A stretch of DNA of 64,000 nucleotides from a virus, in the IMG/VR virus record IMGVR_UViG_3300032245_001466, positions 1 to 64,000 of that record; one strand, written 5' to 3'. Positions 1 to 64,000 of this stretch are shown in pieces (within the stretch, counting starts at the first letter, position 1; the number at the start of each line of letters is the position of its first letter). The notes under the pieces were generated by a model. It was not told the DNA's origin, ran no database searches, and worked only from the letters and a program-made list of their open reading frames with translations. The translations under genes and the position numbers were made by a program.

Positions 1-20
1 AAAGAATTAAGTATCTGACC

Positions 21-3000
21 ATGAAGGTCAGCGACACGGCTGGACTATACGCTGCAAGAATAACAACAACGTTTGAGAGATCGTTCATGGCGTTCCACAG
101 GATGATGATTCGCCTTGCCGGAGCTCCGGCAAGAATCTTTACCATGCAAAACTTTGACAAACTTATTACAAGATTTGCTGAGTCAATGGTCAAGGGCTTT
201 ACCCCAAAGACCGCCCCTATGGCCGGGTTCCTTGCTGGCGGCACCAAGAAGGCTCCTACAGAGCTTTTCGCGGGGCTAAAAGACGCTATTGCCAGAAAAG
301 TAATACCAAATACCCTTGTAGGTGCACCAGGGCCAACATTTACAGACAAGATATTTGCTGGGGCAGACAAGCTTGCAAAGGTTTCTGAGCGCTTTGCGGA
401 GATGATGGTCAGGGGCTTTGCTCCAAAGACTGTCCCAATAGAGAAGTTCCTTGCCGGAGGAACTGTCCGTGCGCCTAAGGAATTGTTTACTGGCTTGAAG
501 GACGCAATTGCAAGAATTGTAATTCCAGATAAATTTACACAGCCAATAAGTATTTTCCAGCGAGCGGTAATGTTCTTTAAGAGCGCAACGGCAAACTTTG
601 GCGGTTTCATCAAGGGAATGGGCTCCTCCGTGTCTGGTGCTGGATCAAACCTTCTTAGCAAGTTCGGCACCACGGTTGTTGGCGGTGGCGGAGCAATGCT
701 TGCTGCCATTCGCGCATCTAAGGGAATGGCAGTTGCGTCCTCATCGATTAAGGCGGTTGGAACAGGAATCATGGGCGCAGTTAACAAGATTGGAAAATTC
801 AATCTTCTTCTAACTGCTCTCCTTGCGGGAAATACAATTAGAGAGAGAATTGGCGCAGAAGGAGATAAGAACGCCGGGGCAATTGTTGGGCAGGAGCTCA
901 CCGGAGCCGCTGGGGCACTTATTGGTGGTAAAGTCATTGGTGGCGCAATTGCGGGGAGGCTGGGAACAGCAGTTGGCGCTCTCGGCGGCCCAATCGGAAT
1001 GATTGCTGGAACAATCATTGGTCAGATGCTTGGGTCAGTTCTGGGCGGACTTGTATTCCCTGGTCAAGAAGTAACTCCAGCCGATCAGGAAAAAACTGCA
1101 AAAGAGGCAGCCGTCGCAGAGTACATGAAGGACCAGGTAATGAGCGCCCAGGAGTTCACGCAGCTCCTTACAGACTTTAACTTTACCCCAATAGAGCTTC
1201 TTGACATGAGCAAGGACTATTATGGATCTGTTGACAGCGTGTTCGAACGAATCAAAAATGGTGTTTCAACGCTTGTCCCATCCCTCCAGGAATCTCTTGG
1301 AAATATGTTGCAAGGTCTTGGAACAAAGGCAACAGAAAAAGTAGACGGCACAAGCTATATGGACTTTGCAACGCAGGCTCTTGAAAAGGTAAGAGCCGCA
1401 ATGACTCAATACTACCTCAACCTTGGCAAGAGCCCGGCAGAGGCAATGATTATTGCGCAAAACGAACTGGCTATGGCCCTTGCTGATTTTGGTCAGGTAA
1501 AGACGCTTGACGAAGCAAACTCCCTGTTGCAGCAGCTCGCCTCAAGCTGGCAGGTCAATATCATGGGAATCAAGGGATTCAACCTGTTTATTGGCGGCGC
1601 AAATACTGGCCTTGAGAAACTTCAAACAAACTTGGAAAAGATTAGATCTGAGTTCCAAAAGCTTTCTTCCAGACTACAGTCAAGAATTAACGCCGTATTT
1701 GAGCAGCAGATGGAGAAGGCACTTGAAAAAGCCAAGGACGCGTTCCTTGCGACTCAAATGGTCATGGTTGATGGCGCTGAAACAAACATCCTTGCACTGC
1801 GCGAGGAAATTGAGGCAACAGAGAAACGAAACAAGTTGCTTGCCATCGAGAAGAAGCTTCGAGATGCCGCCAGAAGCGTCGAAATGGCAAAGCTTGCTCA
1901 ATACGATGCCTCTATGGACCCACTTGAGGCTGCCGCAAGAATGCGGGAAGCGCAAGATGCGCAGACCGAAGCCGTTAAGGAAGCAGCTCTGGAAAGAAAG
2001 AAGATCGCTTTGGAAGAGGCAATGGCAAGCGACCCGGTCGTTGCAGGCCTACAGAACGTTGACGAAAGATTTGAAGCTGCAAGAATAAAGTTCCAGGAGG
2101 GAATGGAAGACATTCTTGATCTTGTTGAGCAGGGGAAACTCACTGGTGCACAGGCTGCCGCAAAAATTAAGGAACTGTATACCACAACACTAGGGGAAGT
2201 TGGCGTCCTTGATGCAAACCTTGACGTTGACGCAAAAAACTTTGGCGACTCGTTCCTTGGAACATGGGAAACAATTCTTAAGAAGTTTGAGAATATTGTC
2301 ACAAAACTAAAGAAGGCCATTGCTGCTGTAAACGGATATACTCCACCAGGAAGCGATCCAGGCACCCCAACTAATCCAAACTCTTCAACAACCGGCCTGC
2401 CAAATAGCGACAGCGTTTATGGCGGTAGAGCCTATGATAACTGGAGAGGATTTGGTATTCCTTGGGATGCAAAAGTAATTAGAGACGCAATTATTGCACG
2501 AGTAAATCTAATGGTTGCGGCACTCAGGGGTGAAAGCCAGAAGAATATGGCCGGTCTAATTTACACCGATCAAGACAGACAAATGGGATATGGTGTTGCC
2601 CTGAGCAAGGCAATTACCTCATTCACCACACCAAGCGGATCAATGAATAAAAAGATAGAAGCGGCAAAAAACGATAAGAATGGCAACGAAATTCTTAGCA
2701 GTGCATTGACGACATACATTAAGCCACTATTTAAGTATATGGATTCTCAAAGCGGAAGAATGTACGATTTGAAGTTCCCGCTACAGGGCATGGCCAGCGG
2801 TGGTGAGGTTATGGGCGTTGGTGGAACATTCCAGGTTGGCGAAACTGGCAGGGAGACCCTACAGGTTGTCCCCGGTGGCGTCGCAAGAATCTTCCCACGA
2901 AGAATACGACCAATCAGCCAGATCGGCATGGCTGGTGGCAATGGCGGCGGGGTTAATGCAAGTGTTATAATCAACAACCCAACGGTCAGAAGCGATCAGG

Positions 3001-3077
3001 ACATCCGAAAGCTGGCTGATGCCGTTGGGAAGGCGCAATCGTCGCTTTTGAGGTCCGCGGGCATCGGGAGAATATAA
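21..3077 (+). CDS. Tail tape-measure protein (5' end probably off-window)
   Basis: Long Ala/Gly-rich helical protein with hydrophobic GxxxG stretches, coiled coil and C-terminal ASGG..VGExGxE motif typical of TMPs; frame is open back to the window start. Confidence 0.85.
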   Translation: MKVSDTAGLYAARITTTFERSFMAFHRMMIRLAGAPARIFTMQNFDKLITRFAESMVKGFTPKTAPMAGFLAGGTKKAPTELFAGLKDAIARKVIPNTLVGAPGPTFTDKIFAGADKLAKVSERFAEMMVRGFAPKTVPIEKFLAGGTVRAPKELFTGLKDAIARIVIPDKFTQPISIFQRAVMFFKSATANFGGFIKGMGSSVSGAGSNLLSKFGTTVVGGGGAMLAAIRASKGMAVASSSIKAVGTGIMGAVNKIGKFNLLLTALLAGNTIRERIGAEGDKNAGAIVGQELTGAAGALIGGKVIGGAIAGRLGTAVGALGGPIGMIAGTIIGQMLGSVLGGLVFPGQEVTPADQEKTAKEAAVAEYMKDQVMSAQEFTQLLTDFNFTPIELLDMSKDYYGSVDSVFERIKNGVSTLVPSLQESLGNMLQGLGTKATEKVDGTSYMDFATQALEKVRAAMTQYYLNLGKSPAEAMIIAQNELAMALADFGQVKTLDEANSLLQQLASSWQVNIMGIKGFNLFIGGANTGLEKLQTNLEKIRSEFQKLSSRLQSRINAVFEQQMEKALEKAKDAFLATQMVMVDGAETNILALREEIEATEKRNKLLAIEKKLRDAARSVEMAKLAQYDASMDPLEAAARMREAQDAQTEAVKEAALERKKIALEEAMASDPVVAGLQNVDERFEAARIKFQEGMEDILDLVEQGKLTGAQAAAKIKELYTTTLGEVGVLDANLDVDAKNFGDSFLGTWETILKKFENIVTKLKKAIAAVNGYTPPGSDPGTPTNPNSSTTGLPNSDSVYGGRAYDNWRGFGIPWDAKVIRDAIIARVNLMVAALRGESQKNMAGLIYTDQDRQMGYGVALSKAITSFTTPSGSMNKKIEAAKNDKNGNEILSSALTTYIKPLFKYMDSQSGRMYDLKFPLQGMASGGEVMGVGGTFQVGETGRETLQVVPGGVARIFPRRIRPISQIGMAGGNGGGVNASVIINNPTVRSDQDIRKLADAVGKAQSSLLRSAGIGRI

Positions 3078-6000
3078 ATGGCTGATGTACGGGTATACAT
3101 AAAGCTTAAATATGAAGGAATGACTGCGGCCTTCTATGACGTCAGCAGAAGAGTTAATTACGAGAGCCTGAATTGGGAAAGCAACAGCGAGGGTACTAGT
3201 GCCAACGCGACAATTGACCTTTGGACCATCCTTCCTAAGTCATCAACCGCAGTTCAAGGCTATGCTGGTGCAACAGAGGCCGACAAGATCAATGCGGCGA
3301 TAGCGGACGAATCGTTTGTTATTGAGATTCCCAGCAAGACAGAGGTACGGATTCTTGACGTCGCAACAAACCCTGATACCGTGTTGTTTGCTGGATATGT
3401 CACGCGAGTTTCAACAAGAAAAGATGGCGGGGCAATCACCCAGGAGGTTGAATGCGCGGACAACACCGCGCTACTGGAAGAGCTAATTATTGCCGATTTC
3501 TATGGGGCGAGAGACTCCAGAGATATTGACATTATTAACGGTGGAAGCGGTGCGTCCACAAGCGCGGCATCCCTCCCATCAATCGTAGGACAGGTCGATG
3601 GGTTGCAAATATCTTCCGAGGCCGTTGGTGGAAGCCTTACTGACGGGGTCTACAGCGTAAGAATTCAAGCAAGGAGCACGACGCTTCTGGGAAGAGACGC
3701 TGCCGCTCCGCAGTATTCGCAAGTCACCTCTGCTATCAGCATAACCCTAAGTGCCGGAACGACAACCCAAAGGCTAAAGGTAAAGTGGAAGAATGCTTCT
3801 CTTGCAGACCAGCATAGGGTTTACGTAATAAAAAACGCCGGCACTGAATACCTTGGTAAAACAACAAAGGCTCTACTTTCTGCAATTGACATCACTGCCG
3901 CAAATAGAGCGTCTAATATTGTCACGATCACAACGGCATCCTCGCACGGGCTTTCTGCGGGAGATCCAATTGTTGTTACAATCCCACAAACAGCAGGATT
4001 CTCCGTTGCTCTTGACGACTACGTTATAGCAACTGCAACAACAACCAATACGATCTCGTATGCAAGCGTTGGTGGTGACGGTTCTGCAACTATTACCAAC
4101 GCAAAACTAACGTCTGGATCGGCTGGTTATGTTTCCAGTCTCGTAACGGCCGAGTCACCAACCGCCCTGACATCTTCTTCTCCGCGTGGGTGGGTCGACG
4201 GAGAGTTTTATGTTGTTGCCGGAAGCACCTACAGGCTTGGCGTTGGGGACGACAACATTCGTGGGTGGCAATACCCAATATCTATTTTTGACGCGTTGTT
4301 TGACAAGAGCCTGATTACAGCCGGAACCCTTGACGTAAAAACATATGTCAATGCCGTAGACACCCAGTATCGCTTTAGCCCATATCTCCCAGAAAGTGAC
4401 ACCGCTAATTACGAGCAGTATGGCGGAAGAAGCGTCCGAAATGTCCTGGACTATATCTCTCAAAAAACTGGTGGCGAGTTCTGGGTGGACAAGGGAACAA
4501 TTGACGGATCTGGAAATTACAAGGCCTACCTGCACTACGGAGCAAAGACGCCAAAGGAACTTGTGGTCAACGGCATATACGATGGCAACATTGACGGATG
4601 GACGACTGCAAGTGGTTTTGCCATTGGCTCCGCAACCAGCGGGCCATACGGGGCTGGCTATAGCGTTTCATCAAGCGCTAGCAACACTAAAATAGAAACA
4701 GCAACTTCTAGCCGCGTTTCGACGGTTTCCGGGAGAAAATACTTTTTCTCCGTAAGAGGAAAGGTTAGCACGCATCAGAACAGGTGGGGCGCATATATTG
4801 TCTGGTACAATTCTGGCGGAACGGAGCTTTCTACTACGCACATTGGCAACCTCCCCGGCTCCCCTGTCGGAACTTGGCACAGGGTATGGAAGACAGCGAC
4901 GGCGCCATCAACCGCTGCCTACTTTGGGCTAAGGGGGCAGTGCACGGGATCGCAGAGCGGCTCTGCTTCATTCACCGACTGGAGCGCTATACAGATCACT
5001 GGGAGCATGGGCTACGGTGACGTAGAGGACTCTGTCACGCATGCTGTCCCCGTTTATGAGATGGAAGTTCCAAGCAGCCCTGTTGAGTCTGGAAACTCAG
5101 CAAATAGGCTGCATCTTTACGCGGTATTCCGCACACGAGACGAAGACGGCAACAAGGTTGCGCTAACCGACGAAAGTGGAAATCCAGTTCAGTATGTTGA
5201 TTATGACTTTGTCCCCGGCATCTGGGCAACAAACGGAAAGATCATTGAGACCGCAACCACAAACGACAAGGTAGAGACACTTGCCGACGCTCAGCTCGCT
5301 GCGAAGGGGTTCTGGAAAGAGAACGGCCTGCCAATTGAGTCGTATGAGTTTGATATCCGACCAAGAGACGCATATGATTCCGTTTACCCAGTACCGAACG
5401 TTGGCGACATTATCCCATTTATCTGGGACACCATGAACGTTGCAAAGCCGCTGATCGTCAAGTCTGTCAAGGCAAAGATGCTTGGTATGGACATTGTTTA
5501 CAGCATCACCGTAGGCGGGGATATTAGGCTGCAAAGAAACTCATTTATCCTTGTAAGTGAGCGGCTTAGGGAGCTTGATAAAGTCAATCCTGTTCCGCCT
5601 ACCCCCTCTGCGCCGACGGAAATCAGTGCTATAGCCAGCATTAAGTCTGCAACAGTCAGCTGGAACTTTGATGAAGACATTGAAAGAAACAAGAATCTTT
5701 CATCGTTTGAGGTCCAGCGACAGGACGGTATATTCAAGGCAATCACAAACGTAGCAAGGGCACTTACTACCGTAACAATTACAACCTCTGGCGCGCATGG
5801 AATAGTAAACGGCGACAAGGTCAGGGTTGAGATGAAGGAATCTATTTACAATCAGGCAACAAAAAAGATCCAGGGCGAATGGATAGTAACTGGAACTACA
5901 ACCACAACATTCACCTACACGTCGGTTGAGAGCGGGCTTATTACCTCTGTCGCGGCAACTGGGTGGGCAATTTACAACTTCACAGAATTTAGGGCAATAC

Positions 6001-7850
6001 AGAATACAAAGTCTACGTATATAAACGACAATGGCCTGTCTTCACTAGTGCAGTACAGATATCAAGTAAGGGCAATGTCTACTGACGATACTGCTGGAAA
6101 CTGGACAGACGAAAGCGACCCCGTAACCCCCGGCGAGGTTGTTGCCGACTCTGTTGCCGACGGATCTATTACTGCCGCAAAGCTTGTTGCCTCCCTTAAG
6201 GCAATAGAAATCGTTTCAGCCGCAGCCCTACCGACACTGCCAAGCAGCTCTTATACAGCAGGAACAATTGTCTACCACCTCGGCGGAACTCCCCCTGGCC
6301 TCAGGAGGGTCTCTGTTGCGGGCACGGCGTGGGAAAATGCCGTTGGCGCTGGTGACATTGTCGCGAATAGCATTACTGCTGGCCTTATCTCTACGGCGGG
6401 AATCGACGCTGGGGTTATAAAATCTGGGCAGTTGACCATTGACAGCCGCTTTGGACTTGGCGTTTTGAAGGATGTTTCGTATAAGCAAAAAACCACAACT
6501 GTTGCAACGCTCACGACAACAGCAGCGCATGGTTTTGTTTCCGGGAATACGGTAACAGTATCTGGGGTGGGCTCTCCGTTTGATGGAACATTCAGCGTGC
6601 TGGCAAGCCCTGCGCCAACAACATTCACGTTTTCCTATACGACTGCTACGGGTGCGGTTAATCTAACAGAAGTCAACCCGCGCGGAGCAGCACTTGTAAA
6701 AACTAATGATTTTGCGATCAGGACTACAACTGATAACTTTACTGTTGACTACCTGGGAAACGTAGTGGCCAAGTCAATCACGCTACAGGGCGCAAATACT
6801 GGCTCCTACACTGGCGCTGGAGTACTAGGATCTGTTGTTCTCAAGGCTCAATCCGGACAGTCTGGTGCGGCAATTATTGCGCAGACATCAGCGGGCGCGC
6901 TTGGTGCCAACCTTGCAATCCAGGCTGGATCTACCACCGCCGGCGGCGTTTACTTCTACAGCTCAAGCGGGACAGACGAGGGCCTTATTGTTGCCGGTGG
7001 AATTGCTGTTAGCAGCAACTTCGCTTATGTATATGACGCAGTAAACAACCCTACGTATGGACCACCAGCTGATGGCGAGCTTGTATTTGCATATGCCGGC
7101 GGAATTACCCCAAGGTATGCTGGCGGAGGAAACCTTTATCAAAGCGCCACCAACGTTCTGCGAACCAGCGGGGGTTTTTCTGTTGGCAGCACCCTTGCGG
7201 TTGGGTCAACTGCGACTTTTACTGGAGTAGTTGATATCAACAACACAACAGACTCCTCATCAACCGCCGGCTCCGGCGCCCTTTATGTTGCTGGCGGTAT
7301 GTATGTTGCTAAGAAAACTTTCCAAATTGGCAATTTTTATGCTAACTACATAGATGTTGGAACATCAACAACTGACGATAGCGTACTTATGACCTTGCCA
7401 TGGAGTTCCGGCTCATCTAATACCTATTCCCTTCGGGCTGTTCAGACGCAGGGCATCGTGACGACAAACGAAGCTGGATCAACCGGCGGTTCGTATGGAA
7501 ATCAACTTACGGCAAGAAGTGTGTATAAGTTTATCTCGCAGAGGGCATACAAAGAAGAGATTGAGGACCTCTTAGACACTGAGGATATTCTTGATGCGCA
7601 ACCCGTATCTTACTATCCAAAGGGTTCTCGTGAAACACTTGGAGACAAAGCGCAAATAGAATACGGTTTTGTTGTTGAAGATTTTGCCCCACTCAACAAA
7701 CTGACGTCTAAATACACCGTTCGAGACCAGGATGGGGTCCCAATGACTGTTCAGTATGAGCTGCTCGCTGTACCAATCATTTCCGCAATGCGCTCCCTTA
7801 GGTCTAGGATTGCTGCGCTTGAGGCCAAAATCGTAGAACTAGAAGGCTAG
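3078..7850 (+). CDS. Large minor tail / tail-tip-fibre protein
   Basis: Follows TMP; three TT..HG...GD.V (FCCH-like) repeats, carbohydrate-binding-like and Fn3-like segments, C-terminal intramolecular chaperone-like motif (SQRAYKEEI..YGFVVED..coiled coil). Confidence 0.8.
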   Translation: MADVRVYIKLKYEGMTAAFYDVSRRVNYESLNWESNSEGTSANATIDLWTILPKSSTAVQGYAGATEADKINAAIADESFVIEIPSKTEVRILDVATNPDTVLFAGYVTRVSTRKDGGAITQEVECADNTALLEELIIADFYGARDSRDIDIINGGSGASTSAASLPSIVGQVDGLQISSEAVGGSLTDGVYSVRIQARSTTLLGRDAAAPQYSQVTSAISITLSAGTTTQRLKVKWKNASLADQHRVYVIKNAGTEYLGKTTKALLSAIDITAANRASNIVTITTASSHGLSAGDPIVVTIPQTAGFSVALDDYVIATATTTNTISYASVGGDGSATITNAKLTSGSAGYVSSLVTAESPTALTSSSPRGWVDGEFYVVAGSTYRLGVGDDNIRGWQYPISIFDALFDKSLITAGTLDVKTYVNAVDTQYRFSPYLPESDTANYEQYGGRSVRNVLDYISQKTGGEFWVDKGTIDGSGNYKAYLHYGAKTPKELVVNGIYDGNIDGWTTASGFAIGSATSGPYGAGYSVSSSASNTKIETATSSRVSTVSGRKYFFSVRGKVSTHQNRWGAYIVWYNSGGTELSTTHIGNLPGSPVGTWHRVWKTATAPSTAAYFGLRGQCTGSQSGSASFTDWSAIQITGSMGYGDVEDSVTHAVPVYEMEVPSSPVESGNSANRLHLYAVFRTRDEDGNKVALTDESGNPVQYVDYDFVPGIWATNGKIIETATTNDKVETLADAQLAAKGFWKENGLPIESYEFDIRPRDAYDSVYPVPNVGDIIPFIWDTMNVAKPLIVKSVKAKMLGMDIVYSITVGGDIRLQRNSFILVSERLRELDKVNPVPPTPSAPTEISAIASIKSATVSWNFDEDIERNKNLSSFEVQRQDGIFKAITNVARALTTVTITTSGAHGIVNGDKVRVEMKESIYNQATKKIQGEWIVTGTTTTTFTYTSVESGLITSVAATGWAIYNFTEFRAIQNTKSTYINDNGLSSLVQYRYQVRAMSTDDTAGNWTDESDPVTPGEVVADSVADGSITAAKLVASLKAIEIVSAAALPTLPSSSYTAGTIVYHLGGTPPGLRRVSVAGTAWENAVGAGDIVANSITAGLISTAGIDAGVIKSGQLTIDSRFGLGVLKDVSYKQKTTTVATLTTTAAHGFVSGNTVTVSGVGSPFDGTFSVLASPAPTTFTFSYTTATGAVNLTEVNPRGAALVKTNDFAIRTTTDNFTVDYLGNVVAKSITLQGANTGSYTGAGVLGSVVLKAQSGQSGAAIIAQTSAGALGANLAIQAGSTTAGGVYFYSSSGTDEGLIVAGGIAVSSNFAYVYDAVNNPTYGPPADGELVFAYAGGITPRYAGGGNLYQSATNVLRTSGGFSVGSTLAVGSTATFTGVVDINNTTDSSSTAGSGALYVAGGMYVAKKTFQIGNFYANYIDVGTSTTDDSVLMTLPWSSGSSNTYSLRAVQTQGIVTTNEAGSTGGSYGNQLTARSVYKFISQRAYKEEIEDLLDTEDILDAQPVSYYPKGSRETLGDKAQIEYGFVVEDFAPLNKLTSKYTVRDQDGVPMTVQYELLAVPIISAMRSLRSRIAALEAKIVELEG

Positions 7851-7914
7851 TTTAGACTATCTATATAGCTTATAATGACCTGGCCCCAACTATGGGCTAA
7901 GTTAGGAGTAGGCT

Positions 7915-8628
7915 ATGAAGTATAGGGTTAAGTCTCAGCTCGACCACGAGGAAAAGGGCGGAATTCTGGACGACTGCGGTCCATCCTCAGTCGCCGCAAT
8001 GGTTTCTTGGGTTAATAAGTATGCTCCTGGTGGCGACTTTAGCGCCGCTGACGGCATCGCGGCAAAGACTAAAGCTACAGGCAAGATTGACAAGCAGGGC
8101 GTTTCTGACAACGGCTCTACGCTCGGTGATTTGATCCTCACGGCACGCCAGCTTGGCGCCAATGCCCGCTGGGCAAAGGACTGGAACGATGTTATTGCCA
8201 GCGCCAAGGCTGGCGCAGCCCTCGGCGTGTGGGTTGAGCAGCCATTTGGATACCCAAAGGACCTTGAGGTCTCTGAGTGGCACGAGAGATGGAAGCGCTG
8301 GTGGTGGGTTAAGCAGAAGCAGCCAAATCGCACCTACGGACACATGACCTCAGCGGTCTACGACCCAGAGGACGGCTGGCAGTGGATTTGCCCAACTCGA
8401 TCCGGTAAAGGCAATGAGCAATATGGCGTAAAGATTGATGAGAAGATTCTCCTCACTCTTGCTGATTCCAAGCGGCTTTCGAAGCAGCACGTTGCCCCAG
8501 CATTCAAGCACATCATCATCGTTGAGGCAAAGAAGGGGACCGCACAGCCCGCCCCAGCGCCCGTACCGGCGGCCCCGGTAAAGCCAGCCCCGTGCCCAGC
8601 GTGCGGCGGCACCGGCGTCAAGAAGTAA
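7915..8628 (+). CDS. Putative endolysin, C39-like cysteine peptidase
   Basis: DDCGPSS Cys motif, GH..AVYD His/Asp, Pro/Ala linker; lies between tail genes and holin-like gene. Confidence 0.6.
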   Translation: MKYRVKSQLDHEEKGGILDDCGPSSVAAMVSWVNKYAPGGDFSAADGIAAKTKATGKIDKQGVSDNGSTLGDLILTARQLGANARWAKDWNDVIASAKAGAALGVWVEQPFGYPKDLEVSEWHERWKRWWWVKQKQPNRTYGHMTSAVYDPEDGWQWICPTRSGKGNEQYGVKIDEKILLTLADSKRLSKQHVAPAFKHIIIVEAKKGTAQPAPAPVPAAPVKPAPCPACGGTGVKK

Positions 8629-8641
8629 GCAGGAGAGTATC

Positions 8642-9034
8642 ATGGGACTCTGGACAAAGATTAAGTGGGTTTTGGACAATACTGGCGTTGACGAGGCTCT
8701 CCTTGAGGCCGTTCGCGTGGGTCTTGCCACCGGTATTGCAGTTATGCTTGCAACCGGCGCTCCAATTCTCGATATGACAGCACAGGATTTCCGGACTGTA
8801 GCCTCCGGCGCCATCGCCGCGACGCTTCAGGTAATCGTTCGCGCCCTCAACCCAGAGGACACGAAGTTTGGCGTAGGCAAGGCGAAGGCCGTAAAGGCCG
8901 AGGAGAAGGCCGCCCTTGCGGACACCTCCCACATCGCTGGGTCTGCTATTGACACCGATGGAGACGGGATTCCCGACCAGCTCGCTGGCAGCCTTGCCGG
9001 AGAGACCTGGGACGAGGAAGAGTCCGTCAAGTAA
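8642..9034 (+). CDS. Putative holin
   Basis: Two hydrophobic segments followed by RALNPED.KFG motif; next to the endolysin candidate. Confidence 0.6.
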   Translation: MGLWTKIKWVLDNTGVDEALLEAVRVGLATGIAVMLATGAPILDMTAQDFRTVASGAIAATLQVIVRALNPEDTKFGVGKAKAVKAEEKAALADTSHIAGSAIDTDGDGIPDQLAGSLAGETWDEEESVK

Positions 9035-9094
9035 TGTGCTATAGTGGCACTGCGGCAGTTAGCCGTAAGTCATATAGTAGGAGAGAATCTAAGA

Positions 9095-9244
9095 ATGGCA
9101 GACAAGAAGAAGGTAGCTCCAAAGCCAGCACCAGCCAAGAAGGCAGGCAAGCCGGCAGTAAAGCCGGTAGCCAAGAAGAGCCCCGCGAAAAAGAGTGCGG
9201 CTCCTAAGAAGAAGAGCCTCCTAGGCCGCCTTCTCGGCAAGTAA
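9095..9244 (+). CDS. Small Lys/Ala/Pro-rich basic (histone H1-like) protein
   Basis: MADKKKVAPKPAPAKK... with AGGAG upstream. Confidence 0.6.
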   Translation: MADKKKVAPKPAPAKKAGKPAVKPVAKKSPAKKSAAPKKKSLLGRLLGK

Positions 9245-9272
9245 CAGCGAGGGGTCCCGAACCCCTCCTTCC

Positions 9273-9312
9273 AGGAAGCCCCGGTGACGCCCCACCGGGG
9301 CTTCCTCTTTTC
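9273..9312 (+). terminator. Intrinsic terminator
   Basis: AGGAAGCCCCGGTG/CACCGGGGCTTCCT stem followed by CTTTT. Confidence 0.7.
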
Positions 9313-9405
9313 CGTACACATCTGTGTGCACATGTGGAAAAGTATTCGTATACCTGTTATGCTGTTTTAGTAGGCGAATGTCCTACCACCAAGGAAGGAG
9401 AGCAT

Positions 9406-9645
9406 ATGTCCGTAGAGAACATTTTGGAAGAGATTCGTGGCACATCCACGAAGAAGGGTCCACAGTGCAGCGTCAGGGCAATCTTGACCTCTATTGATGG
9501 CGAAAAGAGGGACGCAATGGCTGCTGCCCTTGAAGACCTTTCTATTGACTCTAGCGCCATCTCTCGGTGGCTTTTAAAGAATGGCCATGACGCCAAGCCG
9601 CATACGCTTGCTCGTCATCGCCGGAAAGAGTGCAGGTGCGCATAG
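9406..9645 (+). CDS. Small Cys/His-containing phage protein
   Basis: AAGGAG RBS; C..(n)..RHRRKECRC; coupled to the phosphoesterase gene. Confidence 0.6.
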   Translation: MSVENILEEIRGTSTKKGPQCSVRAILTSIDGEKRDAMAAALEDLSIDSSAISRWLLKNGHDAKPHTLARHRRKECRCA

Positions 9646-10850
9646 TGGGAAACCCATTAGACGAAATCAAGGCAATCCAGACGGAAATGCAGGCTGAGCG
9701 CCGGCCAAAGCGCCAGCACCCAGAGGGCTGGGAGCCTGGGGTGTCTTGGAACGGCAATGAGGGAACCATTACCACGACGGGAATGCCCGCAGAGAACGCG
9801 CCAGACTGGGCAACCGTTCTTAGGGTTTGGGGTCTTGACCCAGAGCATTTTGACGTCGTAGAGCCAGTCCTGTTTAACGTTTGGGGCGACACGCTTGGCG
9901 TGCTTAACCGGCAGTGGAAGGGCAAGGTTGTGCGCAAGGCGGCCTCTATGGGGTCGGACGTTCAGGAAATTATTGACGAGATTAAGAAGCATCGTTTTGT
10001 TCGACCTGAGGTTACTGAAAATGGCACGGCAATGGTTGTCGCCATCTCAGACCTTCAGTTGGGCAAGGGCGAGAATGGCGGCAGCGCCAAGATTGTTGAG
10101 CGCTTCCTTGCTGGGATCAACGAGGTTGAGAGCCGCTGGAAAGAGCTTCGCAAGGCTGGCAGGCCGCTATCTAAGCTTGTGGTTGTTGGCCTTGGGGACA
10201 TCATTGAGTCCTGCGACGGTCACTACGACATGCAGGCATTCCAGACAGACCTTGACCGCCGAGAGCAGGTAACCGTCGCTCGCCGACTCATTACCAAGGC
10301 GCTCACGCAGTGGTCTAAGTTTGCGCCAGAAATGCTGGTTGCCTGTATTCCTGGAAATCACGGTGAAAACCGAAAGGGTGGTAAGGCGTTTACTACCTTT
10401 GGCGACAACGACGACGTTGCCGTATTTGAGCAGGTTGCGGAGATTCTTGCCGCAAACGAAGAGGCGTATGGGCACGTTAAGTTTGTGATCCCGAAGAACG
10501 ACTTAACCGTGACCATTGATGTCTACGGGACGATCGTTGCCCTTGCTCACGGTCATCAGGCCCGACGTGGCGGAGGAAATGCCATTGGCAAGATTGAGAA
10601 CTGGTGGGCTCGACAGGCGCTGGGAATGGCCCCAGTATCTGACGCCACGCTGCTTCTCACGGGGCACTACCATCACCTTGCCCTTGCTCAGCATGGCGCA
10701 AGGACACACATTCAGGCCCCGTCGCTTGACGGCGGCTCCCAGTGGTACAGGGAGGTAGCGGGAGTCGACGCCCCATCAGGTATCTTGACTCTAGCGGTCA
10801 ACGAAAACGGCTGGGACGACTTGAAAGTCATGCCGTGCAGAATTGATTAG
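9645..10850 (+). CDS. Calcineurin-like metallophosphoesterase / nuclease
   Basis: Motifs SDLQLG, GLGD, PGNHG, HGH, GHYHH. Confidence 0.85.
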   Translation: MGNPLDEIKAIQTEMQAERRPKRQHPEGWEPGVSWNGNEGTITTTGMPAENAPDWATVLRVWGLDPEHFDVVEPVLFNVWGDTLGVLNRQWKGKVVRKAASMGSDVQEIIDEIKKHRFVRPEVTENGTAMVVAISDLQLGKGENGGSAKIVERFLAGINEVESRWKELRKAGRPLSKLVVVGLGDIIESCDGHYDMQAFQTDLDRREQVTVARRLITKALTQWSKFAPEMLVACIPGNHGENRKGGKAFTTFGDNDDVAVFEQVAEILAANEEAYGHVKFVIPKNDLTVTIDVYGTIVALAHGHQARRGGGNAIGKIENWWARQALGMAPVSDATLLLTGHYHHLALAQHGARTHIQAPSLDGGSQWYREVAGVDAPSGILTLAVNENGWDDLKVMPCRID

Positions 10851-11182
10851 CGATCGATTCTTTCTGCCCTGAGTAGTAGGTGATGTCGGATGGCCTCGAA
10901 GTCTACCGCGATAACGCGGAACTCGAGGCCATCAGTTTCTAGGCGATCATTAAGTTCCGGCTTATCTCTTCCCTCCAGGTATGGAGTCCAGAAGCGGTAT
11001 ATTTGACGAGCTGTCATACCAGTCTGGGTGGCGTAGTCCCTGCTTCCGTCCTGCCTCAGGGATTGATAGTGGCATTTCTTCACCCAGATAATTTCATCAG
11101 TTGTAATCGGAGTTCCGTCAGCGGCCTGGCTTGACATCCCTTTACGCCTAAGGGTGACAGTTGCCATCGCCCCTGGGATCAT
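10847..11182 (-). CDS. Head-closure (stopper)-like protein
   Basis: Size, position after connector, C-terminal FRVIAVD..RHHL beta pattern. Confidence 0.55.
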   Translation of the reverse strand: MIPGAMATVTLRRKGMSSQAADGTPITTDEIIWVKKCHYQSLRQDGSRDYATQTGMTARQIYRFWTPYLEGRDKPELNDRLETDGLEFRVIAVDFEAIRHHLLLRAERIDR

Positions 11183-12099
11183 CTTAGGGACACCGATACG
11201 TACTGGTCAAGGATGGCGGCTGCCGTAGGCGGAATTGAGAGCGCAGAATATCTTCCCCCAACAACTTGCGGCAGACGCTCCATGGTTGTGTCGCCAACGG
11301 TCAGGCGAGTCAGGAGGCCCATTCCGCTCTGGTAGAGGGAATCCCTGGCCGCAAGGTCCATGGCGATAAGGGCTGTTGCGTCTTTGATCTCGTGTGGTGG
11401 CACCTTGTATCCGTGTGTATACGAAATCTTTGCTACTGGGTTAATAAGGCCTAATGCAACAATTGCCGGAAACAAAGAATACGTAACGTTGGCAAGGCTT
11501 GTGACCTCGACATAGTTTTGGGTGTTGTTGATGTATAGGTCTGTATTGCTAAAAGTTGCTCGCTGCGTATTGCTTACAAAAACTTCAAGCGATTCAACGT
11601 TAATAATTGGTGAGTTATATGGAAATACCCGCCTTGTTTCCTGATTCCAAACGTGTTGCTCAGTGGCAGAGAGATGCTGGAATGAAAACCCACAGTAGGC
11701 ATCGACCATTGATGAGGCAACTGATATCAGTCGCTCAAGTCGGTTGTCTGTTGATTCGGTTCCGTCAGGAAGGCTAAGCGCGCCAAGCTCATATTCTCTG
11801 AACTCAGAAACTGTTACATATCCAAGTTCCTTGCCCTGGAATGCCGCTGCCCAGGAGCTTGCGGCAGATGTTGAGGAGTTAAATAGTCGATAGGTATACC
11901 AGTAGTTAACTGGGTACCCTGAGTCGGTGTAGTTGTAAACACCAACCTTTGAGTCAAGCGCAATGACCGACCCTAGGTTAGCAAAGGTCCCATTCTGAGC
12001 GCTGGCGTACTCCTCCGTCGAAGCCCTGCCAATTTGAATATGGGTGTAGGACGACGCTGAGGCTGCTGGATTGTCGATGTTTACGGTGACTCTTATCAT
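11179..12099 (-). CDS. Head-tail connector/adaptor protein
   Basis: YVTVSEFREY..LISVASSMVDAYCG..YTHGY..P..IKDA..ILDQY pattern of gp6/gp15-type adaptors. Confidence 0.7.
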   Translation of the reverse strand: MIRVTVNIDNPAASASSYTHIQIGRASTEEYASAQNGTFANLGSVIALDSKVGVYNYTDSGYPVNYWYTYRLFNSSTSAASSWAAAFQGKELGYVTVSEFREYELGALSLPDGTESTDNRLERLISVASSMVDAYCGFSFQHLSATEQHVWNQETRRVFPYNSPIINVESLEVFVSNTQRATFSNTDLYINNTQNYVEVTSLANVTYSLFPAIVALGLINPVAKISYTHGYKVPPHEIKDATALIAMDLAARDSLYQSGMGLLTRLTVGDTTMERLPQVVGGRYSALSIPPTAAAILDQYVSVSLR

Positions 12100-12177
12100 T
12101 TGTCCATCCTAAAGCAATGGGGCCCGCATGGCACCTAATAAGTGTCCTGCGAGCCCCACCGCAAACTACGGAGTTAA

Positions 12178-12498
12178 TTACTCGGCTTTGCCGAAAACCT
12201 TCTCCAGCTCAGCCTTCTGGGCGTCGGTAAGCTCCTTCTTGGCTGGGGCAATCGCTGGCTCCACCTCTACGGTGCACCCCTGCGCTACCACATCAAGAAG
12301 ATACTTTGCCTTTACGCTCCCCACCCCAAGGTGGAACCGGACGACGGTGCCGTCGCCAAGTACCAAGGATGAAAGGCCGCTGTGATTGCGAATCTTAACA
12401 ATCTGGTCGTCGGCAACAGCAACCTTTGCAGCCGCAACGGCCTTCTTGGCTACTGCTGCGGAGTCCACCGCAGGAGCTTCCTTCTTATCATCAAACAT
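12178..12498 (-). CDS. Hypothetical head-operon protein
   Basis: ORF with AGGAG RBS downstream of the MCP. Confidence 0.65.
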   Translation of the reverse strand: MFDDKKEAPAVDSAAVAKKAVAAAKVAVADDQIVKIRNHSGLSSLVLGDGTVVRFHLGVGSVKAKYLLDVVAQGCTVEVEPAIAPAKKELTDAQKAELEKVFGKAE

Positions 12499-12517
12499 TT
12501 TTGCTCCTAACGCTTCT

Positions 12518-12543
12518 GGGACCCCGGATCACTCCGGGGTCCC
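12518..12543 (-). terminator. Hairpin after major capsid gene
   Basis: GGGACCCCGGA/TCCGGGGTCCC inverted repeat. Confidence 0.55.
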
Positions 12544-12561
12544 TTCAGCAAATTGCTTAGA

Positions 12562-13797
12562 TTACGCGGTTACGCGAATCTTGGCCTGGAACTGAGGAGC
12601 CTTGTTCGCAAAGCCCTGCATCACATACATGATGTAGAGTCGCGTCAGGGCGCCGTTCACGCCAATCGGGATCTCGAGCGTCGTGATCGAGTCCGAACCA
12701 AGGTAAGGCATCGACCAGCCGGACTCATCTACCACGTACATATCGCGATAGTTCGTTCCTGAGATCGCATAGCCGCCGATGGCGTCTCCTGGGACCGCAA
12801 GAATTGGAAGCGAACCAGCCGCCGTGACGACCGAGCCAAAGGTTGCGCCAGCGAGCTGGTCAGCCTGTGCAGGGGCGTTGTAGCGAACAAGGTTCGTGAG
12901 CTCATTTACAAGACCAGCGTAGTCCGTTGGCGTGCAAACGATTGCCGATGGGTTTCCACCGTTGTCAAGAACGCCAGCGACGGCAGTGTTGATCGTCGAA
13001 AGGTACGAAGCCGTACCCTTGCCAACGATACCATTGCCGGCAGCGGCGGCCGTGCCAAGGAGCTTGCGGAGGCCGTCGAACGAGTTGGCATCATAGGCGC
13101 CAAGCTCGGTCGTTGCGCCCGCACCCGTGGTAACGGTTGCGTTGCCCTGGAAAAGGGTCTTCTGAAGCTTGTGCGCAATGGCGGTGACGCCGCTGCCAAG
13201 CTCCTGCGAAAGGCCATTGAACGGCGAGCCGCCCTGACCAAGCGCGAACTGATTCTTCAGCGTGATACCACGGCGGGTAGCAAGCACAGCGACGTTGGTC
13301 GTCTGGCGAGCGTAGGTCGCGGTGTCATCCGTCACGGTGCCGGTCTCCGTCTGGAAGACGGCGTCGCCGTAGGCGGTCTGCTGGTTGAACGCGTGCACGA
13401 GGCCGTTTGCGGGCTCCTTGCGAAGTCGCTCAAACAGTGGGAACTTCTTTACGAAAAGGCTGTAAAGAATAGGCTCGAGGTCCTGGCGGATGAGCGCCGT
13501 ACCGGCCGAGCTATCAAGGGCCTTAGCGATTGCTGGGTTCGACATAGCAAGCTGGTTAAGCACTGCCGAATCGGCCTGCTTGCCAACCTGGGCCGAAGCC
13601 TGAACATCGAGCATCTCATTGAGCTCGGTGGCCGACATCTTCGAGAACTTCTTGCGAAGTTCGCGCTGAACGGCATAGGCCTCTGCTGGGTCAAACGCAC
13701 TCTTCTTCTCGACGTCGATCTCGCGACCAACGTGGCCGTCGTTCAACGAGGCAAGGCCTCGCTCGACGTCCTGGAGCTTCTCACGAATCTCACTCAT
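12562..13797 (-). CDS. Major capsid protein (HK97 fold)
   Basis: 411 aa downstream of the protease; ALIRQDLEP, FQGNA..FDGL motifs; strongly biased codon usage. Confidence 0.85.
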   Translation of the reverse strand: MSEIREKLQDVERGLASLNDGHVGREIDVEKKSAFDPAEAYAVQRELRKKFSKMSATELNEMLDVQASAQVGKQADSAVLNQLAMSNPAIAKALDSSAGTALIRQDLEPILYSLFVKKFPLFERLRKEPANGLVHAFNQQTAYGDAVFQTETGTVTDDTATYARQTTNVAVLATRRGITLKNQFALGQGGSPFNGLSQELGSGVTAIAHKLQKTLFQGNATVTTGAGATTELGAYDANSFDGLRKLLGTAAAAGNGIVGKGTASYLSTINTAVAGVLDNGGNPSAIVCTPTDYAGLVNELTNLVRYNAPAQADQLAGATFGSVVTAAGSLPILAVPGDAIGGYAISGTNYRDMYVVDESGWSMPYLGSDSITTLEIPIGVNGALTRLYIMYVMQGFANKAPQFQAKIRVTA

Positions 13798-13803
13798 AAT
13801 CTA

Positions 13804-15972
13804 TTAATCCTTCTGCGCCTCAAGGACGCGCTGTACATATGGGCTCAACCACGGAGCGGTCTCCGCGGCCTTTACCTGAATTCCTTGCGGAACGTCAACA
13901 GACTTTCGCCCAACCCCAAGAGCGCTGATGCGCTCAATGAGATCGAGAGCCTTCGACAGATCCTCTTCGACCTTGGCCTTTGACTCAGCAAGTTCGGTCA
14001 CCTTTGCCGCAAGGGCAGCGACCTCCTCGTGAGCAGCATTGGCTGCATCGAGAGCGGACTTTGCGATTGACTTGACCTCCTCAAGAGGGGCCACGTCAGC
14101 CTCGACAACCTCCGCTGCCGGGGCCTCCTCAACGGGGGCCTCAACAACAACTTCCGCCTCGGCCGCTTCCGGCTGTACGGATGATTCATCGCCGTCGACG
14201 GACTTCTCCTCTTCGACGAGCTTGGCGCCAAGCGCCTCAAGTGCAGCAACGGCTGGGTCCTTGGCAGGCTCTTCGGCCTCCTCTGGCTCCCCAACCGGAG
14301 CGTCTTCCTCGCCGTCTGGGGTGGCAGAGGCCTTAACCTCTTCCTTCTCCGACGGGGCGACCTCATCCTCTGAGACCGCAGGAGCCGCTACTGGCTGCTT
14401 GTCTTCATTGTCCGTGCTGACCGTAACGGTCACACGGGTCTTCTTCTCAAGTTCGCTGTCCATACTATTCTCCACGCTACTTTCTTCTTGCTCCGGAGCA
14501 TCGCCCGGCATTTCCGGCTTTTCGTTATCCATTGACTCATCTTCCTCGGGGGCAAGCGAAGCGCGAAGCTGCCATGACCACTTCTGGTGCATGTCTTGCC
14601 GCTCTGCCAAAAGATTGGCAATACCCTGCTGATTTGCATCAGTGGCGGCCTTAAAGGCGACCATGATGTGCTCCAGCAGCGCCTCATTTGCGGCGTAGAG
14701 AGCCTCTGCAAGGCTTTCTGCGTCGTAGTCATCGGCAAGAGCGCCATTGCTGGTCATTCTTGCCAAATCCTTGAGTTCAAATGGGGCAGAAGAATTAAGT
14801 TTTCTAAGGCTTTCTGCAATTGGGTCAAGCGACTCATGAACGTCTTCGTAAATTTCTCCAAATAGTTCATGATATTGAGCAAACTCTTCACCAACTACAT
14901 TCCAGTGGGCGCCATGCGCTTTTAGATAGAATGCCGTAGTTTCAGCAAGAAGGTTGTACAAAGCGCCAATTAGCGGCGACTTTTCCGCCGATGGCTGTCC
15001 CTCAATCTCAACAGCTTTCCAAGCATTGAGAATGTCTTCTACTGACTTTTTTGGCTTCTTGAGGCGAGATTGATATGAATCGATAATTGATCGCGCGCGA
15101 TCCAGAACTTCAGCCGGGGCATCTGTCTGGGGAAGTCTTGAGGCGGCGGCGCGAATGCCGGCATCAACGGCAACAAGCTTTCCATTTGAGACGTCCGCAA
15201 AAGGCAATTTATAAGATCCCTTTAGATTTGGATTGGCACTATCGTGAATGAGGAATCCCTTTGAAACCGCGGAAAGGTTGTCTCCGGCGAGGGCCCACAT
15301 GCGGCTTTCTGCCGCCGCTCCATCCCACGAATCGCGTCGAAGAATTGGAAGACTTGAAGATCCTCCGGCGACCCACTTTGAGGCAGCTTTATTGCTTTCG
15401 GCAAGTTCACCTTCAAGAAGATCAAGATCAACGCCGGCAGACTTAATGCTCTTAATGGCATTGTGAAGATATGAGCGCTGGTTGGCGGGAATGCCAACGA
15501 CGCTTGCCTCAAGGAGTCTGACCTTTTCAATCACAATTGACTCAGGCTGATCCCCCTGCGCAGCCTTTCGGCTGGCCTTCTCAACTCTGGCGCCAATAGA
15601 CAGTCCCAGCTTGACGCCGCGCTTGATTGCGCGATAAGCACGAAGGGCTTCTGGGTTTTCGTCTTCGTTTACGACACGGATATTGACGTCAAGGTCATAA
15701 ACTTCCTGATTGGTCTCCGAGTCCCATCGCTTTACAATCTCGGCATCAGTGGCCGAGCCAAAAAGGTCCTCTGGAACGTTGTAATTATGATTCAAGAATA
15801 CAGTCATATTCTGGCGAGCGGTGTCCGCCATTGACTTAAGCGCCCCGAGGGACATCTCATCACCGTGGAGGTCCCTGATTGATGAAGATGTGGTTCCGGC
15901 GACAAACTTCTCGCCGCTCTCGTTTTCGTATGCCTTCAAGGCATTTGTATAAATCTTGAAGTCCAAGTTCAT
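13804..15972 (-). CDS. Prohead protease/scaffold with internal Dps-like ferritin domain
   Basis: N-term HK97-type protease (RDLHGD, NHN, GLSIG, LLEASVVGIPAN); Dps signature H-x11-H-x14-D-x3-E at about 14553-14979; acidic scaffold C-terminus. Confidence 0.85.
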   Translation of the reverse strand: MNLDFKIYTNALKAYENESGEKFVAGTTSSSIRDLHGDEMSLGALKSMADTARQNMTVFLNHNYNVPEDLFGSATDAEIVKRWDSETNQEVYDLDVNIRVVNEDENPEALRAYRAIKRGVKLGLSIGARVEKASRKAAQGDQPESIVIEKVRLLEASVVGIPANQRSYLHNAIKSIKSAGVDLDLLEGELAESNKAASKWVAGGSSSLPILRRDSWDGAAAESRMWALAGDNLSAVSKGFLIHDSANPNLKGSYKLPFADVSNGKLVAVDAGIRAAASRLPQTDAPAEVLDRARSIIDSYQSRLKKPKKSVEDILNAWKAVEIEGQPSAEKSPLIGALYNLLAETTAFYLKAHGAHWNVVGEEFAQYHELFGEIYEDVHESLDPIAESLRKLNSSAPFELKDLARMTSNGALADDYDAESLAEALYAANEALLEHIMVAFKAATDANQQGIANLLAERQDMHQKWSWQLRASLAPEEDESMDNEKPEMPGDAPEQEESSVENSMDSELEKKTRVTVTVSTDNEDKQPVAAPAVSEDEVAPSEKEEVKASATPDGEEDAPVGEPEEAEEPAKDPAVAALEALGAKLVEEEKSVDGDESSVQPEAAEAEVVVEAPVEEAPAAEVVEADVAPLEEVKSIAKSALDAANAAHEEVAALAAKVTELAESKAKVEEDLSKALDLIERISALGVGRKSVDVPQGIQVKAAETAPWLSPYVQRVLEAQKD

Positions 15973-16176
15973 TTCCTCCGGCTACTATGCTTCAAAGGCG
16001 CACGGGGCGCTGCCGCCATCAACCTGATAGACGGCTGTGTCAGTAGATAGTCCCGTATGATCACCCGTAGATAATCCATCAACAAGGCTCTTTTCGCAAG
16101 GATATTCATTCCTACACATGCTGCTAATATACATGATTTTTGCACAGATTGTTAGGAAAAGTGTATACTGACAGGC

Positions 16177-16665
16177 ATGTGTGAGAGAGGGGCAGTCAAC
16201 TGCCATTTGTGCCGGGAATTGAACGCGTCGGAGACCGCCCTTATTGACATCGTACTCACTATGAGGCGCCTGCAAAAGACCCTTTCTCCCATCATGAAGC
16301 GCTATGAGGAGATCCACCGCGCCCACCCAAGATGTGCTCTATGTACCATTATGATTGGCCCAGAGCACCTAGAGACCAAGCTAGTCCCAGAGCCTATGGT
16401 CCCCAGGGCTAAGGGCCAGAAGCGCTACTCGGTCTGTCCAAACTGCTACGACGTCCTTAAGTCAGTCAAGAGAAGCGTTCCCCAGCAGATTAAGTATTCT
16501 CGTCATGTTGAGGAAGAATTGGTTAGGCTGGACGAAGATGATAAAATTGAGTATGATGGCTTCTGGAAAAAGTTCCGAGACCAGAATATTGTAGACACCG
16601 ACGCCATTCTTGGGCTTAGCGGGGAGGGCCCTGAAGCTAACCCCGAAGAAGGGGACGAGGAATAA
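16177..16665 (+). CDS. Hypothetical Cys-rich protein
   Basis: ORF with three CxxC pairs. Confidence 0.55.
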   Translation: MCERGAVNCHLCRELNASETALIDIVLTMRRLQKTLSPIMKRYEEIHRAHPRCALCTIMIGPEHLETKLVPEPMVPRAKGQKRYSVCPNCYDVLKSVKRSVPQQIKYSRHVEEELVRLDEDDKIEYDGFWKKFRDQNIVDTDAILGLSGEGPEANPEEGDEE

Positions 16666-16666
16666 A

Positions 16667-16903
16667 TTGGAATTTAGCGAAAGTGTTGAGATTCATTTTG
16701 AGGACGGAAGATACGTCGTGCCAAAATGGTGGGCTCGATTGCCTTCTTTTCGTGGCATTGGGATGGTCGATGGGATTAGAATGGTACCGTTCAAGTATAC
16801 AGAGGCCAGAGCAATTGTAAACAAAGACTTGGATCAAACTGCGATAACTAGCGCAATCAGGTCCTGGAGAACGAGAAAGCCGAAGGAGCAAAATCCGTGG
16901 TAA
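16667..16903 (+). CDS. Hypothetical protein
   Basis: GAGG RBS before TTG; abuts the portal gene. Confidence 0.5.
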   Translation: MEFSESVEIHFEDGRYVVPKWWARLPSFRGIGMVDGIRMVPFKYTEARAIVNKDLDQTAITSAIRSWRTRKPKEQNPW

Positions 16904-19068
16904 TGATGCCGTGGGAGCGACTAAAGCGCTCCGAAACTACGTCAGAAGCGCAGGCAACCGTTGATGCGATTAAGGACGCAATCCTTATCCCCAACTACGA
17001 CTCGCAGCCATATGCCCGAGGCGCTGGGCAAAGTACCGTGCAGAAGCGATCGGTCAACATGCTTCGCAAGTGGTCGCGCAACAATCCATGGATTCGTGCT
17101 GCCATCAACCTGCGCCGGCAGCAGATTAGCCGCGCCCGCTGGGACATTGTGACCATTGATGGCGAAAGTCAGGCAAACGTAGAAATCGTTCACAAGATTA
17201 AACATCTTTTGCGAGACCCAAACACTCGGATGGATTCATGGAGATCATTTATTGAGCCCATTGTTGAAGACATCTTGGTTCTTGACCAAGGCGCAATTGA
17301 AAAGGAATTGACCGTTGGCGCAAGGGCTGGTCGCGCAGTGGACCCAATTAAGAATCTTTGGCCAAAAGATGCTTCAAGAATAGCATTTGATCCAAATTGG
17401 GATGGAAGCAATCTCAAAAAGCCTAGATATTTTGAATACGATGATACGGGCAAGGTAATTGCAGAATACAAGAACGAAGAAATGGTGGTCATTGTTGCCA
17501 ACAAAGTTACCTATTCCCCACTTGGGCTTTCTCCCCTAGAGGTTCTTGCTGAAACTATTGAGGCAGACCTGCGCGCTGCAAAGTACAACAACAACATTGT
17601 GGAACAGGCAACGCCACCAGGCATCATTGATCTTGGCGAGGGCGTGCGTCCAGATCAGGTTGATGCATTTAAGACTTATTGGGAGGGCGAGATTGCAGGG
17701 AAGAGCCAGACCGCAATCACCGGCGGCGGCAAAGGGGTCAAGTGGATTCCAATGGCCCAGTCCAACAGGGACATGCAGTTTATGGAATGGCAGATCTATC
17801 TTGCCCGAAAGATCTGTGCAGTATTTGGCGTTCAGCCACAAGACATTGGTTTGAACTTTGACGTCAACAAGAGCACGTCTGAGTATGGGGCGGCATTCAC
17901 TGCCGACAACGGTATCGCACCGCTATGCGAGCTAATCGCGGATTATATTACCCGCGAGATCGTCTGGTTGTATGACAGAAACCTTAGATTTGTTTACACC
18001 GACGTCGGCAGGGAATCCGCAGCGGCCGTTTCCGACTACTATAAGGCGGCACTTGCTGGACTCCCTTGGCTTCGACTAAACGATGCACTCAAGGAGCGCG
18101 GGCAGGACGCTGTCGGCGATCTTGGAAATGAGATCTGGATGCCAAGCCCGCTTGGCTATATGCCGCTTAGATTTTACGAGCTTTATTTGAAGGGAAAAGT
18201 TGGCGATCCCGATATGCCGCCACCGCCGACGGTTCCTGACGCCCCGGAGGGAGCAGTCGATACGTCTCCCGGTGCTGGCGGCACCAAGCCAAGCCCCAAG
18301 CCGCCACAGGGCAAGGATCAGCTTGAGTCAAAGCCAAATCCAGATATGAACCCAAGGCAGCAAGAGAACAAGAAGCAGATTGTGGTTATCGAGCCAGATA
18401 GCATTCTTTCTGATGAATGCCCGTCTGAGGTAATTGACGCAATTGATGATTACGTTGCGCAGGGCGCGGAAATCATTGCAATTTCTCGATCAAAGGCAGA
18501 CAAGGAAGAGATTCGCGCTGAACTTGAGGAGTGCGGAATTAATGTTGTTGATGTTCTCTGCAACACATTCCCAGACGATACTGTCTTGCAATTCAAGCGA
18601 TATGAGTCGCAAAAGATTAGCAGGCTTGGTGCAGAGGTTATCGCCTACTACGACGGCGACCAACAAATTGCCGATGCCTATAAATCTTCGCATCCGCTTG
18701 CTAAGGATCTTGCAGTGTTTGATGCCGAGAAGGCGGATGGGATCAATCTAAATGTTCCCGATGGCGTAAAGGCAGAGGCAAAGAAGGGCCTTGATTGGCG
18801 TCGGGAGTTTGGCAGGGGCGGCATTGGCCCTGGTCAGCAGACCGCAAGAATGCTGATCGGCAACAAGATGACCATTGCACGAGTAAGAAAGATGCGCTCG
18901 TACCTTGCTCGGCACGAAGTCGACAAGCGCGGTGAAGGCTGGGCTCCTGGCCAGAAGGGATTCCCTTCAGCCGGAAGAATCGCGTGGGCTCTCTGGGGTG
19001 GAGATTCGGGCAAGGCGTGGTCAAACAAGGTCATGCGTTCGGTTGAAGCCAAAGAGAGAAACGGCTAG
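16897..19068 (+). CDS. Portal protein with C-terminal extra domains
   Basis: Portal motifs (WIRAAINLR, GLSPLE, DMQFMEW..ARKICAVFGV.P.DIG); Pro-rich linker then two extra domains. Confidence 0.85.
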   Translation: MVMMPWERLKRSETTSEAQATVDAIKDAILIPNYDSQPYARGAGQSTVQKRSVNMLRKWSRNNPWIRAAINLRRQQISRARWDIVTIDGESQANVEIVHKIKHLLRDPNTRMDSWRSFIEPIVEDILVLDQGAIEKELTVGARAGRAVDPIKNLWPKDASRIAFDPNWDGSNLKKPRYFEYDDTGKVIAEYKNEEMVVIVANKVTYSPLGLSPLEVLAETIEADLRAAKYNNNIVEQATPPGIIDLGEGVRPDQVDAFKTYWEGEIAGKSQTAITGGGKGVKWIPMAQSNRDMQFMEWQIYLARKICAVFGVQPQDIGLNFDVNKSTSEYGAAFTADNGIAPLCELIADYITREIVWLYDRNLRFVYTDVGRESAAAVSDYYKAALAGLPWLRLNDALKERGQDAVGDLGNEIWMPSPLGYMPLRFYELYLKGKVGDPDMPPPPTVPDAPEGAVDTSPGAGGTKPSPKPPQGKDQLESKPNPDMNPRQQENKKQIVVIEPDSILSDECPSEVIDAIDDYVAQGAEIIAISRSKADKEEIRAELEECGINVVDVLCNTFPDDTVLQFKRYESQKISRLGAEVIAYYDGDQQIADAYKSSHPLAKDLAVFDAEKADGINLNVPDGVKAEAKKGLDWRREFGRGGIGPGQQTARMLIGNKMTIARVRKMRSYLARHEVDKRGEGWAPGQKGFPSAGRIAWALWGGDSGKAWSNKVMRSVEAKERNG

Positions 19069-19074
19069 CGCTTT

Positions 19075-19224
19075 ATGGCAGATAAATACTTTCACGTGCA
19101 GCCTTGCTTTTGCCTCCCCTGTAAGGTGCTAAAGCAGGACAAGGGAGAGCGACTTCCGCTCAGAGCAGAAACAGCAGCGCCAGAGAAAAAGCCTAAGAAG
19201 GCACGTGGCGCAAAGAAGTCCTAA
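19075..19224 (+). CDS. Small basic protein (49 aa, below ORF-track cutoff)
   Basis: MADKYFHVQPCFCLPC...KKS; TAATG coupling with the HNH gene. Confidence 0.5.
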   Translation: MADKYFHVQPCFCLPCKVLKQDKGERLPLRAETAAPEKKPKKARGAKKS

Positions 19225-19538
19225 TGGCGCACAAAGATCCCGTCACGCCGGAGCTGAGGAAGGCCATCTTGGATCGAGATCGAGGATGCGTTGGCCCAAG
19301 GGTTGGAATGCACGATCAATGTGGCAGCCAATTTGGGTCGGGAGGTCAAGTTGTTTTAGAGCTCGACCACGTATTTAATTCTGGCATGGGGAAGCGGGGG
19401 CCATCGGAAATGTGGAATCTGGTCACCCTCTGTGGCTGGCATCATAAGATTAAAACCGAATCGTCAAGAAAGTGGCGTGAGGTTTTGTATGAGTATTTGG
19501 AGACGTTTCAATATGACAGAGAACAATATCTACCGTAA
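19224..19538 (+). CDS. HNH endonuclease
   Basis: ILDRDRGC..LELDHV..NLVTLCGWHHKIKT. Confidence 0.85.
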   Translation: MAHKDPVTPELRKAILDRDRGCVGPRVGMHDQCGSQFGSGGQVVLELDHVFNSGMGKRGPSEMWNLVTLCGWHHKIKTESSRKWREVLYEYLETFQYDREQYLP

Positions 19539-19709
19539 CCAACCTTGCTCGAGCAAGATCTGCCCCTCAAAGCAGGCCAGCCTTGTGTCGCGGGGGCTTG
19601 GCCCAATGGTTAAGCGGGGAAATCAAAAATACCACCTGTGCTGCCTTCCTGAGCGCGGCTTGACAAAGGGTGATACAATCAAGTAAGGTGATACCGAAAA
19701 GGAGGGAGC

Positions 19710-20030
19710 ATGGCAGATAAGGGAATCTGGTGGCGATCTTGCTACGCGTGCGGCGGAAAGCTTTTTGAGCTATCTGCTGGTCCATTGTTTTGCTCAAACG
19801 AGCATTGCAAGCGTGGCGGAAGAATAATGTCGTTTGAAGAAACGACAGATAAGCAGGGGCAGGCGCAATCGGTGTGCATCTTAGATGACTGCCTGATGCA
19901 TAGAAAGGGAAGGTACGCAGATGACGGAAGCGGAGATGGCGGATCTTGGGAGATCCCGGTTCGACCTTCAACTGAAAAGGGTTCTAGAAGGCGATCAGGG
20001 AGAAAGACCAAAGGTGGTTCTGGGGTTTGA
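19710..20030 (+). CDS. Zinc-ribbon protein
   Basis: AGGAGG RBS; CYAC..CSNEHC. Confidence 0.55.
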   Translation: MADKGIWWRSCYACGGKLFELSAGPLFCSNEHCKRGGRIMSFEETTDKQGQAQSVCILDDCLMHRKGRYADDGSGDGGSWEIPVRPSTEKGSRRRSGRKTKGGSGV

Positions 20031-20154
20031 GGCAGCAAACGCAGCGGCCGCGATGGAACAGGGCCTCTCTTACGAGGATCGGGCGGCGTATCATTTAGGA
20101 ATTAATTATGCACTTGAGGCGTGGCTGGTGTATGATCTCAGCCAGAAGGATTGA
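19921..20154 (+). CDS. Hypothetical protein
   Basis: ORF coupled to the HTH gene. Confidence 0.5.
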   Translation: MTEAEMADLGRSRFDLQLKRVLEGDQGERPKVVLGFEAANAAAAMEQGLSYEDRAAYHLGINYALEAWLVYDLSQKD

Positions 20155-20429
20155 GTTACATGAAGCAGACGGGTCCTAATTTTGCAGAGCAGCGACTAAT
20201 TCAGCGGAAGAAAACCGCGCAGGTTTGGCGACTGCTTGAGGAGACCGGCATTAAGCGCAGGTTTCTTGCGCGACACCTTGGGGTGTCGTATGGTTATCTC
20301 AACCAGGTTCAGTATGGGCAGGCCCCAATCAGTGGGCCAATGCGAAAGCGCATCGCTGAGTTTCTTGGTGTAGACGAAAAGAAACTGTTCGAAGATCTCG
20401 ATCAGTTCATTAGCAATAAGGAGAGCTAG
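20151..20429 (+). CDS. XRE-type HTH regulator
   Basis: LARHLGVSYGYLNQV..G...RIAEFLGV. Confidence 0.8.
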   Translation: MSYMKQTGPNFAEQRLIQRKKTAQVWRLLEETGIKRRFLARHLGVSYGYLNQVQYGQAPISGPMRKRIAEFLGVDEKKLFEDLDQFISNKES

Positions 20430-20430
20430 T

Positions 20431-21000
20431 ATGGCATTCGACAAGAGCGCACTCAAGGATTACGTAGATGTTGCAGAGCGCATCCGTGCGTGGTACGAAG
20501 CGTACCCAAACGCACGTATTGAAACAAATATTATTGAGCACACCGAAAAGCGTGTGGTGATTGAGGCAAAAGCATATCGTGGCGAAACCCCCGAGGACAA
20601 GCCGGCTGGCGTTGGCCACAGCGCCATGCAGATTCCAGGAGCAACGCCATATACTCGTGGTTCCGAGATTGAGAACTGCGAGACATCGGCTGTTGGTCGC
20701 GCGCTGGTGATGGCGGGCCTCCCATCAAAGCGCATCGCCTCAGACGACGAGATCAAGTCAAAGGGCGGAACGTCCAAGACTCTGGCAAAGGCAGCGGCAG
20801 AGATTTTTGATGATGCCGTTTTGCCACCGCACGTTCAGAAGTATGTTGACGAGTTTGACGCCGCTACAACGGTTGAGCAGCTCAATGCAATTGGCCAGAA
20901 GATCAACAATTCTTCGGCAGACGGCGTTGAGATTGACGATCTCTCTCGCCAGTACCTTGTGAATAAGTTCAAGACACGCCGAGCGGAGATTGCTGGATGA
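20431..21000 (+). CDS. Single-strand annealing protein (Rad52/Sak-like)
   Basis: YVDVAERI..ENCETSAVGRAL..G motif; paired with a nuclease. Confidence 0.65.
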   Translation: MAFDKSALKDYVDVAERIRAWYEAYPNARIETNIIEHTEKRVVIEAKAYRGETPEDKPAGVGHSAMQIPGATPYTRGSEIENCETSAVGRALVMAGLPSKRIASDDEIKSKGGTSKTLAKAAAEIFDDAVLPPHVQKYVDEFDAATTVEQLNAIGQKINNSSADGVEIDDLSRQYLVNKFKTRRAEIAG

Positions 21001-21869
21001 TTCCAGAGAGGCACCCAGAGCACGTTAGCGTAAGCGAGTTACGCGAGTTTCTTTCCTGTCCTCTTAGGTGGTGGTACAAATACCGCCTGGGTATGTGGAC
21101 GGAAAAAACAACGCCATACTTTGCTCTGGGCACCTCTGTCCACGCTGGTCTTCAGAAGTGGTACGAGCCAATTACTGGCGGCAAGCAGCATGGCGACCTT
21201 ACGAAGGTCTTTGATTACTACCGAAAGACTTGGGCACTTGAATCGTCAAAGGTTGACTGGACTGGAGAGAAAGATCGAGACCTTCTGAGTGAAGGTTTTA
21301 ACGGCGAGGAGATGCTTCGCGCCGCGATCTATGCCGGCGACGATTGGGAGGCGAAGGCCGTTGAGCATGCGATGTTCTCGGAGATTAAGCACTCAAAACT
21401 TGGCAAACTACCAATTAAACTGAAGACGCAAGTTGACATGCTTACCAAGGGTCTTGACGTTGTGGAGCACAAGACCGCTCAGCGAAAATGGGAGGCCGAA
21501 CGAGAGCACGGAGACATTCAGGCGACCGCTTATGCGCTTGCCGTCCGTGAGAACTATTCCCACGACCCGACGGTTACCTTTAACATCATTAGCAATTCCG
21601 CAAAGGGTCCGAATGTTGATCGAAGAATGACGACAAGAACGCAGAGCGAAATTGATAAGTTGTACATTGGCGCTCGGGCATTTGTTGACGCAATCGAAAA
21701 GGGTGCGATCTATCCAAACCCAACAGCGTTTGCCCACGCGACGTGCGAGTTCAAATCGCTGTGCAATGATTGGGAGAGCCACCCGCAGAAACTTCCAGAT
21801 ACGCGAAAGAAACTTTATGATAAGGTTCCGACCCTAAAGAAAGATCTCTGGCCAGATCACGACTGGTAA
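20997..21869 (+). CDS. PD-(D/E)XK (RecB/Cas4-like) exonuclease
   Basis: S.S....FLSCP..W, GTSVH, VD..VEHKT, Q..AY, C.F..LC. Confidence 0.85.
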   Translation: MIPERHPEHVSVSELREFLSCPLRWWYKYRLGMWTEKTTPYFALGTSVHAGLQKWYEPITGGKQHGDLTKVFDYYRKTWALESSKVDWTGEKDRDLLSEGFNGEEMLRAAIYAGDDWEAKAVEHAMFSEIKHSKLGKLPIKLKTQVDMLTKGLDVVEHKTAQRKWEAEREHGDIQATAYALAVRENYSHDPTVTFNIISNSAKGPNVDRRMTTRTQSEIDKLYIGARAFVDAIEKGAIYPNPTAFAHATCEFKSLCNDWESHPQKLPDTRKKLYDKVPTLKKDLWPDHDW

Positions 21870-21891
21870 CGCGCAAATTAAGGAGGGGAGA

Positions 21892-22056
21892 ATGTACGAC
21901 TGGGCGATGAAGTGCGCCACTTGTGGCGAAATCAATACTGCCGAGTTTTTCCAGGGCGATGACAACGTTTGTATTGATTGCCAGGTGGAAATCATTTCGG
22001 ATGCGCCGAAATTTGACCAGCTTTCCTTTGCCCTTGATGACGAGGGTAGTAAGTGA
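21892..22056 (+). CDS. Small zinc-finger protein (54 aa)
   Basis: AGGAGG RBS; CATC..CIDC; GTGA overlap with next gene. Confidence 0.6.
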   Translation: MYDWAMKCATCGEINTAEFFQGDDNVCIDCQVEIISDAPKFDQLSFALDDEGSK

Positions 22057-22742
22057 AGCAGCAGATTATTCCGATCGAGGAGATGGTCGAAGTGCGCGTT
22101 TATTGGCGCTGCTACAGTGATCTTCCGCGGCACGCGAAGCTGTGGAGGCTTCCCGACAATAATGCGCGCTGGGCATGGATTACGTTGCTCTGCGCGGCAT
22201 CCGAGACTAACGGCGTCTTTGAGTCTGATCAGCACGTTGAGGCACTTATTGGAACACAGAACGCCAAGTATCTTCCGCACTTCCGCCGAGTCGGCCTGCT
22301 TGACGGGCTCGTTGTTCATGACTGGGATGAGTGGCAGGAGCCATCAGACGGGTTAACCGAGGCTCGTGAGCGCCTTGCTGAGGCGGGAAGGTCGAGACTT
22401 GATCGACTTGGCCTAAGGGATAATCATGAAACGCCAATAACGCGCAGTCTTAAGGAGTGGCTTGGCTACGTTGTCGCTGGGCCAAACACGCAGGGCAGGC
22501 TTGGGGAGTTTTTTGGCGCAATGCTTGGCGTTGTCCCGCAGCGAAATGACTACAGCAGGATTGCGAAGTTGATGAAAGATTTTCCTGGCGGCATTCCTGC
22601 GCTTATGGCTGCCGTTTGCGACGCCGCCCTCCGTGACCTCAAGGGCGACCCGATCTCGTATTTGACAGCGGTTGGGCAGAAGCGTAAGATGGCTGCTCCT
22701 CGGCAAACGAGCAGTACGCGCGATGCGCATTTGGAGGGATAA
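22053..22742 (+). CDS. Putative replication initiator
   Basis: Directly upstream of DnaC-like loader; H.KL..L....WITLLC..VVHDWDEWQ N-terminal pattern. Confidence 0.55.
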   Translation: MKQQIIPIEEMVEVRVYWRCYSDLPRHAKLWRLPDNNARWAWITLLCAASETNGVFESDQHVEALIGTQNAKYLPHFRRVGLLDGLVVHDWDEWQEPSDGLTEARERLAEAGRSRLDRLGLRDNHETPITRSLKEWLGYVVAGPNTQGRLGEFFGAMLGVVPQRNDYSRIAKLMKDFPGGIPALMAAVCDAALRDLKGDPISYLTAVGQKRKMAAPRQTSSTRDAHLEG

Positions 22743-23383
22743 TGCAAGAGACGATCTATATGGGAGACATTGAGAATCGCGTCAAGCCACCAACGGACAT
22801 CCACGCCGCACTACTGAAGGCTGGAATTCCGCAGCGGTATCTTGATAGTTCGTTTAAGAAGTTTAACGTGCAGAAAGAGTCTAAGACCGCGTTTGAGGCG
22901 GCAGCAGATTGGGCTCGGTCACCGATCACGGATCGTGGCCTGCTGTTCGTGGGCCCTCCGGGAACGGGTAAGACCCACCTTGCAGTCTCAGCCGTGCGAG
23001 AAAAAATCACAGAGGGGATCTCGGGAATCAAGTTTATCAACGTGCCACTGTTTTTAGATAGAATTCGCATGTCGATGAAGTATACTGATTCGGAAGTGAT
23101 CACTCTGTTTGAGCACTGTCTCGAGAAGGCTCCAGTCGTCGTTCTTGATGATCTTGGGAAAGAGAAAGCAACAGACTGGGCAGCCGAGCGGCTGTATGTG
23201 ATGGTGGAGAGCCGATATAGTGCGTGCCGTGCGACGATTGCCACGACGAATCGTGGGCTTGACGAACTCGACGCCCTTGGATATGGGGCTCTCGTCTCCC
23301 GCCTACAGCAAACCTGTCGCGCTGTCAAAGTGGGAGGGGAAGACCAGCGTATCCGACTTGGAAGGCTGGACCAGCCCGCTTGA
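22742..23383 (+). CDS. DnaC/IstB-like AAA+ helicase loader
   Basis: GPPGTGKT, VVLDDLGKE, RY....TIATTN. Confidence 0.9.
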   Translation: MQETIYMGDIENRVKPPTDIHAALLKAGIPQRYLDSSFKKFNVQKESKTAFEAAADWARSPITDRGLLFVGPPGTGKTHLAVSAVREKITEGISGIKFINVPLFLDRIRMSMKYTDSEVITLFEHCLEKAPVVVLDDLGKEKATDWAAERLYVMVESRYSACRATIATTNRGLDELDALGYGALVSRLQQTCRAVKVGGEDQRIRLGRLDQPA

Positions 23384-23735
23384 GATTTACCTACCGGGGC
23401 GGCCGCCGTCTTGGAATCGCGCATATCGAGTGGCGAACAGAATTATCTACATGACACGAGAGGCAAAAGCGTGGAAGGAGGAAGTGACAAAGAGGACAGA
23501 GGCTGCTATACTCAGCAGACCGGATTTTATTCCGGTGGATAAGAAGCGAATTGTCATTGACATTTGGGCGCATCTCAATCGCCCGATGGACGCAGATAAT
23601 TTGCTGAAGCTCACGCTCGATGCGGTCGCGACGGGGCTTCATGTGAACGATCGCTGGTTCATACCACGTGTGTGGGAACTAGAGTTTGGGAATAAGGATG
23701 AGCACATTGTCCTTGTTCTCAGTCAGGAGTTATAA
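23358..23735 (+). CDS. RusA-like Holliday junction resolvase (start uncertain)
   Basis: PPSWN..DADNLLKLTLDA..NDR. Confidence 0.85.
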   Translation: MEGWTSPLEIYLPGRPPSWNRAYRVANRIIYMTREAKAWKEEVTKRTEAAILSRPDFIPVDKKRIVIDIWAHLNRPMDADNLLKLTLDAVATGLHVNDRWFIPRVWELEFGNKDEHIVLVLSQEL

Positions 23736-24113
23736 ATGGCTAAGGAGAGACTAGAGATCACGGGGCGACTTGGCGCGAAGCCAGAGTTGCGCGCAACCAA
23801 GAACGGCAAGCAGGTAAGTTCATTCAGCGTTGCCGTAAAGAACAAGCGCGGCGGCGAAGAGACCACCAACTGGTACGACGTTTCCGTATGGGAGAAGCAG
23901 GCAGAGCTTGCGGTCCGACTGCTCGACAAGGGTGACCTTGTGTGCGTTGCTGGATCGCCAAGCGTGAAGACCTTCACCACCCGCAATGGTGAGCAGAAGG
24001 CTTCGATCCAGATCACCGCGCAGACGTTTGATTTGCTCGCAAAGGGCAAGGGCGCTGGCGGGAGCACGGCCGCAGCCGCGGAGGAGCCAGACTTCTCCGA
24101 CATCCCATTCTAA
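23736..24113 (+). CDS. ssb: Single-stranded DNA-binding protein
   Basis: ITGRLG..PELR, W.DV.VW, KGD.V.V.G, C-terminal DIPF. Confidence 0.95.
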   Translation: MAKERLEITGRLGAKPELRATKNGKQVSSFSVAVKNKRGGEETTNWYDVSVWEKQAELAVRLLDKGDLVCVAGSPSVKTFTTRNGEQKASIQITAQTFDLLAKGKGAGGSTAAAAEEPDFSDIPF

Positions 24114-24600
24114 TCGTGGACCTCGGTACGTTCCTGAGTTACGTGGGCGCAGTTGTAGTTGGATCAACGCTCACGCTGGCTTTGTGGACAATCTGGTTCA
24201 GGATCGTTAATCGATAGCAGTTCACTTCTCTTTATGAGACCCGTACCCAAGAGTTGCCTAGTGGCTCTTGGGTACGGGAACTAGTGAACCTGCGCGCGAG
24301 GCTCAAGATGAAACAGAATCGCATGGTTATCGCCATCAAAGACGATCTTGTCCAGATACTCCCGTTTTCTGCATTGTATTCAGATCACACGGGAAAAATT
24401 TTTTGCGGGAAAATTGAGGTAGCGGCTAGTGATGCTGTACACCACATACGCTTGCTACCCAACCGCCGCTACCAGCAACTCCGTTTGACAAAGTTCATCC
24501 CCATGTATTACCCTCAGTTGTACAAGGCTTGGGTATTGGATGCCTGGCATGTAAGTAGCCCGATGAGCGAGAACTCCATCGGAAAAATAAGGAGAGCAAA

Positions 24601-24975
24601 GTGAGAGAAGGTCTCGACGAGATTGTGGACGCCAGAATGGAGACCACGGTCTACAAGCCTGTAATTGAACAGATTGAAGGCGTGATCTACGCAGACGGCT
24701 GGGAGGATTGCCTGGTCGGCCATGGAAACATCTTCCACGGCAGCGATGGCCCAAAGGTTGTCGCCATCTATGACCGAACCAAGATGGTTGAGCGTCTTGG
24801 CAAGGATTTTGAAGACACCTGCGAGGCCAACAACGGCGCCCTACATGAGGATTGCGACCATATCGGCGAGGCAGATGAGTACATCTCCTACAACGTCGAA
24901 GGTGCGTTCTTTAAGACAGGAATGCCAGTCTACGCGTCTTTTCAGGCCCCAACAATCAACGTGGAGGAGATGTAA
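24601..24975 (+). CDS. Conserved-looking phage protein
   Basis: AGGAG RBS; ADGWEDCLVG..AIYD..EYISYNVEGA. Confidence 0.65.
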   Translation: MREGLDEIVDARMETTVYKPVIEQIEGVIYADGWEDCLVGHGNIFHGSDGPKVVAIYDRTKMVERLGKDFEDTCEANNGALHEDCDHIGEADEYISYNVEGAFFKTGMPVYASFQAPTINVEEM

Positions 24976-25538
24976 TGGCAAAGAAAAAGACTGAAGCCAC
25001 AGAGACGATTGAAGTCCGTATGTACGACGAAGAAGTCGGGGATTTCTACATGCGCTCCGTGCCAAAAGTGCCAGTCAGTGCTTGCGTCCTTTGCGGATGC
25101 GCAGGATGCCTCAGTGATAAGTGCTGTGAGCATCTTGAGTATTGGGGTTCGGAGCATGGTCAGCCAGCGCGCTATCAGGTGCGCACGCTTGCCGAGCGAA
25201 TCGAACGACTCGAGGGGCTCATTACCAAGCTGGAGCGCAATCGTACCGACGCGGTTGCAGCGATTACCGCTGTGGTCTCGCAGTACGAAAAATCGAGTTA
25301 CCAGCCGCAAGAGGTCTCGGTCCTCAGGACGCTCAAGGCAGCACTCAGCGAGGATGTTGTGGCGACCGGGCGAACGTTCTGCCATAAGGACGAGCACTTG
25401 TGCTCTGCGTGCAGTTGCCAGAAGTGCAGCGCTCGAATCTATCAGGCGTTGAAGAACAAGCACAATTGGGATTCGTTTACGCCAGTTCCGGAATGCTGTG
25501 GTCACAAAGACTACACGCCGGATGAGTTGCCGTTTTAG
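24975..25538 (+). CDS. Cys-rich hypothetical protein
   Basis: GGAGG RBS; TAATG coupling. Confidence 0.6.
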   Translation: MAKKKTEATETIEVRMYDEEVGDFYMRSVPKVPVSACVLCGCAGCLSDKCCEHLEYWGSEHGQPARYQVRTLAERIERLEGLITKLERNRTDAVAAITAVVSQYEKSSYQPQEVSVLRTLKAALSEDVVATGRTFCHKDEHLCSACSCQKCSARIYQALKNKHNWDSFTPVPECCGHKDYTPDELPF

Positions 25539-25547
25539 GCAGAAGGA

Positions 25548-25979
25548 ATGAAGATCATGACAAAGCGAACCGTTACAGTTGACACGTCGTGGATTGGCGG
25601 GGCTAAGGGGAAGGCTCTTGGCTTTGTCCTTGGGCTTATCGTTGTGGCGCTCATTGCGTTCAGTGTCGGTCACGACGGCGGATACAAGGAAGGTCTTACC
25701 AAGGGACTTGAGGATGGCAATAAGGCAGGATTTGATCGCGGGGATCGAGCTGGATTTGAGAATGGCTACTGGAGCGGACGAGAAGATGGTTGCCTCTGGG
25801 TGATTGATTCTTCAGGTAAGCAGTACGTCATTGGTTCTGGCAATCCGTTCACCACGTGGTACTACCTGATGGACCTTGGGTCAATCTATATCACGCGATC
25901 TAATTGCAGCACTGATGGACACGGCAATGCTCCATACGAGCCATCGACCTATGTTCCAAGCACAACGGATACCAACTAA
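25548..25979 (+). CDS. Membrane protein with GxxxG repeats
   Basis: One TM helix followed by GYKEG/GLEDG/GFDRG repeats. Confidence 0.6.
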   Translation: MKIMTKRTVTVDTSWIGGAKGKALGFVLGLIVVALIAFSVGHDGGYKEGLTKGLEDGNKAGFDRGDRAGFENGYWSGREDGCLWVIDSSGKQYVIGSGNPFTTWYYLMDLGSIYITRSNCSTDGHGNAPYEPSTYVPSTTDTN

Positions 25980-26137
25980 TGTTGGCCATTGTGCAGGACC
26001 TTGTCATTGTTGTGGGCGGAGGAGTTTTGCTTTTGAGCGGAATTCTTGAACATAATCTCATCCACATGTCGATTGGCGGCGCGGTGGAGATCTTCGGTCT
26101 CCTCGCGCTGTTCTTCGATGTCACTAGGGGGAAGTGA
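25979..26137 (+). CDS. Small two-TM membrane protein
   Basis: TAATG coupling; hydrophobic 52 aa. Confidence 0.5.
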   Translation: MLAIVQDLVIVVGGGVLLLSGILEHNLIHMSIGGAVEIFGLLALFFDVTRGK

Positions 26138-26562
26138 GCATGCAATACAGCGATCTGACAGTTCAGGATATCAATCGCAAGGTCGAGCTCCTCAATCGCC
26201 TTTCTGGTTTTCCAGACGGATTTAAGGGGTACACCACGCCAGGTTTTTTCCGCACGCTGAGTGATTACGGTGGCATGAAACTTGTCAGGGTAATCAACTA
26301 CGCCGGCGGGGTCCGCGCGGTGATTCAGGGTTATCAGCATCCAGACGTTCTCCTCACCAAGTTAGACGGCTTCATTGCCGGATGGCATGAGGGGAAGATG
26401 ACGCTGGAAGAGTACAAGAATATCGCCGACGATTACGAGAAGCGTGGTAATCTCGTCTCGGCACCGTCAGGGGACGAGGCTGCTGAACGGAAGTTCCTTC
26501 AGCCGCTCAATCCAGATCCAATTGCGGCGCTGGCGAAAACACTTAGAGGAGGGAAGAGATGA
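26134..26562 (+). CDS. Hypothetical protein
   Basis: Overlapping start/stop in operon. Confidence 0.6.
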   Translation: MSMQYSDLTVQDINRKVELLNRLSGFPDGFKGYTTPGFFRTLSDYGGMKLVRVINYAGGVRAVIQGYQHPDVLLTKLDGFIAGWHEGKMTLEEYKNIADDYEKRGNLVSAPSGDEAAERKFLQPLNPDPIAALAKTLRGGKR

Positions 26563-26972
26563 TTAGCGAAGTAGAGTGCAATTGCGCGTGTGTTGGTTGC
26601 TCTGAGGGCAACTGCTGCGACCATAAGGCGTGGGTGCAGGGTTTTTCTGATTACCAGCGCGGTGCAGCGGTGACCGCTCGCGGAGAGGTGTACCTCACCC
26701 CAGAGTACGGCCGTATCGCCATCGCAGCCATGGGGCTCGCAGGAGAATCTGGCGAGTTGATTGACCACCTCAAAAAGGTCATCGGTCACGGTCACGCCGT
26801 AGACAAGGACTATCTGACCAAGGAGCTTGGTGATATACTCTGGTACGTGGCGGAGATTGCCACCGTGTCTGGGATAGACCTTGGCGATGTCGCAGTTGCC
26901 AACGAGAAGAAACTACGACTTCGCTACCCGCAGGGGTTCTCTGTGGACCGAAGCGTTAACAGGAGAGACTAA
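26559..26972 (+). CDS. MazG-like nucleotide pyrophosphohydrolase
   Basis: GLAGESGEL...KK..KELGDILWY..N..KL..RYP.GF. Confidence 0.9.
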   Translation: MISEVECNCACVGCSEGNCCDHKAWVQGFSDYQRGAAVTARGEVYLTPEYGRIAIAAMGLAGESGELIDHLKKVIGHGHAVDKDYLTKELGDILWYVAEIATVSGIDLGDVAVANEKKLRLRYPQGFSVDRSVNRRD

Positions 26973-27682
26973 TGCCTGAACTGAACGCCAATATTCCGTC
27001 AATTGAGTGCTACGTTCGTGGCAACTATTTGCGCGATCAGGAAGACAGCCACGACAAATACTTCCCAGTTGTCGTCTTCGGCGTCGCTTCTATTGCCGGA
27101 AGAAGCCCACTCTTTCACTTTATGATGGAAGACGGTGGGATCTGGTGGAGGGCCCCGCTTAGTGCCTTCTGCGCAAAGCCAGGCGTTCCAGAAGTGGACA
27201 TCCACGATCTTGTGCTGTGGAATTCATTTTCACACAACATCAGCGTGACAAAGTTTTACGCGCTGGATGGCATGCGCGTCTCGTACATTGATCGCCACAA
27301 GAACAACATTGGCGGAAAGTATCTGTTCACGCTGGACTGGAGCGCGCCGGACTACAACACGCTGGATGTCGGGTATAGCCAGAACCCAGGGCAGCACAAG
27401 TGCGGTCACATGATCCTGCGCGACGATGGTAACTTTGCCATTCAGCCAAACAACCGCATTCATCTTTATGACCCATCGTTCTCTACGAAGCCGAACGAAA
27501 ACCTGATTCAGCGTAAGGTCAATACCCGCAAGTGGGATGTCGAGGATGCGGCAAAGTGGATCACGTCCGACGACGATCTCTACAACTACGGCGTGGTAAG
27601 CAACCCGCTTAATTTTACGGCGCAAGACCTTGAGCCGTTCTTCCTGACCAAGAAAGGACCGAACGATGCCGAAGCCAAATAA
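26972..27682 (+). CDS. Conserved phage protein of unknown function
   Basis: 236-aa ORF in operon; YLFTLDW, QHKCGH, QPNNR. Confidence 0.7.
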   Translation: MPELNANIPSIECYVRGNYLRDQEDSHDKYFPVVVFGVASIAGRSPLFHFMMEDGGIWWRAPLSAFCAKPGVPEVDIHDLVLWNSFSHNISVTKFYALDGMRVSYIDRHKNNIGGKYLFTLDWSAPDYNTLDVGYSQNPGQHKCGHMILRDDGNFAIQPNNRIHLYDPSFSTKPNENLIQRKVNTRKWDVEDAAKWITSDDDLYNYGVVSNPLNFTAQDLEPFFLTKKGPNDAEAK

Positions 27683-28475
27683 GTACGCTCCGAACGCAAG
27701 GCCAGAACAGAAGCCAATCTCTTTGTATGTCGGTGGCCCAATTGCTCATGATATGCACCCCCGCAATACGATGGGGCTGATGACGCTCCAGCGCGAGTGC
27801 GGAAAAGCTGGCATCCCGTTTAAGTGGAAGATTGTCCACGGCTCTTCGGTCTTGCCAGATGCGAGAAACATTGTGTGCTCGCAGTTTCTTGAATCAGACG
27901 CTACGCACCTCTTTATGGTGGACGCAGACATTGAGTTCCAGGGCGTTGATGTCTTGCGCGCAATTGTGACGGGTAAGGACATTGTTGGTCTGCCGTGCGC
28001 AAAGAGACAGCCACACTTTGACCTTGCGGCGGAAGTGCTTCGAAAGTACCCAGAAATTCCAGGAGAGAACCTGCCTGCTTATCTTGGCGGAATGAACTTC
28101 CTTCCGTTGAATGAAGAAACGCAGCCAGAGCAGGACATGACGCTAAAAGTTACACACATTGGAACAGGCGCAATGATTATTAGCAGAAAGGCGCTGGAAA
28201 CATTTATTGCCGCCTACCCAGACCGATGGTATAGAAACACGATCACCGGTCAGGACCTTAAGGAATTCTTTAGATTTTGGAATAATCCTGAGACAAAAGA
28301 GCAGTGGGGTGAGGACTACGGATTCTGCATCGATATGCGGAACGCAGGTGTAGACGTTCACGTGCTTATTGACGCAAAAACGATTCATTACGGATCATTT
28401 GGCTTTGAGGCGGACTTCTCTAAGCTCGCCGTGCATTACATTAAGGATGTGGATGTGGAGGTGGAAAATGGTTGA
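27666..28475 (+). CDS. GT-A fold (family 2-like) glycosyltransferase
   Basis: ARN..FL...THLFMVDAD, GTG.M.I.R, GEDYGFC, H. Confidence 0.75.
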   Translation: MPKPNKYAPNARPEQKPISLYVGGPIAHDMHPRNTMGLMTLQRECGKAGIPFKWKIVHGSSVLPDARNIVCSQFLESDATHLFMVDADIEFQGVDVLRAIVTGKDIVGLPCAKRQPHFDLAAEVLRKYPEIPGENLPAYLGGMNFLPLNEETQPEQDMTLKVTHIGTGAMIISRKALETFIAAYPDRWYRNTITGQDLKEFFRFWNNPETKEQWGEDYGFCIDMRNAGVDVHVLIDAKTIHYGSFGFEADFSKLAVHYIKDVDVEVENG

Positions 28476-28776
28476 GCAGAATAAAGAACTTGGGGTTATT
28501 GCCAGCGAGATTAGCAGCAACCTACGGAAGTTGATCTCTTCACTTCCAAGTGGTGAGCGCCTGTCGTCGATTGAATACAATCACGATCAGGCCGAGTGGA
28601 TTGCGGCATCATCCCGATGGAACGAAGAAGAGATGTCCCCGCCGTCCATGCTGAATTACCTCCGACCAGAGGGTGAGCCACTTGCCCCAAGCGGCGCATG
28701 GGTAACGGTTGGTAGGGCAACGGGCGCAAGCATCGGCGAAGCAATCAAGAACCTTGTTGAGGACCGCGCAAAGTGA
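28468..28776 (+). CDS. Hypothetical protein
   Basis: GGAGG RBS, in operon. Confidence 0.55.
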   Translation: MVEQNKELGVIASEISSNLRKLISSLPSGERLSSIEYNHDQAEWIAASSRWNEEEMSPPSMLNYLRPEGEPLAPSGAWVTVGRATGASIGEAIKNLVEDRAK

Positions 28777-29024
28777 GCCCGCGCTGGATGGACTACGCCA
28801 CCCTCTCGCACGAAGAGGCAGAGGCAGAGATCAACCAATCCGGCTATTTGCTCGCAGCCATTCACCACGCCTTCGTAGACGGGGACTGGATGGCAGTCTC
28901 CTACGACAAGAAGGGGCGCAGAATTACCGCAAAGGGCAGAAACCCGCAAGAAGCCGTCTGTAAGCTTGCGTGGGAGCTCCGGGTGCGGCTAGATGGTAAA
29001 GAGGGCTCTACGGGCCGCAAATAG
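28773..29024 (+). CDS. Hypothetical protein
   Basis: GTGA overlap; last gene before the cassette region. Confidence 0.55.
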   Translation: MSPRWMDYATLSHEEAEAEINQSGYLLAAIHHAFVDGDWMAVSYDKKGRRITAKGRNPQEAVCKLAWELRVRLDGKEGSTGRK

Positions 29025-29277
29025 GCCTTTCTGTGGGGTTTGGAAGGCGCTTGGGGGCTGATTATCGAACCGCCAACCCCACTGCTGTGAAAAATCCGCC
29101 GGTGTCCCTAGCGCAGGGGCCAGGGGGGGCCTCGAGGGCGCACGAGAGGGGTTAGACCCGACCCTCCGGGTCTATCAGTCGACCAGATACAGACTGCGTG
29201 CGCGTGGCATTCTCTCCTCAGCGGCGAGACACTCTCGCCCATAGACGCATCGGACGCGATGCGAGAAGGAGTCAATC

Positions 29278-29574
29278 ATGACGGATCGAGTAGACGCAAT
29301 CGGAGCCACGCTCCTCGCAATCTTCGCGGCAACGGTTGCCGCTATGATCTTCGGCAGCGTGCCGTTCAGCGTGCTGAACGATCACGCGTTCGCCTACGCG
29401 GTGATGTCGCTCACGATGGGCGTCATCGCAGCGGTAGCGTTCTTCGCTCTCATGGAGTTCGTTGTTGTTCCTGTTGTCGATAGGATCTACTGGGCGCGGC
29501 GAGCAGCACGCCAAGAGCGCGAGCGCATTGAGCGCGCTTATCGCTCGTGGTCAGTCACGCGCAATCAGCGCTAG
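29278..29574 (+). CDS. Cassette gene, two-TM membrane protein
   Basis: AAGGAG RBS; hydrophobic helices with basic tail. Confidence 0.7.
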   Translation: MTDRVDAIGATLLAIFAATVAAMIFGSVPFSVLNDHAFAYAVMSLTMGVIAAVAFFALMEFVVVPVVDRIYWARRAARQERERIERAYRSWSVTRNQR

Positions 29575-29805
29575 TCGGATTCACCCGCTGTACCGCGGAC
29601 GCGCGGTGCGGCGGGTGGTTCGTTCGCGCCCACCTGTGGCCGCGTTCGATCTCACACACACATAATATAAGTAAGTAACTAAGTAATCTGACTAACCTAA
29701 CAGGTTCGAGACAGCGCTCCGCGCTTATCGAGGCCACCTAATGACTGACCGCTATCGTGGCATTCTCTCGGTGCGGCAGTTGCCGTATAGTTTATTGGAG
29801 GGTGT

Positions 29806-30120
29806 ATGTTCGAGTATGGTGAACCAGTCGTATCCGCAACCTACCGCAACGACGCGGTCGCAACGGTCACGATGACCTATCCGTCATTGGAGGGCAAGCT
29901 TCCAATGTGGTACACGCTTGATTTGACAATCGGCGATCTACCGCGTCTCGTTTGGGGCTACGGCGAATGGAAGGCGGGTAGCGTCAGCGATACGCCGCGC
30001 GTCTACTCACTGCTCAAGAATATTGGCGTGTGGACGGATGTGCCAGCGTTCATCCGCAGGGATGTTCTCAACGACTACGCGTCATTGGTCGGCGTGACCA
30101 TTCGCGGCAGCGTCCTGTAG
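29806..30120 (+). CDS. Cassette gene, hypothetical
   Basis: GGAGG RBS after type-A element. Confidence 0.75.
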   Translation: MFEYGEPVVSATYRNDAVATVTMTYPSLEGKLPMWYTLDLTIGDLPRLVWGYGEWKAGSVSDTPRVYSLLKNIGVWTDVPAFIRRDVLNDYASLVGVTIRGSVL

Positions 30121-30345
30121 CGCACGCAACCCCCATCGTCCAGACCATCGGGTCTGGGCGGTGGGTGGTTCGTTGGCCGCCCCCCGATGGGCACAGTTCG
30201 ATATCGAGACTCCATAATATAAGTAACAGCCTAACTAAGTTCGAAGCGGCGCTCCGCGCCTAACAACACCACCTAAACGAATCTGCTGCTCGTGGCACTC
30301 TCTTGGTGCGGGGCAACAGCACCGCAATAGTATGGAGGGAATCAA

Positions 30346-30561
30346 ATGGCGTCAACGGCATGGAATCGCAAGAGTGCTGATTGGTATCAGCACAAGGCTA
30401 CTGAGATCGTTGATATTGCGATGGACCTCACGAATCCATCGGCAGACCTGGCGTTGGGTCTAGCCCACAAATGCGCAACGGCGTGGAGCCTCTCACCGCT
30501 CAATCGTGAGAAGTTCATGATGCTCGTATACGCAACGTTCAAGAACGCAATCAAGAAGTAG
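30346..30561 (+). CDS. Cassette gene, hypothetical
   Basis: GGAGG RBS after type-A element. Confidence 0.75.
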   Translation: MASTAWNRKSADWYQHKATEIVDIAMDLTNPSADLALGLAHKCATAWSLSPLNREKFMMLVYATFKNAIKK

Positions 30562-30806
30562 ATCGACCAATAGGTCGGCAACAGAATCCACTCGCGGGTC
30601 GCAGTCGATGCGGCTCGCGGGTGGTTCGTTCGCCACCACACACAGGCCAGAGTTCTATCTCGAAGCTATGTAATATAAGTAAGTGGGTAACTAAGTTCGA
30701 CGCGGCGCTCCGCGCCTAACATGCCCACCTAAACAACACTCTGGCGTGTGGCACTCTCTGGTCAGCGGCGGACGCGCCGCGTAATCGTATAGTAGTAGGA
30801 GGTAGT

Positions 30807-31103
30807 ATGGTAGACGCAACCGTCAAGCACTACAACCCTATCGAGTGGGTTGTCTGGTTCGTAGAGGATAGGTCGCTATCTGATACGGAGAATAGCATCG
30901 AGTTCACGGAGCTTCAGGATCGTGTGAATGATCGGATCACCGCCGCAATCACGGCGCTCCGTCATTCCAATCCAAACGGCTGGCTCGATAGCCTGGATCA
31001 GGGTGGCATGCGCATCATTAACGATGCGCTCGCGCCGATCCAATGCCGCACGAATCGTCAGGACGATTCTGGCGCGTGGATCATTGAACGAGTAGACGCG
31101 TAA
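30807..31103 (+). CDS. Cassette gene, hypothetical
   Basis: AGGAGG RBS after type-A element. Confidence 0.75.
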   Translation: MVDATVKHYNPIEWVVWFVEDRSLSDTENSIEFTELQDRVNDRITAAITALRHSNPNGWLDSLDQGGMRIINDALAPIQCRTNRQDDSGAWIIERVDA

Positions 31104-31339
31104 AACATCCCCCACTCATCGCGGACGCGCGGTGGGTGGGGGGTTAGTTCGTCGCACCCCGTTCTGTGGCCAAGTTCTAACTCGAGATCCCATAATATAA
31201 CTAACAGCCTAACTAAGTTCGAGTCAGCGCTCCGCGCTTAACGAGCACACCTAAATGAATCTGCTGCTCGTGGCATTCTCTTCTTGCGAGCGATGGCACC
31301 CGTATAGCAGCGGTGCTCGCAGAAAGGTAGGTGTTCACG

Positions 31340-31582
31340 ATGTCTAAGAATGACAATCTTGCCGTCGCGATCAAGCGCCGAGACAATGCTCTCGCGTTGC
31401 TTGTAAGCGCGAAGGCGGATGTTGTTGCTGCGACGCGTCGTATCGCCGAGAGCGGTGGTTCCTATTTGGGGAATCGCCCTTCGTCGCATCCGAGCGTTCA
31501 GACAGCACAACGCGTCCTCTGGAACGTTGAAGAGCAGTACGCCAAAGCGGCGGCTGATCTGGCAACGATCCAGAAGGCGTAG
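31340..31582 (+). CDS. Cassette gene, hypothetical helical protein
   Basis: GAAAGG RBS; start could be GTG 31331. Confidence 0.7.
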   Translation: MSKNDNLAVAIKRRDNALALLVSAKADVVAATRRIAESGGSYLGNRPSSHPSVQTAQRVLWNVEEQYAKAAADLATIQKA

Positions 31583-31853
31583 CGTCCGTCTGGATTCTCC
31601 GAACCGCTCGTCGCTGCTAGGCGAGCGGTTCCCCTTCTCCCCTCACCGAGCAAGCGCGGTGGGGGGAGAGGTCTATCGGGCCTCTCTCACTACGTTCGAT
31701 CCCGACAGTCCATAATATAACTAACTAAGTAACTAAGTTCGAGTCAGCGCTCCGCGCTTAACGAGCCAACCTAAATGAATCTGCCGTCCGTGGGAATATT
31801 CATTTGCGACGGGAGAGACGTCGCCCATGTGGTTAAAGCAAATAGGAGGCTCT

Positions 31854-32126
31854 ATGACGGATACCGAAAAGAAGGCAGCTCCGGTCACGTTGCTGCCATT
31901 TGTTGTCGTGGTCGCACGACTCGTTGAATTCTACATCCCTGTAGCAGCGGCTACAGCGGCTGATGCGAGTGATATCGCTCAGCAGATGGTCATGGATGGC
32001 CATGCTGATGATTTCTCCAACGAATGCGACATCCAGGAGGATGACGTTGACGTTCGGGGGGCGACGTTTGACGATCGCAACCTGTACAAATTCTTTGACG
32101 CGGACGGCGAAGAGCACCGCTTCTAG
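31854..32126 (+). CDS. Cassette gene, acidic hypothetical
   Basis: AGGAGG RBS 4 nt before ATG. Confidence 0.75.
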   Translation: MTDTEKKAAPVTLLPFVVVVARLVEFYIPVAAATAADASDIAQQMVMDGHADDFSNECDIQEDDVDVRGATFDDRNLYKFFDADGEEHRF

Positions 32127-32392
32127 ATCCTGACCGCCATCTCTCGGCGGTCAACATCCCCCTCACCGCAGCGATGCGGTGAGGGGGATGGTAGATCCCT
32201 AGTCTCTCTCACTACGTTCGAGCTCGAGAATCCGCAATATAACTAACTAACTAACTAACCCAGAGTTCGACTCGCCGCTCCGCGGCTAACATGCGTACCT
32301 AAATGAATCGGGCGGTCGGGGCATTATGTCGGCACGGGGACGCCCGACGCGTTGTGAATCGCAACGCGAAACAGAATCAAATAGGAGGCAGT

Positions 32393-32653
32393 ATGGACGC
32401 ACTGGAAATCTTGTACAAGGTATTCGCACTATCGTATGTTGCCGAGCGCGAGGCGTATCGCAATGTTCAGCGTTGGGAGACGCTCGCAGCGGCGCAGGGG
32501 AAACCCGAACCGCAGTACGCAACCGATAGCGTGTACGCTTCGCTCATTGATGAGTGGGACGAAGCGCACAAGGAACTGAAGAAGTTTGAGCGCGAACTTC
32601 TCAAGGAGTACCGCAAGCAGCGAGCAGCGGGCACCTTCACAGTGATGGCGTAG
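32393..32653 (+). CDS. Cassette gene, hypothetical
   Basis: AGGAGG RBS. Confidence 0.75.
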   Translation: MDALEILYKVFALSYVAEREAYRNVQRWETLAAAQGKPEPQYATDSVYASLIDEWDEAHKELKKFERELLKEYRKQRAAGTFTVMA

Positions 32654-32888
32654 ACACCGCCACGACACCACACCCCATCAACCGCGGACGCGCGGTTGGT
32701 GGGGTGGTCGGTCGGTACTCTCTCTCACGTTGTTCGAGCTCGGCAGCCCATAAGATAACTAACTAACTAACTAACCAATAACTGGTTCGAATCGGCGCTC
32801 CGCGCCTAACGAGCCCACATAAACGAATCCGTCGCCTATGACATTATTCAGGTGCGGCAGTTGCCGTGTAGTATGAAAGGGGAAAGAA

Positions 32889-33215
32889 ATGTCACACGAG
32901 TTAGAGTTCAGTCACGATCCAAAGAGCGTCGCAGATCCCTGCTCTCTGGATAGTATCGTTGAGGCGTACATTGAATTCCGCAACGCACCTGTGCGTGGCA
33001 CGAATCTCGTTTATCGGCAAATGCCCGTAGACGAGATGCTCGCGATGACGCGCCGACCAGAGGATTTCATTGAGAGGCTAGGATCGTGGGCTGCGATCTG
33101 GGGTTCAGATTCTCAGCGATACGACATCGGCAAGTTCGGGTGGTGGTCCTGCTCCGAGTGCGGCGCCGATGACATTGAGTTAGGTTCATACGACGACGAG
33201 TGCGACGAAGAGTAG
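32889..33215 (+). CDS. Cassette gene, acidic CxxC protein
   Basis: GAAAGGGG RBS; GWWSCSECG. Confidence 0.75.
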   Translation: MSHELEFSHDPKSVADPCSLDSIVEAYIEFRNAPVRGTNLVYRQMPVDEMLAMTRRPEDFIERLGSWAAIWGSDSQRYDIGKFGWWSCSECGADDIELGSYDDECDEE

Positions 33216-33436
33216 TCGCCAATCGCTCCACTCTCCCACCGCTCACCGCTTCGGCGGTGGGCGGTGGTAGTTCCATCCCGAGTCTCTCACTTCGTTCGAT
33301 CTCGAAACTCCATAAGATAACTAACTAACTGGGCGTTCGATCCGACGCTCCGCGTCTATCAGGAGAACCTAAACAATAATGGCGTCTATGTCATTGTCTC
33401 TCTGCGGCACCTGCCGTATAGTTTGTAGGAGGTAGT

Positions 33437-33760
33437 ATGTCGGACACAGAAACGATGAGCCTTCAGGAGATGGCTCGCGAACTGACGGTAATGCGCATTG
33501 AGCGTTCCCGCTGCTGCGATCCATACGATTGTATGCATCACGAGATGTGCGGCGAAGAGTGGTACGGGAAATGCAGCGGCTGCGAGCGTCGTGCGTACCT
33601 TTCCAATGAATTCTACGCTGCGTGCGAAGCAGAGAATGCAGATCCTGCCGCGCTGCTCAATGCAGAAGAGCGCGCTATTGAGGATGAGCGCTTTGACTTC
33701 TACTCGCGAATGAACGAGTGGGGCAATGACGACGCTGCCTTCTGGACCGATCAAGAGTAG
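33437..33760 (+). CDS. Cassette gene, acidic Cys-rich protein
   Basis: AGGAGG RBS. Confidence 0.75.
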   Translation: MSDTETMSLQEMARELTVMRIERSRCCDPYDCMHHEMCGEEWYGKCSGCERRAYLSNEFYAACEAENADPAALLNAEERAIEDERFDFYSRMNEWGNDDAAFWTDQE

Positions 33761-33969
33761 TCGCATCACCCCGTTCACCGCTTTGGCGGTGGGCGGGGTG
33801 GTCTACCGAGGCTCTCTCACTACGTTCGATACCGAACCCCCGTAAGATAACTAACTAACCCTGAGTTCGACTCGGCGCTCCGCGCCTAACGAGAGCACCT
33901 AAATGAATCACCCCCTCGTGGCATTCTCTTGGTGCGGCACTTGCCGCGTAGTATGAAAGGGGAGCGCAA

Positions 33970-34275
33970 ATGTTTGATTGCGTAAAGCACGGCGAGGTAG
34001 CGAAGAGTCTCAGTGGCTATTGCGTTGCTTGCTGCTCAGAGGATCATATCTGCGAAACCTGCGGATTGCGCAGCGGCAGTGATGATGGCTTCACTCTCGT
34101 TGAGTGGCGCAGCACGCAAATTTGGAAGGGTCAGATGCTTTGCGATGATTGCGTTGCGTGCGCAGATTGCGAAGTTTCTGGTGACGGTACCGTGAACACC
34201 CACAACGATTACAGCGAACTGCTTTGCGATGCTTGCGTTGAGGATCGCGACGCAGAGTGGGAGAGCGAAGAGTAG
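33970..34275 (+). CDS. Cassette gene, multi-CxxC zinc-binding protein
   Basis: Several CxxC pairs; GAAAGGGG RBS. Confidence 0.75.
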   Translation: MFDCVKHGEVAKSLSGYCVACCSEDHICETCGLRSGSDDGFTLVEWRSTQIWKGQMLCDDCVACADCEVSGDGTVNTHNDYSELLCDACVEDRDAEWESEE

Positions 34276-34508
34276 TCACAACCGATCCACTCCACCATCG
34301 TCAACCGCTCGGCGGTTGGCGGTGGTGGTTCAATCGGGAGTCTCTCACTTCGTTCGATCCCGACAGTCCGTAATATAACTAACTAATTAACTAACTAATA
34401 ACTGGTTCGACTCGGCCCTCCGGGCCTATCGGCCTAACATAAATGAATCAATCGTTTGCCGTACTCTCTGGGTGCGGCGGTTGCCGTGTAGTAATAAGGA
34501 GGCTAGTA

Positions 34509-34853
34509 ATGGGAGCAATGAAGAATCAAGCAATAGAGGAGCGCAACGATAGCGTCGTTGATTATCACACATGGCGATTCGTAGAAGCCGATGGCGGTGC
34601 TGATCAGCACGCGCTAGAGTGGTGGGCGTCATCATACGCTCGCCGTGCCGATACCGCCGACGAAGCGGTAGACGTCATGGAGAAGCCGCATCACTACGCT
34701 GAGGAGATTGCAGAGTTCGCCAGCATTTATGCTGACGCGAGCGATGACGACCTCTCGCTATTCGGCTATTGGGAGTGTGAAGAGTGCGGCGAAGAGTCCA
34801 AGAGGATCTCGCACTCGATAGACATGGCGAAGACCTGCTACGGTCAGCAGTAG
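34509..34853 (+). CDS. Cassette gene, acidic CxxC protein
   Basis: AGGAGG RBS; GYWECEECG. Confidence 0.75.
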   Translation: MGAMKNQAIEERNDSVVDYHTWRFVEADGGADQHALEWWASSYARRADTADEAVDVMEKPHHYAEEIAEFASIYADASDDDLSLFGYWECEECGEESKRISHSIDMAKTCYGQQ

Positions 34854-35082
34854 CGCACCGCCCCACTCACCGCTTCGGCGGTGGGTGGGGCGGTCTATCG
34901 GGCCTCTCTCACTTCGTTCGAGCTCGCCAACCTGACTAATAACTAACTGCATAACTAACTAAGATAACTAACCTAACGTTCTGACGCTCGCTCCGCTCGC
35001 TTCGGCCGAACTATAATGAACCCAGCGATTCAGGCACTATGTCGGTGCGGGGCTTCCCGTGTTGCGATAAGGAGGCAATAAA

Positions 35083-35313
35083 ATGGTAGCGTGCCAAGAT
35101 TGTGGCGTTGAGTTCTTCAACGAGTTTGAGCCACTATCAACTATCTGCGCAGCGTGCGTAGATGAGCGCGATTCCTATTACGAGAAATGGGCGGCAGAAT
35201 ACGCTGACGCTATGGCGGAAGAAGATGACGCTTGGGAGCGCACCAAGCGCAGGATTAGCCCTGAGCGCGGGTTTATCGGAACGGATACCGACCCGCTACC
35301 AGGCGGCGACTAA
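35083..35313 (+). CDS. Cassette gene, zinc-finger protein
   Basis: AGGAGG RBS; CQDC..CAAC. Confidence 0.75.
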   Translation: MVACQDCGVEFFNEFEPLSTICAACVDERDSYYEKWAAEYADAMAEEDDAWERTKRRISPERGFIGTDTDPLPGGD

Positions 35314-35316
35314 ACC

Positions 35317-35445
35317 AGAAGCCCCTCGTTGCCACGCGGCAGCGGGGGGCTTTCTGTTTGACCCCTCCTCGCCGGGCGAGGAGGGCTTGCCCAAATAATA
35401 AGCCCCCCAAGAGCCTCGGCGGTTTCTTGGGGGGCTTGCTTTGCT
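35317..35445. terminator. Convergent terminators at the junction of the two arrays
   Basis: CAGAAGCCCC..GGGGCTTTCTGTTT (+) and AAGCCCCCCAAGA..TCTTGGGGGGCTT with AATAATA (-), flanking a type-B hairpin. Confidence 0.75.
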
Positions 35446-35455
35446 TCTGGTGTGT

Positions 35456-35773
35456 TTATGCTTCTGCCTTTGCCTCGGCTTTCGCGTCATCTACATAGGT
35501 GCGTGCGATTTCGTGCCAGTTGATTGCCTCAACCGCGGCGCGCAATAGGTCTGCCTCAAGTCCTGCCGCCTTCGTTGTCCAAGTTTCGTCAATCTCGTTG
35601 CGCAAGGTGTCCGCGAGAGTGTCGGCGGCGTCGTCCGTGTCGCCTTCGTTGTCCGTAAGAATCTCGGCGGCAATCTCCGCAACATAGTCGCTGCCGCCCG
35701 CATAGCCTTCGCCAATCCACAACGCGGCAAGCCAAGTTTCGTAGTTGCTCCAGCCGTTGTATTGTCCGCTCAT
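35456..35773 (-). CDS. Cassette gene, acidic phage protein (YNGWSNYETW family)
   Basis: AGGAGG RBS; recurring phage motif YNGW.NYETW...LW...INW.EIA. Confidence 0.8.
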   Translation of the reverse strand: MSGQYNGWSNYETWLAALWIGEGYAGGSDYVAEIAAEILTDNEGDTDDAADTLADTLRNEIDETWTTKAAGLEADLLRAAVEAINWHEIARTYVDDAKAEAKAEA

Positions 35774-35954
35774 TGTCTAGCCTCCTTCTATGCCTTGCCC
35801 AAGTGGGCTAGTCGCATTATAGAGTGAGATTCTGCGCCCTGTCAAGCGTTCTATCTCAGGTAGCCGGGGCTACCTGAGCCATAACAATAAACCCCGCCGA
35901 AGCGGGGCTTATCGTTTCACGACGGGGGGCTAGTTCCCCGTAGCGAGCATCTAG

Positions 35955-36176
35955 TTATCGCGCAAGCGCGACGGCCTCTTGTACGCGGCTTGCCGCGCCC
36001 TCGGCGCTACCGAACTCCTCAATGCCGAACACCTCAACGAGATTGTTTACAAAGTCGGTCGCCATCTTCTCAAAGTAGAAGGTCGTATCGCCCTCCGCGT
36101 CCTGCCCCTCATACCAACGGGCAAAGGTTGTGCTTGCTCCGTTTGTGTGAATCTGATACCAAGTGTTTGCGTTCAT
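35955..36176 (-). CDS. Cassette gene, hypothetical
   Basis: Second gene of a two-gene unit. Confidence 0.65.
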   Translation of the reverse strand: MNANTWYQIHTNGASTTFARWYEGQDAEGDTTFYFEKMATDFVNNLVEVFGIEEFGSAEGAASRVQEAVALAR

Positions 36177-36181
36177 TAGTC

Positions 36182-36331
36182 CTACTCCTCACATACGCAG
36201 GTTTCGCACCCGCAGTTGATTTTGTTGTGGCACTTCTCGCAAAGCACCTTGCCGCTCTGGTTGAGTGTTTCGCTCATACCATCGCCGCAGTTCTCGCAGG
36301 GCGAGTAGTCCAAGTCCTCAAAGGTCGCCAT
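36182..36331 (-). CDS. Cassette gene, 49-aa Cys-rich zinc finger (not in ORF track)
   Basis: AGGAGG RBS; MATFEDLDYSPCENCG..CEKC..CGCETCVCEE. Confidence 0.7.
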   Translation of the reverse strand: MATFEDLDYSPCENCGDGMSETLNQSGKVLCEKCHNKINCGCETCVCEE

Positions 36332-36492
36332 TTCTAGCCTCCTATTCCTAGCCAGCCCAAGTGGGCTACGGGCATTATAGAGTCATCTTCTGCCTGCCGT
36401 CAAGTGGTTCTAGTCCAATCTGCCGAGGCAGATTGGAGGCAAACAAAAACGAGGGGCGCACCCCTCGTTTCTGTTTTCTGAGCTGCGAAACC

Positions 36493-36900
36493 TTACGCGA
36501 TAGGGTAGCCGCCCAGTTCTAGCAGCGTGCGGATTTCTTCCACCTGCTCATCATTGAGGGCGAGCGTCTGCCCGTCCTTATCCTCTGCGGTGAGTACGCA
36601 GTTGCCATAGATGCCGTCAAAGTTTCCGCCGAGGATTTCATTTCGCAGCGAAGTTGCCGCCTGATTGCGGACGACTGGCTCATTGAAAAGCCCTTCCTCA
36701 TCGCACCAGAGCACCACACTCGTTGCGCCGTACTTGCCAGAAACCGCAACCTCGGTAATGTCAAACTCGCCCACGCGGTAAATCTCTTTGAGCGTGCTGC
36801 CGTCATCGTTGAAGTCCACCACCTCAACCCAGTTGAAGAGTGCGCCGTTTGGCGTTGCGTCCTCAAACTTGCCGACTCCGAACTTGAACGCCTTACCCAT
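36493..36900 (-). CDS. Cassette gene, DUF3846-like
   Basis: LWCDEEGL....N..AT...I.GN.VL motif. Confidence 0.7.
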   Translation of the reverse strand: MGKAFKFGVGKFEDATPNGALFNWVEVVDFNDDGSTLKEIYRVGEFDITEVAVSGKYGATSVVLWCDEEGLFNEPVVRNQAATSLRNEILGGNFDGIYGNCVLTAEDKDGQTLALNDEQVEEIRTLLELGGYPIA

Positions 36901-37030
36901 TTTCTAGCCTCCTACTTTTTCCATCGGGAAGCCCCGACCTCTGAATCTTACGCGATAAATCCGCAGCCTGTCAAGCGGGTTCTACCCCTAATGGCCGGAG
37001 CCATTAGGGGCTGAACTATTATCTGGCGAT

Positions 37031-37372
37031 TTAGGCGAAGACGCTTGTGATGTCCTGCATTTCGCGCTCAGCGGCTTCGGCGGAATCAAAGACAACGAAG
37101 TCAATGAATCCATCGTTGCGCCAGTGAACGATTGCATACTGGAACCTATCGTAAGTCCCATCAAGTTCGGTTTCATACGATTCATCTGGGATAGCAACGC
37201 CATCCATCGTATCTCCATAGATGAGTTCAATCTTGATAGCGTGCGGCTCAACGCGGCTCCGAACTTCTGGTCGGAGATACCAAACTGGGCACTTGCTGCA
37301 CACTTCGCCCTGTGAGCAGTGGAACTGGTAGAAGTCGCTCTTCGTGAGTGAGATTGCAAACGCCTTGAACAT
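37031..37372 (-). CDS. Cassette gene, hypothetical
   Basis: AGGAGG RBS. Confidence 0.75.
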   Translation of the reverse strand: MFKAFAISLTKSDFYQFHCSQGEVCSKCPVWYLRPEVRSRVEPHAIKIELIYGDTMDGVAIPDESYETELDGTYDRFQYAIVHWRNDGFIDFVVFDSAEAAEREMQDITSVFA

Positions 37373-37573
37373 CCTAGCCTCCTGTTCTCAATCAGCCCAA
37401 GTGGGCTACGCCCATTGTAATGTGAACTTTCCCAGCCTGTCAAGCGTTCTATCCCAAGTGGCCTCGGCCACTTGGGGCATAACAATAATAAAGCGGGCTA
37501 GTTGGCTGCGATCAACTAGCCCGCTTGGGGAAGAGGTGGTGGAGGCTGCCGCCACCTCGTAGACATTAGTCCG

Positions 37574-37837
37574 CTATGCGAACTCAAACTGGCGACAATC
37601 TGCGCCGAACAAACAACTGGCTGGCTCGTGTGGTTGTGGCTCTATTGCCCAGTTTAGGCAAGTGCCGCAAGAATCGCCACAAAGGTTGATGTCATCCCAG
37701 TCAAAGACAGGTCCGAGGGTGTTGCCCTCGCGGTCAGTTGTCTGTGGGTCGTCAAGCGCGTCGCCGAAGCGAACCTCAGCGCACGCCACGCAATGGAATG
37801 AACCCTCGTAAGTCCAAGCCAAGATTCTGCTATCCAT
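37574..37837 (-). CDS. Cassette gene, Cys-rich
   Basis: AGGAGG RBS; CVAC..CGTC. Confidence 0.75.
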   Translation of the reverse strand: MDSRILAWTYEGSFHCVACAEVRFGDALDDPQTTDREGNTLGPVFDWDDINLCGDSCGTCLNWAIEPQPHEPASCLFGADCRQFEFA

Positions 37838-38031
37838 AAGTCCTCCTACTCGCAACTATCGGTAGTTCCCGACCACACGATTATACGCGATAAGTTCTGA
37901 GCCTGTCAAGTTCCACCGCAAGGAGCCGAGGCTCCTTGCGCCTACCCAATAATGCTATCTACTGCTGATGAGGGCGAGTGTGTACAGCATTAGGAGCAGG
38001 AGCAGCCCGTAGAAGATGGCGTACTCCACAA

Positions 38032-38289
38032 TCATACAACCACGCTTTGGAGCGCGTCGTAGCAGTCATCGCATAGCGACTGCTTATGCTCGTAGGCGTT
38101 CTCGTAGCCGTTCCAGCCGTAGGCAAACGAACGCGTCTTGCCCTCAAACGGGCAACGCTTGTCCAGACCAAGAGCCTCCTCGCCCTCGCACTCCTGAACC
38201 ATTGGGTGATCGTGCGTTTCGCACTCGCATTGGTCGTAGTAGCAATCGCCGTTGCCACACATCGTCATTGACGCTTGTAGGTATGCCAT
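38032..38289 (-). CDS. Cassette gene, Cys-rich
   Basis: AGGAGG RBS. Confidence 0.75.
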   Translation of the reverse strand: MAYLQASMTMCGNGDCYYDQCECETHDHPMVQECEGEEALGLDKRCPFEGKTRSFAYGWNGYENAYEHKQSLCDDCYDALQSVVV

Positions 38290-38404
38290 TGTTGCCTCCT
38301 TCACTAGCCTCCCCAAGTGGGGTACTCGTATTCTATACACACTCCTAGCCAGCCGTCAAGCGGGGTTCTAGTCATCTTTGCCGGAGCAAAGATGAGCAGA
38401 ACAA

Positions 38405-38628
38405 ATAGAAAGACCCCCCAGAGCCGTCGCCCTGAGAGGTCTTTCCTCGGATTCGTTGTCTGGGGCTAATCACTTCCCCAGACTCCTTTTCCTTCCGCTC
38501 CGCCGATACATTGGCTCCTAGCGGTCATCGTCCTTTGCGTCTCTATCCCCGCATTTCTTGGCTGCGGCATCTGCTCGCTCGTCCAGAGTCTCACCCAGTC
38601 GGTTGCTATTCCTAGGATCGCTTCCGAC
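38405..38628 (-). ncRNA. Candidate small structured RNA occupying a cassette slot
   Basis: Own TTGACA-N18-GATACT promoter and terminator, several stems, no RBS. Confidence 0.45.
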
Positions 38629-38792
38629 ATAGGGAGTATCTCACCTCGTCTGGGGTCTTGTCAAGCACTTTCCCAAAGATTCTTTATGAATCTTTTTTAT
38701 CCACCAGCCGCCCCCTTGACAGTTCTATCCCGAAGTGCAGCTGCACTTCGGGCTGCCACAATAATAAACTCAAAGAACAAGGAGCCAAATAA

Positions 38793-38927
38793 CTAACTCT
38801 CTTGCGGGTGCTCGCAGTTTTCTGACTGCTCCAACTCGTAGCACGCGTTATCCCGAACGGGATTGTCTACACACTCGCAGACAATCTCATTGCGTTCGCA
38901 GTCATCGCACCAAACCATCGTACTCAT
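38793..38927 (-). CDS. Cassette gene, 44-aa Cys-rich (not in ORF track)
   Basis: GGAGG RBS, TAATG coupling; WCDDCE..CEC. Confidence 0.6.
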   Translation of the reverse strand: MSTMVWCDDCERNEIVCECVDNPVRDNACYELEQSENCEHPQES

Positions 38928-39145
38928 TAGAGCCTCCCAGTTCCGCCGCAGCCGCAGATGCCGCCCTCGCAGGTTGCGCCTTCCTCAACGAGCAGCGCGC
39001 AGCCGTACTTCTCGGCTCGGTGTTCCTCGCACGATTCGCAGTAAAGAGCAGATTTGCCAGACTCATTGTTGTCGGAGATGTACGCTGCCTGACCGTCGCA
39101 GAAGTCGCAGAAGCGCGACTCCAAGATGAACTCGCCCTCGCTCAT
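38927..39145 (-). CDS. Cassette gene, zinc finger
   Basis: CDFC..CESC.. Confidence 0.7.
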   Translation of the reverse strand: MSEGEFILESRFCDFCDGQAAYISDNNESGKSALYCESCEEHRAEKYGCALLVEEGATCEGGICGCGGTGRL

Positions 39146-39351
39146 AGTGCCACCTCAAATCCGTCAGCCTGAATACCATCTAGAATCTGCTGAACATAGC
39201 GGCGCTCAATCGCAAGACCGCGACCAAGATACATCGCGTCCTCGCCGATGTTCTCGTCCAGCCAGCGGCGAGCATCGCTCGTCGTCGGAGTGAGTAGGCA
39301 GACGGAGCCGCCGTCCGTGAGCGTGAAGTCCGCGCTGTGCTTCTTTGCCAT
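39142..39351 (-). CDS. Cassette gene, hypothetical
   Basis: AGGAGG RBS. Confidence 0.75.
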   Translation of the reverse strand: MAKKHSADFTLTDGGSVCLLTPTTSDARRWLDENIGEDAMYLGRGLAIERRYVQQILDGIQADGFEVAL

Positions 39352-39671
39352 TGTGTCCTCCTATCGCAACGCGCCCAAGTGAGCGTGAGGAAAGTGTAAA
39401 TGATCATTGACCAGCCGTCAAGTTCTAACTCAAACAGCCGCGGCTGTTTGAGCCGAAACAATAAAGGGGAGCCGCGCCAGACACCACATCTGGCACGACT
39501 CCCCGCGTATCGCCGCTATGACGCTTATCCCCTTGCGGAGGCAACCTTCGGCTCTCGCCTAGTTGCTGCTGACTCTACCTTCTCTGGTTAGGAGCCCAAG
39601 AGCCAGACCTTATCGTCGCGGGCAGTTCGTCAATCTGCCAACTAGCCGTCCTCTACACGGCGCGGATTTAT

Positions 39672-39956
39672 TTACGCTTTCACCTCGTACTGCTCGCCGC
39701 CGATTCGCAGCGCGGTGATTGCGTCAAGGGCGATTGAGCGATAGCCCTCTGCGGTAATGTCATAGACGAAGATGAGGTCTTTGGCAGCAGCGTCATACGC
39801 AGCCTCGCCGCCTTTGAGATGCTTCTTTACGCCAAGACGCGCCGTCATCTTGCGAAGTTCGCCCGTGGTTCGCTTGATGAAGTCCACGCCGAAGATTGCG
39901 CCATTGCTGTTGCGAATCATCTCTGCCGCTTCGCTTCGCTTGATTGCCTTTGCCAT
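39672..39956 (-). CDS. Cassette gene, WYL-like SH3-fold protein
   Basis: F.V.FIK..GELR.M.A.LG....VYD.....YRSI pattern. Confidence 0.7.
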   Translation of the reverse strand: MAKAIKRSEAAEMIRNSNGAIFGVDFIKRTTGELRKMTARLGVKKHLKGGEAAYDAAAKDLIFVYDITAEGYRSIALDAITALRIGGEQYEVKA

Positions 39957-40078
39957 TTCTTCCTCCTTGTTCACAGCACCCCAATCGGGGCAAGCCCATT
40001 ATAGGGTCATCTTTTGCCAGCCGTCAAGTGGGTTCTAGCCCAAGAGGCCGGAGCCTCTTGGGGCTGAACTATAATCGC

Positions 40079-40255
40079 CTACTTCCAGTCTTCTGGAACT
40101 AACTGCCAATCCTTTTCGCAATCACTAGAATAAAGGTCGCAATGCCGACACCAGACGACAAAGCAGCCCTCCTCGTGTCCGTCTTTCTCGCAATCAGACC
40201 AGAGCCAATGCGCCTCGCGAAGATTGTCTGGGCAGTCGCAGCGAAGAACGCTCAT
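40079..40255 (-). CDS. Cassette gene, Cys-rich
   Basis: ATGA overlap with upstream gene. Confidence 0.55.
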   Translation of the reverse strand: MSVLRCDCPDNLREAHWLWSDCEKDGHEEGCFVVWCRHCDLYSSDCEKDWQLVPEDWK

Positions 40256-40701
40256 AGGACTTCGCAACCTTTCAGGGTGCGGCAAAGACCCAGAAACTCT
40301 CGCCACTCCTCAATAATCGCAACCCAAGCCGTAGCCTCTTCATCTGGGTCAGCCTTCGTCTTATCGTCCGTGTACGGGCTGGCAAGAAGAATACCAGTAA
40401 TAATCTTCTTGATTTCTTCTTCGCTCAACTTGGAGATGGCATTGTGTAGTTCTTCGCACTCATAGTCCTTGATGATGTTGCCGCTGTTATCGTACAGATT
40501 CTCATTGACCTCGGTGAATCCAATCTCATCGTGGAAAGCGCGCAGGTAGCCCATACCCCAAATGTTCAGTCGGAAATAGACCGCGCTTGGAGCCTTCTCA
40601 GCGTAAGAGCCGTCTGGCTCAATCCACATTGAGCGGAACTTCTTGGCGTGCGCCGCAGCCAGTTCACGATTCTCTCGCAATGAGTAGATGTCGTATCCCA
40701 T
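40252..40701 (-). CDS. Cassette gene, hypothetical (MGYDIY/YFR.N.W family)
   Basis: AGGAGG RBS. Confidence 0.75.
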   Translation of the reverse strand: MGYDIYSLRENRELAAAHAKKFRSMWIEPDGSYAEKAPSAVYFRLNIWGMGYLRAFHDEIGFTEVNENLYDNSGNIIKDYECEELHNAISKLSEEEIKKIITGILLASPYTDDKTKADPDEEATAWVAIIEEWREFLGLCRTLKGCEVL

Positions 40702-40854
40702 TTTGTCCTCCTTATTCCACACCCCAATCAGGGCAAGGTCATTGTAAGGTACCGCTCTCCGCTCGTCAATAGGTTCTAGCCAAGATGGCCGGAGCCATCT
40801 TGGGTACAACAAAAAACCGCCCGAAGGCGGTTAGTTGTTTGGAAATAATCCTGA

Positions 40855-41331
40855 CTAAACGATAACTTCCTGCGGCTCCATAAGCCCAGCCCAGATGTTT
40901 GGCACATTAGAGCGGATGCTCGTGTATCCGTCAGAGGAAATAACGAGATGGTCAAGAAACTCAATGTCCAACAGGCGCGCCCCTGCCACCAAGTCCTCAG
41001 TTAGTTTCTTGTCCTCGTCGGACGGAGTGTGGTCGCCGCTTGGGTGATTGTGAACAACCACAATGCCCTGACCGCCAGTCAGGATACAAGAGCGAAACAC
41101 TTCGTTGATGCGAACGCTTGTGCCTGTTGCCGTGCCAAGATAGACCTGCTCAATCCCGATGAGATTATTCCTTGCCCCAAGCACCATCACAAACAGCGAC
41201 TCCTGATTAGAGTCCTTTGCGAAATCGCGGAACATCTTTACTGCCTCGGCTGGCTGCTCAACCCTCTCATCGGACTGATCAGCAACCTTCTTTCTCTTTA
41301 CCACCATTTCGTATGCTTTCCAGTTCTTCAC
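40855..41331 (-). CDS. RadC-like JAB domain protein
   Basis: QE.L.V..L..RN..I, VHNHPSGD.TPS.ED..LT, LDHLVI. Confidence 0.9.
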   Translation of the reverse strand: MKNWKAYEMVVKRKKVADQSDERVEQPAEAVKMFRDFAKDSNQESLFVMVLGARNNLIGIEQVYLGTATGTSVRINEVFRSCILTGGQGIVVVHNHPSGDHTPSDEDKKLTEDLVAGARLLDIEFLDHLVISSDGYTSIRSNVPNIWAGLMEPQEVIV

Positions 41332-41876
41332 GCTACCACCACCTTTGCTGCTTCCTCTTTGGTTGTCTTGCCGCTGCGAATCTCATCTCGCAACTCAATC
41401 CCTTCCTTCATCCAGATTGCGTCAAGTTCGGCGTTGCGCTTCTCAGCGTGCTTTGCCTCGCGCAAACCTTCCTCAGTCATACGCTCAACAACGCGCTTGC
41501 GCCAAGCCGTCGGCGACTCATAAGAGGCGTTTGTTGAGAGTCCGATGTGCCGAACGATGTCGGCACGCGTCAGAGGGCGAGCCTCAAAGCAATCTGCGTT
41601 CTTATCGCCGTCTGGCTCGTTTCCGTTCCATACGGTCATCTTTGAGAGCCAACCGATTTCGTATGCGAGCGCGAGTCGCTGCTCCCACTCATCCACATTG
41701 GCTTCGGTGATTTCGTTTAGTCCAATCGTCATCGTCGCCCAGATGAAGGAGTTCGTGATTGGGCTGAGGTACTCCTCGCCGCGCACGCGTCCATCCATCA
41801 CGCTGCTCTTTGTTGCGGTGAGCCAACAGACATCATCCGCGTCCTTGATGTTTCCCACGAACCAACTTAGTGGCAT
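41328..41876 (-). CDS. Cassette gene, hypothetical
   Basis: AGGAGG RBS. Confidence 0.75.
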   Translation of the reverse strand: MPLSWFVGNIKDADDVCWLTATKSSVMDGRVRGEEYLSPITNSFIWATMTIGLNEITEANVDEWEQRLALAYEIGWLSKMTVWNGNEPDGDKNADCFEARPLTRADIVRHIGLSTNASYESPTAWRKRVVERMTEEGLREAKHAEKRNAELDAIWMKEGIELRDEIRSGKTTKEEAAKVVVA

Positions 41877-42004
41877 ACTGCCTCCTTATGTCCTCTTATC
41901 GGGAAGCCCCGACCTGCTTATTCTAAGACCACGCTTGACCCGCTGTCAAATGGGTTCTAGTCCAATGAGCCGGAGCTCATTGGAGGCGAACTATTATCTG
42001 CTTA

Positions 42005-42475
42005 TTACTTGATTTGGTTTGTCGTATAACCGCACGCCATACAAACTGGGACGGAGCAGCCTTCGGGATTGTCGCCCGTATCTACGCCCTCATCTGGGTC
42101 GCACAATCCACACGGCGCATAATCGACATCACGGCAGAGGCACTCGCTTTTCGCATCTCGCGGCAAGTCGTTGTAGTGCCTGTGCCAGTTTGCGTCGCCG
42201 TCGCGATTCAGCGCAAACTCGCAATCAGGGCGGAAGCACCAACCATCAGCAACGGCTTCCTTGTCCGACATAAATGGCGGGTGAAACTCACACTCGCACG
42301 GAGCGCAGTCCAAGCAGTAGACGAGATAGCCATCTGGCACGCTTCCATCATACTGATCAAAGTCAAGCGTATCGAATCGCGTGTACGGCATACCATTCCA
42401 AGTGCCGATGACCTTCTCGTCGGCGTAGAAGACCATCGTGGAGCAGCGAACGCATTTGTCCATCTGCCCACTCAT
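42005..42475 (-). CDS. Cassette gene, Cys-rich
   Basis: GGAGG RBS; ATGA overlap. Confidence 0.7.
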   Translation of the reverse strand: MSGQMDKCVRCSTMVFYADEKVIGTWNGMPYTRFDTLDFDQYDGSVPDGYLVYCLDCAPCECEFHPPFMSDKEAVADGWCFRPDCEFALNRDGDANWHRHYNDLPRDAKSECLCRDVDYAPCGLCDPDEGVDTGDNPEGCSVPVCMACGYTTNQIK

Positions 42476-42780
42476 TCTGCTTCCTCCCACTCCGCGCCCT
42501 GCTCAATCAGGGAAACGAATCCTTCATTTGGATCATCGTGGTTGGTGTGAACTGCCTGTACGAATCGCAACGAACAAGAGTTCTCGTACCACTCCATCAC
42601 CGCGCTCAGCATCTCATCTGGCGTGGTGTCTTCCGCGGAGATCAGCGGATCATAGCCGTACCCGCGCATCTCCGACATCTGCTCATCGTCCATCAAGACA
42701 TAGATCTTGTGGCAGGTATCAAACGCGATGCCCTTCGCATTTTCTAGATACTCCTCAACCTTGTCGAAACTCGCTGCCAT
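42472..42780 (-). CDS. Cassette gene, hypothetical (FDTCHKIY family)
   Basis: AGGAGG RBS. Confidence 0.75.
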   Translation of the reverse strand: MAASFDKVEEYLENAKGIAFDTCHKIYVLMDDEQMSEMRGYGYDPLISAEDTTPDEMLSAVMEWYENSCSLRFVQAVHTNHDDPNEGFVSLIEQGAEWEEAE

Positions 42781-42940
42781 TTCGTCCTCCTAGTTTCTAC
42801 ACGGCAACTGCCGTAGGTGGATTGTAAGGCACAACCTAGCGGCTCGTCAAATGTTCTACTCCAAGTGGCCGGAGCCACTTGGAGTAAAACAAAAATCCCG
42901 CCCCGAAGGGCGGGATTTCTGGTTGATCTTCTGGTGAAGA

Positions 42941-43903
42941 TTACGCGAGGGCGAGAATCGCCTCGCGCTTTGTCTTCGCTGCGAAGCCCGTATCCAACAT
43001 CACGCTTGACGCTCGCGCATCAAGAGCCGTTGAGCGAACGCCGCCACGATACGAAACGCCGTGATCGAGGTACTCCGCGATGGCGTTGTACACGCCCCAC
43101 TTCGTATCGCGAAGCCCGTCAAGATTCTCCGCGTTATTGAGAATCGCGAAAGTTGCCTTAGCGCGCTCCGACATTACTTCCTTATCGCGCTTCTCCGATT
43201 CAGAGAGCGGGAAGATCTTTGAGATGATGCGGAACGCCTCAGATCGCTCAATCTTCTGGGCAACCATCTGCGAGCCGATGCGCGAGAACTCATCAACAGC
43301 GGCAGAGGCAAGCCCAAGAGCGCGCTTCGCCTCCGCGACTTTCTCCTCAATCTTCGCCGTGTGGCGAAGTGTGAACGACATCTTCGCGCTTCCAAGAGCC
43401 GCGTTGAGCGTATTCTGGCATACCACGCGCACAGGAGTGATCATCGCTTTGAGCGGGAACAGCCCGTTGTGCCCATTGGCGATGACGAGGTAAGTCGTCG
43501 TGCCGCCGTTGTCGCCCTTGATCTCGATCTTCTCAGGAATCTCCAACGCCGCGAAGATCACCTGACCGCCTTTGAGTGAACCAGCCGTTTCGTAGCGCGC
43601 ACCCTCATCAAGCAGCGCGTCCGCGAACGACAGCATCTCATCGTTCTGGATTGGCGTGTAGCGGTCGCCGACAACGCCAAGAACCGCGCCGTCAGTTGAT
43701 CGAACATTTGCGCGCTTGCCCTCGATGGCGAGCGTCTTGTTGTCGAGCGTTGTGAAGATCGGCTGCTGCTTGACCTGCCAATCAAGACCCGCGGCAACGA
43801 TCATTTCCGCGCTCGTAGTAAGACCTGCGTTTGCTACGCCAAGTCCGTGCCACGGCATACCGCGCTCCGCGTTGTATGCCATCGTTTCTACCTCGTGTGC
43901 CAT
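42941..43903 (-). CDS. DUF932 / phage-plasmid TIGR03299-like protein
   Basis: PWHGLG, AGLDW.V, LGVVG..Y..IQN, ETAGSL.GG, TPVRVVCQNTL, RHT, T.WG.YNA. Confidence 0.9.
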   Translation of the reverse strand: MAHEVETMAYNAERGMPWHGLGVANAGLTTSAEMIVAAGLDWQVKQQPIFTTLDNKTLAIEGKRANVRSTDGAVLGVVGDRYTPIQNDEMLSFADALLDEGARYETAGSLKGGQVIFAALEIPEKIEIKGDNGGTTTYLVIANGHNGLFPLKAMITPVRVVCQNTLNAALGSAKMSFTLRHTAKIEEKVAEAKRALGLASAAVDEFSRIGSQMVAQKIERSEAFRIISKIFPLSESEKRDKEVMSERAKATFAILNNAENLDGLRDTKWGVYNAIAEYLDHGVSYRGGVRSTALDARASSVMLDTGFAAKTKREAILALA

Positions 43904-44088
43904 TGTGTCCTCCTTCTTTACATACGGCAACTGCCGTAAGAAGATTCTCCCACAAGCACAAGATCGCGTCAAGTTCTAGCCCAAAGGGCCGGAGCCCTTT
44001 GGGTGGAACATAATAATAAGCCCCCCGAATAATCGAGGGGCTTATTACTTTGTGGGGCGCAGGGAGGACGCCTTGCGCCCCGAAGTCA

Positions 44089-44901
44089 TCAGCCTCCGAC
44101 GATGCCGCCGAAATGCTCCTCGCAGAACGACTCAAACTCCGTCTGCGGAACGGCATCATAATCTCGCTCGCCGTATTGCGGCTTGCCATCTTCGCCCTTG
44201 TACCACGCCTCATCTGGCAGCGAGTCGCCATCGCCAAACTCACGCCGCGAGATTTCGTTTCCCGCGTGATAGACAACTTCGCCAGCGTAGCCCATACCGC
44301 CTTCGCAATAACGATGAGTAATGGTCAGCGTTGGGAATAACCCAGAGAGCGCGTGAATCACAGGCTCGGCAGGGCTCCACGCGGTATCAAAGTTGTATGA
44401 AGTTATACCCGCGACAAATGAGTCGTCGCGGTCGTGCCAAGCCTCGGAGCAGTTCCACTTTGTTCCCCAATGCTCAACATTCCAGTTGTACCACCAGTCT
44501 GGGTGTGAGGAAATCTTTGGGGTGTTGTGCTTTGGGCAGACCTCTGAGCCGCCGAACATCTGAGCAACAGAGTCAGTAATCGTGCCGTTATCAAGGTTCG
44601 TCTTCTTTACCTCAACGCCGTCCACAGCCCAATAGCCTTCTTGAGGCTCAAAGCCGTAGTCCTTCTCGTACTCGTGTCCTTCGGCTCCCTTGACCACCGC
44701 CTTGGTGATAACGAACTCTGGGTGGCAGCCACAAAGGAAATCGTTCTGATTCTCGTTGGCTGAATAGTACGGAACATCAGGAGTCGGAACAATCTTCGCG
44801 AAATCGAAGCCGTCCTCTTCGCCCTTGACCAACTCAATGAGTCGGACAATCTCCTGCTCGTTTCCGCTGATGTCTACTTGGTTTACGCACCAGTTTGGCA
44901 T
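44089..44901 (-). CDS. DUF1281/YubB(Api92)-like protein
   Basis: MPNWC.N, FDF..I.P.P, WY.W....WGTKW, FDTAWSP. Confidence 0.85.
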   Translation of the reverse strand: MPNWCVNQVDISGNEQEIVRLIELVKGEEDGFDFAKIVPTPDVPYYSANENQNDFLCGCHPEFVITKAVVKGAEGHEYEKDYGFEPQEGYWAVDGVEVKKTNLDNGTITDSVAQMFGGSEVCPKHNTPKISSHPDWWYNWNVEHWGTKWNCSEAWHDRDDSFVAGITSYNFDTAWSPAEPVIHALSGLFPTLTITHRYCEGGMGYAGEVVYHAGNEISRREFGDGDSLPDEAWYKGEDGKPQYGERDYDAVPQTEFESFCEEHFGGIVGG

Positions 44902-45022
44902 TGTGTCCTCCTTGTGTCCTCGCGGGAAGCCCCGCACCATTGGATTGTAAGCCACCGCTTCCGCTGCTGTCAAGTTCTACCTCAACAAGCCGGAGCTTGT
45001 TGAGCGCGAACTAATTATTTTT

Positions 45023-45355
45023 TTATTTATCGAAAGAGAGTGCACTAACTCCGTCAGGCGTCATGACCACATGTCCACCTTCGACGAAGATGCGTCCGCC
45101 ATCGTTAGCCTCATCATCAGATGAAATAATCAGGGAATAACGCTTGCCGTTCTGCTTGACGAATAACACGGGCATGTATGGCTCTTCCTCGCCATCGCCA
45201 ATAACTGTCCCACCAATAATCGTCGCCCCAATAAATGGCTCGACCATCTCTGTCCGAAGGTAGTGGCGCTCAATGGCATCGCGGCTCAAGCCAGTCCGCT
45301 CTTTCACTAACTGATTCCTATTGCTCAATAACTGCGCAATCGTTTCGACAGCCAT
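45023..45355 (-). CDS. Cassette gene, hypothetical
   Basis: AGGAGG RBS; SSDDEANDGG. Confidence 0.7.
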   Translation of the reverse strand: MAVETIAQLLSNRNQLVKERTGLSRDAIERHYLRTEMVEPFIGATIIGGTVIGDGEEEPYMPVLFVKQNGKRYSLIISSDDEANDGGRIFVEGGHVVMTPDGVSALSFDK

Positions 45356-45508
45356 AACTTCCTCCTTACACCTATAGGCTAACTGCCTAACCGCATTATA
45401 AGTCAGCCAATAACCGTCTGTCAAATAATAAGGTTCGGGCCTCGCTTGCGAGCTCGGGACTGCCCCAAATAATAAGTCTTGTCAACTCCCCCCACCCCCA
45501 CCCCAAAC

Positions 45509-45538
45509 TTGACTCCCCGCTATCCCCTGCCTTACAAT
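45509..45538 (+). promoter_or_regulatory. Divergent sigma70 promoter
   Basis: TTGACT-N18-TACAAT before the 45561 operon. Confidence 0.65.
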
Positions 45539-45560
45539 GCCCCCATAGGAAAGGAGTCGC

Positions 45561-45776
45561 ATGGAAATCATCACGATCATTCTCTTCTCGCCGATCCTGT
45601 TGGTTGCGTATCTCTGGCAGGTCGCAGAGGCAGACTGGTGGCAGCGGCTACATCTGGTCATGCTGCCAGTCATCTTCTTCGTAGCGGCGGGTAAGGCGTA
45701 TCTGGGAGTTCTTGGCGGTATCGGAGCGATTGTCGTTTCCACGCCATTTCTGATTTGGGCACTAAGGAGGATTTGA
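45561..45776 (+). CDS. Small membrane protein
   Basis: Hydrophobic; AAGGAG RBS. Confidence 0.65.
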   Translation: MEIITIILFSPILLVAYLWQVAEADWWQRLHLVMLPVIFFVAAGKAYLGVLGGIGAIVVSTPFLIWALRRI

Positions 45777-46018
45777 TGAAGCGTTTCAGAGTGTACATTA
45801 AGAAGATCGATGACTTCTCAGTCGATCTCTCTTACGATGGAGAGGACTTGGCTGGCTTAGAGGGTAATCAGTTGCTTGCCGCGGTTGCGGACGATGCAGC
45901 CGAGCAGGGGCTTGGCAACTGGGATTTCCTTGAAGGCAACACTATCGCGGTGACGGTAGCCGAAATCAATGAGGACGGCACCGAAGGTAACTCCTTGCAG
46001 ATCAATAAGGAGGTCTAA
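45776..46018 (+). CDS. Acidic hypothetical protein
   Basis: AGGAGG RBS; TGATG coupling. Confidence 0.7.
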   Translation: MKRFRVYIKKIDDFSVDLSYDGEDLAGLEGNQLLAAVADDAAEQGLGNWDFLEGNTIAVTVAEINEDGTEGNSLQINKEV

Positions 46019-46019
46019 G

Positions 46020-46409
46020 ATGTGGCACATCATTCACGACGAGAGCATCACGGCAAACGAGAATCTGTCGATCTGGGCGAAGGATGGCAAGGGTGATCGA
46101 GAGGTTCTCTTCGAGAAGAGCAATCAAGGTCTTGAGGTTGTCTACTATCACACAGCCTTCGACGGGATCAATGAGAAGTTCCCCGCAGCGCGGATCTGCT
46201 ACGGCTGGGATGTGATCCAGATGGAGAGCGAGGAGAAGGACGCGTTCCTTGAGCGCGTTGTTGACAACCAAGACATCCATCGGGTACTCTCTTGTGAGCA
46301 TGACTTCACCTGCGAGGAGATCTTCCACGCAGCAGCGGTCATGCTGAGCAATGAAGAGTGCGACGGCTGTGAGCCATGCGCCCGCTATGGGTACAAGGAG
46401 GAAGAATGA
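46020..46409 (+). CDS. Acidic hypothetical protein
   Basis: AGGAGG RBS. Confidence 0.7.
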   Translation: MWHIIHDESITANENLSIWAKDGKGDREVLFEKSNQGLEVVYYHTAFDGINEKFPAARICYGWDVIQMESEEKDAFLERVVDNQDIHRVLSCEHDFTCEEIFHAAAVMLSNEECDGCEPCARYGYKEEE

Positions 46410-46600
46410 AGTACACGGTGAAAGTACAGTATCCGCTCTATCTCGACATCGAGATCGAAGCAGACGACGTGCCAGAGGCGCGGGCAGAGGCGATGAAGAT
46501 CGCTGAGGCTACGCCCATTGGCGAGTGGGACGCGTATGCGCTCCCTGAGGTCTTTGAAACTGAGTGGACAGACGAGAGCGGTATCCACACCATCATTTAG
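46406..46600 (+). CDS. Small acidic protein
   Basis: AGGAGG RBS; KY.V.V....IEIEADD..EA..A pattern. Confidence 0.7.
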   Translation: MKYTVKVQYPLYLDIEIEADDVPEARAEAMKIAEATPIGEWDAYALPEVFETEWTDESGIHTII

Positions 46601-46608
46601 GAGGAATA

Positions 46609-46929
46609 ATGTTAGTTCATAAATCGTGTGATCTTCAGGACGTAGACGGTAGGGACGCGGTTGCTCGCGTTCGCCGCGGGGTCTACTTCCTTGGCAATAC
46701 GCCTGTATCGTTTGAGTTGTTCAGCACCACATCGGCAGAGGGCGGCATTCAGATTGCCGTTGCCAATGATTACGCAATCGGAGAGGGCGGCGGGTACATC
46801 GACTCGATCGAGTGCTACGACTGCGGCAAGACGGTTGAGTCGTTCCCAGAGATCGAGATGTACAAGTTGGAGCGGATTCTTGACGCGTCCCCAGAAGACT
46901 ACGACTTGGTTGAATACCATGCCGAGTGA
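46609..46929 (+). CDS. Hypothetical protein
   Basis: AGGAGG RBS. Confidence 0.65.
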   Translation: MLVHKSCDLQDVDGRDAVARVRRGVYFLGNTPVSFELFSTTSAEGGIQIAVANDYAIGEGGGYIDSIECYDCGKTVESFPEIEMYKLERILDASPEDYDLVEYHAE

Positions 46930-47140
46930 ACACCGAGGACACGAGATCGAGGTTGGGGTCTACGGCCCTAATCTTGTCAAGAATGATCAGTTGTTATTCG
47001 ATATGAGCGACATACACAACTTATCACTGGAATGCCTTGACTGTTCCGCGGTCATCGTGGATTATGACATCGACGCAGAGATGACTGTGGCGAAGGCCCG
47101 CAATCTGATCTCTGACGCAATCAAGGAGGTACTCGCATGA
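46919..47140 (+). CDS. Hypothetical CxxC protein
   Basis: H.GH.IEV..YG...LEC.DC. Confidence 0.6.
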   Translation: MPSEHRGHEIEVGVYGPNLVKNDQLLFDMSDIHNLSLECLDCSAVIVDYDIDAEMTVAKARNLISDAIKEVLA

Positions 47141-47213
47141 TCGAAACTGTCCTACCCCAAAGTTCAATTGTTTTCTTGATCGCAGTCTGGCTCTTTGCTT
47201 GGGTAACTGCTCG

Positions 47214-47387
47214 ATGATCGTGGAGGAGGCGACGGAACGGTTCCTCTGCTACGACTGCGAGGACTACCATCACGGCAAGCCATACTTCACCATGATCGCC
47301 GCGACAAAGCGCGACCCAGGCGCGTTCCTCTGTAAGGAGTGCTTCGCGGGACTAGAGAAGCGGGGGTACGTTCCCGATTCTGAATAA
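47214..47387 (+). CDS. Small zinc-finger protein
   Basis: CYDC..CKEC. Confidence 0.55.
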   Translation: MIVEEATERFLCYDCEDYHHGKPYFTMIAATKRDPGAFLCKECFAGLEKRGYVPDSE

Positions 47388-47497
47388 TAATAGCCCCGAT
47401 TAGGGGGCTAGGAGCCCTGGAAACGATAGACCCCCTCCTGGGACACCAGGTTGGGGGTTTTCGTTGCTCTCCGTGGCGCAAATCTGGGTGTGCGGTT

Positions 47498-47583
47498 GTT
47501 CTAACTCGGGACTCTGTCCCCTGGTTCTATCCCGCCAGCCCGGACAATAACTTTTGTTCGATCCCGCCAGCCCAGAAAATAAC
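47498..47583 (+). repeat. Three hairpin-less GTTC(G/T)A core motifs, two forming a 28-bp direct repeat
   Basis: GTTCTATCCCGCCAGCCCGGACAATAAC (47524) and GTTCGATCCCGCCAGCCCAGAAAATAAC (47556); third core at 47498. Confidence 0.8.
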
Positions 47584-47754
47584 CTAGCCGCGCCGTGCCC
47601 AGCCCTCTCCGCGGTATACAACCTGGATACTATTTATGCAGCGCACTAACTCACCCCCACAGTCTTCGTGGACAAGGTCCGGCACTTCGTCTGCCTTATG
47701 GAGGAGCTCAATAACTGCCTCGCACTTCTGGCACTGGTAGTCGTAGGTGGGCAT
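47584..47754 (-). CDS. FmdB-family zinc-ribbon protein (56 aa, not in ORF track)
   Basis: MPTYDYQCQKC..CGG..R.I...V.Y.G.GW; AGGAGG RBS. Confidence 0.8.
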   Translation of the reverse strand: MPTYDYQCQKCEAVIELLHKADEVPDLVHEDCGGELVRCINSIQVVYRGEGWARRG

Positions 47755-47772
47755 ATGGGCCTCCTGAATAAC

Positions 47773-47848
47773 TGGTGGGGGCGCCTGGATTTGAACCAGG
47801 GGCCGTCCGGATATAAGCCGGATGCTCTAACCGCTGAGCTACGCCCCC
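47773..47848 (-). tRNA. tRNA-Ile(UAU)
   Basis: Full cloverleaf GGGGGCG..CGCCCCC-A-CCA; anticodon loop CT-TAT-AT; T-loop TTCAAAT. Confidence 0.92.
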
Positions 47849-48045
47849 TCGGTGTCGTAGCGGTTCCATTCTTTGCGGGCGCGCAACTTCTTCATTTTTT
47901 GATCAATCTCTAACCTGGTGATGACGTCCTTGATGCATCGCTTACAGACCAGGAAAATAACCCGTTGCTCGTCTTCCTGCTCATAGATAGGACCCAGTTC
48001 CTGGCAGTAGTTGCACATCCCTATCTTTTGCTCTGATTTCGCCAT
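47839..48045 (-). CDS. Small zinc-finger protein
   Basis: CNYC..CKRC; stop overlaps the tRNA 5' end. Confidence 0.5.
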   Translation of the reverse strand: MAKSEQKIGMCNYCQELGPIYEQEDEQRVIFLVCKRCIKDVITRLEIDQKMKKLRARKEWNRYDTEGA

Positions 48046-48158
48046 ATGGGCCCCCGGAATAACTACGTGGTTAGCGCGAAAACCTAACGAATGAGCGTGA
48101 ACCTGCTCGAGAGGCATTCGGCCGGGGGGTGGCCCAGGTGTTTCCACCCCACCCCACC

Positions 48159-48554
48159 TCACGCAATAGTATCACCTTTTTCACCATCCGCAACCCCATC
48201 GCCACGATCCTCTGTGCTCAAACTGCGGAACGACCCCAAGATTTCCTCACCTGACGGCATCCCGTATAAATCCCCCACACGTAGGGTATCGATGGTGCCT
48301 TTCAGCCCCTTTATCATTGCGACCCGAAGATCCATATGATCGCTGTTCATACAGATCAACCCTGTGCGATTTCCGCCACACTCGCAGTCATTACGCTTTG
48401 CGATAGAGAGCACGGTGACATGGGAGAGGGAGCCCGCATTCCATAACTCCCATGCCTTCTCCAAAGAGATGATCTCTGCAAGATGGGCTTCCAGTGCGTT
48501 ATCAATCACTCCTTGCACCTCACTCACCCAAGAAGTCACGGATGAGCCATGCAC
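48159..48554 (-). CDS. Hypothetical protein
   Basis: ORF in minus-strand operon. Confidence 0.45.
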   Translation of the reverse strand: MHGSSVTSWVSEVQGVIDNALEAHLAEIISLEKAWELWNAGSLSHVTVLSIAKRNDCECGGNRTGLICMNSDHMDLRVAMIKGLKGTIDTLRVGDLYGMPSGEEILGSFRSLSTEDRGDGVADGEKGDTIA

Positions 48555-48735
48555 GTGCTGGGTGCTTGAGCTTCTTCAGTGCTCGCTGTTCAATCTGTCG
48601 CACGCGTTCACGAGAGATACGGAACTCTGCTGCGATCTCCTCCAATGTCCATGGACGACCTGTGCCAATGGTGAGATTCCCTGCGTCGTAGGTGCCTTGT
48701 TCGTCTTTTGTCACTGCTACCTTTTTGCGTCCCAT
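48520..48735 (-). CDS. Stand-alone sigma70 region-4 HTH protein
   Basis: TLEEIAAEFRISRERVRQIEQRALKKLKHP..LIRDFL closely matches RpoD/SigA region 4.2; AAGGAG RBS. Confidence 0.85.
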   Translation of the reverse strand: MGRKKVAVTKDEQGTYDAGNLTIGTGRPWTLEEIAAEFRISRERVRQIEQRALKKLKHPARAWLIRDFLGE

Positions 48736-48852
48736 GTGTTTCTCCTCTCCTTAGGTGCCCATGTGGGCGTGCCCCTCGCAGGCTCGGGTCGGGCTCTCGC
48801 CTCACGGTCAAGCCTCGCTGTCGCGAGTCTTGCCCCTACGGGCTTCGATCCC

Positions 48853-49329
48853 TCACGTGTCTGCTGGGAAATATCCGCTATTCCAACCGAACTTTCTGCT
48901 CTCAGGGATGATACCATCATGCACCATCTCTCGCGCAGCGACCATCGCTTGCGGGTATGAGTTTGCCACAGTCCACACCTCGGTGTCAAATAGGTCTGGT
49001 GTGTATTGCTTCATAAGCGCAAAGAAGCCCATCGCCCAATCCTTCGAGTGCGCCTCGTTCAGCCACACATGGGCCAACTCATGCAGCGCAATCAGGATGT
49101 CTGGCCGACAAAGCTGGACAGAGCGCTCCGAGAATGTCGTAAGCCCAAGAGGATGGTTGTCTTGTGGGTATCCGTCTCCATGGCGATGAAGCACTAACTC
49201 TGCGAGCGGGATGTCGTAGGAGGAGCAAGCGTCGGCAAGTGTTGCCACAACAGTATCCCACTCATCCAGATTTTCATACTCAATGCCGTCGCCAAAAGAG
49301 AGGAGGAACGGCAAGCCTTCAAGCGGCAC
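48853..49329 (-). CDS. HEXXH metallopeptidase-like protein
   Basis: ALHELAHV....HSKDW. Confidence 0.65.
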   Translation of the reverse strand: MPLEGLPFLLSFGDGIEYENLDEWDTVVATLADACSSYDIPLAELVLHRHGDGYPQDNHPLGLTTFSERSVQLCRPDILIALHELAHVWLNEAHSKDWAMGFFALMKQYTPDLFDTEVWTVANSYPQAMVAAREMVHDGIIPESRKFGWNSGYFPADT

Positions 49330-49332
49330 GAA

Positions 49333-49734
49333 TTAACTCTTAGGGAATTGTGGGAGCGGCAGGAGTGGTGAAACAATGCGCGCCCAGTGGTCTGTCGCCC
49401 GCTCGGTAGCGTCAAGATAGTTTGGCTCAAACGTCGACCAGCCAATCTTCCCCAGCGCCTCTTCTAGGTTCTCAACAACGCGATCGGTTCCGGCGTTGAC
49501 GATGTGTCCTAACTCGTGGCACAGCGTGACGCGTTGCTTCTCTGGGTCGTAAGAGAAAAAATCTTTTTGCAGTCGCATCTCAGCATAGCTTCTCTGGGGT
49601 GATACTTCAATGTCAGCGTCAGCATCTGGATCAGCAAAGTCGCGAGAGATGGCAATCTCCCAGTGCGAAATACCAAACACAATAGCGGCGGCGGTGACCC
49701 ACTCTTCAACAGCCTTAAACTTGTCTACCTTCAT
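49333..49734 (-). CDS. HEXXH metallopeptidase-like protein
   Basis: TLCHELGHI..E. Confidence 0.65.
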   Translation of the reverse strand: MKVDKFKAVEEWVTAAAIVFGISHWEIAISRDFADPDADADIEVSPQRSYAEMRLQKDFFSYDPEKQRVTLCHELGHIVNAGTDRVVENLEEALGKIGWSTFEPNYLDATERATDHWARIVSPLLPLPQFPKS

Positions 49735-49850
49735 TGCACACGCTCCGTACTACGCACCAGCATTGGGTGGGGGCAGAGCATAACAGCGGTGCATCTTCCG
49801 CCGCAATCTGTCATAATGCTGCCTATAACCACCATAGATAGGAGCCCCCC

Positions 49851-50153
49851 ATGATCATCAACCTTGAGTCGTCGACCCTCCAAGAGACCATCGGAACCGC
49901 CAGTGCCATTGTAGACTTTTGGGCGCCGTGGTGCAACCCATGCAAGGCAATCAATGCGGAGTTGGAAAAGGTTAATCAAACTCGACCAGACATCACGATT
50001 GTCAAGGTGAATGTGGATAACCATCAAGAACTGGTACGGGAATATCATATCAAATCAGTACCCACCGTCTTGTTTATTCGCGATGGCGGGGCACCCACCT
50101 CGGTGGCGGGACTGATCCGCGCCGAAGAAATGATCAAGAAGGTTAGCCGTTGA
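49851..50153 (+). CDS. Thioredoxin
   Basis: VDFWAPWCNPCK, KVNVD, SVPT. Confidence 0.92.
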   Translation: MIINLESSTLQETIGTASAIVDFWAPWCNPCKAINAELEKVNQTRPDITIVKVNVDNHQELVREYHIKSVPTVLFIRDGGAPTSVAGLIRAEEMIKKVSR

Positions 50154-50380
50154 AGCTCGTTGCGACAATCACCCTGCTTCCTGGGCGGGTGCAGGTATGG
50201 CGGGTTGACGCCAATGGAGAGGTGCATCTTGCCATTACCCCAGAAGAGGCGCTTGACGCAGTGCTCTCCGCTGCGACCGGTCGGTCAGTGAGTGTAAACT
50301 GGATTGGCGTCCCTCAGGACTTTGACCCGCCCGGATGGGATGGTCGCCTTGATCGTCTTCCACCAAACGCAATGGCGTGA
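50150..50380 (+). CDS. Hypothetical protein
   Basis: Overlapping start with thioredoxin stop. Confidence 0.4.
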   Translation: MKLVATITLLPGRVQVWRVDANGEVHLAITPEEALDAVLSAATGRSVSVNWIGVPQDFDPPGWDGRLDRLPPNAMA

Positions 50381-50832
50381 AATTTGTGCCCACACATCGG
50401 GCACTCAGTCTTTTTCTCGTCAAGGTCCATTGGGTCTGGCTCCATCGCCTGCCGAACCAGTCGGTCCATATCTTCAAGGTCATAGCCAGTAGAGTCAAGG
50501 AGCCCATCTACGGCGGACTCGTACACAACGCGCGCCAGGATTTCGTCGTCATAGCCACCAAGATCTGACGCTCGATTGTCGGCAAGAAGAATTGCCCTTG
50601 CCCGCTGATCGTCGACATCTGCCCATTGCACGGGGATCTCTTCAAGATTAAGAATGAGCGCGGCCTTAACTCGATGGTTTCCAACCAAGATTCTTCGCGT
50701 AGACTTTTGGCAAACGACTACGCCGTGCCAGCCATTCTTTTTGATTGACTCGACAATTGCCCCAACGTCACCCGAGCGCGGATTGTCTGGGTGCGGCTTT
50801 AGGGTTGCTGGTCGCTCTTGCGTGATTTCCAA
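50314..50832 (-). CDS. ParB/Srx N-terminal-domain protein
   Basis: LKPHPDNPR, ILVGNHR..A, LADNR; C-terminal CPMCG. Confidence 0.85.
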   Translation of the reverse strand: MEITQERPATLKPHPDNPRSGDVGAIVESIKKNGWHGVVVCQKSTRRILVGNHRVKAALILNLEEIPVQWADVDDQRARAILLADNRASDLGGYDDEILARVVYESAVDGLLDSTGYDLEDMDRLVRQAMEPDPMDLDEKKTECPMCGHKFHAIAFGGRRSRRPSHPGGSKS

Positions 50833-51530
50833 GCTTCACCCCCATCGTTGGGGAAGCCCTTATGCTTTCGGGCCTCAAAGATCATCTTGTCATATGTGTA
50901 TAGCCATGGCTGCTCGTTTCTCTCAAGCAATGGATCGCGAAATTCATTTGTGCCAATCCATTCGTGCTTAACAATATCATCAGAAATGTACGTCAATTTA
51001 CCAAGGGCATTGCCAACTTCGGTATACTCGTTGTCGGCAAAAAGAGATTTGTACCCAGGGTAGTATATATGACCAAAGCGTTCATAATACTTTCTCCCAG
51101 AGGCGACAATTGTGCAGTTATTGCTTCCGCCCATTGCATGATCATCCAGCCATAGCGCGCCGTCCGTGTCCGGATAGTGCTCAATTAGGCGAGAGAGCAT
51201 CATGTCATCATAGCCAAATGAGAGCGGGATCATGTCGTCCTGCCCATTGAAGACCATATCCCAGTCGTCGCTTGCCTTGTCCATGTCGGCGTTAATTGCC
51301 TCAATCTTTGTGGAAGAGTTTCCGTAGAAATATTTAAGATCCGTGCCGTTTGACTTAATGCGCTCAAGCTTTTCCTTCACGGCGTCGTTGTTCATTAGCT
51401 TGTCGTCTTCGTCCATAGAAATAAGAATCTCAATCTGATGTCGACCAGATGCCATGGCAATGTACTTTTCTAACGTCTTAAAGAAAAGCTCAGGGCGCTG
51501 TCTAGTTGGAAATTTAATAAGTAGTTTCAC
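50799..51530 (-). CDS. GT-A glycosyltransferase
   Basis: KFPTRQRP, KIEAIN, QDDMIP, YYPGYKSLFADNE, H. Confidence 0.75.
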   Translation of the reverse strand: MKLLIKFPTRQRPELFFKTLEKYIAMASGRHQIEILISMDEDDKLMNNDAVKEKLERIKSNGTDLKYFYGNSSTKIEAINADMDKASDDWDMVFNGQDDMIPLSFGYDDMMLSRLIEHYPDTDGALWLDDHAMGGSNNCTIVASGRKYYERFGHIYYPGYKSLFADNEYTEVGNALGKLTYISDDIVKHEWIGTNEFRDPLLERNEQPWLYTYDKMIFEARKHKGFPNDGGEAWKSRKSDQQP

Positions 51531-52114
51531 TTGATGTTCTTCAACAGTTCTGCCCGGAGTGCCAGCGGGAACTCATGGGACTGATAGTAATAATAAATCA
51601 CGCCATCCACCTTTCCTTCCGTCTTCAGATATTTCTGAAGATCCTTTGAGTATTGATGGTCCTCGCCATGATTAATCTCTTGGAACCGAACTTGCAGCGC
51701 ATACTCTCGCTTGATAGCGTTTAGGTGACTTGGCATGCGGTAGTCAATGCCCTCGCTTGTATACCAGCTTGTGTACTCGATTGAATGCCTAAAGAGCCGC
51801 TTGCTTCCGTCGCGCCAGTAAACATACCCATCGAGAGAAGCGCAGTCTGGGTTGCCCTCAAGGGCCGCCAAGACCTTTTCCACATAATCCTTGCTGATCA
51901 TGTCGTCATCGTCAATGAACGCGACGTAATCGCCGGTAGCACCCTCAAGCAGCGTGTTCCTCTTGGCCCCAATGGTCTGCTCCCCATTGTCGGGGAGGAT
52001 GAGCATCTCAACGTCAGTTGTCAGTTGATTGACAATTTCTGACGTAATTTGCTCACAAATTTTTGAGCGCTCATGCAGCGTTGGGATTAAGAGCGAAAGC
52101 CGCTTGTGACCCAT
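51527..52114 (-). CDS. Glycosyltransferase family 2
   Basis: LSLLIPT, IGAKRN, GDYVAFIDDDD, GED. Confidence 0.9.
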   Translation of the reverse strand: MGHKRLSLLIPTLHERSKICEQITSEIVNQLTTDVEMLILPDNGEQTIGAKRNTLLEGATGDYVAFIDDDDMISKDYVEKVLAALEGNPDCASLDGYVYWRDGSKRLFRHSIEYTSWYTSEGIDYRMPSHLNAIKREYALQVRFQEINHGEDHQYSKDLQKYLKTEGKVDGVIYYYYQSHEFPLALRAELLKNIK

Positions 52115-53100
52115 TACTCCGATCCCCGCTTCTTCTTCTCTACCTGCTCAAATACCCATGCATACGTTTTTTCTAAGCCGCTGCGCAAAGAGATAGACGG
52201 CTGCCAACCAAGGCGCTCCTGAATCATGGTGTTGTCGCTGTTTCTTCCGCGAACGCCCTTTGGCGCATCAAGGTTGTATTGCCGCTCAAGTTTTATCCCC
52301 GCAATGTCTTCCACAATAGAAACCAGTTGATTAATCGAAACCAACTCAGACGACCCAAGGTTTAGCGGATCATGAATGTCCGACTGCATAATGCGAATCG
52401 TCCCCTGGACACAATCGTCAATGTACATAAATGATCGCGTCTGTTCGCCATCGCCCCAAATCTCAATTTCATGCTTTCTACCAATGACCGCCTCTGCAAC
52501 TTTTCGACAAATAGCGGCGGGGGCTTTTTCTCTTCCGCCAATCCACGTTCCATTTGGTCCGTATACATTGTGATATCGAGCAATGCGAGTCTCAAGTTTA
52601 AAGTCTTCGTAAAAGTGTCGGGCCATGCGCTCAGAAAAAAGTTTCTCCCAGCCATAGCCGTCCTCTGCCATTGCGGGATAGGCATCAGACTCTTTTAGCG
52701 CGGTGACATTGGGGTCAATCTGCTTATCTGCCGCATACACACAGGCGCTGGAAGAATAGAAAAATCGTTTAACGTTTGCTTTTCGGGCAGCAACCAACAT
52801 GTTGGTGCTAGTTAAGACGGAAAGCATGCAGGCGGCTTTGTTGTGTTCAATAAAACCCATACCGCCCATGTCGGCGGCAAGATTGTACACCTCGTCCATG
52901 CCAAGCGCTGACATATTGGCATACTCCGCAATAGAAAGATTTGTCTCACCATGCGACTTTGCCGTTGGGGAAATTTGCTCCCACTCCGAGAGCGGCTTTT
53001 TATCCACGGCAAAAACTTGGCCCTCATCGCGACGCACAAGTTCACGAACAAGCCACCCGCCAATAAAGCCACCCGCACCCGTAACAAGAATTCGCTTCAT
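52114..53100 (-). CDS. NAD-dependent sugar epimerase (GDP-mannose 3,5-epimerase-like)
   Basis: TGAGGFIGG, NLAADMGGMGFI, SSSACVY, YGWEK, GREKAPAAICRK. Confidence 0.92.
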   Translation of the reverse strand: MKRILVTGAGGFIGGWLVRELVRRDEGQVFAVDKKPLSEWEQISPTAKSHGETNLSIAEYANMSALGMDEVYNLAADMGGMGFIEHNKAACMLSVLTSTNMLVAARKANVKRFFYSSSACVYAADKQIDPNVTALKESDAYPAMAEDGYGWEKLFSERMARHFYEDFKLETRIARYHNVYGPNGTWIGGREKAPAAICRKVAEAVIGRKHEIEIWGDGEQTRSFMYIDDCVQGTIRIMQSDIHDPLNLGSSELVSINQLVSIVEDIAGIKLERQYNLDAPKGVRGRNSDNTMIQERLGWQPSISLRSGLEKTYAWVFEQVEKKKRGSE

Positions 53101-53147
53101 GGGGGGAGTATACACAACCTTTGGATATTGCCAGGGTTGTTTGTGTT

Positions 53148-53450
53148 TTAGCCTGTGCCAAGCATACTTTGTAACTTTTTTCTGTCGCGTTTTCTTCTCT
53201 GACGCTCGGCCATCTTTGCCTTCCATACCGGGTCCCCTTTACGGCGTTGCCAGCGGAGGCGCTGTTTTTCCGCCGCCCTTGCCCTCTGCTCTGGGGTTCT
53301 TACCCTGCTTGGGTCTCGATCGTGCTGCGCTTTTTTTACTTCGTATTTGCAGGCCTTACAGTTTTTGTCCGTACTTTTTTGATAAAAATCCGCAGAGTCT
53401 GGCCAGTTCTCGCCACATCGACCGCACGTTTTTACATCAACCCAAGCCAT
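53148..53450 (-). CDS. Basic zinc-finger protein
   Basis: KTCGRC..CKAC with basic tail. Confidence 0.55.
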   Translation of the reverse strand: MAWVDVKTCGRCGENWPDSADFYQKSTDKNCKACKYEVKKAQHDRDPSRVRTPEQRARAAEKQRLRWQRRKGDPVWKAKMAERQRRKRDRKKLQSMLGTG

Positions 53451-53463
53451 TCCCGAACCCCAC

Positions 53464-54183
53464 CTACGGAAGATATTCTACCGTGATCCAGTTGCTTCCC
53501 CACTGCGCGCCCGTTAATGCATTTCGGTAGTATCTCTTGCCGTTTATGTAATACGTTTCTCGCCCCATCTCGGCCCACGCCTCTGGGCTTAAGTCTACCA
53601 AAGGACGAATCTTTTTGCCATCAGAAACCACGTATCCACTACACTCGCATGAATCAGCAACCCAGACAACAACACGAATACCTGTCTCCAGGGATGTGAT
53701 TCTAAGTTTGTGAGCCGGAACCGTGTGGTGTCTTGGAATTTGCTTCGCAATGATGCTTCGCAAATATGGCCCAAGCGCTGCATAAAGATTTTCTGTTGTT
53801 GAGGTCCATTTCCTTCGATACTGAATCCATCCGCCCATATTAACAGCGCGACACTTCCATTGCGGGTTTTTTGCACATGACTTTTTTGTCTCAACGAGAT
53901 ATCCATTTCTGCCGGGCTTACCTTTTCTGCTAAGCGAATACCACGCCTGGACGTTACCAGCATAAAAAGCGTCATAAGTTGTCGCGTATCCAGTAACTGA
54001 TTCAGAAAAAATCCACTCAAGTGGCTCCGAACATTCCGGCAGTTGCCTATCTACCCCAGCGCATTCTGCCTTCGTAATCTGAAAATTAATTGGCTGTTTT
54101 GGCTCGACCAAAATCGTCGTCGGGAGAGCCAGCGACGCAATGACGATTGCGGAAACTACAAGGCGCAAAAGCCTTAGCTGCAA
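53464..54183 (-). CDS. Secreted RlpA-like double-psi beta-barrel protein (possible cell-wall enzyme)
   Basis: Signal peptide; G.AT.Y, V.V.DSC.C, VDLSPEAW. Confidence 0.55.
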   Translation of the reverse strand: MQLRLLRLVVSAIVIASLALPTTILVEPKQPINFQITKAECAGVDRQLPECSEPLEWIFSESVTGYATTYDAFYAGNVQAWYSLSRKGKPGRNGYLVETKKSCAKNPQWKCRAVNMGGWIQYRRKWTSTTENLYAALGPYLRSIIAKQIPRHHTVPAHKLRITSLETGIRVVVWVADSCECSGYVVSDGKKIRPLVDLSPEAWAEMGRETYYINGKRYYRNALTGAQWGSNWITVEYLP

Positions 54184-54392
54184 ATCCCGATACCACGACG
54201 AGTCATCTCCTCGTCAACAAGTGCGATGCCACCCATCGCGCTGGCAATGTAGCGAAGGCGATCTTTTTCGCTTCGATCCTCAAGATACGCTACCCAGCTA
54301 AACATTAGCGATCTTCTTTCTGCTGCGCGAATCAGATCGCTGTCGCTCATTTTTGAGAAATCTTTTCTAGGCTTATGCCTATGCTTTGCCAC
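54174..54392 (-). CDS. Hypothetical protein
   Basis: GAGG RBS before GTG. Confidence 0.5.
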   Translation of the reverse strand: MAKHRHKPRKDFSKMSDSDLIRAAERRSLMFSWVAYLEDRSEKDRLRYIASAMGGIALVDEEMTRRGIGICS

Positions 54393-54711
54393 GCTTTTCC
54401 TCCTCTTCGTAAAAAGCAAGCCAAACGCAAAGCGCCATTGCTTTGCACTGTGCGGCAATGCCTTGCTTTTGATTGTATTCATCAGGGTTTACTTCTAACA
54501 CATCACAAAGCGCCTGAAGAAATTCTTTATGCCAAATGCCATACGAAACAACTGGCTCTGACTGATGTGGGCGGACCAACTGGTCAACAAAACTTTTTGG
54601 CCACCCACCGTCAATGTAGAACGATGGGTCAACAACTTCTCGCCAGTTGTCACCGACGGTTAGTTGCGCCTTGGTCTCACGCATAATTTGCAGTGCTTCC
54701 GACCTAGTCAT
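54379..54711 (-). CDS. Hypothetical protein
   Basis: ORF downstream of tRNA-Arg. Confidence 0.55.
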   Translation of the reverse strand: MTRSEALQIMRETKAQLTVGDNWREVVDPSFYIDGGWPKSFVDQLVRPHQSEPVVSYGIWHKEFLQALCDVLEVNPDEYNQKQGIAAQCKAMALCVWLAFYEEEEKRGKA

Positions 54712-54733
54712 GATGCGAGTATAGCAGAAATCG

Positions 54734-54809
54734 TGGCGCCGCCGACAGGAATCGAACCTGCGACTAACTGCTTAGAAGGCAGCTGCTCTATCCACTGAGC
54801 TACGGCGGC
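54734..54809 (-). tRNA. tRNA-Arg(UCU)
   Basis: Cloverleaf GCCGCCG..CGGCGGC-G-CCA; anticodon loop CT-TCT-AA. Confidence 0.93.
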
Positions 54810-54814
54810 GAAGA

Positions 54815-55165
54815 TTACCGCTTCCCCTTGCTCACCAGTTCGTATGCCGCACTGCCAATCAAGAAGTGACTTACGCCCAACTCTTTTGCAATGCGGCCAA
54901 TGGGCTTTTTATTTTTTGCTGCGGATTCAACCGCTCGCAAAAGATTCTCATCAACCTTCTTTGACTTAAATGTTTGTCGGTTGCGATTACTTCCGTAAGA
55001 CTCCACCTCTGAGCGAACGTACATGATCCGCGGACGCCCACCGTTAGGTCCTTGGCCGGCGTTAAACTTCTGCCACCCATAGCGTCGAGCGGCCTGTACT
55101 GCCGCAGAATACGAGACTCCAAGAATCTCTGCCGCTTCGGAAATCGAAACGTGCTCTGTCTTCAT
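54815..55165 (-). CDS. HTH DNA-binding protein
   Basis: SISEAAEILGVS..; second HTH IAKELGVS; TTGACA-N18-TATAGT promoter at 55206-55235. Confidence 0.7.
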   Translation of the reverse strand: MKTEHVSISEAAEILGVSYSAAVQAARRYGWQKFNAGQGPNGGRPRIMYVRSEVESYGSNRNRQTFKSKKVDENLLRAVESAAKNKKPIGRIAKELGVSHFLIGSAAYELVSKGKR

Positions 55166-55309
55166 TTTCTCCTTCTTTCCCCAAGTCATCTTCGCTTGGA
55201 CAACCACTATACGCGACCCACAATGAGGCTGTCAAGTTGGCGATCAAAGTAAGACATCACTCAAAATGCGTCAACGGGGGAAAAAGGGTAGGGATAAAGG
55301 GGGAAATAG

Positions 55310-55566
55310 GATTACGAAGGTATCTTAAGAACATGAGGTATGAAATACCGAATGTTCTTGAGATACCGTAGTAATCGGGTACAGTATCCCGAGAGTTCCT
55401 GAGGTACGTAGTACCGAAGGAACTAGAGGGATAGCTGTACCCGGAAGTTAACGGTATTTCTAAGAGTACATAATACTTAAGTACCGTTATACCTAAGAAC
55501 CATATTGTTCCTGTTACCTGAGAACAATAGAGAGGATTGTACAGGTGGAAATTGACTTGTCAAGTC
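55310..55566. repeat. Non-coding region of degenerate short repeats (origin-like)
   Basis: Recurrent GTTC(C/T)TGAG / ACCT(A/G)AGAAC / GTACCG motifs; GACTTG-T-CAAGTC palindrome. Confidence 0.5.
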
Positions 55567-55776
55567 CAGACACACAAACTGCCGAGCAGTCGCCTGAAGA
55601 TATTATATTAACTTGCGCAAATTGTGGAAAAAAGATGGAAGAGCGAAAATGCAAGTTGATTTGCGAGTGCGGCTATTACGCGTCGTGTTCTGACTACTAT
55701 TAAATTTGCGGCAAAGGGAGAAATGTTGTAGGCTATCCACAAGCAGGTAAATACCCCTGCAAAAAGTGGAGGAGCA

Positions 55777-56145
55777 ATGAATCAAGGGCAAGGCGTTGTT
55801 GACCAAATTATTGTTCAACAAGTTTTAATGCATCGAGCGCCAGCGGGTGTTTCAAGTATTTCTGGAGCTTGTCGCGCACTTGCGTCAGATTACGGAATTA
55901 CTCCGGAAACTATGCGGACGTATGCCCACAAGGGTGTTCCTGGGAAGTCAAAAATTGCAAGAAGGATCTTGATGGAATTTTCCGAAGTTGAAGCAAGTCA
56001 ACATTCCGCCGTCGTTAAAGTTTCTGCGAGCAAAGAAAACCTTATAAAATCAATTGAAGAAATTACGCAAGCGTTTGAATCCTCAGCAGAAACGCTTCGC
56101 GCATTGAAAAAAACCGTTGCAGAAGAAATTGGAGTTTCAAAGTGA
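55777..56145 (+). CDS. Putative HTH protein
   Basis: GGAGG RBS; LASDYGITPETMRTY. Confidence 0.6.
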   Translation: MNQGQGVVDQIIVQQVLMHRAPAGVSSISGACRALASDYGITPETMRTYAHKGVPGKSKIARRILMEFSEVEASQHSAVVKVSASKENLIKSIEEITQAFESSAETLRALKKTVAEEIGVSK

Positions 56146-56822
56146 TTATTGACGATCTTATCCCACTTGCCACGCCCATTGAAGGGCTAAAGCCATGGGG
56201 GAAAAACCCACGGCGGGGAAACGTTGACGCCATTGCGCGCTCGCTTGCAAAGTTTGGACAGCGACGACCAATTGTTGTTCGCAAAAGCACAAACGAAGTT
56301 ATTGCGGGAAACCACACGCTTCAGGCAGCGCAGCAACTTGGCTGGAAGCAAATTGCCGTAGTTTGGGTGCAGGACGACGACCAAACTGCGACCGCCTTTG
56401 CTCTTGCTGACAACCGCACGCAAGACCTTGGTTTCTACGACGAAGATTTGCTTGAAGAGTTGATTAACAGCATTAACGAGCAGGACTTGTTCCTAGCAAC
56501 TGGGTATTCCGAAGAAGAGCCAGAGTTAGATTTTTCTAGCGGCACACAGACCGCAACCGTTCCGCAAATTCCGCAAATTTCTGACCCAAACGCAATGCGA
56601 ACGGAATTTGTCGAGGGCCTTGACGGGAGCATTTCTCAGCGACCAGCGCCACCGCTTGACCCCAATATGGCAATGCTGGTAAAGATTGGTGGCATTGAGC
56701 TACGCCTTGCAAGGGAAGAGGCAGAACCGCTGGTTATGGCGTATCGCAGGTACGTTGAAAAGAAGGGAACATCAACGGGATTCTTCCTTTGGCTGGTTGA
56801 GGGGAAAGATATCCCCGAGTAA
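56142..56822 (+). CDS. ParB/Srx N-terminal-domain protein
   Basis: LKPWGKNPR, FGQ..PIVV, VIAGNH, ALADNR. Confidence 0.88.
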   Translation: MIIDDLIPLATPIEGLKPWGKNPRRGNVDAIARSLAKFGQRRPIVVRKSTNEVIAGNHTLQAAQQLGWKQIAVVWVQDDDQTATAFALADNRTQDLGFYDEDLLEELINSINEQDLFLATGYSEEEPELDFSSGTQTATVPQIPQISDPNAMRTEFVEGLDGSISQRPAPPLDPNMAMLVKIGGIELRLAREEAEPLVMAYRRYVEKKGTSTGFFLWLVEGKDIPE

Positions 56823-56964
56823 GGAAGTGGCCGCCGAGGGGAAAAGGAGGAAACCCCAAGGCGGCCAGGGCCAAAGACCCTACCGGCATAGGCCGGTTGG
56901 TCAATAATGCCAGATTGTTTTTATTTTTGCCATAAATTTACTTTTTCTGTGTTATGCTTTTTTT

Positions 56965-57174
56965 ATGGCAGGTAAGACAGCGGTCAAGAAGCAATCCGGC
57001 CCACCCTCAAAGGTGGCGATGTCTTCGCGCGTCTGTAATGAGTGCGGCTCCCGCCTGATGAGCAATGCCATTTTCTGCTACAAGGAGATTGCCTTTAGTG
57101 GGGCGTCGGCATCAGCCAGAATGCGCTATACTTGCAAGGAACATGCAAAGAGAACAGAAGCAGGAAGAAAGTAA
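56965..57174 (+). CDS. Small zinc-finger protein
   Basis: CNEC..CKEH. Confidence 0.5.
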   Translation: MAGKTAVKKQSGPPSKVAMSSRVCNECGSRLMSNAIFCYKEIAFSGASASARMRYTCKEHAKRTEAGRK

Positions 57175-57314
57175 CCCAAGAAACCAGCGGTGTGGCGTTT
57201 GCCATATGCGCAAAAGTTCTTGCATTAACGTTGGTTACGACGATGGGAGCGGATGGGGAAACCGCATGGTTTGCTCTGAATGCTTCCCAATGATTTTCAA
57301 AAAGGGGAAGAAAG

Positions 57315-57506
57315 ATGGATCAGGTATTACTAGGTAAAATCATCATTGGTTGGCTGTTTTTGCTGACCATATTCCACGCTACAATGTTTGTTCAGGTTTA
57401 TAGGCGGTCAAATGAGCCGGGTGGAGGGCTTGCTGTTACCGTTGCTGGGGCCGTTTTCTTTGGCAGCCTGTTGGCGATGCTTTGGATTGCGCGGAACAAC
57501 GTATGA
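57315..57506 (+). CDS. Small two-TM membrane protein
   Basis: Two hydrophobic helices. Confidence 0.55.
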   Translation: MDQVLLGKIIIGWLFLLTIFHATMFVQVYRRSNEPGGGLAVTVAGAVFFGSLLAMLWIARNNV

Positions 57507-57856
57507 CCAAAGAAGAAAAAACTTTTCAAGAAACGTTTAGGGAAATTTATGGTGAGGCGTTTGCCCTGCTTGTTGAAAGACAGGCAAAGTATGGCAATCT
57601 CAACATTGAGCAGCTAGGATTGTATGGGGTTCTTAGCAGGGTTGCCAACGACAAGATGTCTCGAGTCATGAAGAGTTTGAATGGCAAGATTGTCGACGGA
57701 AAAGTCCTGCTTGACCCAATAAAAGAGGAGCATGTTGACGAGGTTCTGGAAGACGCTCTTCTTGACATTGCCAACTACGCCCTCATTGCCATTGCTTTAA
57801 AGCGTGGCGTCTGGGGCAAGGAATTTGACAAAAAAGACACAAGGCTGGTGAAGTAA
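57503..57856 (+). CDS. Nucleotide-modification-associated domain 1 (DUF1599-like) protein
   Basis: RQAKYG..N, R..DK..R, EDALLDIANYA.I. Confidence 0.75.
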   Translation: MTKEEKTFQETFREIYGEAFALLVERQAKYGNLNIEQLGLYGVLSRVANDKMSRVMKSLNGKIVDGKVLLDPIKEEHVDEVLEDALLDIANYALIAIALKRGVWGKEFDKKDTRLVK

Positions 57857-58020
57857 TGAGCAAGAAAGATCGCTACGAAGTTATTCATATTGGCCTTCAT
57901 GGGGCTGAGTGGATTGCTGTTGTTTGGGACCGCAGAGATAAGCGGGTTGTTGGAAGCGCCGTTAGCAAGAGCCTGGACGAGGTTGTCTCTGCCGTTGTGG
58001 ACCTTATTGCTGCTTTGTAG
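57856..58020 (+). CDS. Small hypothetical protein (54 aa)
   Basis: TAATG coupling; abuts the methyltransferase. Confidence 0.45.
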   Translation: MSKKDRYEVIHIGLHGAEWIAVVWDRRDKRVVGSAVSKSLDEVVSAVVDLIAAL

Positions 58021-58662
58021 ATGTATTCGCAAAATAACGAAGAAGAGGTAATTCTTAGAGTTTTTGAGGGACAGATTGGGTCCTTTCTAGACATTGGCGC
58101 ATACGATGGCGTGTCGCTAAGCAATACTCGAGCCCTTGCCGAGCGCGGTTGGTCGGGTGCGTTAATTGAAGGCTCTTCGTTTTCTTTTCAAAAGCTTTTT
58201 TCTCTTTATGGGGGAAATAAAAAGTTTACTCTGATTAACGCAATGCTTGACCCCTTTGGAAAAAACGCTGGGAAAATTGTTAAAATGTGGGAGGCGCCCA
58301 ATTGCGCCGTCACAACCATAAGCCCACAAAACTTTGAAAAATGGCAAAACGACGTTGTAATGCACAGCGATGGTGGGGCTAAGTTTTCTGAGATATTTGT
58401 TGCCCCAACGCCGTTTGCTGCAATTCTTGACTTTTTTAAGAGTCAAGACCTCAAGTTTGATTTTGTATCAATTGACATTGAGGGCGGGTCTGCTGACGTT
58501 GCAATGCTTTATGAACCGGACGAATTTGGCACATCTCTTCTTTGCGTAGAGCACGATGACAGGGACAGTGAAATCGTGGCCAGGTATGCAAAACTTGGCT
58601 TTGTTCTCATCTTAAAAAACGATGAAAATATCATCTTGTCAAGGGGTTCGCAGCAGGGCTGA
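58021..58662 (+). CDS. FkbM-family SAM methyltransferase
   Basis: YSQ..EE, FLDIGAYDG..SNT..L...GW.G..IE, DFVSIDIEG, CVEH. Confidence 0.85.
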   Translation: MYSQNNEEEVILRVFEGQIGSFLDIGAYDGVSLSNTRALAERGWSGALIEGSSFSFQKLFSLYGGNKKFTLINAMLDPFGKNAGKIVKMWEAPNCAVTTISPQNFEKWQNDVVMHSDGGAKFSEIFVAPTPFAAILDFFKSQDLKFDFVSIDIEGGSADVAMLYEPDEFGTSLLCVEHDDRDSEIVARYAKLGFVLILKNDENIILSRGSQQG

Positions 58663-58699
58663 CCCTAGAAAAACACAGGGTCCTTGCTACCATTTGCCA

Positions 58700-59086
58700 A
58701 TGGACGAGTTTGAAAGGTACCTTGCTTGGTCAAAGCCCAGCCGCGATGCAGTGGGCGACTTTTACGCGTCCTCCCTCAAAGTTTTTACCAAGAAGTTCTT
58801 TGGGCAAAGCGAAGAAGAGCAGGCCAGTGAAATTGTTGCTCACATCTTTCGGGTACTGAGCGGCATTATTTCTGTTTACGGAGTTGAGGGAGAACAGGAT
58901 AATATTGCCGTAAAATGTCAGCCCCCCAGGGAGACTGGTGGGATTTGGACGTTTGATGTACGATTCTCAATTAATGGAAGAAACTCACAGGTCTTAGCGG
59001 CAGCTAGGGATATCAAAGAAATTGCTGAAAGTCTAAATAAGGAGATCAATGTCATCCTCAGATCAAACCCAGAAATTAGCCGCTAA
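58700..59086 (+). CDS. Hypothetical protein
   Basis: ORF in operon. Confidence 0.5.
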   Translation: MDEFERYLAWSKPSRDAVGDFYASSLKVFTKKFFGQSEEEQASEIVAHIFRVLSGIISVYGVEGEQDNIAVKCQPPRETGGIWTFDVRFSINGRNSQVLAAARDIKEIAESLNKEINVILRSNPEISR

Positions 59087-59267
59087 GCGCATTGTCGCAA
59101 GGCTGTCCGGGGCAATCTCTGCCGCCTTTACAGAGCACTCTGGGGATAAGTTCCCAGGCAAAGTAGACTCAGTTTCCCGGCTTTCATACGTGCTTGGTCT
59201 CCGCAGAGCCCTTGAGATCGTTATGGAGGAAATTGACCCAAGCGATTACCCCCCAAAAAAGAAGTGA
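59049..59267 (+). CDS. Hypothetical protein
   Basis: AAGGAG RBS. Confidence 0.55.
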   Translation: MSSSDQTQKLAAKRIVARLSGAISAAFTEHSGDKFPGKVDSVSRLSYVLGLRRALEIVMEEIDPSDYPPKKK

Positions 59268-59409
59268 TTCTGGCTAGTTTCCTTGAATATTTGCAAGATT
59301 ATAAGGGCAGTTTTATGGGGAAAAACAAGCATTGCTGCTTAATTGACAAATATGCTGCCACAGTTGTATCATCCACGCAGATACATAAACGTATCACCTA
59401 GAAGGAGGT

Positions 59410-59793
59410 TTGAGCGTGAATCAGAGCAAGAAGACTAGGAAGCAGTTGGTGCTAGAGGTCTTAGAGAAAAACCTCAATGTATGGATTGACGGGAGCGTGC
59501 TGATGCAGCCAGACTGCGGCGGTGGCCGCTTTGGCGCAAGAATTGAGGAGTTGCGCAAAGATGGCCACACGGTAGAGGCCCGTCCGCACCCAGATCCAAA
59601 GCGCGACATCTGGCAATACAGAATTTGCGATAAGGCATCTCCAGCTGGGTTTTGGGAGTGTTCTAGGTGCGGGACGAGATCGCAAGACAAGCCGGGGGGC
59701 AACTTGCGGGCAAGCGTTGTTGAGACGATGATTATGGCTGCTTGCTGGAAATGCAAAAAGCAGTCGGTTATTTGGCAGTTTCGGAAGATCTAG
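59410..59793 (+). CDS. Winged-HTH plus zinc-ribbon protein
   Basis: FGARIEELRKDGH.V; CSRC..CWKC; AGGAGG RBS. Confidence 0.65.
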   Translation: MSVNQSKKTRKQLVLEVLEKNLNVWIDGSVLMQPDCGGGRFGARIEELRKDGHTVEARPHPDPKRDIWQYRICDKASPAGFWECSRCGTRSQDKPGGNLRASVVETMIMAACWKCKKQSVIWQFRKI

Positions 59794-61250
59794 CGTTTAG
59801 CGGAAGTAAAGTAGAAGCCCACAGTCCCAACGTCAGCAGCATAGACAAGAGCGTCAACAAGGTCGTCATGCTCGCTGTTTGGGAATGACATCATTTCTGA
59901 CTCAAGCTGCCTGATCCCAGGGCCATTTTTAAGGTGAAATACCTTGCCGGCCTCGTACCTGGCGGCAAGCGATCTAGAGCGGAAAACCTTGTCTCTTTCA
60001 GGGCGTACTGCCCGAGCCGGAAGTCTGGTTTCATTGACAAGTTCCCGGACAAAAGTGGATTGGTACTGAACGGCCTCAATGTTTACCTCGGTAAACTTCC
60101 TTGGCTCATCCCCCCAGGTGTCCCTTTGGCCTCGCAGGCCAACAAACTTTGCTGGCCAAAGCAGTTTTGGACTTGACGCATCGTCAATGATTGACCCATC
60201 TCGCTCTACTCCAGTTAGCCACTTTTGATGCCCTTGCTGAATTCTGGTCCGATAGGCGCCAACCACGTATAGGTTGTGATCGTCGTCTTCCACCACCTCA
60301 ACGGCAGCTGTGTAGTCCGAACGCTCTTTCTCGGAGGCTGCAAGGTCAACTCCAATTCTTCTTGCCCCTGGTGGAATTTGATCAACATACTGAAAGAACT
60401 CATAGCGGAAGATATTGCCACCCATGGAGGTAACGTCGTTTTGATATTGAAGGTTAAAGATTGGCGTTCCAAGCTCTTCCCGTTTTCGTTCAAGGTCTTC
60501 AACCGTGTACATGTCTGGCCATAGCGGGCCGGAATCCTCAATTGATCTCCGGAGATACGTAGGAATGCCCTTGCTGGTCAATTCGGCATAGAAATCGTCT
60601 TCATGCCAACGCGTGCCGATATACCACCTTGTTGCACCGGGAACAAGCATTGGATCGATGACCTGCCAATACGTTTCACTTGCTTTCTGACGCTGGGTGG
60701 GGGTGGCATTTTCCTTAAGCCCAACAATGTCGTCTGCGATCAGCAAGTCAAGGCGCGGGCCCGGCTTAATAGAGGTTAGTCCGTCAGCAAAGCAAGTGGC
60801 ATCTTTACCAAGGTTTACGCCCTTGATGGTCCAAACCTCGTCGGTCCATTTTCCGCCCGCAACGCCACCCCTTGCCCACGGGAACACTTCTGCAAATTTT
60901 GCAGATTCGACAATGGTCTTGATAGCCCTAGATCGCGCAAGGGCGTCAGAAAGAACAGATGTAACAATACCAATACGAATTTTGCCTTCCGTCACGCCAA
61001 CAAGGCGAGCGGCGCGATGAATTAATTGCGTGGTTTTTGCGTGACCGCGCGGCATAAGCACTAAGGCCCTTGGGTTGCCGGTGAGAAAATTCTCCATCTC
61101 TCGAAGATGGCGAGGAAAGACTAGCCCGCTGACATATTCAGCAAACGCCGCGTCATCAGAAGCGGCACGGTCCCGAAGCCATGAGCGATACTGCTCGTTA
61201 GTCGGCGGCGGCGGTATCTTCGATTTGCTTTGCTTCTTCGTGCTCTGCAA
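59790..61250 (-). CDS. Terminase large subunit
   Basis: Walker A MPRGHAKTT, Walker B LLIADD, GTRWH.DD, nuclease GVDLA..HDDLVDA. Confidence 0.93.
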   Translation of the reverse strand: MQSTKKQSKSKIPPPPTNEQYRSWLRDRAASDDAAFAEYVSGLVFPRHLREMENFLTGNPRALVLMPRGHAKTTQLIHRAARLVGVTEGKIRIGIVTSVLSDALARSRAIKTIVESAKFAEVFPWARGGVAGGKWTDEVWTIKGVNLGKDATCFADGLTSIKPGPRLDLLIADDIVGLKENATPTQRQKASETYWQVIDPMLVPGATRWYIGTRWHEDDFYAELTSKGIPTYLRRSIEDSGPLWPDMYTVEDLERKREELGTPIFNLQYQNDVTSMGGNIFRYEFFQYVDQIPPGARRIGVDLAASEKERSDYTAAVEVVEDDDHNLYVVGAYRTRIQQGHQKWLTGVERDGSIIDDASSPKLLWPAKFVGLRGQRDTWGDEPRKFTEVNIEAVQYQSTFVRELVNETRLPARAVRPERDKVFRSRSLAARYEAGKVFHLKNGPGIRQLESEMMSFPNSEHDDLVDALVYAADVGTVGFYFTSAKR

Positions 61251-61734
61251 TCTTTGATGCCTCCTCTAGCTGCTTTGACCATATTGCCAGCCGACCAGAA
61301 AGCTCGCTGGCAGTCAGAGTATCAATTTCATGCGGTGTTTTAGAAATCTCAATTGCCCCGCCGTCAACCCCGCTGACCTCTTGGCGAACTGGGGCATAGG
61401 CTCCGGTAAGCTTTGCAACTTTATCTAATATTTCAATTTGCACTTTTAAATATTGAATCTCCATGGCGGAACCGCGGGCCTTTGAGGCACCCACCGCAGC
61501 CTGCTGCCCAATCATGCGAGCCCTCTGCACCAGTTCCGCCCGCGTAAGGATCTGGTCCGGCTGATCTTCTGCCCACTTTTTGCGAATAGCCCGAATGTGC
61601 TCTCGGACCGTGTGGACTGAAAGGTCGGTTGCTTTGGAAATCTGTGCGGTAGGCACGCCATTAAGGAGCAGTTGCGTAATCTGCTCTCGCAATGCGTCAA
61701 TCTGTGCTTGTGGCTTTCGCCCCGGCTTACCCAT
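61198..61734 (-). CDS. Terminase small subunit (putative)
   Basis: N-terminal HTH, EVSG.DGGAI motif; directly upstream of TerL. Confidence 0.75.
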   Translation of the reverse strand: MGKPGRKPQAQIDALREQITQLLLNGVPTAQISKATDLSVHTVREHIRAIRKKWAEDQPDQILTRAELVQRARMIGQQAAVGASKARGSAMEIQYLKVQIEILDKVAKLTGAYAPVRQEVSGVDGGAIEISKTPHEIDTLTASELSGRLAIWSKQLEEASKIAEHEEAKQIEDTAAAD

Positions 61735-61810
61735 ACTTGTATATTACACTATACCCAACGTAAAACCACACAGCATTGACTTTGCTGCAAATCTGAAGGA
61801 CAATCCGGCT

Positions 61811-62158
61811 ATGCCTGCAAGTATTTATGACATTATCTGCGAACAGGGTGCAACGCTTGTCCGGGTGGTTACGTATAAGGATTCTGCTGGTAATCCGGTA
61901 AACCTCTCTACGTACACAGCCCGAATGAAGGTGCGCTCTTCTCGGGGCGCCCCAGGAGCGCAGCTTGCGCTGACTACTGGTGGCTCTGGAATTGTTTTGC
62001 AATCTAACGGAGAGATTGAAATTACTGTTCCCGCAGCAACTACCGCAATTATTCCTGCGGGAAAGTATCGCTACGATTTGGAAATTATGTCGTCTAGTGG
62101 AATTGTTACAAGAGTTATTGAGGGAGAATTTACCGTTAGCGGCGAGGTCACTCGGTGA
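61811..62158 (+). CDS. Virion Ig-like/baseplate-type small protein
   Basis: QGAT, P.NL..YTARM.VR, YDLE, RVIEG.F.V..EVTR. Confidence 0.65.
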   Translation: MPASIYDIICEQGATLVRVVTYKDSAGNPVNLSTYTARMKVRSSRGAPGAQLALTTGGSGIVLQSNGEIEITVPAATTAIIPAGKYRYDLEIMSSSGIVTRVIEGEFTVSGEVTR

Positions 62159-62454
62159 CAGACGACTATAATGTAATTATTACCGACCCAGATGGCAACA
62201 TTGTTGTTCAAGATACTGCGTTAAATGTAACCACAACGTCGCTAATTTCTCTTGTTGGCGGATCAACCTATGTTCACACTCAATCCTTCCCCTCCGCAAC
62301 ATGGACAATTAGTCACAATCTTGGCCGAAGACCAAGCGTAACAGTTGTGGATTCCGCAGGTAGCGTGGTTATTGGAGAAGTGACTTATTTGAGCGATAAT
62401 AGCCTTCGAGTTGAGTTTTCGGCTGGCTTTAGTGGCCAAGCATATTTGAATTAG
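62155..62454 (+). CDS. Small virion structural protein
   Basis: YVHTQ....TW.I.HNLG..PSV.V.D..FSG.AYLN. Confidence 0.65.
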
Positions 62455-62462
62455 GAGATAAA

Positions 62463-64000
62463 ATGGCAGTAAAATTTCTAGCTGGTATTGACCTTCAGAA
62501 AAATGAGCTGCTAAATGCTGCTATTCAAAATCTGCCAACTGCTCCGCCAAGTCCAGTTCAGGGGCAAATTTATTACGACACTGCTGCTGACGCCATTAAG
62601 GTTTGGGACGGAGCTGCCTGGCAAACTCTTGCCACTGGTGGCGGAACAGTTACTTCCGTTGGCGCATCCAGTCCGCTTGCGTCGACCGGCGGCAGCACCC
62701 CAACAATTAGTATTCAGGACGGCACAACCATTCAGAAGGGCGCGGTTCAGCTTGAGGACTCAACAAGCAGCACCTCAACAAGCAAGGCTGCAACGCCAAA
62801 TAGCGTCAAGACTGCTTATGATACGGCTGCTGCCAAAGCAAACCCATCAGACGTTACGTACATTGGTACGACTAGCGTTGCCCTTAATCGATCATCTGCA
62901 AATCTTGCCCTTACCGGAATTACCAGCGTCACCATGCCGGGCTCCACTTCTGGTAGTGCGCAAATTATCCCGTCAGCGGTTGCCGGAACTGGCACCGTTA
63001 TTACACTTCCGGCAACAACCGGCACAGTTGCTTTAACAAGCAATAAGATTTCAGATTTTGCCTCAAGCACATCTTCTGAGCTTGCGGGAAAAATCTCTGA
63101 CGAGACTGGTACTGGCGCGCTCGTCTTTGCCAATACGCCAACACTTGTAACGCCAATTCTTGGAACGCCACAAAGCGCCACGCTAACAAACGCAACTGGG
63201 CTTCCAATTAGCACAGGTGTCTCTGGTCTTGGAACTGGCGTTGCGACGTTCCTTGCAACTCCATCTTCAGCAAACCTCATCAGCGCAATTACCGATGAGA
63301 CCGGAACCGGTGCGTTGGTATTTGCTAACACCCCAACGCTCGTCACGCCAAACATTGGCGTAGCAACTGGTACAAGCCTGGTGCTTTCTGGTGATTTGAC
63401 GGTCAACGGAACCACAACAACAATTAACTCGACAACTATTACGGTCGACGACAAGAACATTGAACTCGGCTCTGTTGCAAGTCCAACAGATGCCGGTGCT
63501 GATGGTGGCGGTATCACCCTCAAGGGCACCACGGACAAGACGATCAACTGGGTTGATGCGACCGACGCATGGACCTCATCGGAACACGTTAATCTCCTTG
63601 CCGGCAAGGCGTATTACATTAACGGAGCCTTAGTTCTTAGCGGCACAACTCTTGGCAGCGGAGTTACTGGCTCCAGCCTAACGTCGGTTGGAACTATTGG
63701 TACTGGCGTTTGGCAGGGAACAGCCGTTGGCATCTCTTACGGTGGTACTGGGGCAACCAGCGCTAGCGCAGCACGAACGGCCCTTGGGCTTGCTATTGGC
63801 ACTGATGTCCAGGCTTATAACAGCACACTCGCGGCGGTTGCTGGCGGAACGTACAGCGGTGATGACAGCATAACGACTGTTGGCACAATTTCTGCTGGCA
63901 CATGGAACGGCACAGACATTGCCGTAGCCGACGGCGGAACTGGCGCAAGCACGGCCGCAGGGGCAAAGACCAACCTTGGATTTATGACCCGCTACAGCAC
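62463..64000 (+). CDS. Tail-fibre protein (3' end off-window, not in ORF track)
   Basis: [29 protein letters not shown]; Thr/Gly-rich with repeated [19 protein letters not shown]. Confidence 0.75.

Follow-up and report, generated by a model that had tools for sequence, protein, structure and literature searches.

Integron attC and REP/RAYT sites are imperfect or perfect palindromes with short conserved flanks, located between cassettes or genes, in which the structure rather than the sequence is conserved; the attC motifs are oriented AAC...GTT. In T4-type myoviruses, the PeSL cassettes described by Arbiol et al. 2010 (PMC2839356) and Comeau et al. 2014 (PMC4122927) are built on a repeated intergenic module of ~100 bp that combines an AT-rich stretch with an early promoter of sigma-70-like type, a stable stem-loop, a Shine-Dalgarno sequence and a start codon, and is located between small genes mostly without known function. 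According to these accounts, the region is plastic, relatives vary by insertion, deletion and replacement, and the crossovers are spread through the module. The PeSL stem-loops occupy five different positions and include G-T pairs, as described in PMC2839356, and the same paper characterises the morons of lambdoid phages as single genes with their own promoter and terminator and without conserved flanking sequence. In the description given in PMC13037366, the N4 mini-vRNAP binds the heptamer GCGGAGC of a hairpin with a 5-bp stem and a 3-base GGA loop; PMC4496689 places the centre of the hairpin at -11, with G at -8 and C at +1, and the start eight nucleotides past -8.

How does the present locus compare with these systems? 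It shares with the PeSL cassettes the repeated module composed of these parts, the plastic region of small genes, the insertions, deletions and replacements among relatives and the dispersed crossovers. The PeSL analogy drawn in the first-pass annotation is apt, as the module parts and the indel and replacement pattern match those described in PMC2839356. However, the phage belongs to a lineage unrelated to the T4-type viruses, with a portal protein only ~24% identical to that of any isolate and a giant tape measure protein of 3611 aa. In contrast to PeSL stem-loops, the hairpin keeps a single geometry and position, and is a perfect Watson-Crick palindrome with a conserved foot, beside separate intrinsic terminators. 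In addition, there are a common 5′ leader hairpin, two dense arrays of 12–17 units, and a second module class that lacks a -35 and carries an N4-like mini-hairpin. The units resemble morons in being single genes with their own promoter and terminator, but their flanks are the repeated module. On balance, we lean towards the reading that these are regulatory cassettes of the PeSL-like kind, that homologous recombination shuffles them, and that the phage represents a new lineage.

Two facing cassette arrays

The 82,937-bp (~83 kb) genome of this freshwater tailed phage contains two facing (convergent) arrays of about 26–27 small accessory-gene units, both within the window analysed here, which comprises the first 64,000 nucleotides of the record (Table 1). 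Twelve right-facing (R) one-gene units occupy 29.15–35.3 kb, and 13 canonical plus two variant left-facing (L) units occupy 35.4–45.4 kb, in agreement with the earlier count of ~27. The earlier claim that 29150–47590 consists of self-contained cassettes holds for 29.15–45.4 kb, where promoter-hairpin modules bound the units, but not for 45.4–47.6 kb, which contains an operon without modules, followed by degenerate repeats. Likewise, the GTTC(G/T)A foot and the fixed-geometry hairpin claimed for every boundary are generally present, except that the feet of R1 and R12 deviate and R12 lacks the 5-bp stem.

Each L unit carries an AT-rich run, a perfect palindrome (10+4+10) with a GTTC foot, a predicted consensus sigma-70 promoter, a 5′ leader hairpin and a Shine-Dalgarno sequence. 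This architecture is common to L1–L13; the fourteenth module (45395–45436) is a variant, and a fifteenth palindrome lies at 38722–38759. The R modules, alignable across ~220 nt, are composed of a predicted terminator hairpin, (CTAA)n, and GTTCGA with a mini-hairpin having an invariant TCC loop, followed downstream by a conserved box and a -10 that lacks a partner -35; their leader is as in the L units. The R “-10” and leader can be aligned to those of the L modules (inverted repeat I1), and AGGAGG and the 5′-terminal leader hairpin are common to both classes. A sequence-only R profile run against the whole genome found 12 modules, all at 29149–35050, and elsewhere two weak partial matches at 47507–47583 and nothing more; the corresponding L profile found 13 modules, all at 35812–45015. 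GTTCGA occurs 29 times on the + strand versus seven for TCGAAC, and GTTCTA 21 times versus two for TAGAAC, both concentrated at 30–45 kb. Sigma-70-like sites number 26, as compared to 10.6 ± 2.9 in shuffles, and those scoring at least 10/12 are distributed as 14 on the - strand and one on the + strand.

We propose that the composite intergenic module would insulate each cassette transcriptionally. The L genes are probably immediate-early and transcribed by the host RNA polymerase, judging from the consensus sigma-70 promoter of their modules. In the R modules, the -10 is kept (A-11, T-7), while the -35 is replaced by the box at about -30 and the fixed-phase upstream mini-hairpin; by the same consensus matching, the R genes probably form a later class requiring a phage factor.

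Table 1. Coordinates of the array modules, their genes and neighbouring features in the window.
Feature	Position	Strand	Description
PD-(D/E)XK exonuclease	20997–21869	+	candidate recombination enzyme, by inference
RusA-like Holliday-junction resolvase	23220–23735	+	candidate recombination enzyme, by inference
R1 module	29148–29277	+	GTTAGA foot, GACCC-TCC-GGGTC (loop 29165–29167), -10-like, leader hairpin, SD; gene 29278–29574
R2 module	29575–29805	+	in order: terminator hairpin, GTTCGA element, AT-rich TAA repeats, GTTCGA + mini-hairpin (loop 29718–29720), box, -10, leader, SD; gene 29806–30120
R3 module	30121–30345	+	loop 30253–30255; gene 30346–30561
R4 module	30562–30806	+	loop 30709–30711; gene 30807–31103
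R5 module	31104–31339	+	loop 31231–31233; gene 31340–31582; cassette missing in related run X4 contig
R6 module	31583–31853	+	loop 31751–31753; gene 31854–32126
R7 module	32127–32392	+	loop 32279–32281; gene 32393–32653
R8 module	32654–32888	+	loop 32799–32801; gene 32889–33215
R9 module	33216–33436	+	loop 33349–33351; gene 33437–33760
R10 module	33761–33969	+	loop 33879–33881; gene 33970–34275
R11 module	34276–34508	+	GGCCC-TCC-GGGCC, loop 34419–34421; gene 34509–34853
R12 module	34854–35082	+	core heptamer GCTCCGC only (loop 34992–34994), foot GTTCTG; gene 35083–35313
Array convergence point	35314–35455	.	terminator-like hairpins, both strands
L1 module	35816–35885	-	palindrome with feet 35848–35885; TTGACA-N18-TATAAT 35845–35816; gene 35456–35773 (DUF7249)
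L2 module	36374–36444	-	genes 36182–36331, 35955–36176
L3 module	36945–37016	-	gene 36493–36900 (DUF3846)
L4 module	37414–37483	-	sense-strand loop CGAG, sole flipped loop in genome; gene 37031–37372
L5 module	37880–37947	-	gene 37574–37837
L6 module	38330–38402	-	gene 38032–38289; possible 26-aa hydrophobic ORF
Non-coding RNA gene in cassette slot	38410–38668	-	own predicted promoter 38664–38635 and terminator 38446–38407
Variant palindrome	38722–38759	-	arms 10, loop AGCT, TAGAAC foot; no adjoining -35
L7 module	39393–39459	-	genes 39142–39351, 38927–39145, 38793–38927
L8 module	39998–40069	-	gene 39672–39956
L9 module	40741–40810	-	genes 40252–40701, 40079–40255
L10 module	41920–41991	-	genes 41328–41876, 40855–41331 (RadC-like JAB)
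L11 module	42821–42890	-	genes 42472–42780, 42005–42475
L12 module	43944–44010	-	gene 42941–43903 (DUF932)
L13 module	44944–45011	-	gene 44089–44901 (DUF1281_C/Api92-like)
L14 variant module	45395–45470	-	TTGACA-N18-TATAAT, different upstream inverted repeat; gene 45023–45355
Module-less operon, ~7 small genes	45505–47390	+	promoter 45509–45538; outside arrays
Three degenerate direct repeats	47450–47590	+	GTTC(T/G)A then TCCCGCCAGCCC..ATAAC; no hairpin; related to first GTTCGA element of R modules

Structural constraint on the hairpins

The GTTC-footed palindromes and the mini-hairpins are real structure-constrained elements. In the 13 copies of the L hairpin, the inner helix is paired in 130/130 cells; both partners change in eight of the ten pairs, and in no pair does one partner change alone. 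Covariation reaches 0.609, as compared to 0.165 ± 0.031 in shuffles (0/500 as high) and at most 0.137 in slid controls, which bears out the proposal that the hairpins are kept as structures while their sequences change. Bacterial DNA fitting the linear pattern (599,527 bases) gave no hits with the covariance model, and the remainder of the genome gave only a single weak hit, at 19 bits.

Do the hairpins act as DNA or as RNA? The palindromes are Watson-Crick paired in 749 of 750 cells with a single G-U, a count favoured by the choice and alignment of the copies with a structure model, although the sequence-only profile recovered nearly as many modules (88 - strand matches) as there are perfect palindromes (92), compared as totals rather than one by one. 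An intrinsic terminator precedes at least seven of the 13 L palindromes, as judged by consensus matches and partly by eye. Because of this pairing, and because more than half lie behind terminators, we infer that the palindromes, like the mini-hairpins, look like elements acting at the DNA level within the promoter module. The alternative is that they work as 3′ stem-loops on read-through transcripts—terminators or attenuators, exonuclease blocks or RNase III sites—as said for PeSLs, whose stem-loops are described as ending transcription in a reporter (PMC2839356). Consistent with this alternative, the sense-strand L loops are YNCG in 12/13 cases in this genome, the sense-strand R loop is TCC in 41/41 copies, and a separate upstream terminator is missing in 5/13 L units. 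However, G-U pairs are far more frequent in the other hairpins of the same modules (67/401 pairs in the leader and 61/647 in the terminator-like hairpins, 9–17%), and the L loops switch strands among the relatives, with GGCG in 16 and its reverse complement CGCC in 12. Moreover, the palindromes have no following U-run, and a canonical terminator already stands ahead of so many of them. We therefore consider an RNA role unlikely.

The R mini-hairpin raises a further question, as its template strand reads GCGGAGC, the promoter core recognised by the virion RNA polymerase of coliphage N4. Of 41 distinct copies, 31 have GCTCCGC as the heptamer and 10 have CCTCCGG, and C at -1 and a purine at +1 are invariant (41/41) regardless of the stem length; by eye, the copies with a broken outer stem keep the heptamer and the register. 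As in the N4 early promoters, a 5-bp stem with a GGA loop on the template strand has an obligatorily paired, variable outer stem and lies at a fixed distance from a template C start. The mini-hairpins might thus be N4-kind single-stranded DNA promoters, read on the template strand by an unrecognised hairpin-specific polymerase, or priming signals. However, N4 encodes a 3500-aa polymerase and has three promoters of this type, whereas 12–14 occur per genome in this phage, and no polymerase was detected among its large ORFs. The 3611-aa protein, which is aromatic-poor and A/E/L/K-rich, gave tape measure matches only, the 1590-aa ORF is S/T/N/V-rich and tail-fibre-like, and no other ORF exceeds 762 aa. 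The PF00940 search was also negative (0/5 records), which is weak evidence because the control genomes lack the family. In addition, the base matching -8G of N4 is C in 10/41 copies, and a sigma-70-type -10 with a leader, alignable to the L promoters, follows downstream at a constant spacing of 40 nt (R) or 44 nt (R′). We regard an N4-like function as very unlikely. A simple promoter-terminator module would nevertheless not require palindromes of such strict Watson-Crick pairing, nor an invariant heptamer in fixed register to a C/purine step, and this counts against the PeSL-like reading.

Gene order among relatives

In five to eight related IMG/VR contigs, these modules surround genes that have changed order or been replaced, gained or lost. 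The modules are as in this phage in G001, G004 and G005, while G002 and G003 combine L modules with the variant R′ module; L palindromes occur in three further IMG/VR contigs. The relatives are not collinear: the cluster order in the R array is 7,70,71,10,12 in G005 versus 7,71,12,70,12,92,10 in G001, and the DUF932 cassette is flanked by clusters 36/38 (G000, G004), 79/27-28 (G005) or 32/35 (G002, G003). The palindrome arm ..CAAAGGGC of the DUF932 cassette is kept in 6/6 genomes.

In close pairs, the indels are bordered by module repeats of 41–95 bp, and their ends fall within module sequence that recurs on either side, as the first-pass annotation would have them. At L1, G004 has a 363-bp additional cassette bordered by a 41-bp duplicate of the L1 element; three cassette indels between G002 and G003 are bordered by 95-, 61- and 61-bp repeats. 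In place of the R10 ORF, G004 has two other cassettes, with breaks at ~33946 and ~34266; the replacement lies between the leader hairpin and the stop codon. In a 3455-nt contig from an independent metagenome (X4), the R5 cassette is missing, with a joint of 31151 to 31730 and sides of 255 nt, while the L array is collinear across 5.9 kb in an X4 contig. Among the 15 joints listed, 13 are in the R array, 12 of them with both ends inside R modules and the thirteenth with one end just within gene R3, at 30546, although most of the listed joints have a short side of 18–52 nt in repeated module sequence at 90% likeness and may be placement artefacts. Against the PeSL-like reading, a crude test of whether gene adjacencies are broken more often at sites with an intervening module was not significant in 8/8 genome pairs (Fisher p 0.09 to 1; noisy gene calls). 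Breakpoints in modules are also expected from selection for intact genes, since the modules fill nearly all of the intergenic space.

Possible routes of cassette exchange

How might the cassettes be exchanged? Homology correlates with plasticity: exact matches between R modules, which form the more plastic array, reach 37 nt (at least 20 nt in 9/66 pairs), while those between L modules do not exceed 18 nt (at least 20 nt in 0/91 pairs). The latter identity is too little for efficient homologous exchange within one genome, and yet L cassettes are reordered between distant relatives, a point against the homologous-recombination reading.

A structure-specific platform, in which a dedicated enzyme cuts and joins cassettes at the folded hairpins as at attC, REP/RAYT or IS200/IS605 ends, would account for the structure-conserved palindromes between cassettes, the conserved adjoining foot, the C/purine step that never varies and keeps a constant spacing to the R hairpin, and the palindrome moving along with its cassette; the PeSL authors float the same idea for their stem-loop (PMC2839356). 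However, no integrase or RAYT was found here: tyrosine recombinase, Y1 HUH transposase and sigma-70 (PF00589, PF01797, PF04542) were each absent from the five records searched (four at least 90% complete). Instead of clustering at one site, the junctions fall variously in the AT-rich run, the promoter, the leader and the Shine-Dalgarno region, and one class of indels relies on leader-hairpin/SD repeats without the foot hairpin. Moreover, the array with the best hairpins (L) is the more stable one, each cassette has its own promoter, the palindromes are perfect and without extrahelical bases, and the foot orientation, GTTC...GAAC, is the reverse of that in attC. Genes are also gained or lost at junctions without modules, as with a 159-bp gene inserted in G004 at the junction of the L11 genes (42470–42475) and the cluster 80 gene after cluster 34, which counts against module-based homologous exchange as well. 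The structure-read machine proposed in the first-pass annotation is not supported, and we consider it very improbable.

Alternatively, the arrays could have grown as gene-plus-module units were duplicated in tandem and then diverged, with the relatives differing by loss and divergence instead of exchange. The R array period of 456–564 bp and its paralogues (R8/R11 in one cluster, R10/R12 in another) fit this scheme, but the R proteins fall mostly into separate clusters, with 0/12 Pfam matches, and unrelated ORFs replace R10 between conserved flanks. Loss alone is insufficient, because the same cassette occupies different positions relative to shared neighbours. We regard duplication without exchange as very improbable.

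We return to homologous recombination between PeSL-like cassettes. The module, being repeated 12–17 times per array, would serve as portable homology for cassette exchange, and general recombination between its copies could insert, delete, replace and reorder cassettes, as in the PeSL mechanism of T4-type phages. Candidate enzymes for this recombination are the phage exonuclease with its partner and the RusA resolvase, or else those of the host. The ORF adjoining the exonuclease (20431–21000), previously called an SSAP, matched only PHROGs of no assigned function. Outside the arrays, the gene content of the + strand operon from 45561 to ~47390 is likewise variable among the relatives.

Architecture of the two cassette arrays

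The right-facing and left-facing cassette units proposed in the first-pass annotation are real: 12 lie on the + strand (the R array) and 13, with two variants, on the - strand (the L array), and each unit has its own promoter-like site. The span assigned to them there, 29150-47590, holds for 29.15-45.4 kb; the remainder (45.5-47.6 kb) proved to be a module-less + strand operon and three degenerate GTTC repeats. Profile searches found no modules elsewhere in the genome. An Rfam search over 28000-49000, in which only tRNA reached its gathering score and the other eight matches fell far below theirs, gave no curated match for the elements.

The R units, of 456-564 bp each, consist of one small gene and an intergenic module of about 220 nt, alignable across all 12. 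The module is built in the following manner. First, a GC-rich hairpin lies directly 3' of the stop codon and is followed by GGT.GTTCG or TCTCTCAC. Second, the first GTTCGA leads into a half-palindrome and CATAATATAA, and a (CTAA)n run with stops in all three frames comes after it. Third, the second GTTCGA, three bases and a 5-bp stem with a TCC loop (the R mini-hairpin) precede TA(A/T)C|G and a box of the form ACCTAAATGAATC. Finally, twelve variable bases and TGGCATTCT are followed by a leader hairpin (e.g. GCGGCAGTTGCCG), AGGAGG and ATG at the 3' end.

The L units contain one to three genes each. At least 7 of their 13 modules open with a canonical intrinsic terminator; the order is then an AT-rich run, GTTC.., the 10 + 4 + 10 palindrome,.TAGAAC, 0-5 bases, TTGAC(A/G), 17-18 bases, TA.AAT, a leader hairpin, AGGAGG and ATG. 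In all 13 modules, the palindrome is preceded on its 5' side by a run of TTATTGTT or ATAATAGTT, the R counterpart of which is (CTAA)n. Wherever the adjoining gene was called, the palindrome is 86-96 nt from the start codon. By consensus match, 14 predicted sigma-70-like sites on the - strand score at least 10 of 12, and all of the L1-L14 promoters score at least 9 of 12.

The R modules have a -10-like hexamer only, so the sigma-70-like -35/-10 pair is confined to the L modules. Their "-10" and leader align with those of the L modules, through a shared inverted repeat. The simplest reading of these sequences is that the R module would be a promoter for the host polymerase, with the -35 element swapped for the box at about -30 and an upstream element in fixed phase. 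This predicted layout recalls that of the T4 middle promoters, with the box as an analogue of the MotA box. Read on the + strand, the GTTC(G/T)A foot is on the 5' side of the hairpin in both arrays, despite their opposite transcription; with only two arrays, this shared polarity could be chance.

Coordinates of the arrays and associated features (window positions unless a locus is named)
Feature	Position	Strand	Description
R array	29.15-35.3 kb	+	12 units
L array	35.4-45.4 kb	-	13 units
RNA gene	38410-38668	-	about 200 nt, non-coding, in a cassette slot
Variant L palindrome	38722-38759	-	no adjoining -35
Stretch between L8 gene and L7 module	39470-39670	-	about 200 nt without convincing ORF; 18-bp terminator stem at end
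Variant L inverted repeat	45395-45424	-	different repeat ahead of promoter
Direct repeats	47450-47590		three copies of GTTC(T/G)A-TCCCGCCAGCCC...ATAAC, beside tRNA-Ile
R' modules	L081:6516-12624 in G003; matching part of G002		longer stems, CTCGCC-TCC-GGCGAG
Tape measure protein	L085:12054-19937 on into window 3-3077		3611 aa, spanning the record ends
1590-aa ORF	3078-7850		directly after the tape measure gene
Protease-ferritin fusion	13804-15972	-	722 aa; prohead serine protease domain (97-174) and ferritin-like domain (337-473)
Two ParB-like proteins	50314-50832; 56142-56822		ParB/Srx nuclease-type

In two related IMG/VR contigs, G002 and G003, homologous genes follow a variant module, R', whose parts are arranged as in the R module. 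The R' modules carry an AAAAAGAATCTC box and an GATGATGG "-10", and their loop and -10-like hexamer, counted by eye, are 44 nt apart, as compared to 40 nt in the counted R copies. Some genes of these R' arrays are linked just by a 61-81 nt hairpin and Shine-Dalgarno linker.

Two further stretches of the L array were observed. The RNA gene has a TTGACA-N18-GATACT promoter and an intrinsic terminator, and is 99.5% identical to its copy in G004, the closest relative (flanks about 89%), and 85-89% identical to those in four remoter relatives. RNAalifold predicts 65 pairs, 16 of them with compensatory changes; the gene matches no Rfam family, and a 54-aa ORF inside the gene is without a Shine-Dalgarno site. 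The stretch between the L8 gene and the L7 module has a conserved counterpart in G004 (98.7%), and a partial one in G003 only. The direct repeats beside tRNA-Ile resemble the first GTTCGA element of the R modules, and the hairpin is absent from them.

Pairing and register in the hairpins

The 13 L palindromes of the window are paired in each of their 130 inner-helix cells. Both sides change in 8 of the 10 pairs and one-sided change occurs in none; the observed covariation was reached by no shuffle, and slid controls were low. A covariance model built from these palindromes gave 163 matches when run on the window and related loci (237,926 bases). Among the best 150 of the 163, removal of identical rows left 114, of which 94 were full-length and 75 had TGAC in the 3' tail; these 75 were kept as promoter-linked, and the other 19 (reverse-strand readings or promoterless) were dropped. 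In the 75 copies, picked by a structure model that favours pairing, 749 of the 750 inner-helix cells hold Watson-Crick pairs and the other a G-U, with zero mismatches, over 50 distinct palindrome arms. Across six genomes, a sequence-only profile found 88 - strand modules, as compared to 92 from a plain search for at least nine perfect pairs and a GTT foot; with the lists compared by their totals, there is therefore no large hidden class of imperfect palindromes. In the window, 6 of the 13 stems differ from their orthologues in G004 (about 89% identical), and the pairing is kept in each. The early observation that the hairpin geometry is fixed as the stem sequence varies thus withstood the covariance-model check, with near-perfect pairing.

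Other hairpins of the arrays served as internal controls. In minimum free energy folds, the leader hairpins contain 67 G-U among 401 predicted pairs and the upstream terminator-like hairpins 61 among 647, and many G-U pairs, along with one-sided changes, occur in the array's small RNA gene. The L loops in the 75 copies are CGCG (22), GGCG (16), CGCC (12, the reverse complement of GGCG) and TCCG (15), the last confined to the window and its closest relative. The near-absence of G-U, the lack of strand specificity of the loops across the lineage, the paired stem changes and the separate terminators upstream argue for a constraint on the L palindrome that acts on both strands of the DNA, and not on RNA.

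Two other assignments of the palindrome were rejected. Its loops were considered as UNCG tetraloops, and the relatives show CGCG, GGCG and CGCC loops in both orientations. For a host REP-like origin, the bacterial matches to a linear pattern were single among those listed, and 0 of the 80 listed (of at least 120) fit the structure model. The covariance model was also run on 27 other viral loci, 22 of them from contigs with a single pattern match; 18 of those 22 were without a match, and one, L012, matched. Later scans found three more IMG/VR contigs with L palindromes.

The R mini-hairpin was analysed in 41 distinct copies from six genomes. Pair counts were anchored on the loop, and a MAFFT alignment of R and R' copies was set aside because the R' copies were two columns out of register. 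The hairpin centre C, T, C, C, G is invariant in all 41. The C nine bases past the loop is likewise invariant, independent of stem length, and is followed by a purine (G in 32, A in 9); downstream of this C|purine step, A, C, T, A, A, A is strongly conserved. By eye, all 46 R modules found by profile in four genomes carry the heptamer GCTCCGC or CCTCCGG, and about 10 of the 46 have lost outer stem pairs and kept the heptamer and the register.

On the template strand, this heptamer reads GCGGAGC. According to the accessible text of a review on mini-hairpin DNA, the N4 mini-vRNAP binds the heptamer GCGGAGC, and its promoter is a 5-bp stem with a 3-base loop (PMC13037366); that of a review on the N4 polymerases describes N4 promoters with a GC-rich heptamer centred at -11, in which -11, -10, -8 and +1C are recognised and transcription starts eight nucleotides after -8 (PMC4496689). 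The 5-7 bp stem, the 3-nt purine loop and the GC-rich template heptamer of an N4-type promoter are all found in 41 of the 41 R copies, which had been picked for a perfect stem of at least 5 bp with GTTC within 16 nt. The C|purine step would provide the +1 equivalent (sense G in 32 and A in 9 of the 41), and the -8 equivalent matches in 31 of 41. The likeness of the R mini-hairpin to the N4 promoter is precise, and the enzyme that would read it was not found.

Searches with Pfam, PHROGs and tblastn, and the composition of the giant ORFs, found no hairpin-reading single-subunit RNA polymerase in the phage; PF00940 gave no match, in a search where the control genomes could not have signalled. Two large proteins were tried as candidates. 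The giant ORF was rejected, as it matches only tape measure proteins (PHROGs, Pfam, language-model features, tblastn, its few homologues) and is helical in composition; its N-terminal 1600 residues, which have no assigned likeness, are low in aromatics and rich in A/E/L/K. The 1590-aa ORF was rejected because it is rich in S/T/N/V and shows weak tail-protein features. An enzyme of this kind that is small or very divergent is possible.

These features also bear on a reading that we hold to be improbable: the footed hairpins of both arrays would be read as folded DNA by a dedicated, unrecognised factor. The R mini-hairpin, with its rigid spacing, would then signal the initiation of transcription or priming on single-stranded DNA, in a phage with no known polymerase that reads hairpins. 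The L palindromes would be extruded cruciforms, perfect on both strands since both must fold, and their role would be to gate the early promoters or, once cut, to initiate the exchange of cassettes. An N4-style structural DNA signal would, if this is true, be described for the first time outside the virion-polymerase phages, with 12-17 uses per genome. The hairpins pose a testable puzzle of DNA structure, in the form of strictly Watson-Crick palindromes, arms that change in step, and an N4-like heptamer without its polymerase.

Cassette order, junctions and the mode of exchange

Our main reading, that the units are cassettes shuffled by homologous recombination, was examined in relatives. These were found by pattern scans and a DUF932 protein scan of IMG/VR, and five contigs (G001-G005) were fetched across the whole region. 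The window's genome has 12 R-type modules and 13 L-type modules (- strand hits); the corresponding numbers are 14 and 16 in G005, 14 and 17 in G001, at least 7 and 14 in the fragment G004, and 0-1 and 14 in G002 and G003. At the DNA level, the likeness between the window and the R arrays of distant relatives lies almost only in the modules, and not in the genes. The order of gene clusters in the R array is 7,70,71,10,12,72,73,13... in G005, as compared to 7,71,12,70,12,92,10,13,73... in G001. In the L arrays, the DUF932, 27-28 and cluster-30 cassettes shift relative to shared neighbours, and several cassettes occur in one genome only. The cassettes are thus shuffled, gained and lost, and not collinear between relatives. 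Moreover, the palindrome arm of the DUF932 cassette is constant in 6 of 6 genomes and its upstream neighbour varies, so the palindrome travels with the downstream promoter and gene.

Indels and replacements between relatives are module-bounded, with some indels outside modules. Between the window and G004, an extra 363-bp cassette at the L1 element has 41 bp of the element on both flanks, and two cassettes replace the R10 ORF, with the similarity stopping in the leader hairpin and at the stop codon. The same pair shows a 159-bp gene inserted at a gene-gene junction with no module, and two differences within the module-less operon. Between G002 and G003, three cassette indels in the R' array have flanking repeats of 95, 61 and 61 bp, and a hairpin-plus-Shine-Dalgarno linker without the foot hairpin makes up at least one of them; one gene indel lies inside an L cassette, and two differences lie outside the arrays. 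Since the modules take up nearly all of the intergenic space, the real evidence for module-mediated exchange is a repeat at both flanks, and not location by itself. Adjacency breaks were not significantly associated with module presence, a comparison confounded by noisy gene calls.

Public metagenomes provided contigs at 90% likeness, from four runs that come from three other studies and from another sample of the source's own study; window parts without cover in these runs, and the small word shares of runs X5-X20, are left out of the evidence. A 3455-nt contig of run X4 covers R1-R4 and skips R5, with a joint from 31151 to 31730, 53 other letters between and 255-nt sides. The R array accounts for 13 of the 15 joints listed, and in 12 of these, R modules contain both ends; in the remaining one, an end falls slightly within gene R3, at 30546. 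Of the two joints outside the R array, one is at the gene junction at 42.47 kb and the other deletes the module-less operon's first gene. In most R joints, a short side lies in repeated sequence, and these joints may reflect placement on the wrong module copy, so weight is put only on the long-sided joints. The R joint ends fall in the (CTAA)n run, just past the terminator hairpin and in the -10/leader part, and not at one site. Joints that go back along the window derive from related phages, and not from circles.

How are the cassettes exchanged? The first-pass annotation envisaged a structure-read acquisition platform and suggested a hunt for its recombinase. In five records, three of them complete, there is no tyrosine recombinase (PF00589, 0 of 5, with the control positive in 14 of 14 genomes), no Y1 HUH transposase (RAYT; PF01797, 0 of 5) and no sigma-70 region 2. 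With neither of these two recombinase families found and the junctions spread, such a platform finds no support. Exact matches between R modules of the window reach 37 nt, and 9 of 66 pairs share at least 20 nt; those between L modules are at most 18 nt. In the metagenome contigs, the R array is the more variable, and the L array is collinear over 3.8-5.9 kb. These observations fit cassette exchange driven by homology between modules. Homology-driven exchange has been proposed for PeSLs, the promoter-early stem-loop cassettes of T4-type phages, in the available text of PMC2839356. In the window's phage, the exonuclease, its unassigned neighbour and the RusA-like resolvase may take part.

In function and evolutionary behaviour, the arrays are a PeSL-like system. 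The comparison with PeSLs, drawn from the outset, is borne out by the sigma-70-like -35/-10 sites (L modules only), the AT-rich stretch upstream of the -35, the stable stem-loop in the module and the module-bounded indels. Because the lineage is unrelated and the hairpin is fixed, footed and perfect, as compared to the PeSL description in the published text available, the system is an analogue, not a member, of the T4-type family; a second promoter class and a shared leader are added here. The arrays are neither an integron nor a REP/RAYT system, and they do not belong to a known RNA family. Integrons have an IntI tyrosine recombinase adjoining the attC array, which is absent here, and promoterless cassettes read off one common promoter, whereas each unit here has a promoter-like site; REP/RAYT systems have a RAYT in the genome, in contrast to the five phage records. 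Literature searches indicate that the mechanism is documented so far mainly in T4-type phages. The comparison of six genomes and independent metagenomes supports an extension of PeSL-type shuffling beyond T4-type myoviruses, to an uncultured freshwater lineage where it is far more regular and dense.

Array genes and the phage lineage

The array genes encode DUF932, RadC-like JAB, DUF3846 and Api92-like proteins and many zinc-ribbon-like ORFans. The region 29150-45430 is strongly depleted of short restriction-type palindromes, with 13 CCGG as compared to 54 expected and 20 GGCC as compared to 74, and CCWGG occurs 4 times in the arrays and 126 times in the rest of the genome. Despite this purge of CCGG, GGCC and CCWGG elsewhere in the arrays, 11 of the 13 remaining CCGG sites lie at hairpin apexes. 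Given such proteins and the purged palindromes, the arrays are likely to be stores of early anti-defence or host-takeover genes, and the modules would therefore be a handle to find such genes and to build expression cassettes.

The record is a single virus of 82,937 bp with a short overlap between its ends, the window being its first 64 kb. Among its genes, no DNA or RNA polymerase was seen. The structural and packaging genes include a portal, an SU10-type capsid protein, a prohead protease and ferritin-like fusion, and a terminase. Further genes encode tail fibre proteins, a replication initiator, a DnaC-like loader, the RusA-like resolvase, a PD-(D/E)XK exonuclease, MazG, two ParB-like proteins and glycosyltransferases. 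No isolated phage is close: megablast of the whole window against isolated phages gave no match, and the portal is at best about 24% identical to that of any isolate. The 1590-aa ORF resembles a tail fibre or spike in composition, and searches of PHROGs, Pfam, PDB sequences and isolated phages gave no match for it. In the tape measure protein, the known tape measure likeness is confined to residues of about 1630-2050, and a lysin-like segment lies near the C-terminus; four other full-length homologues of 3650-3772 aa were found. The public runs that contain parts of the window are labelled as freshwater, lake, pond and wastewater metagenomes.
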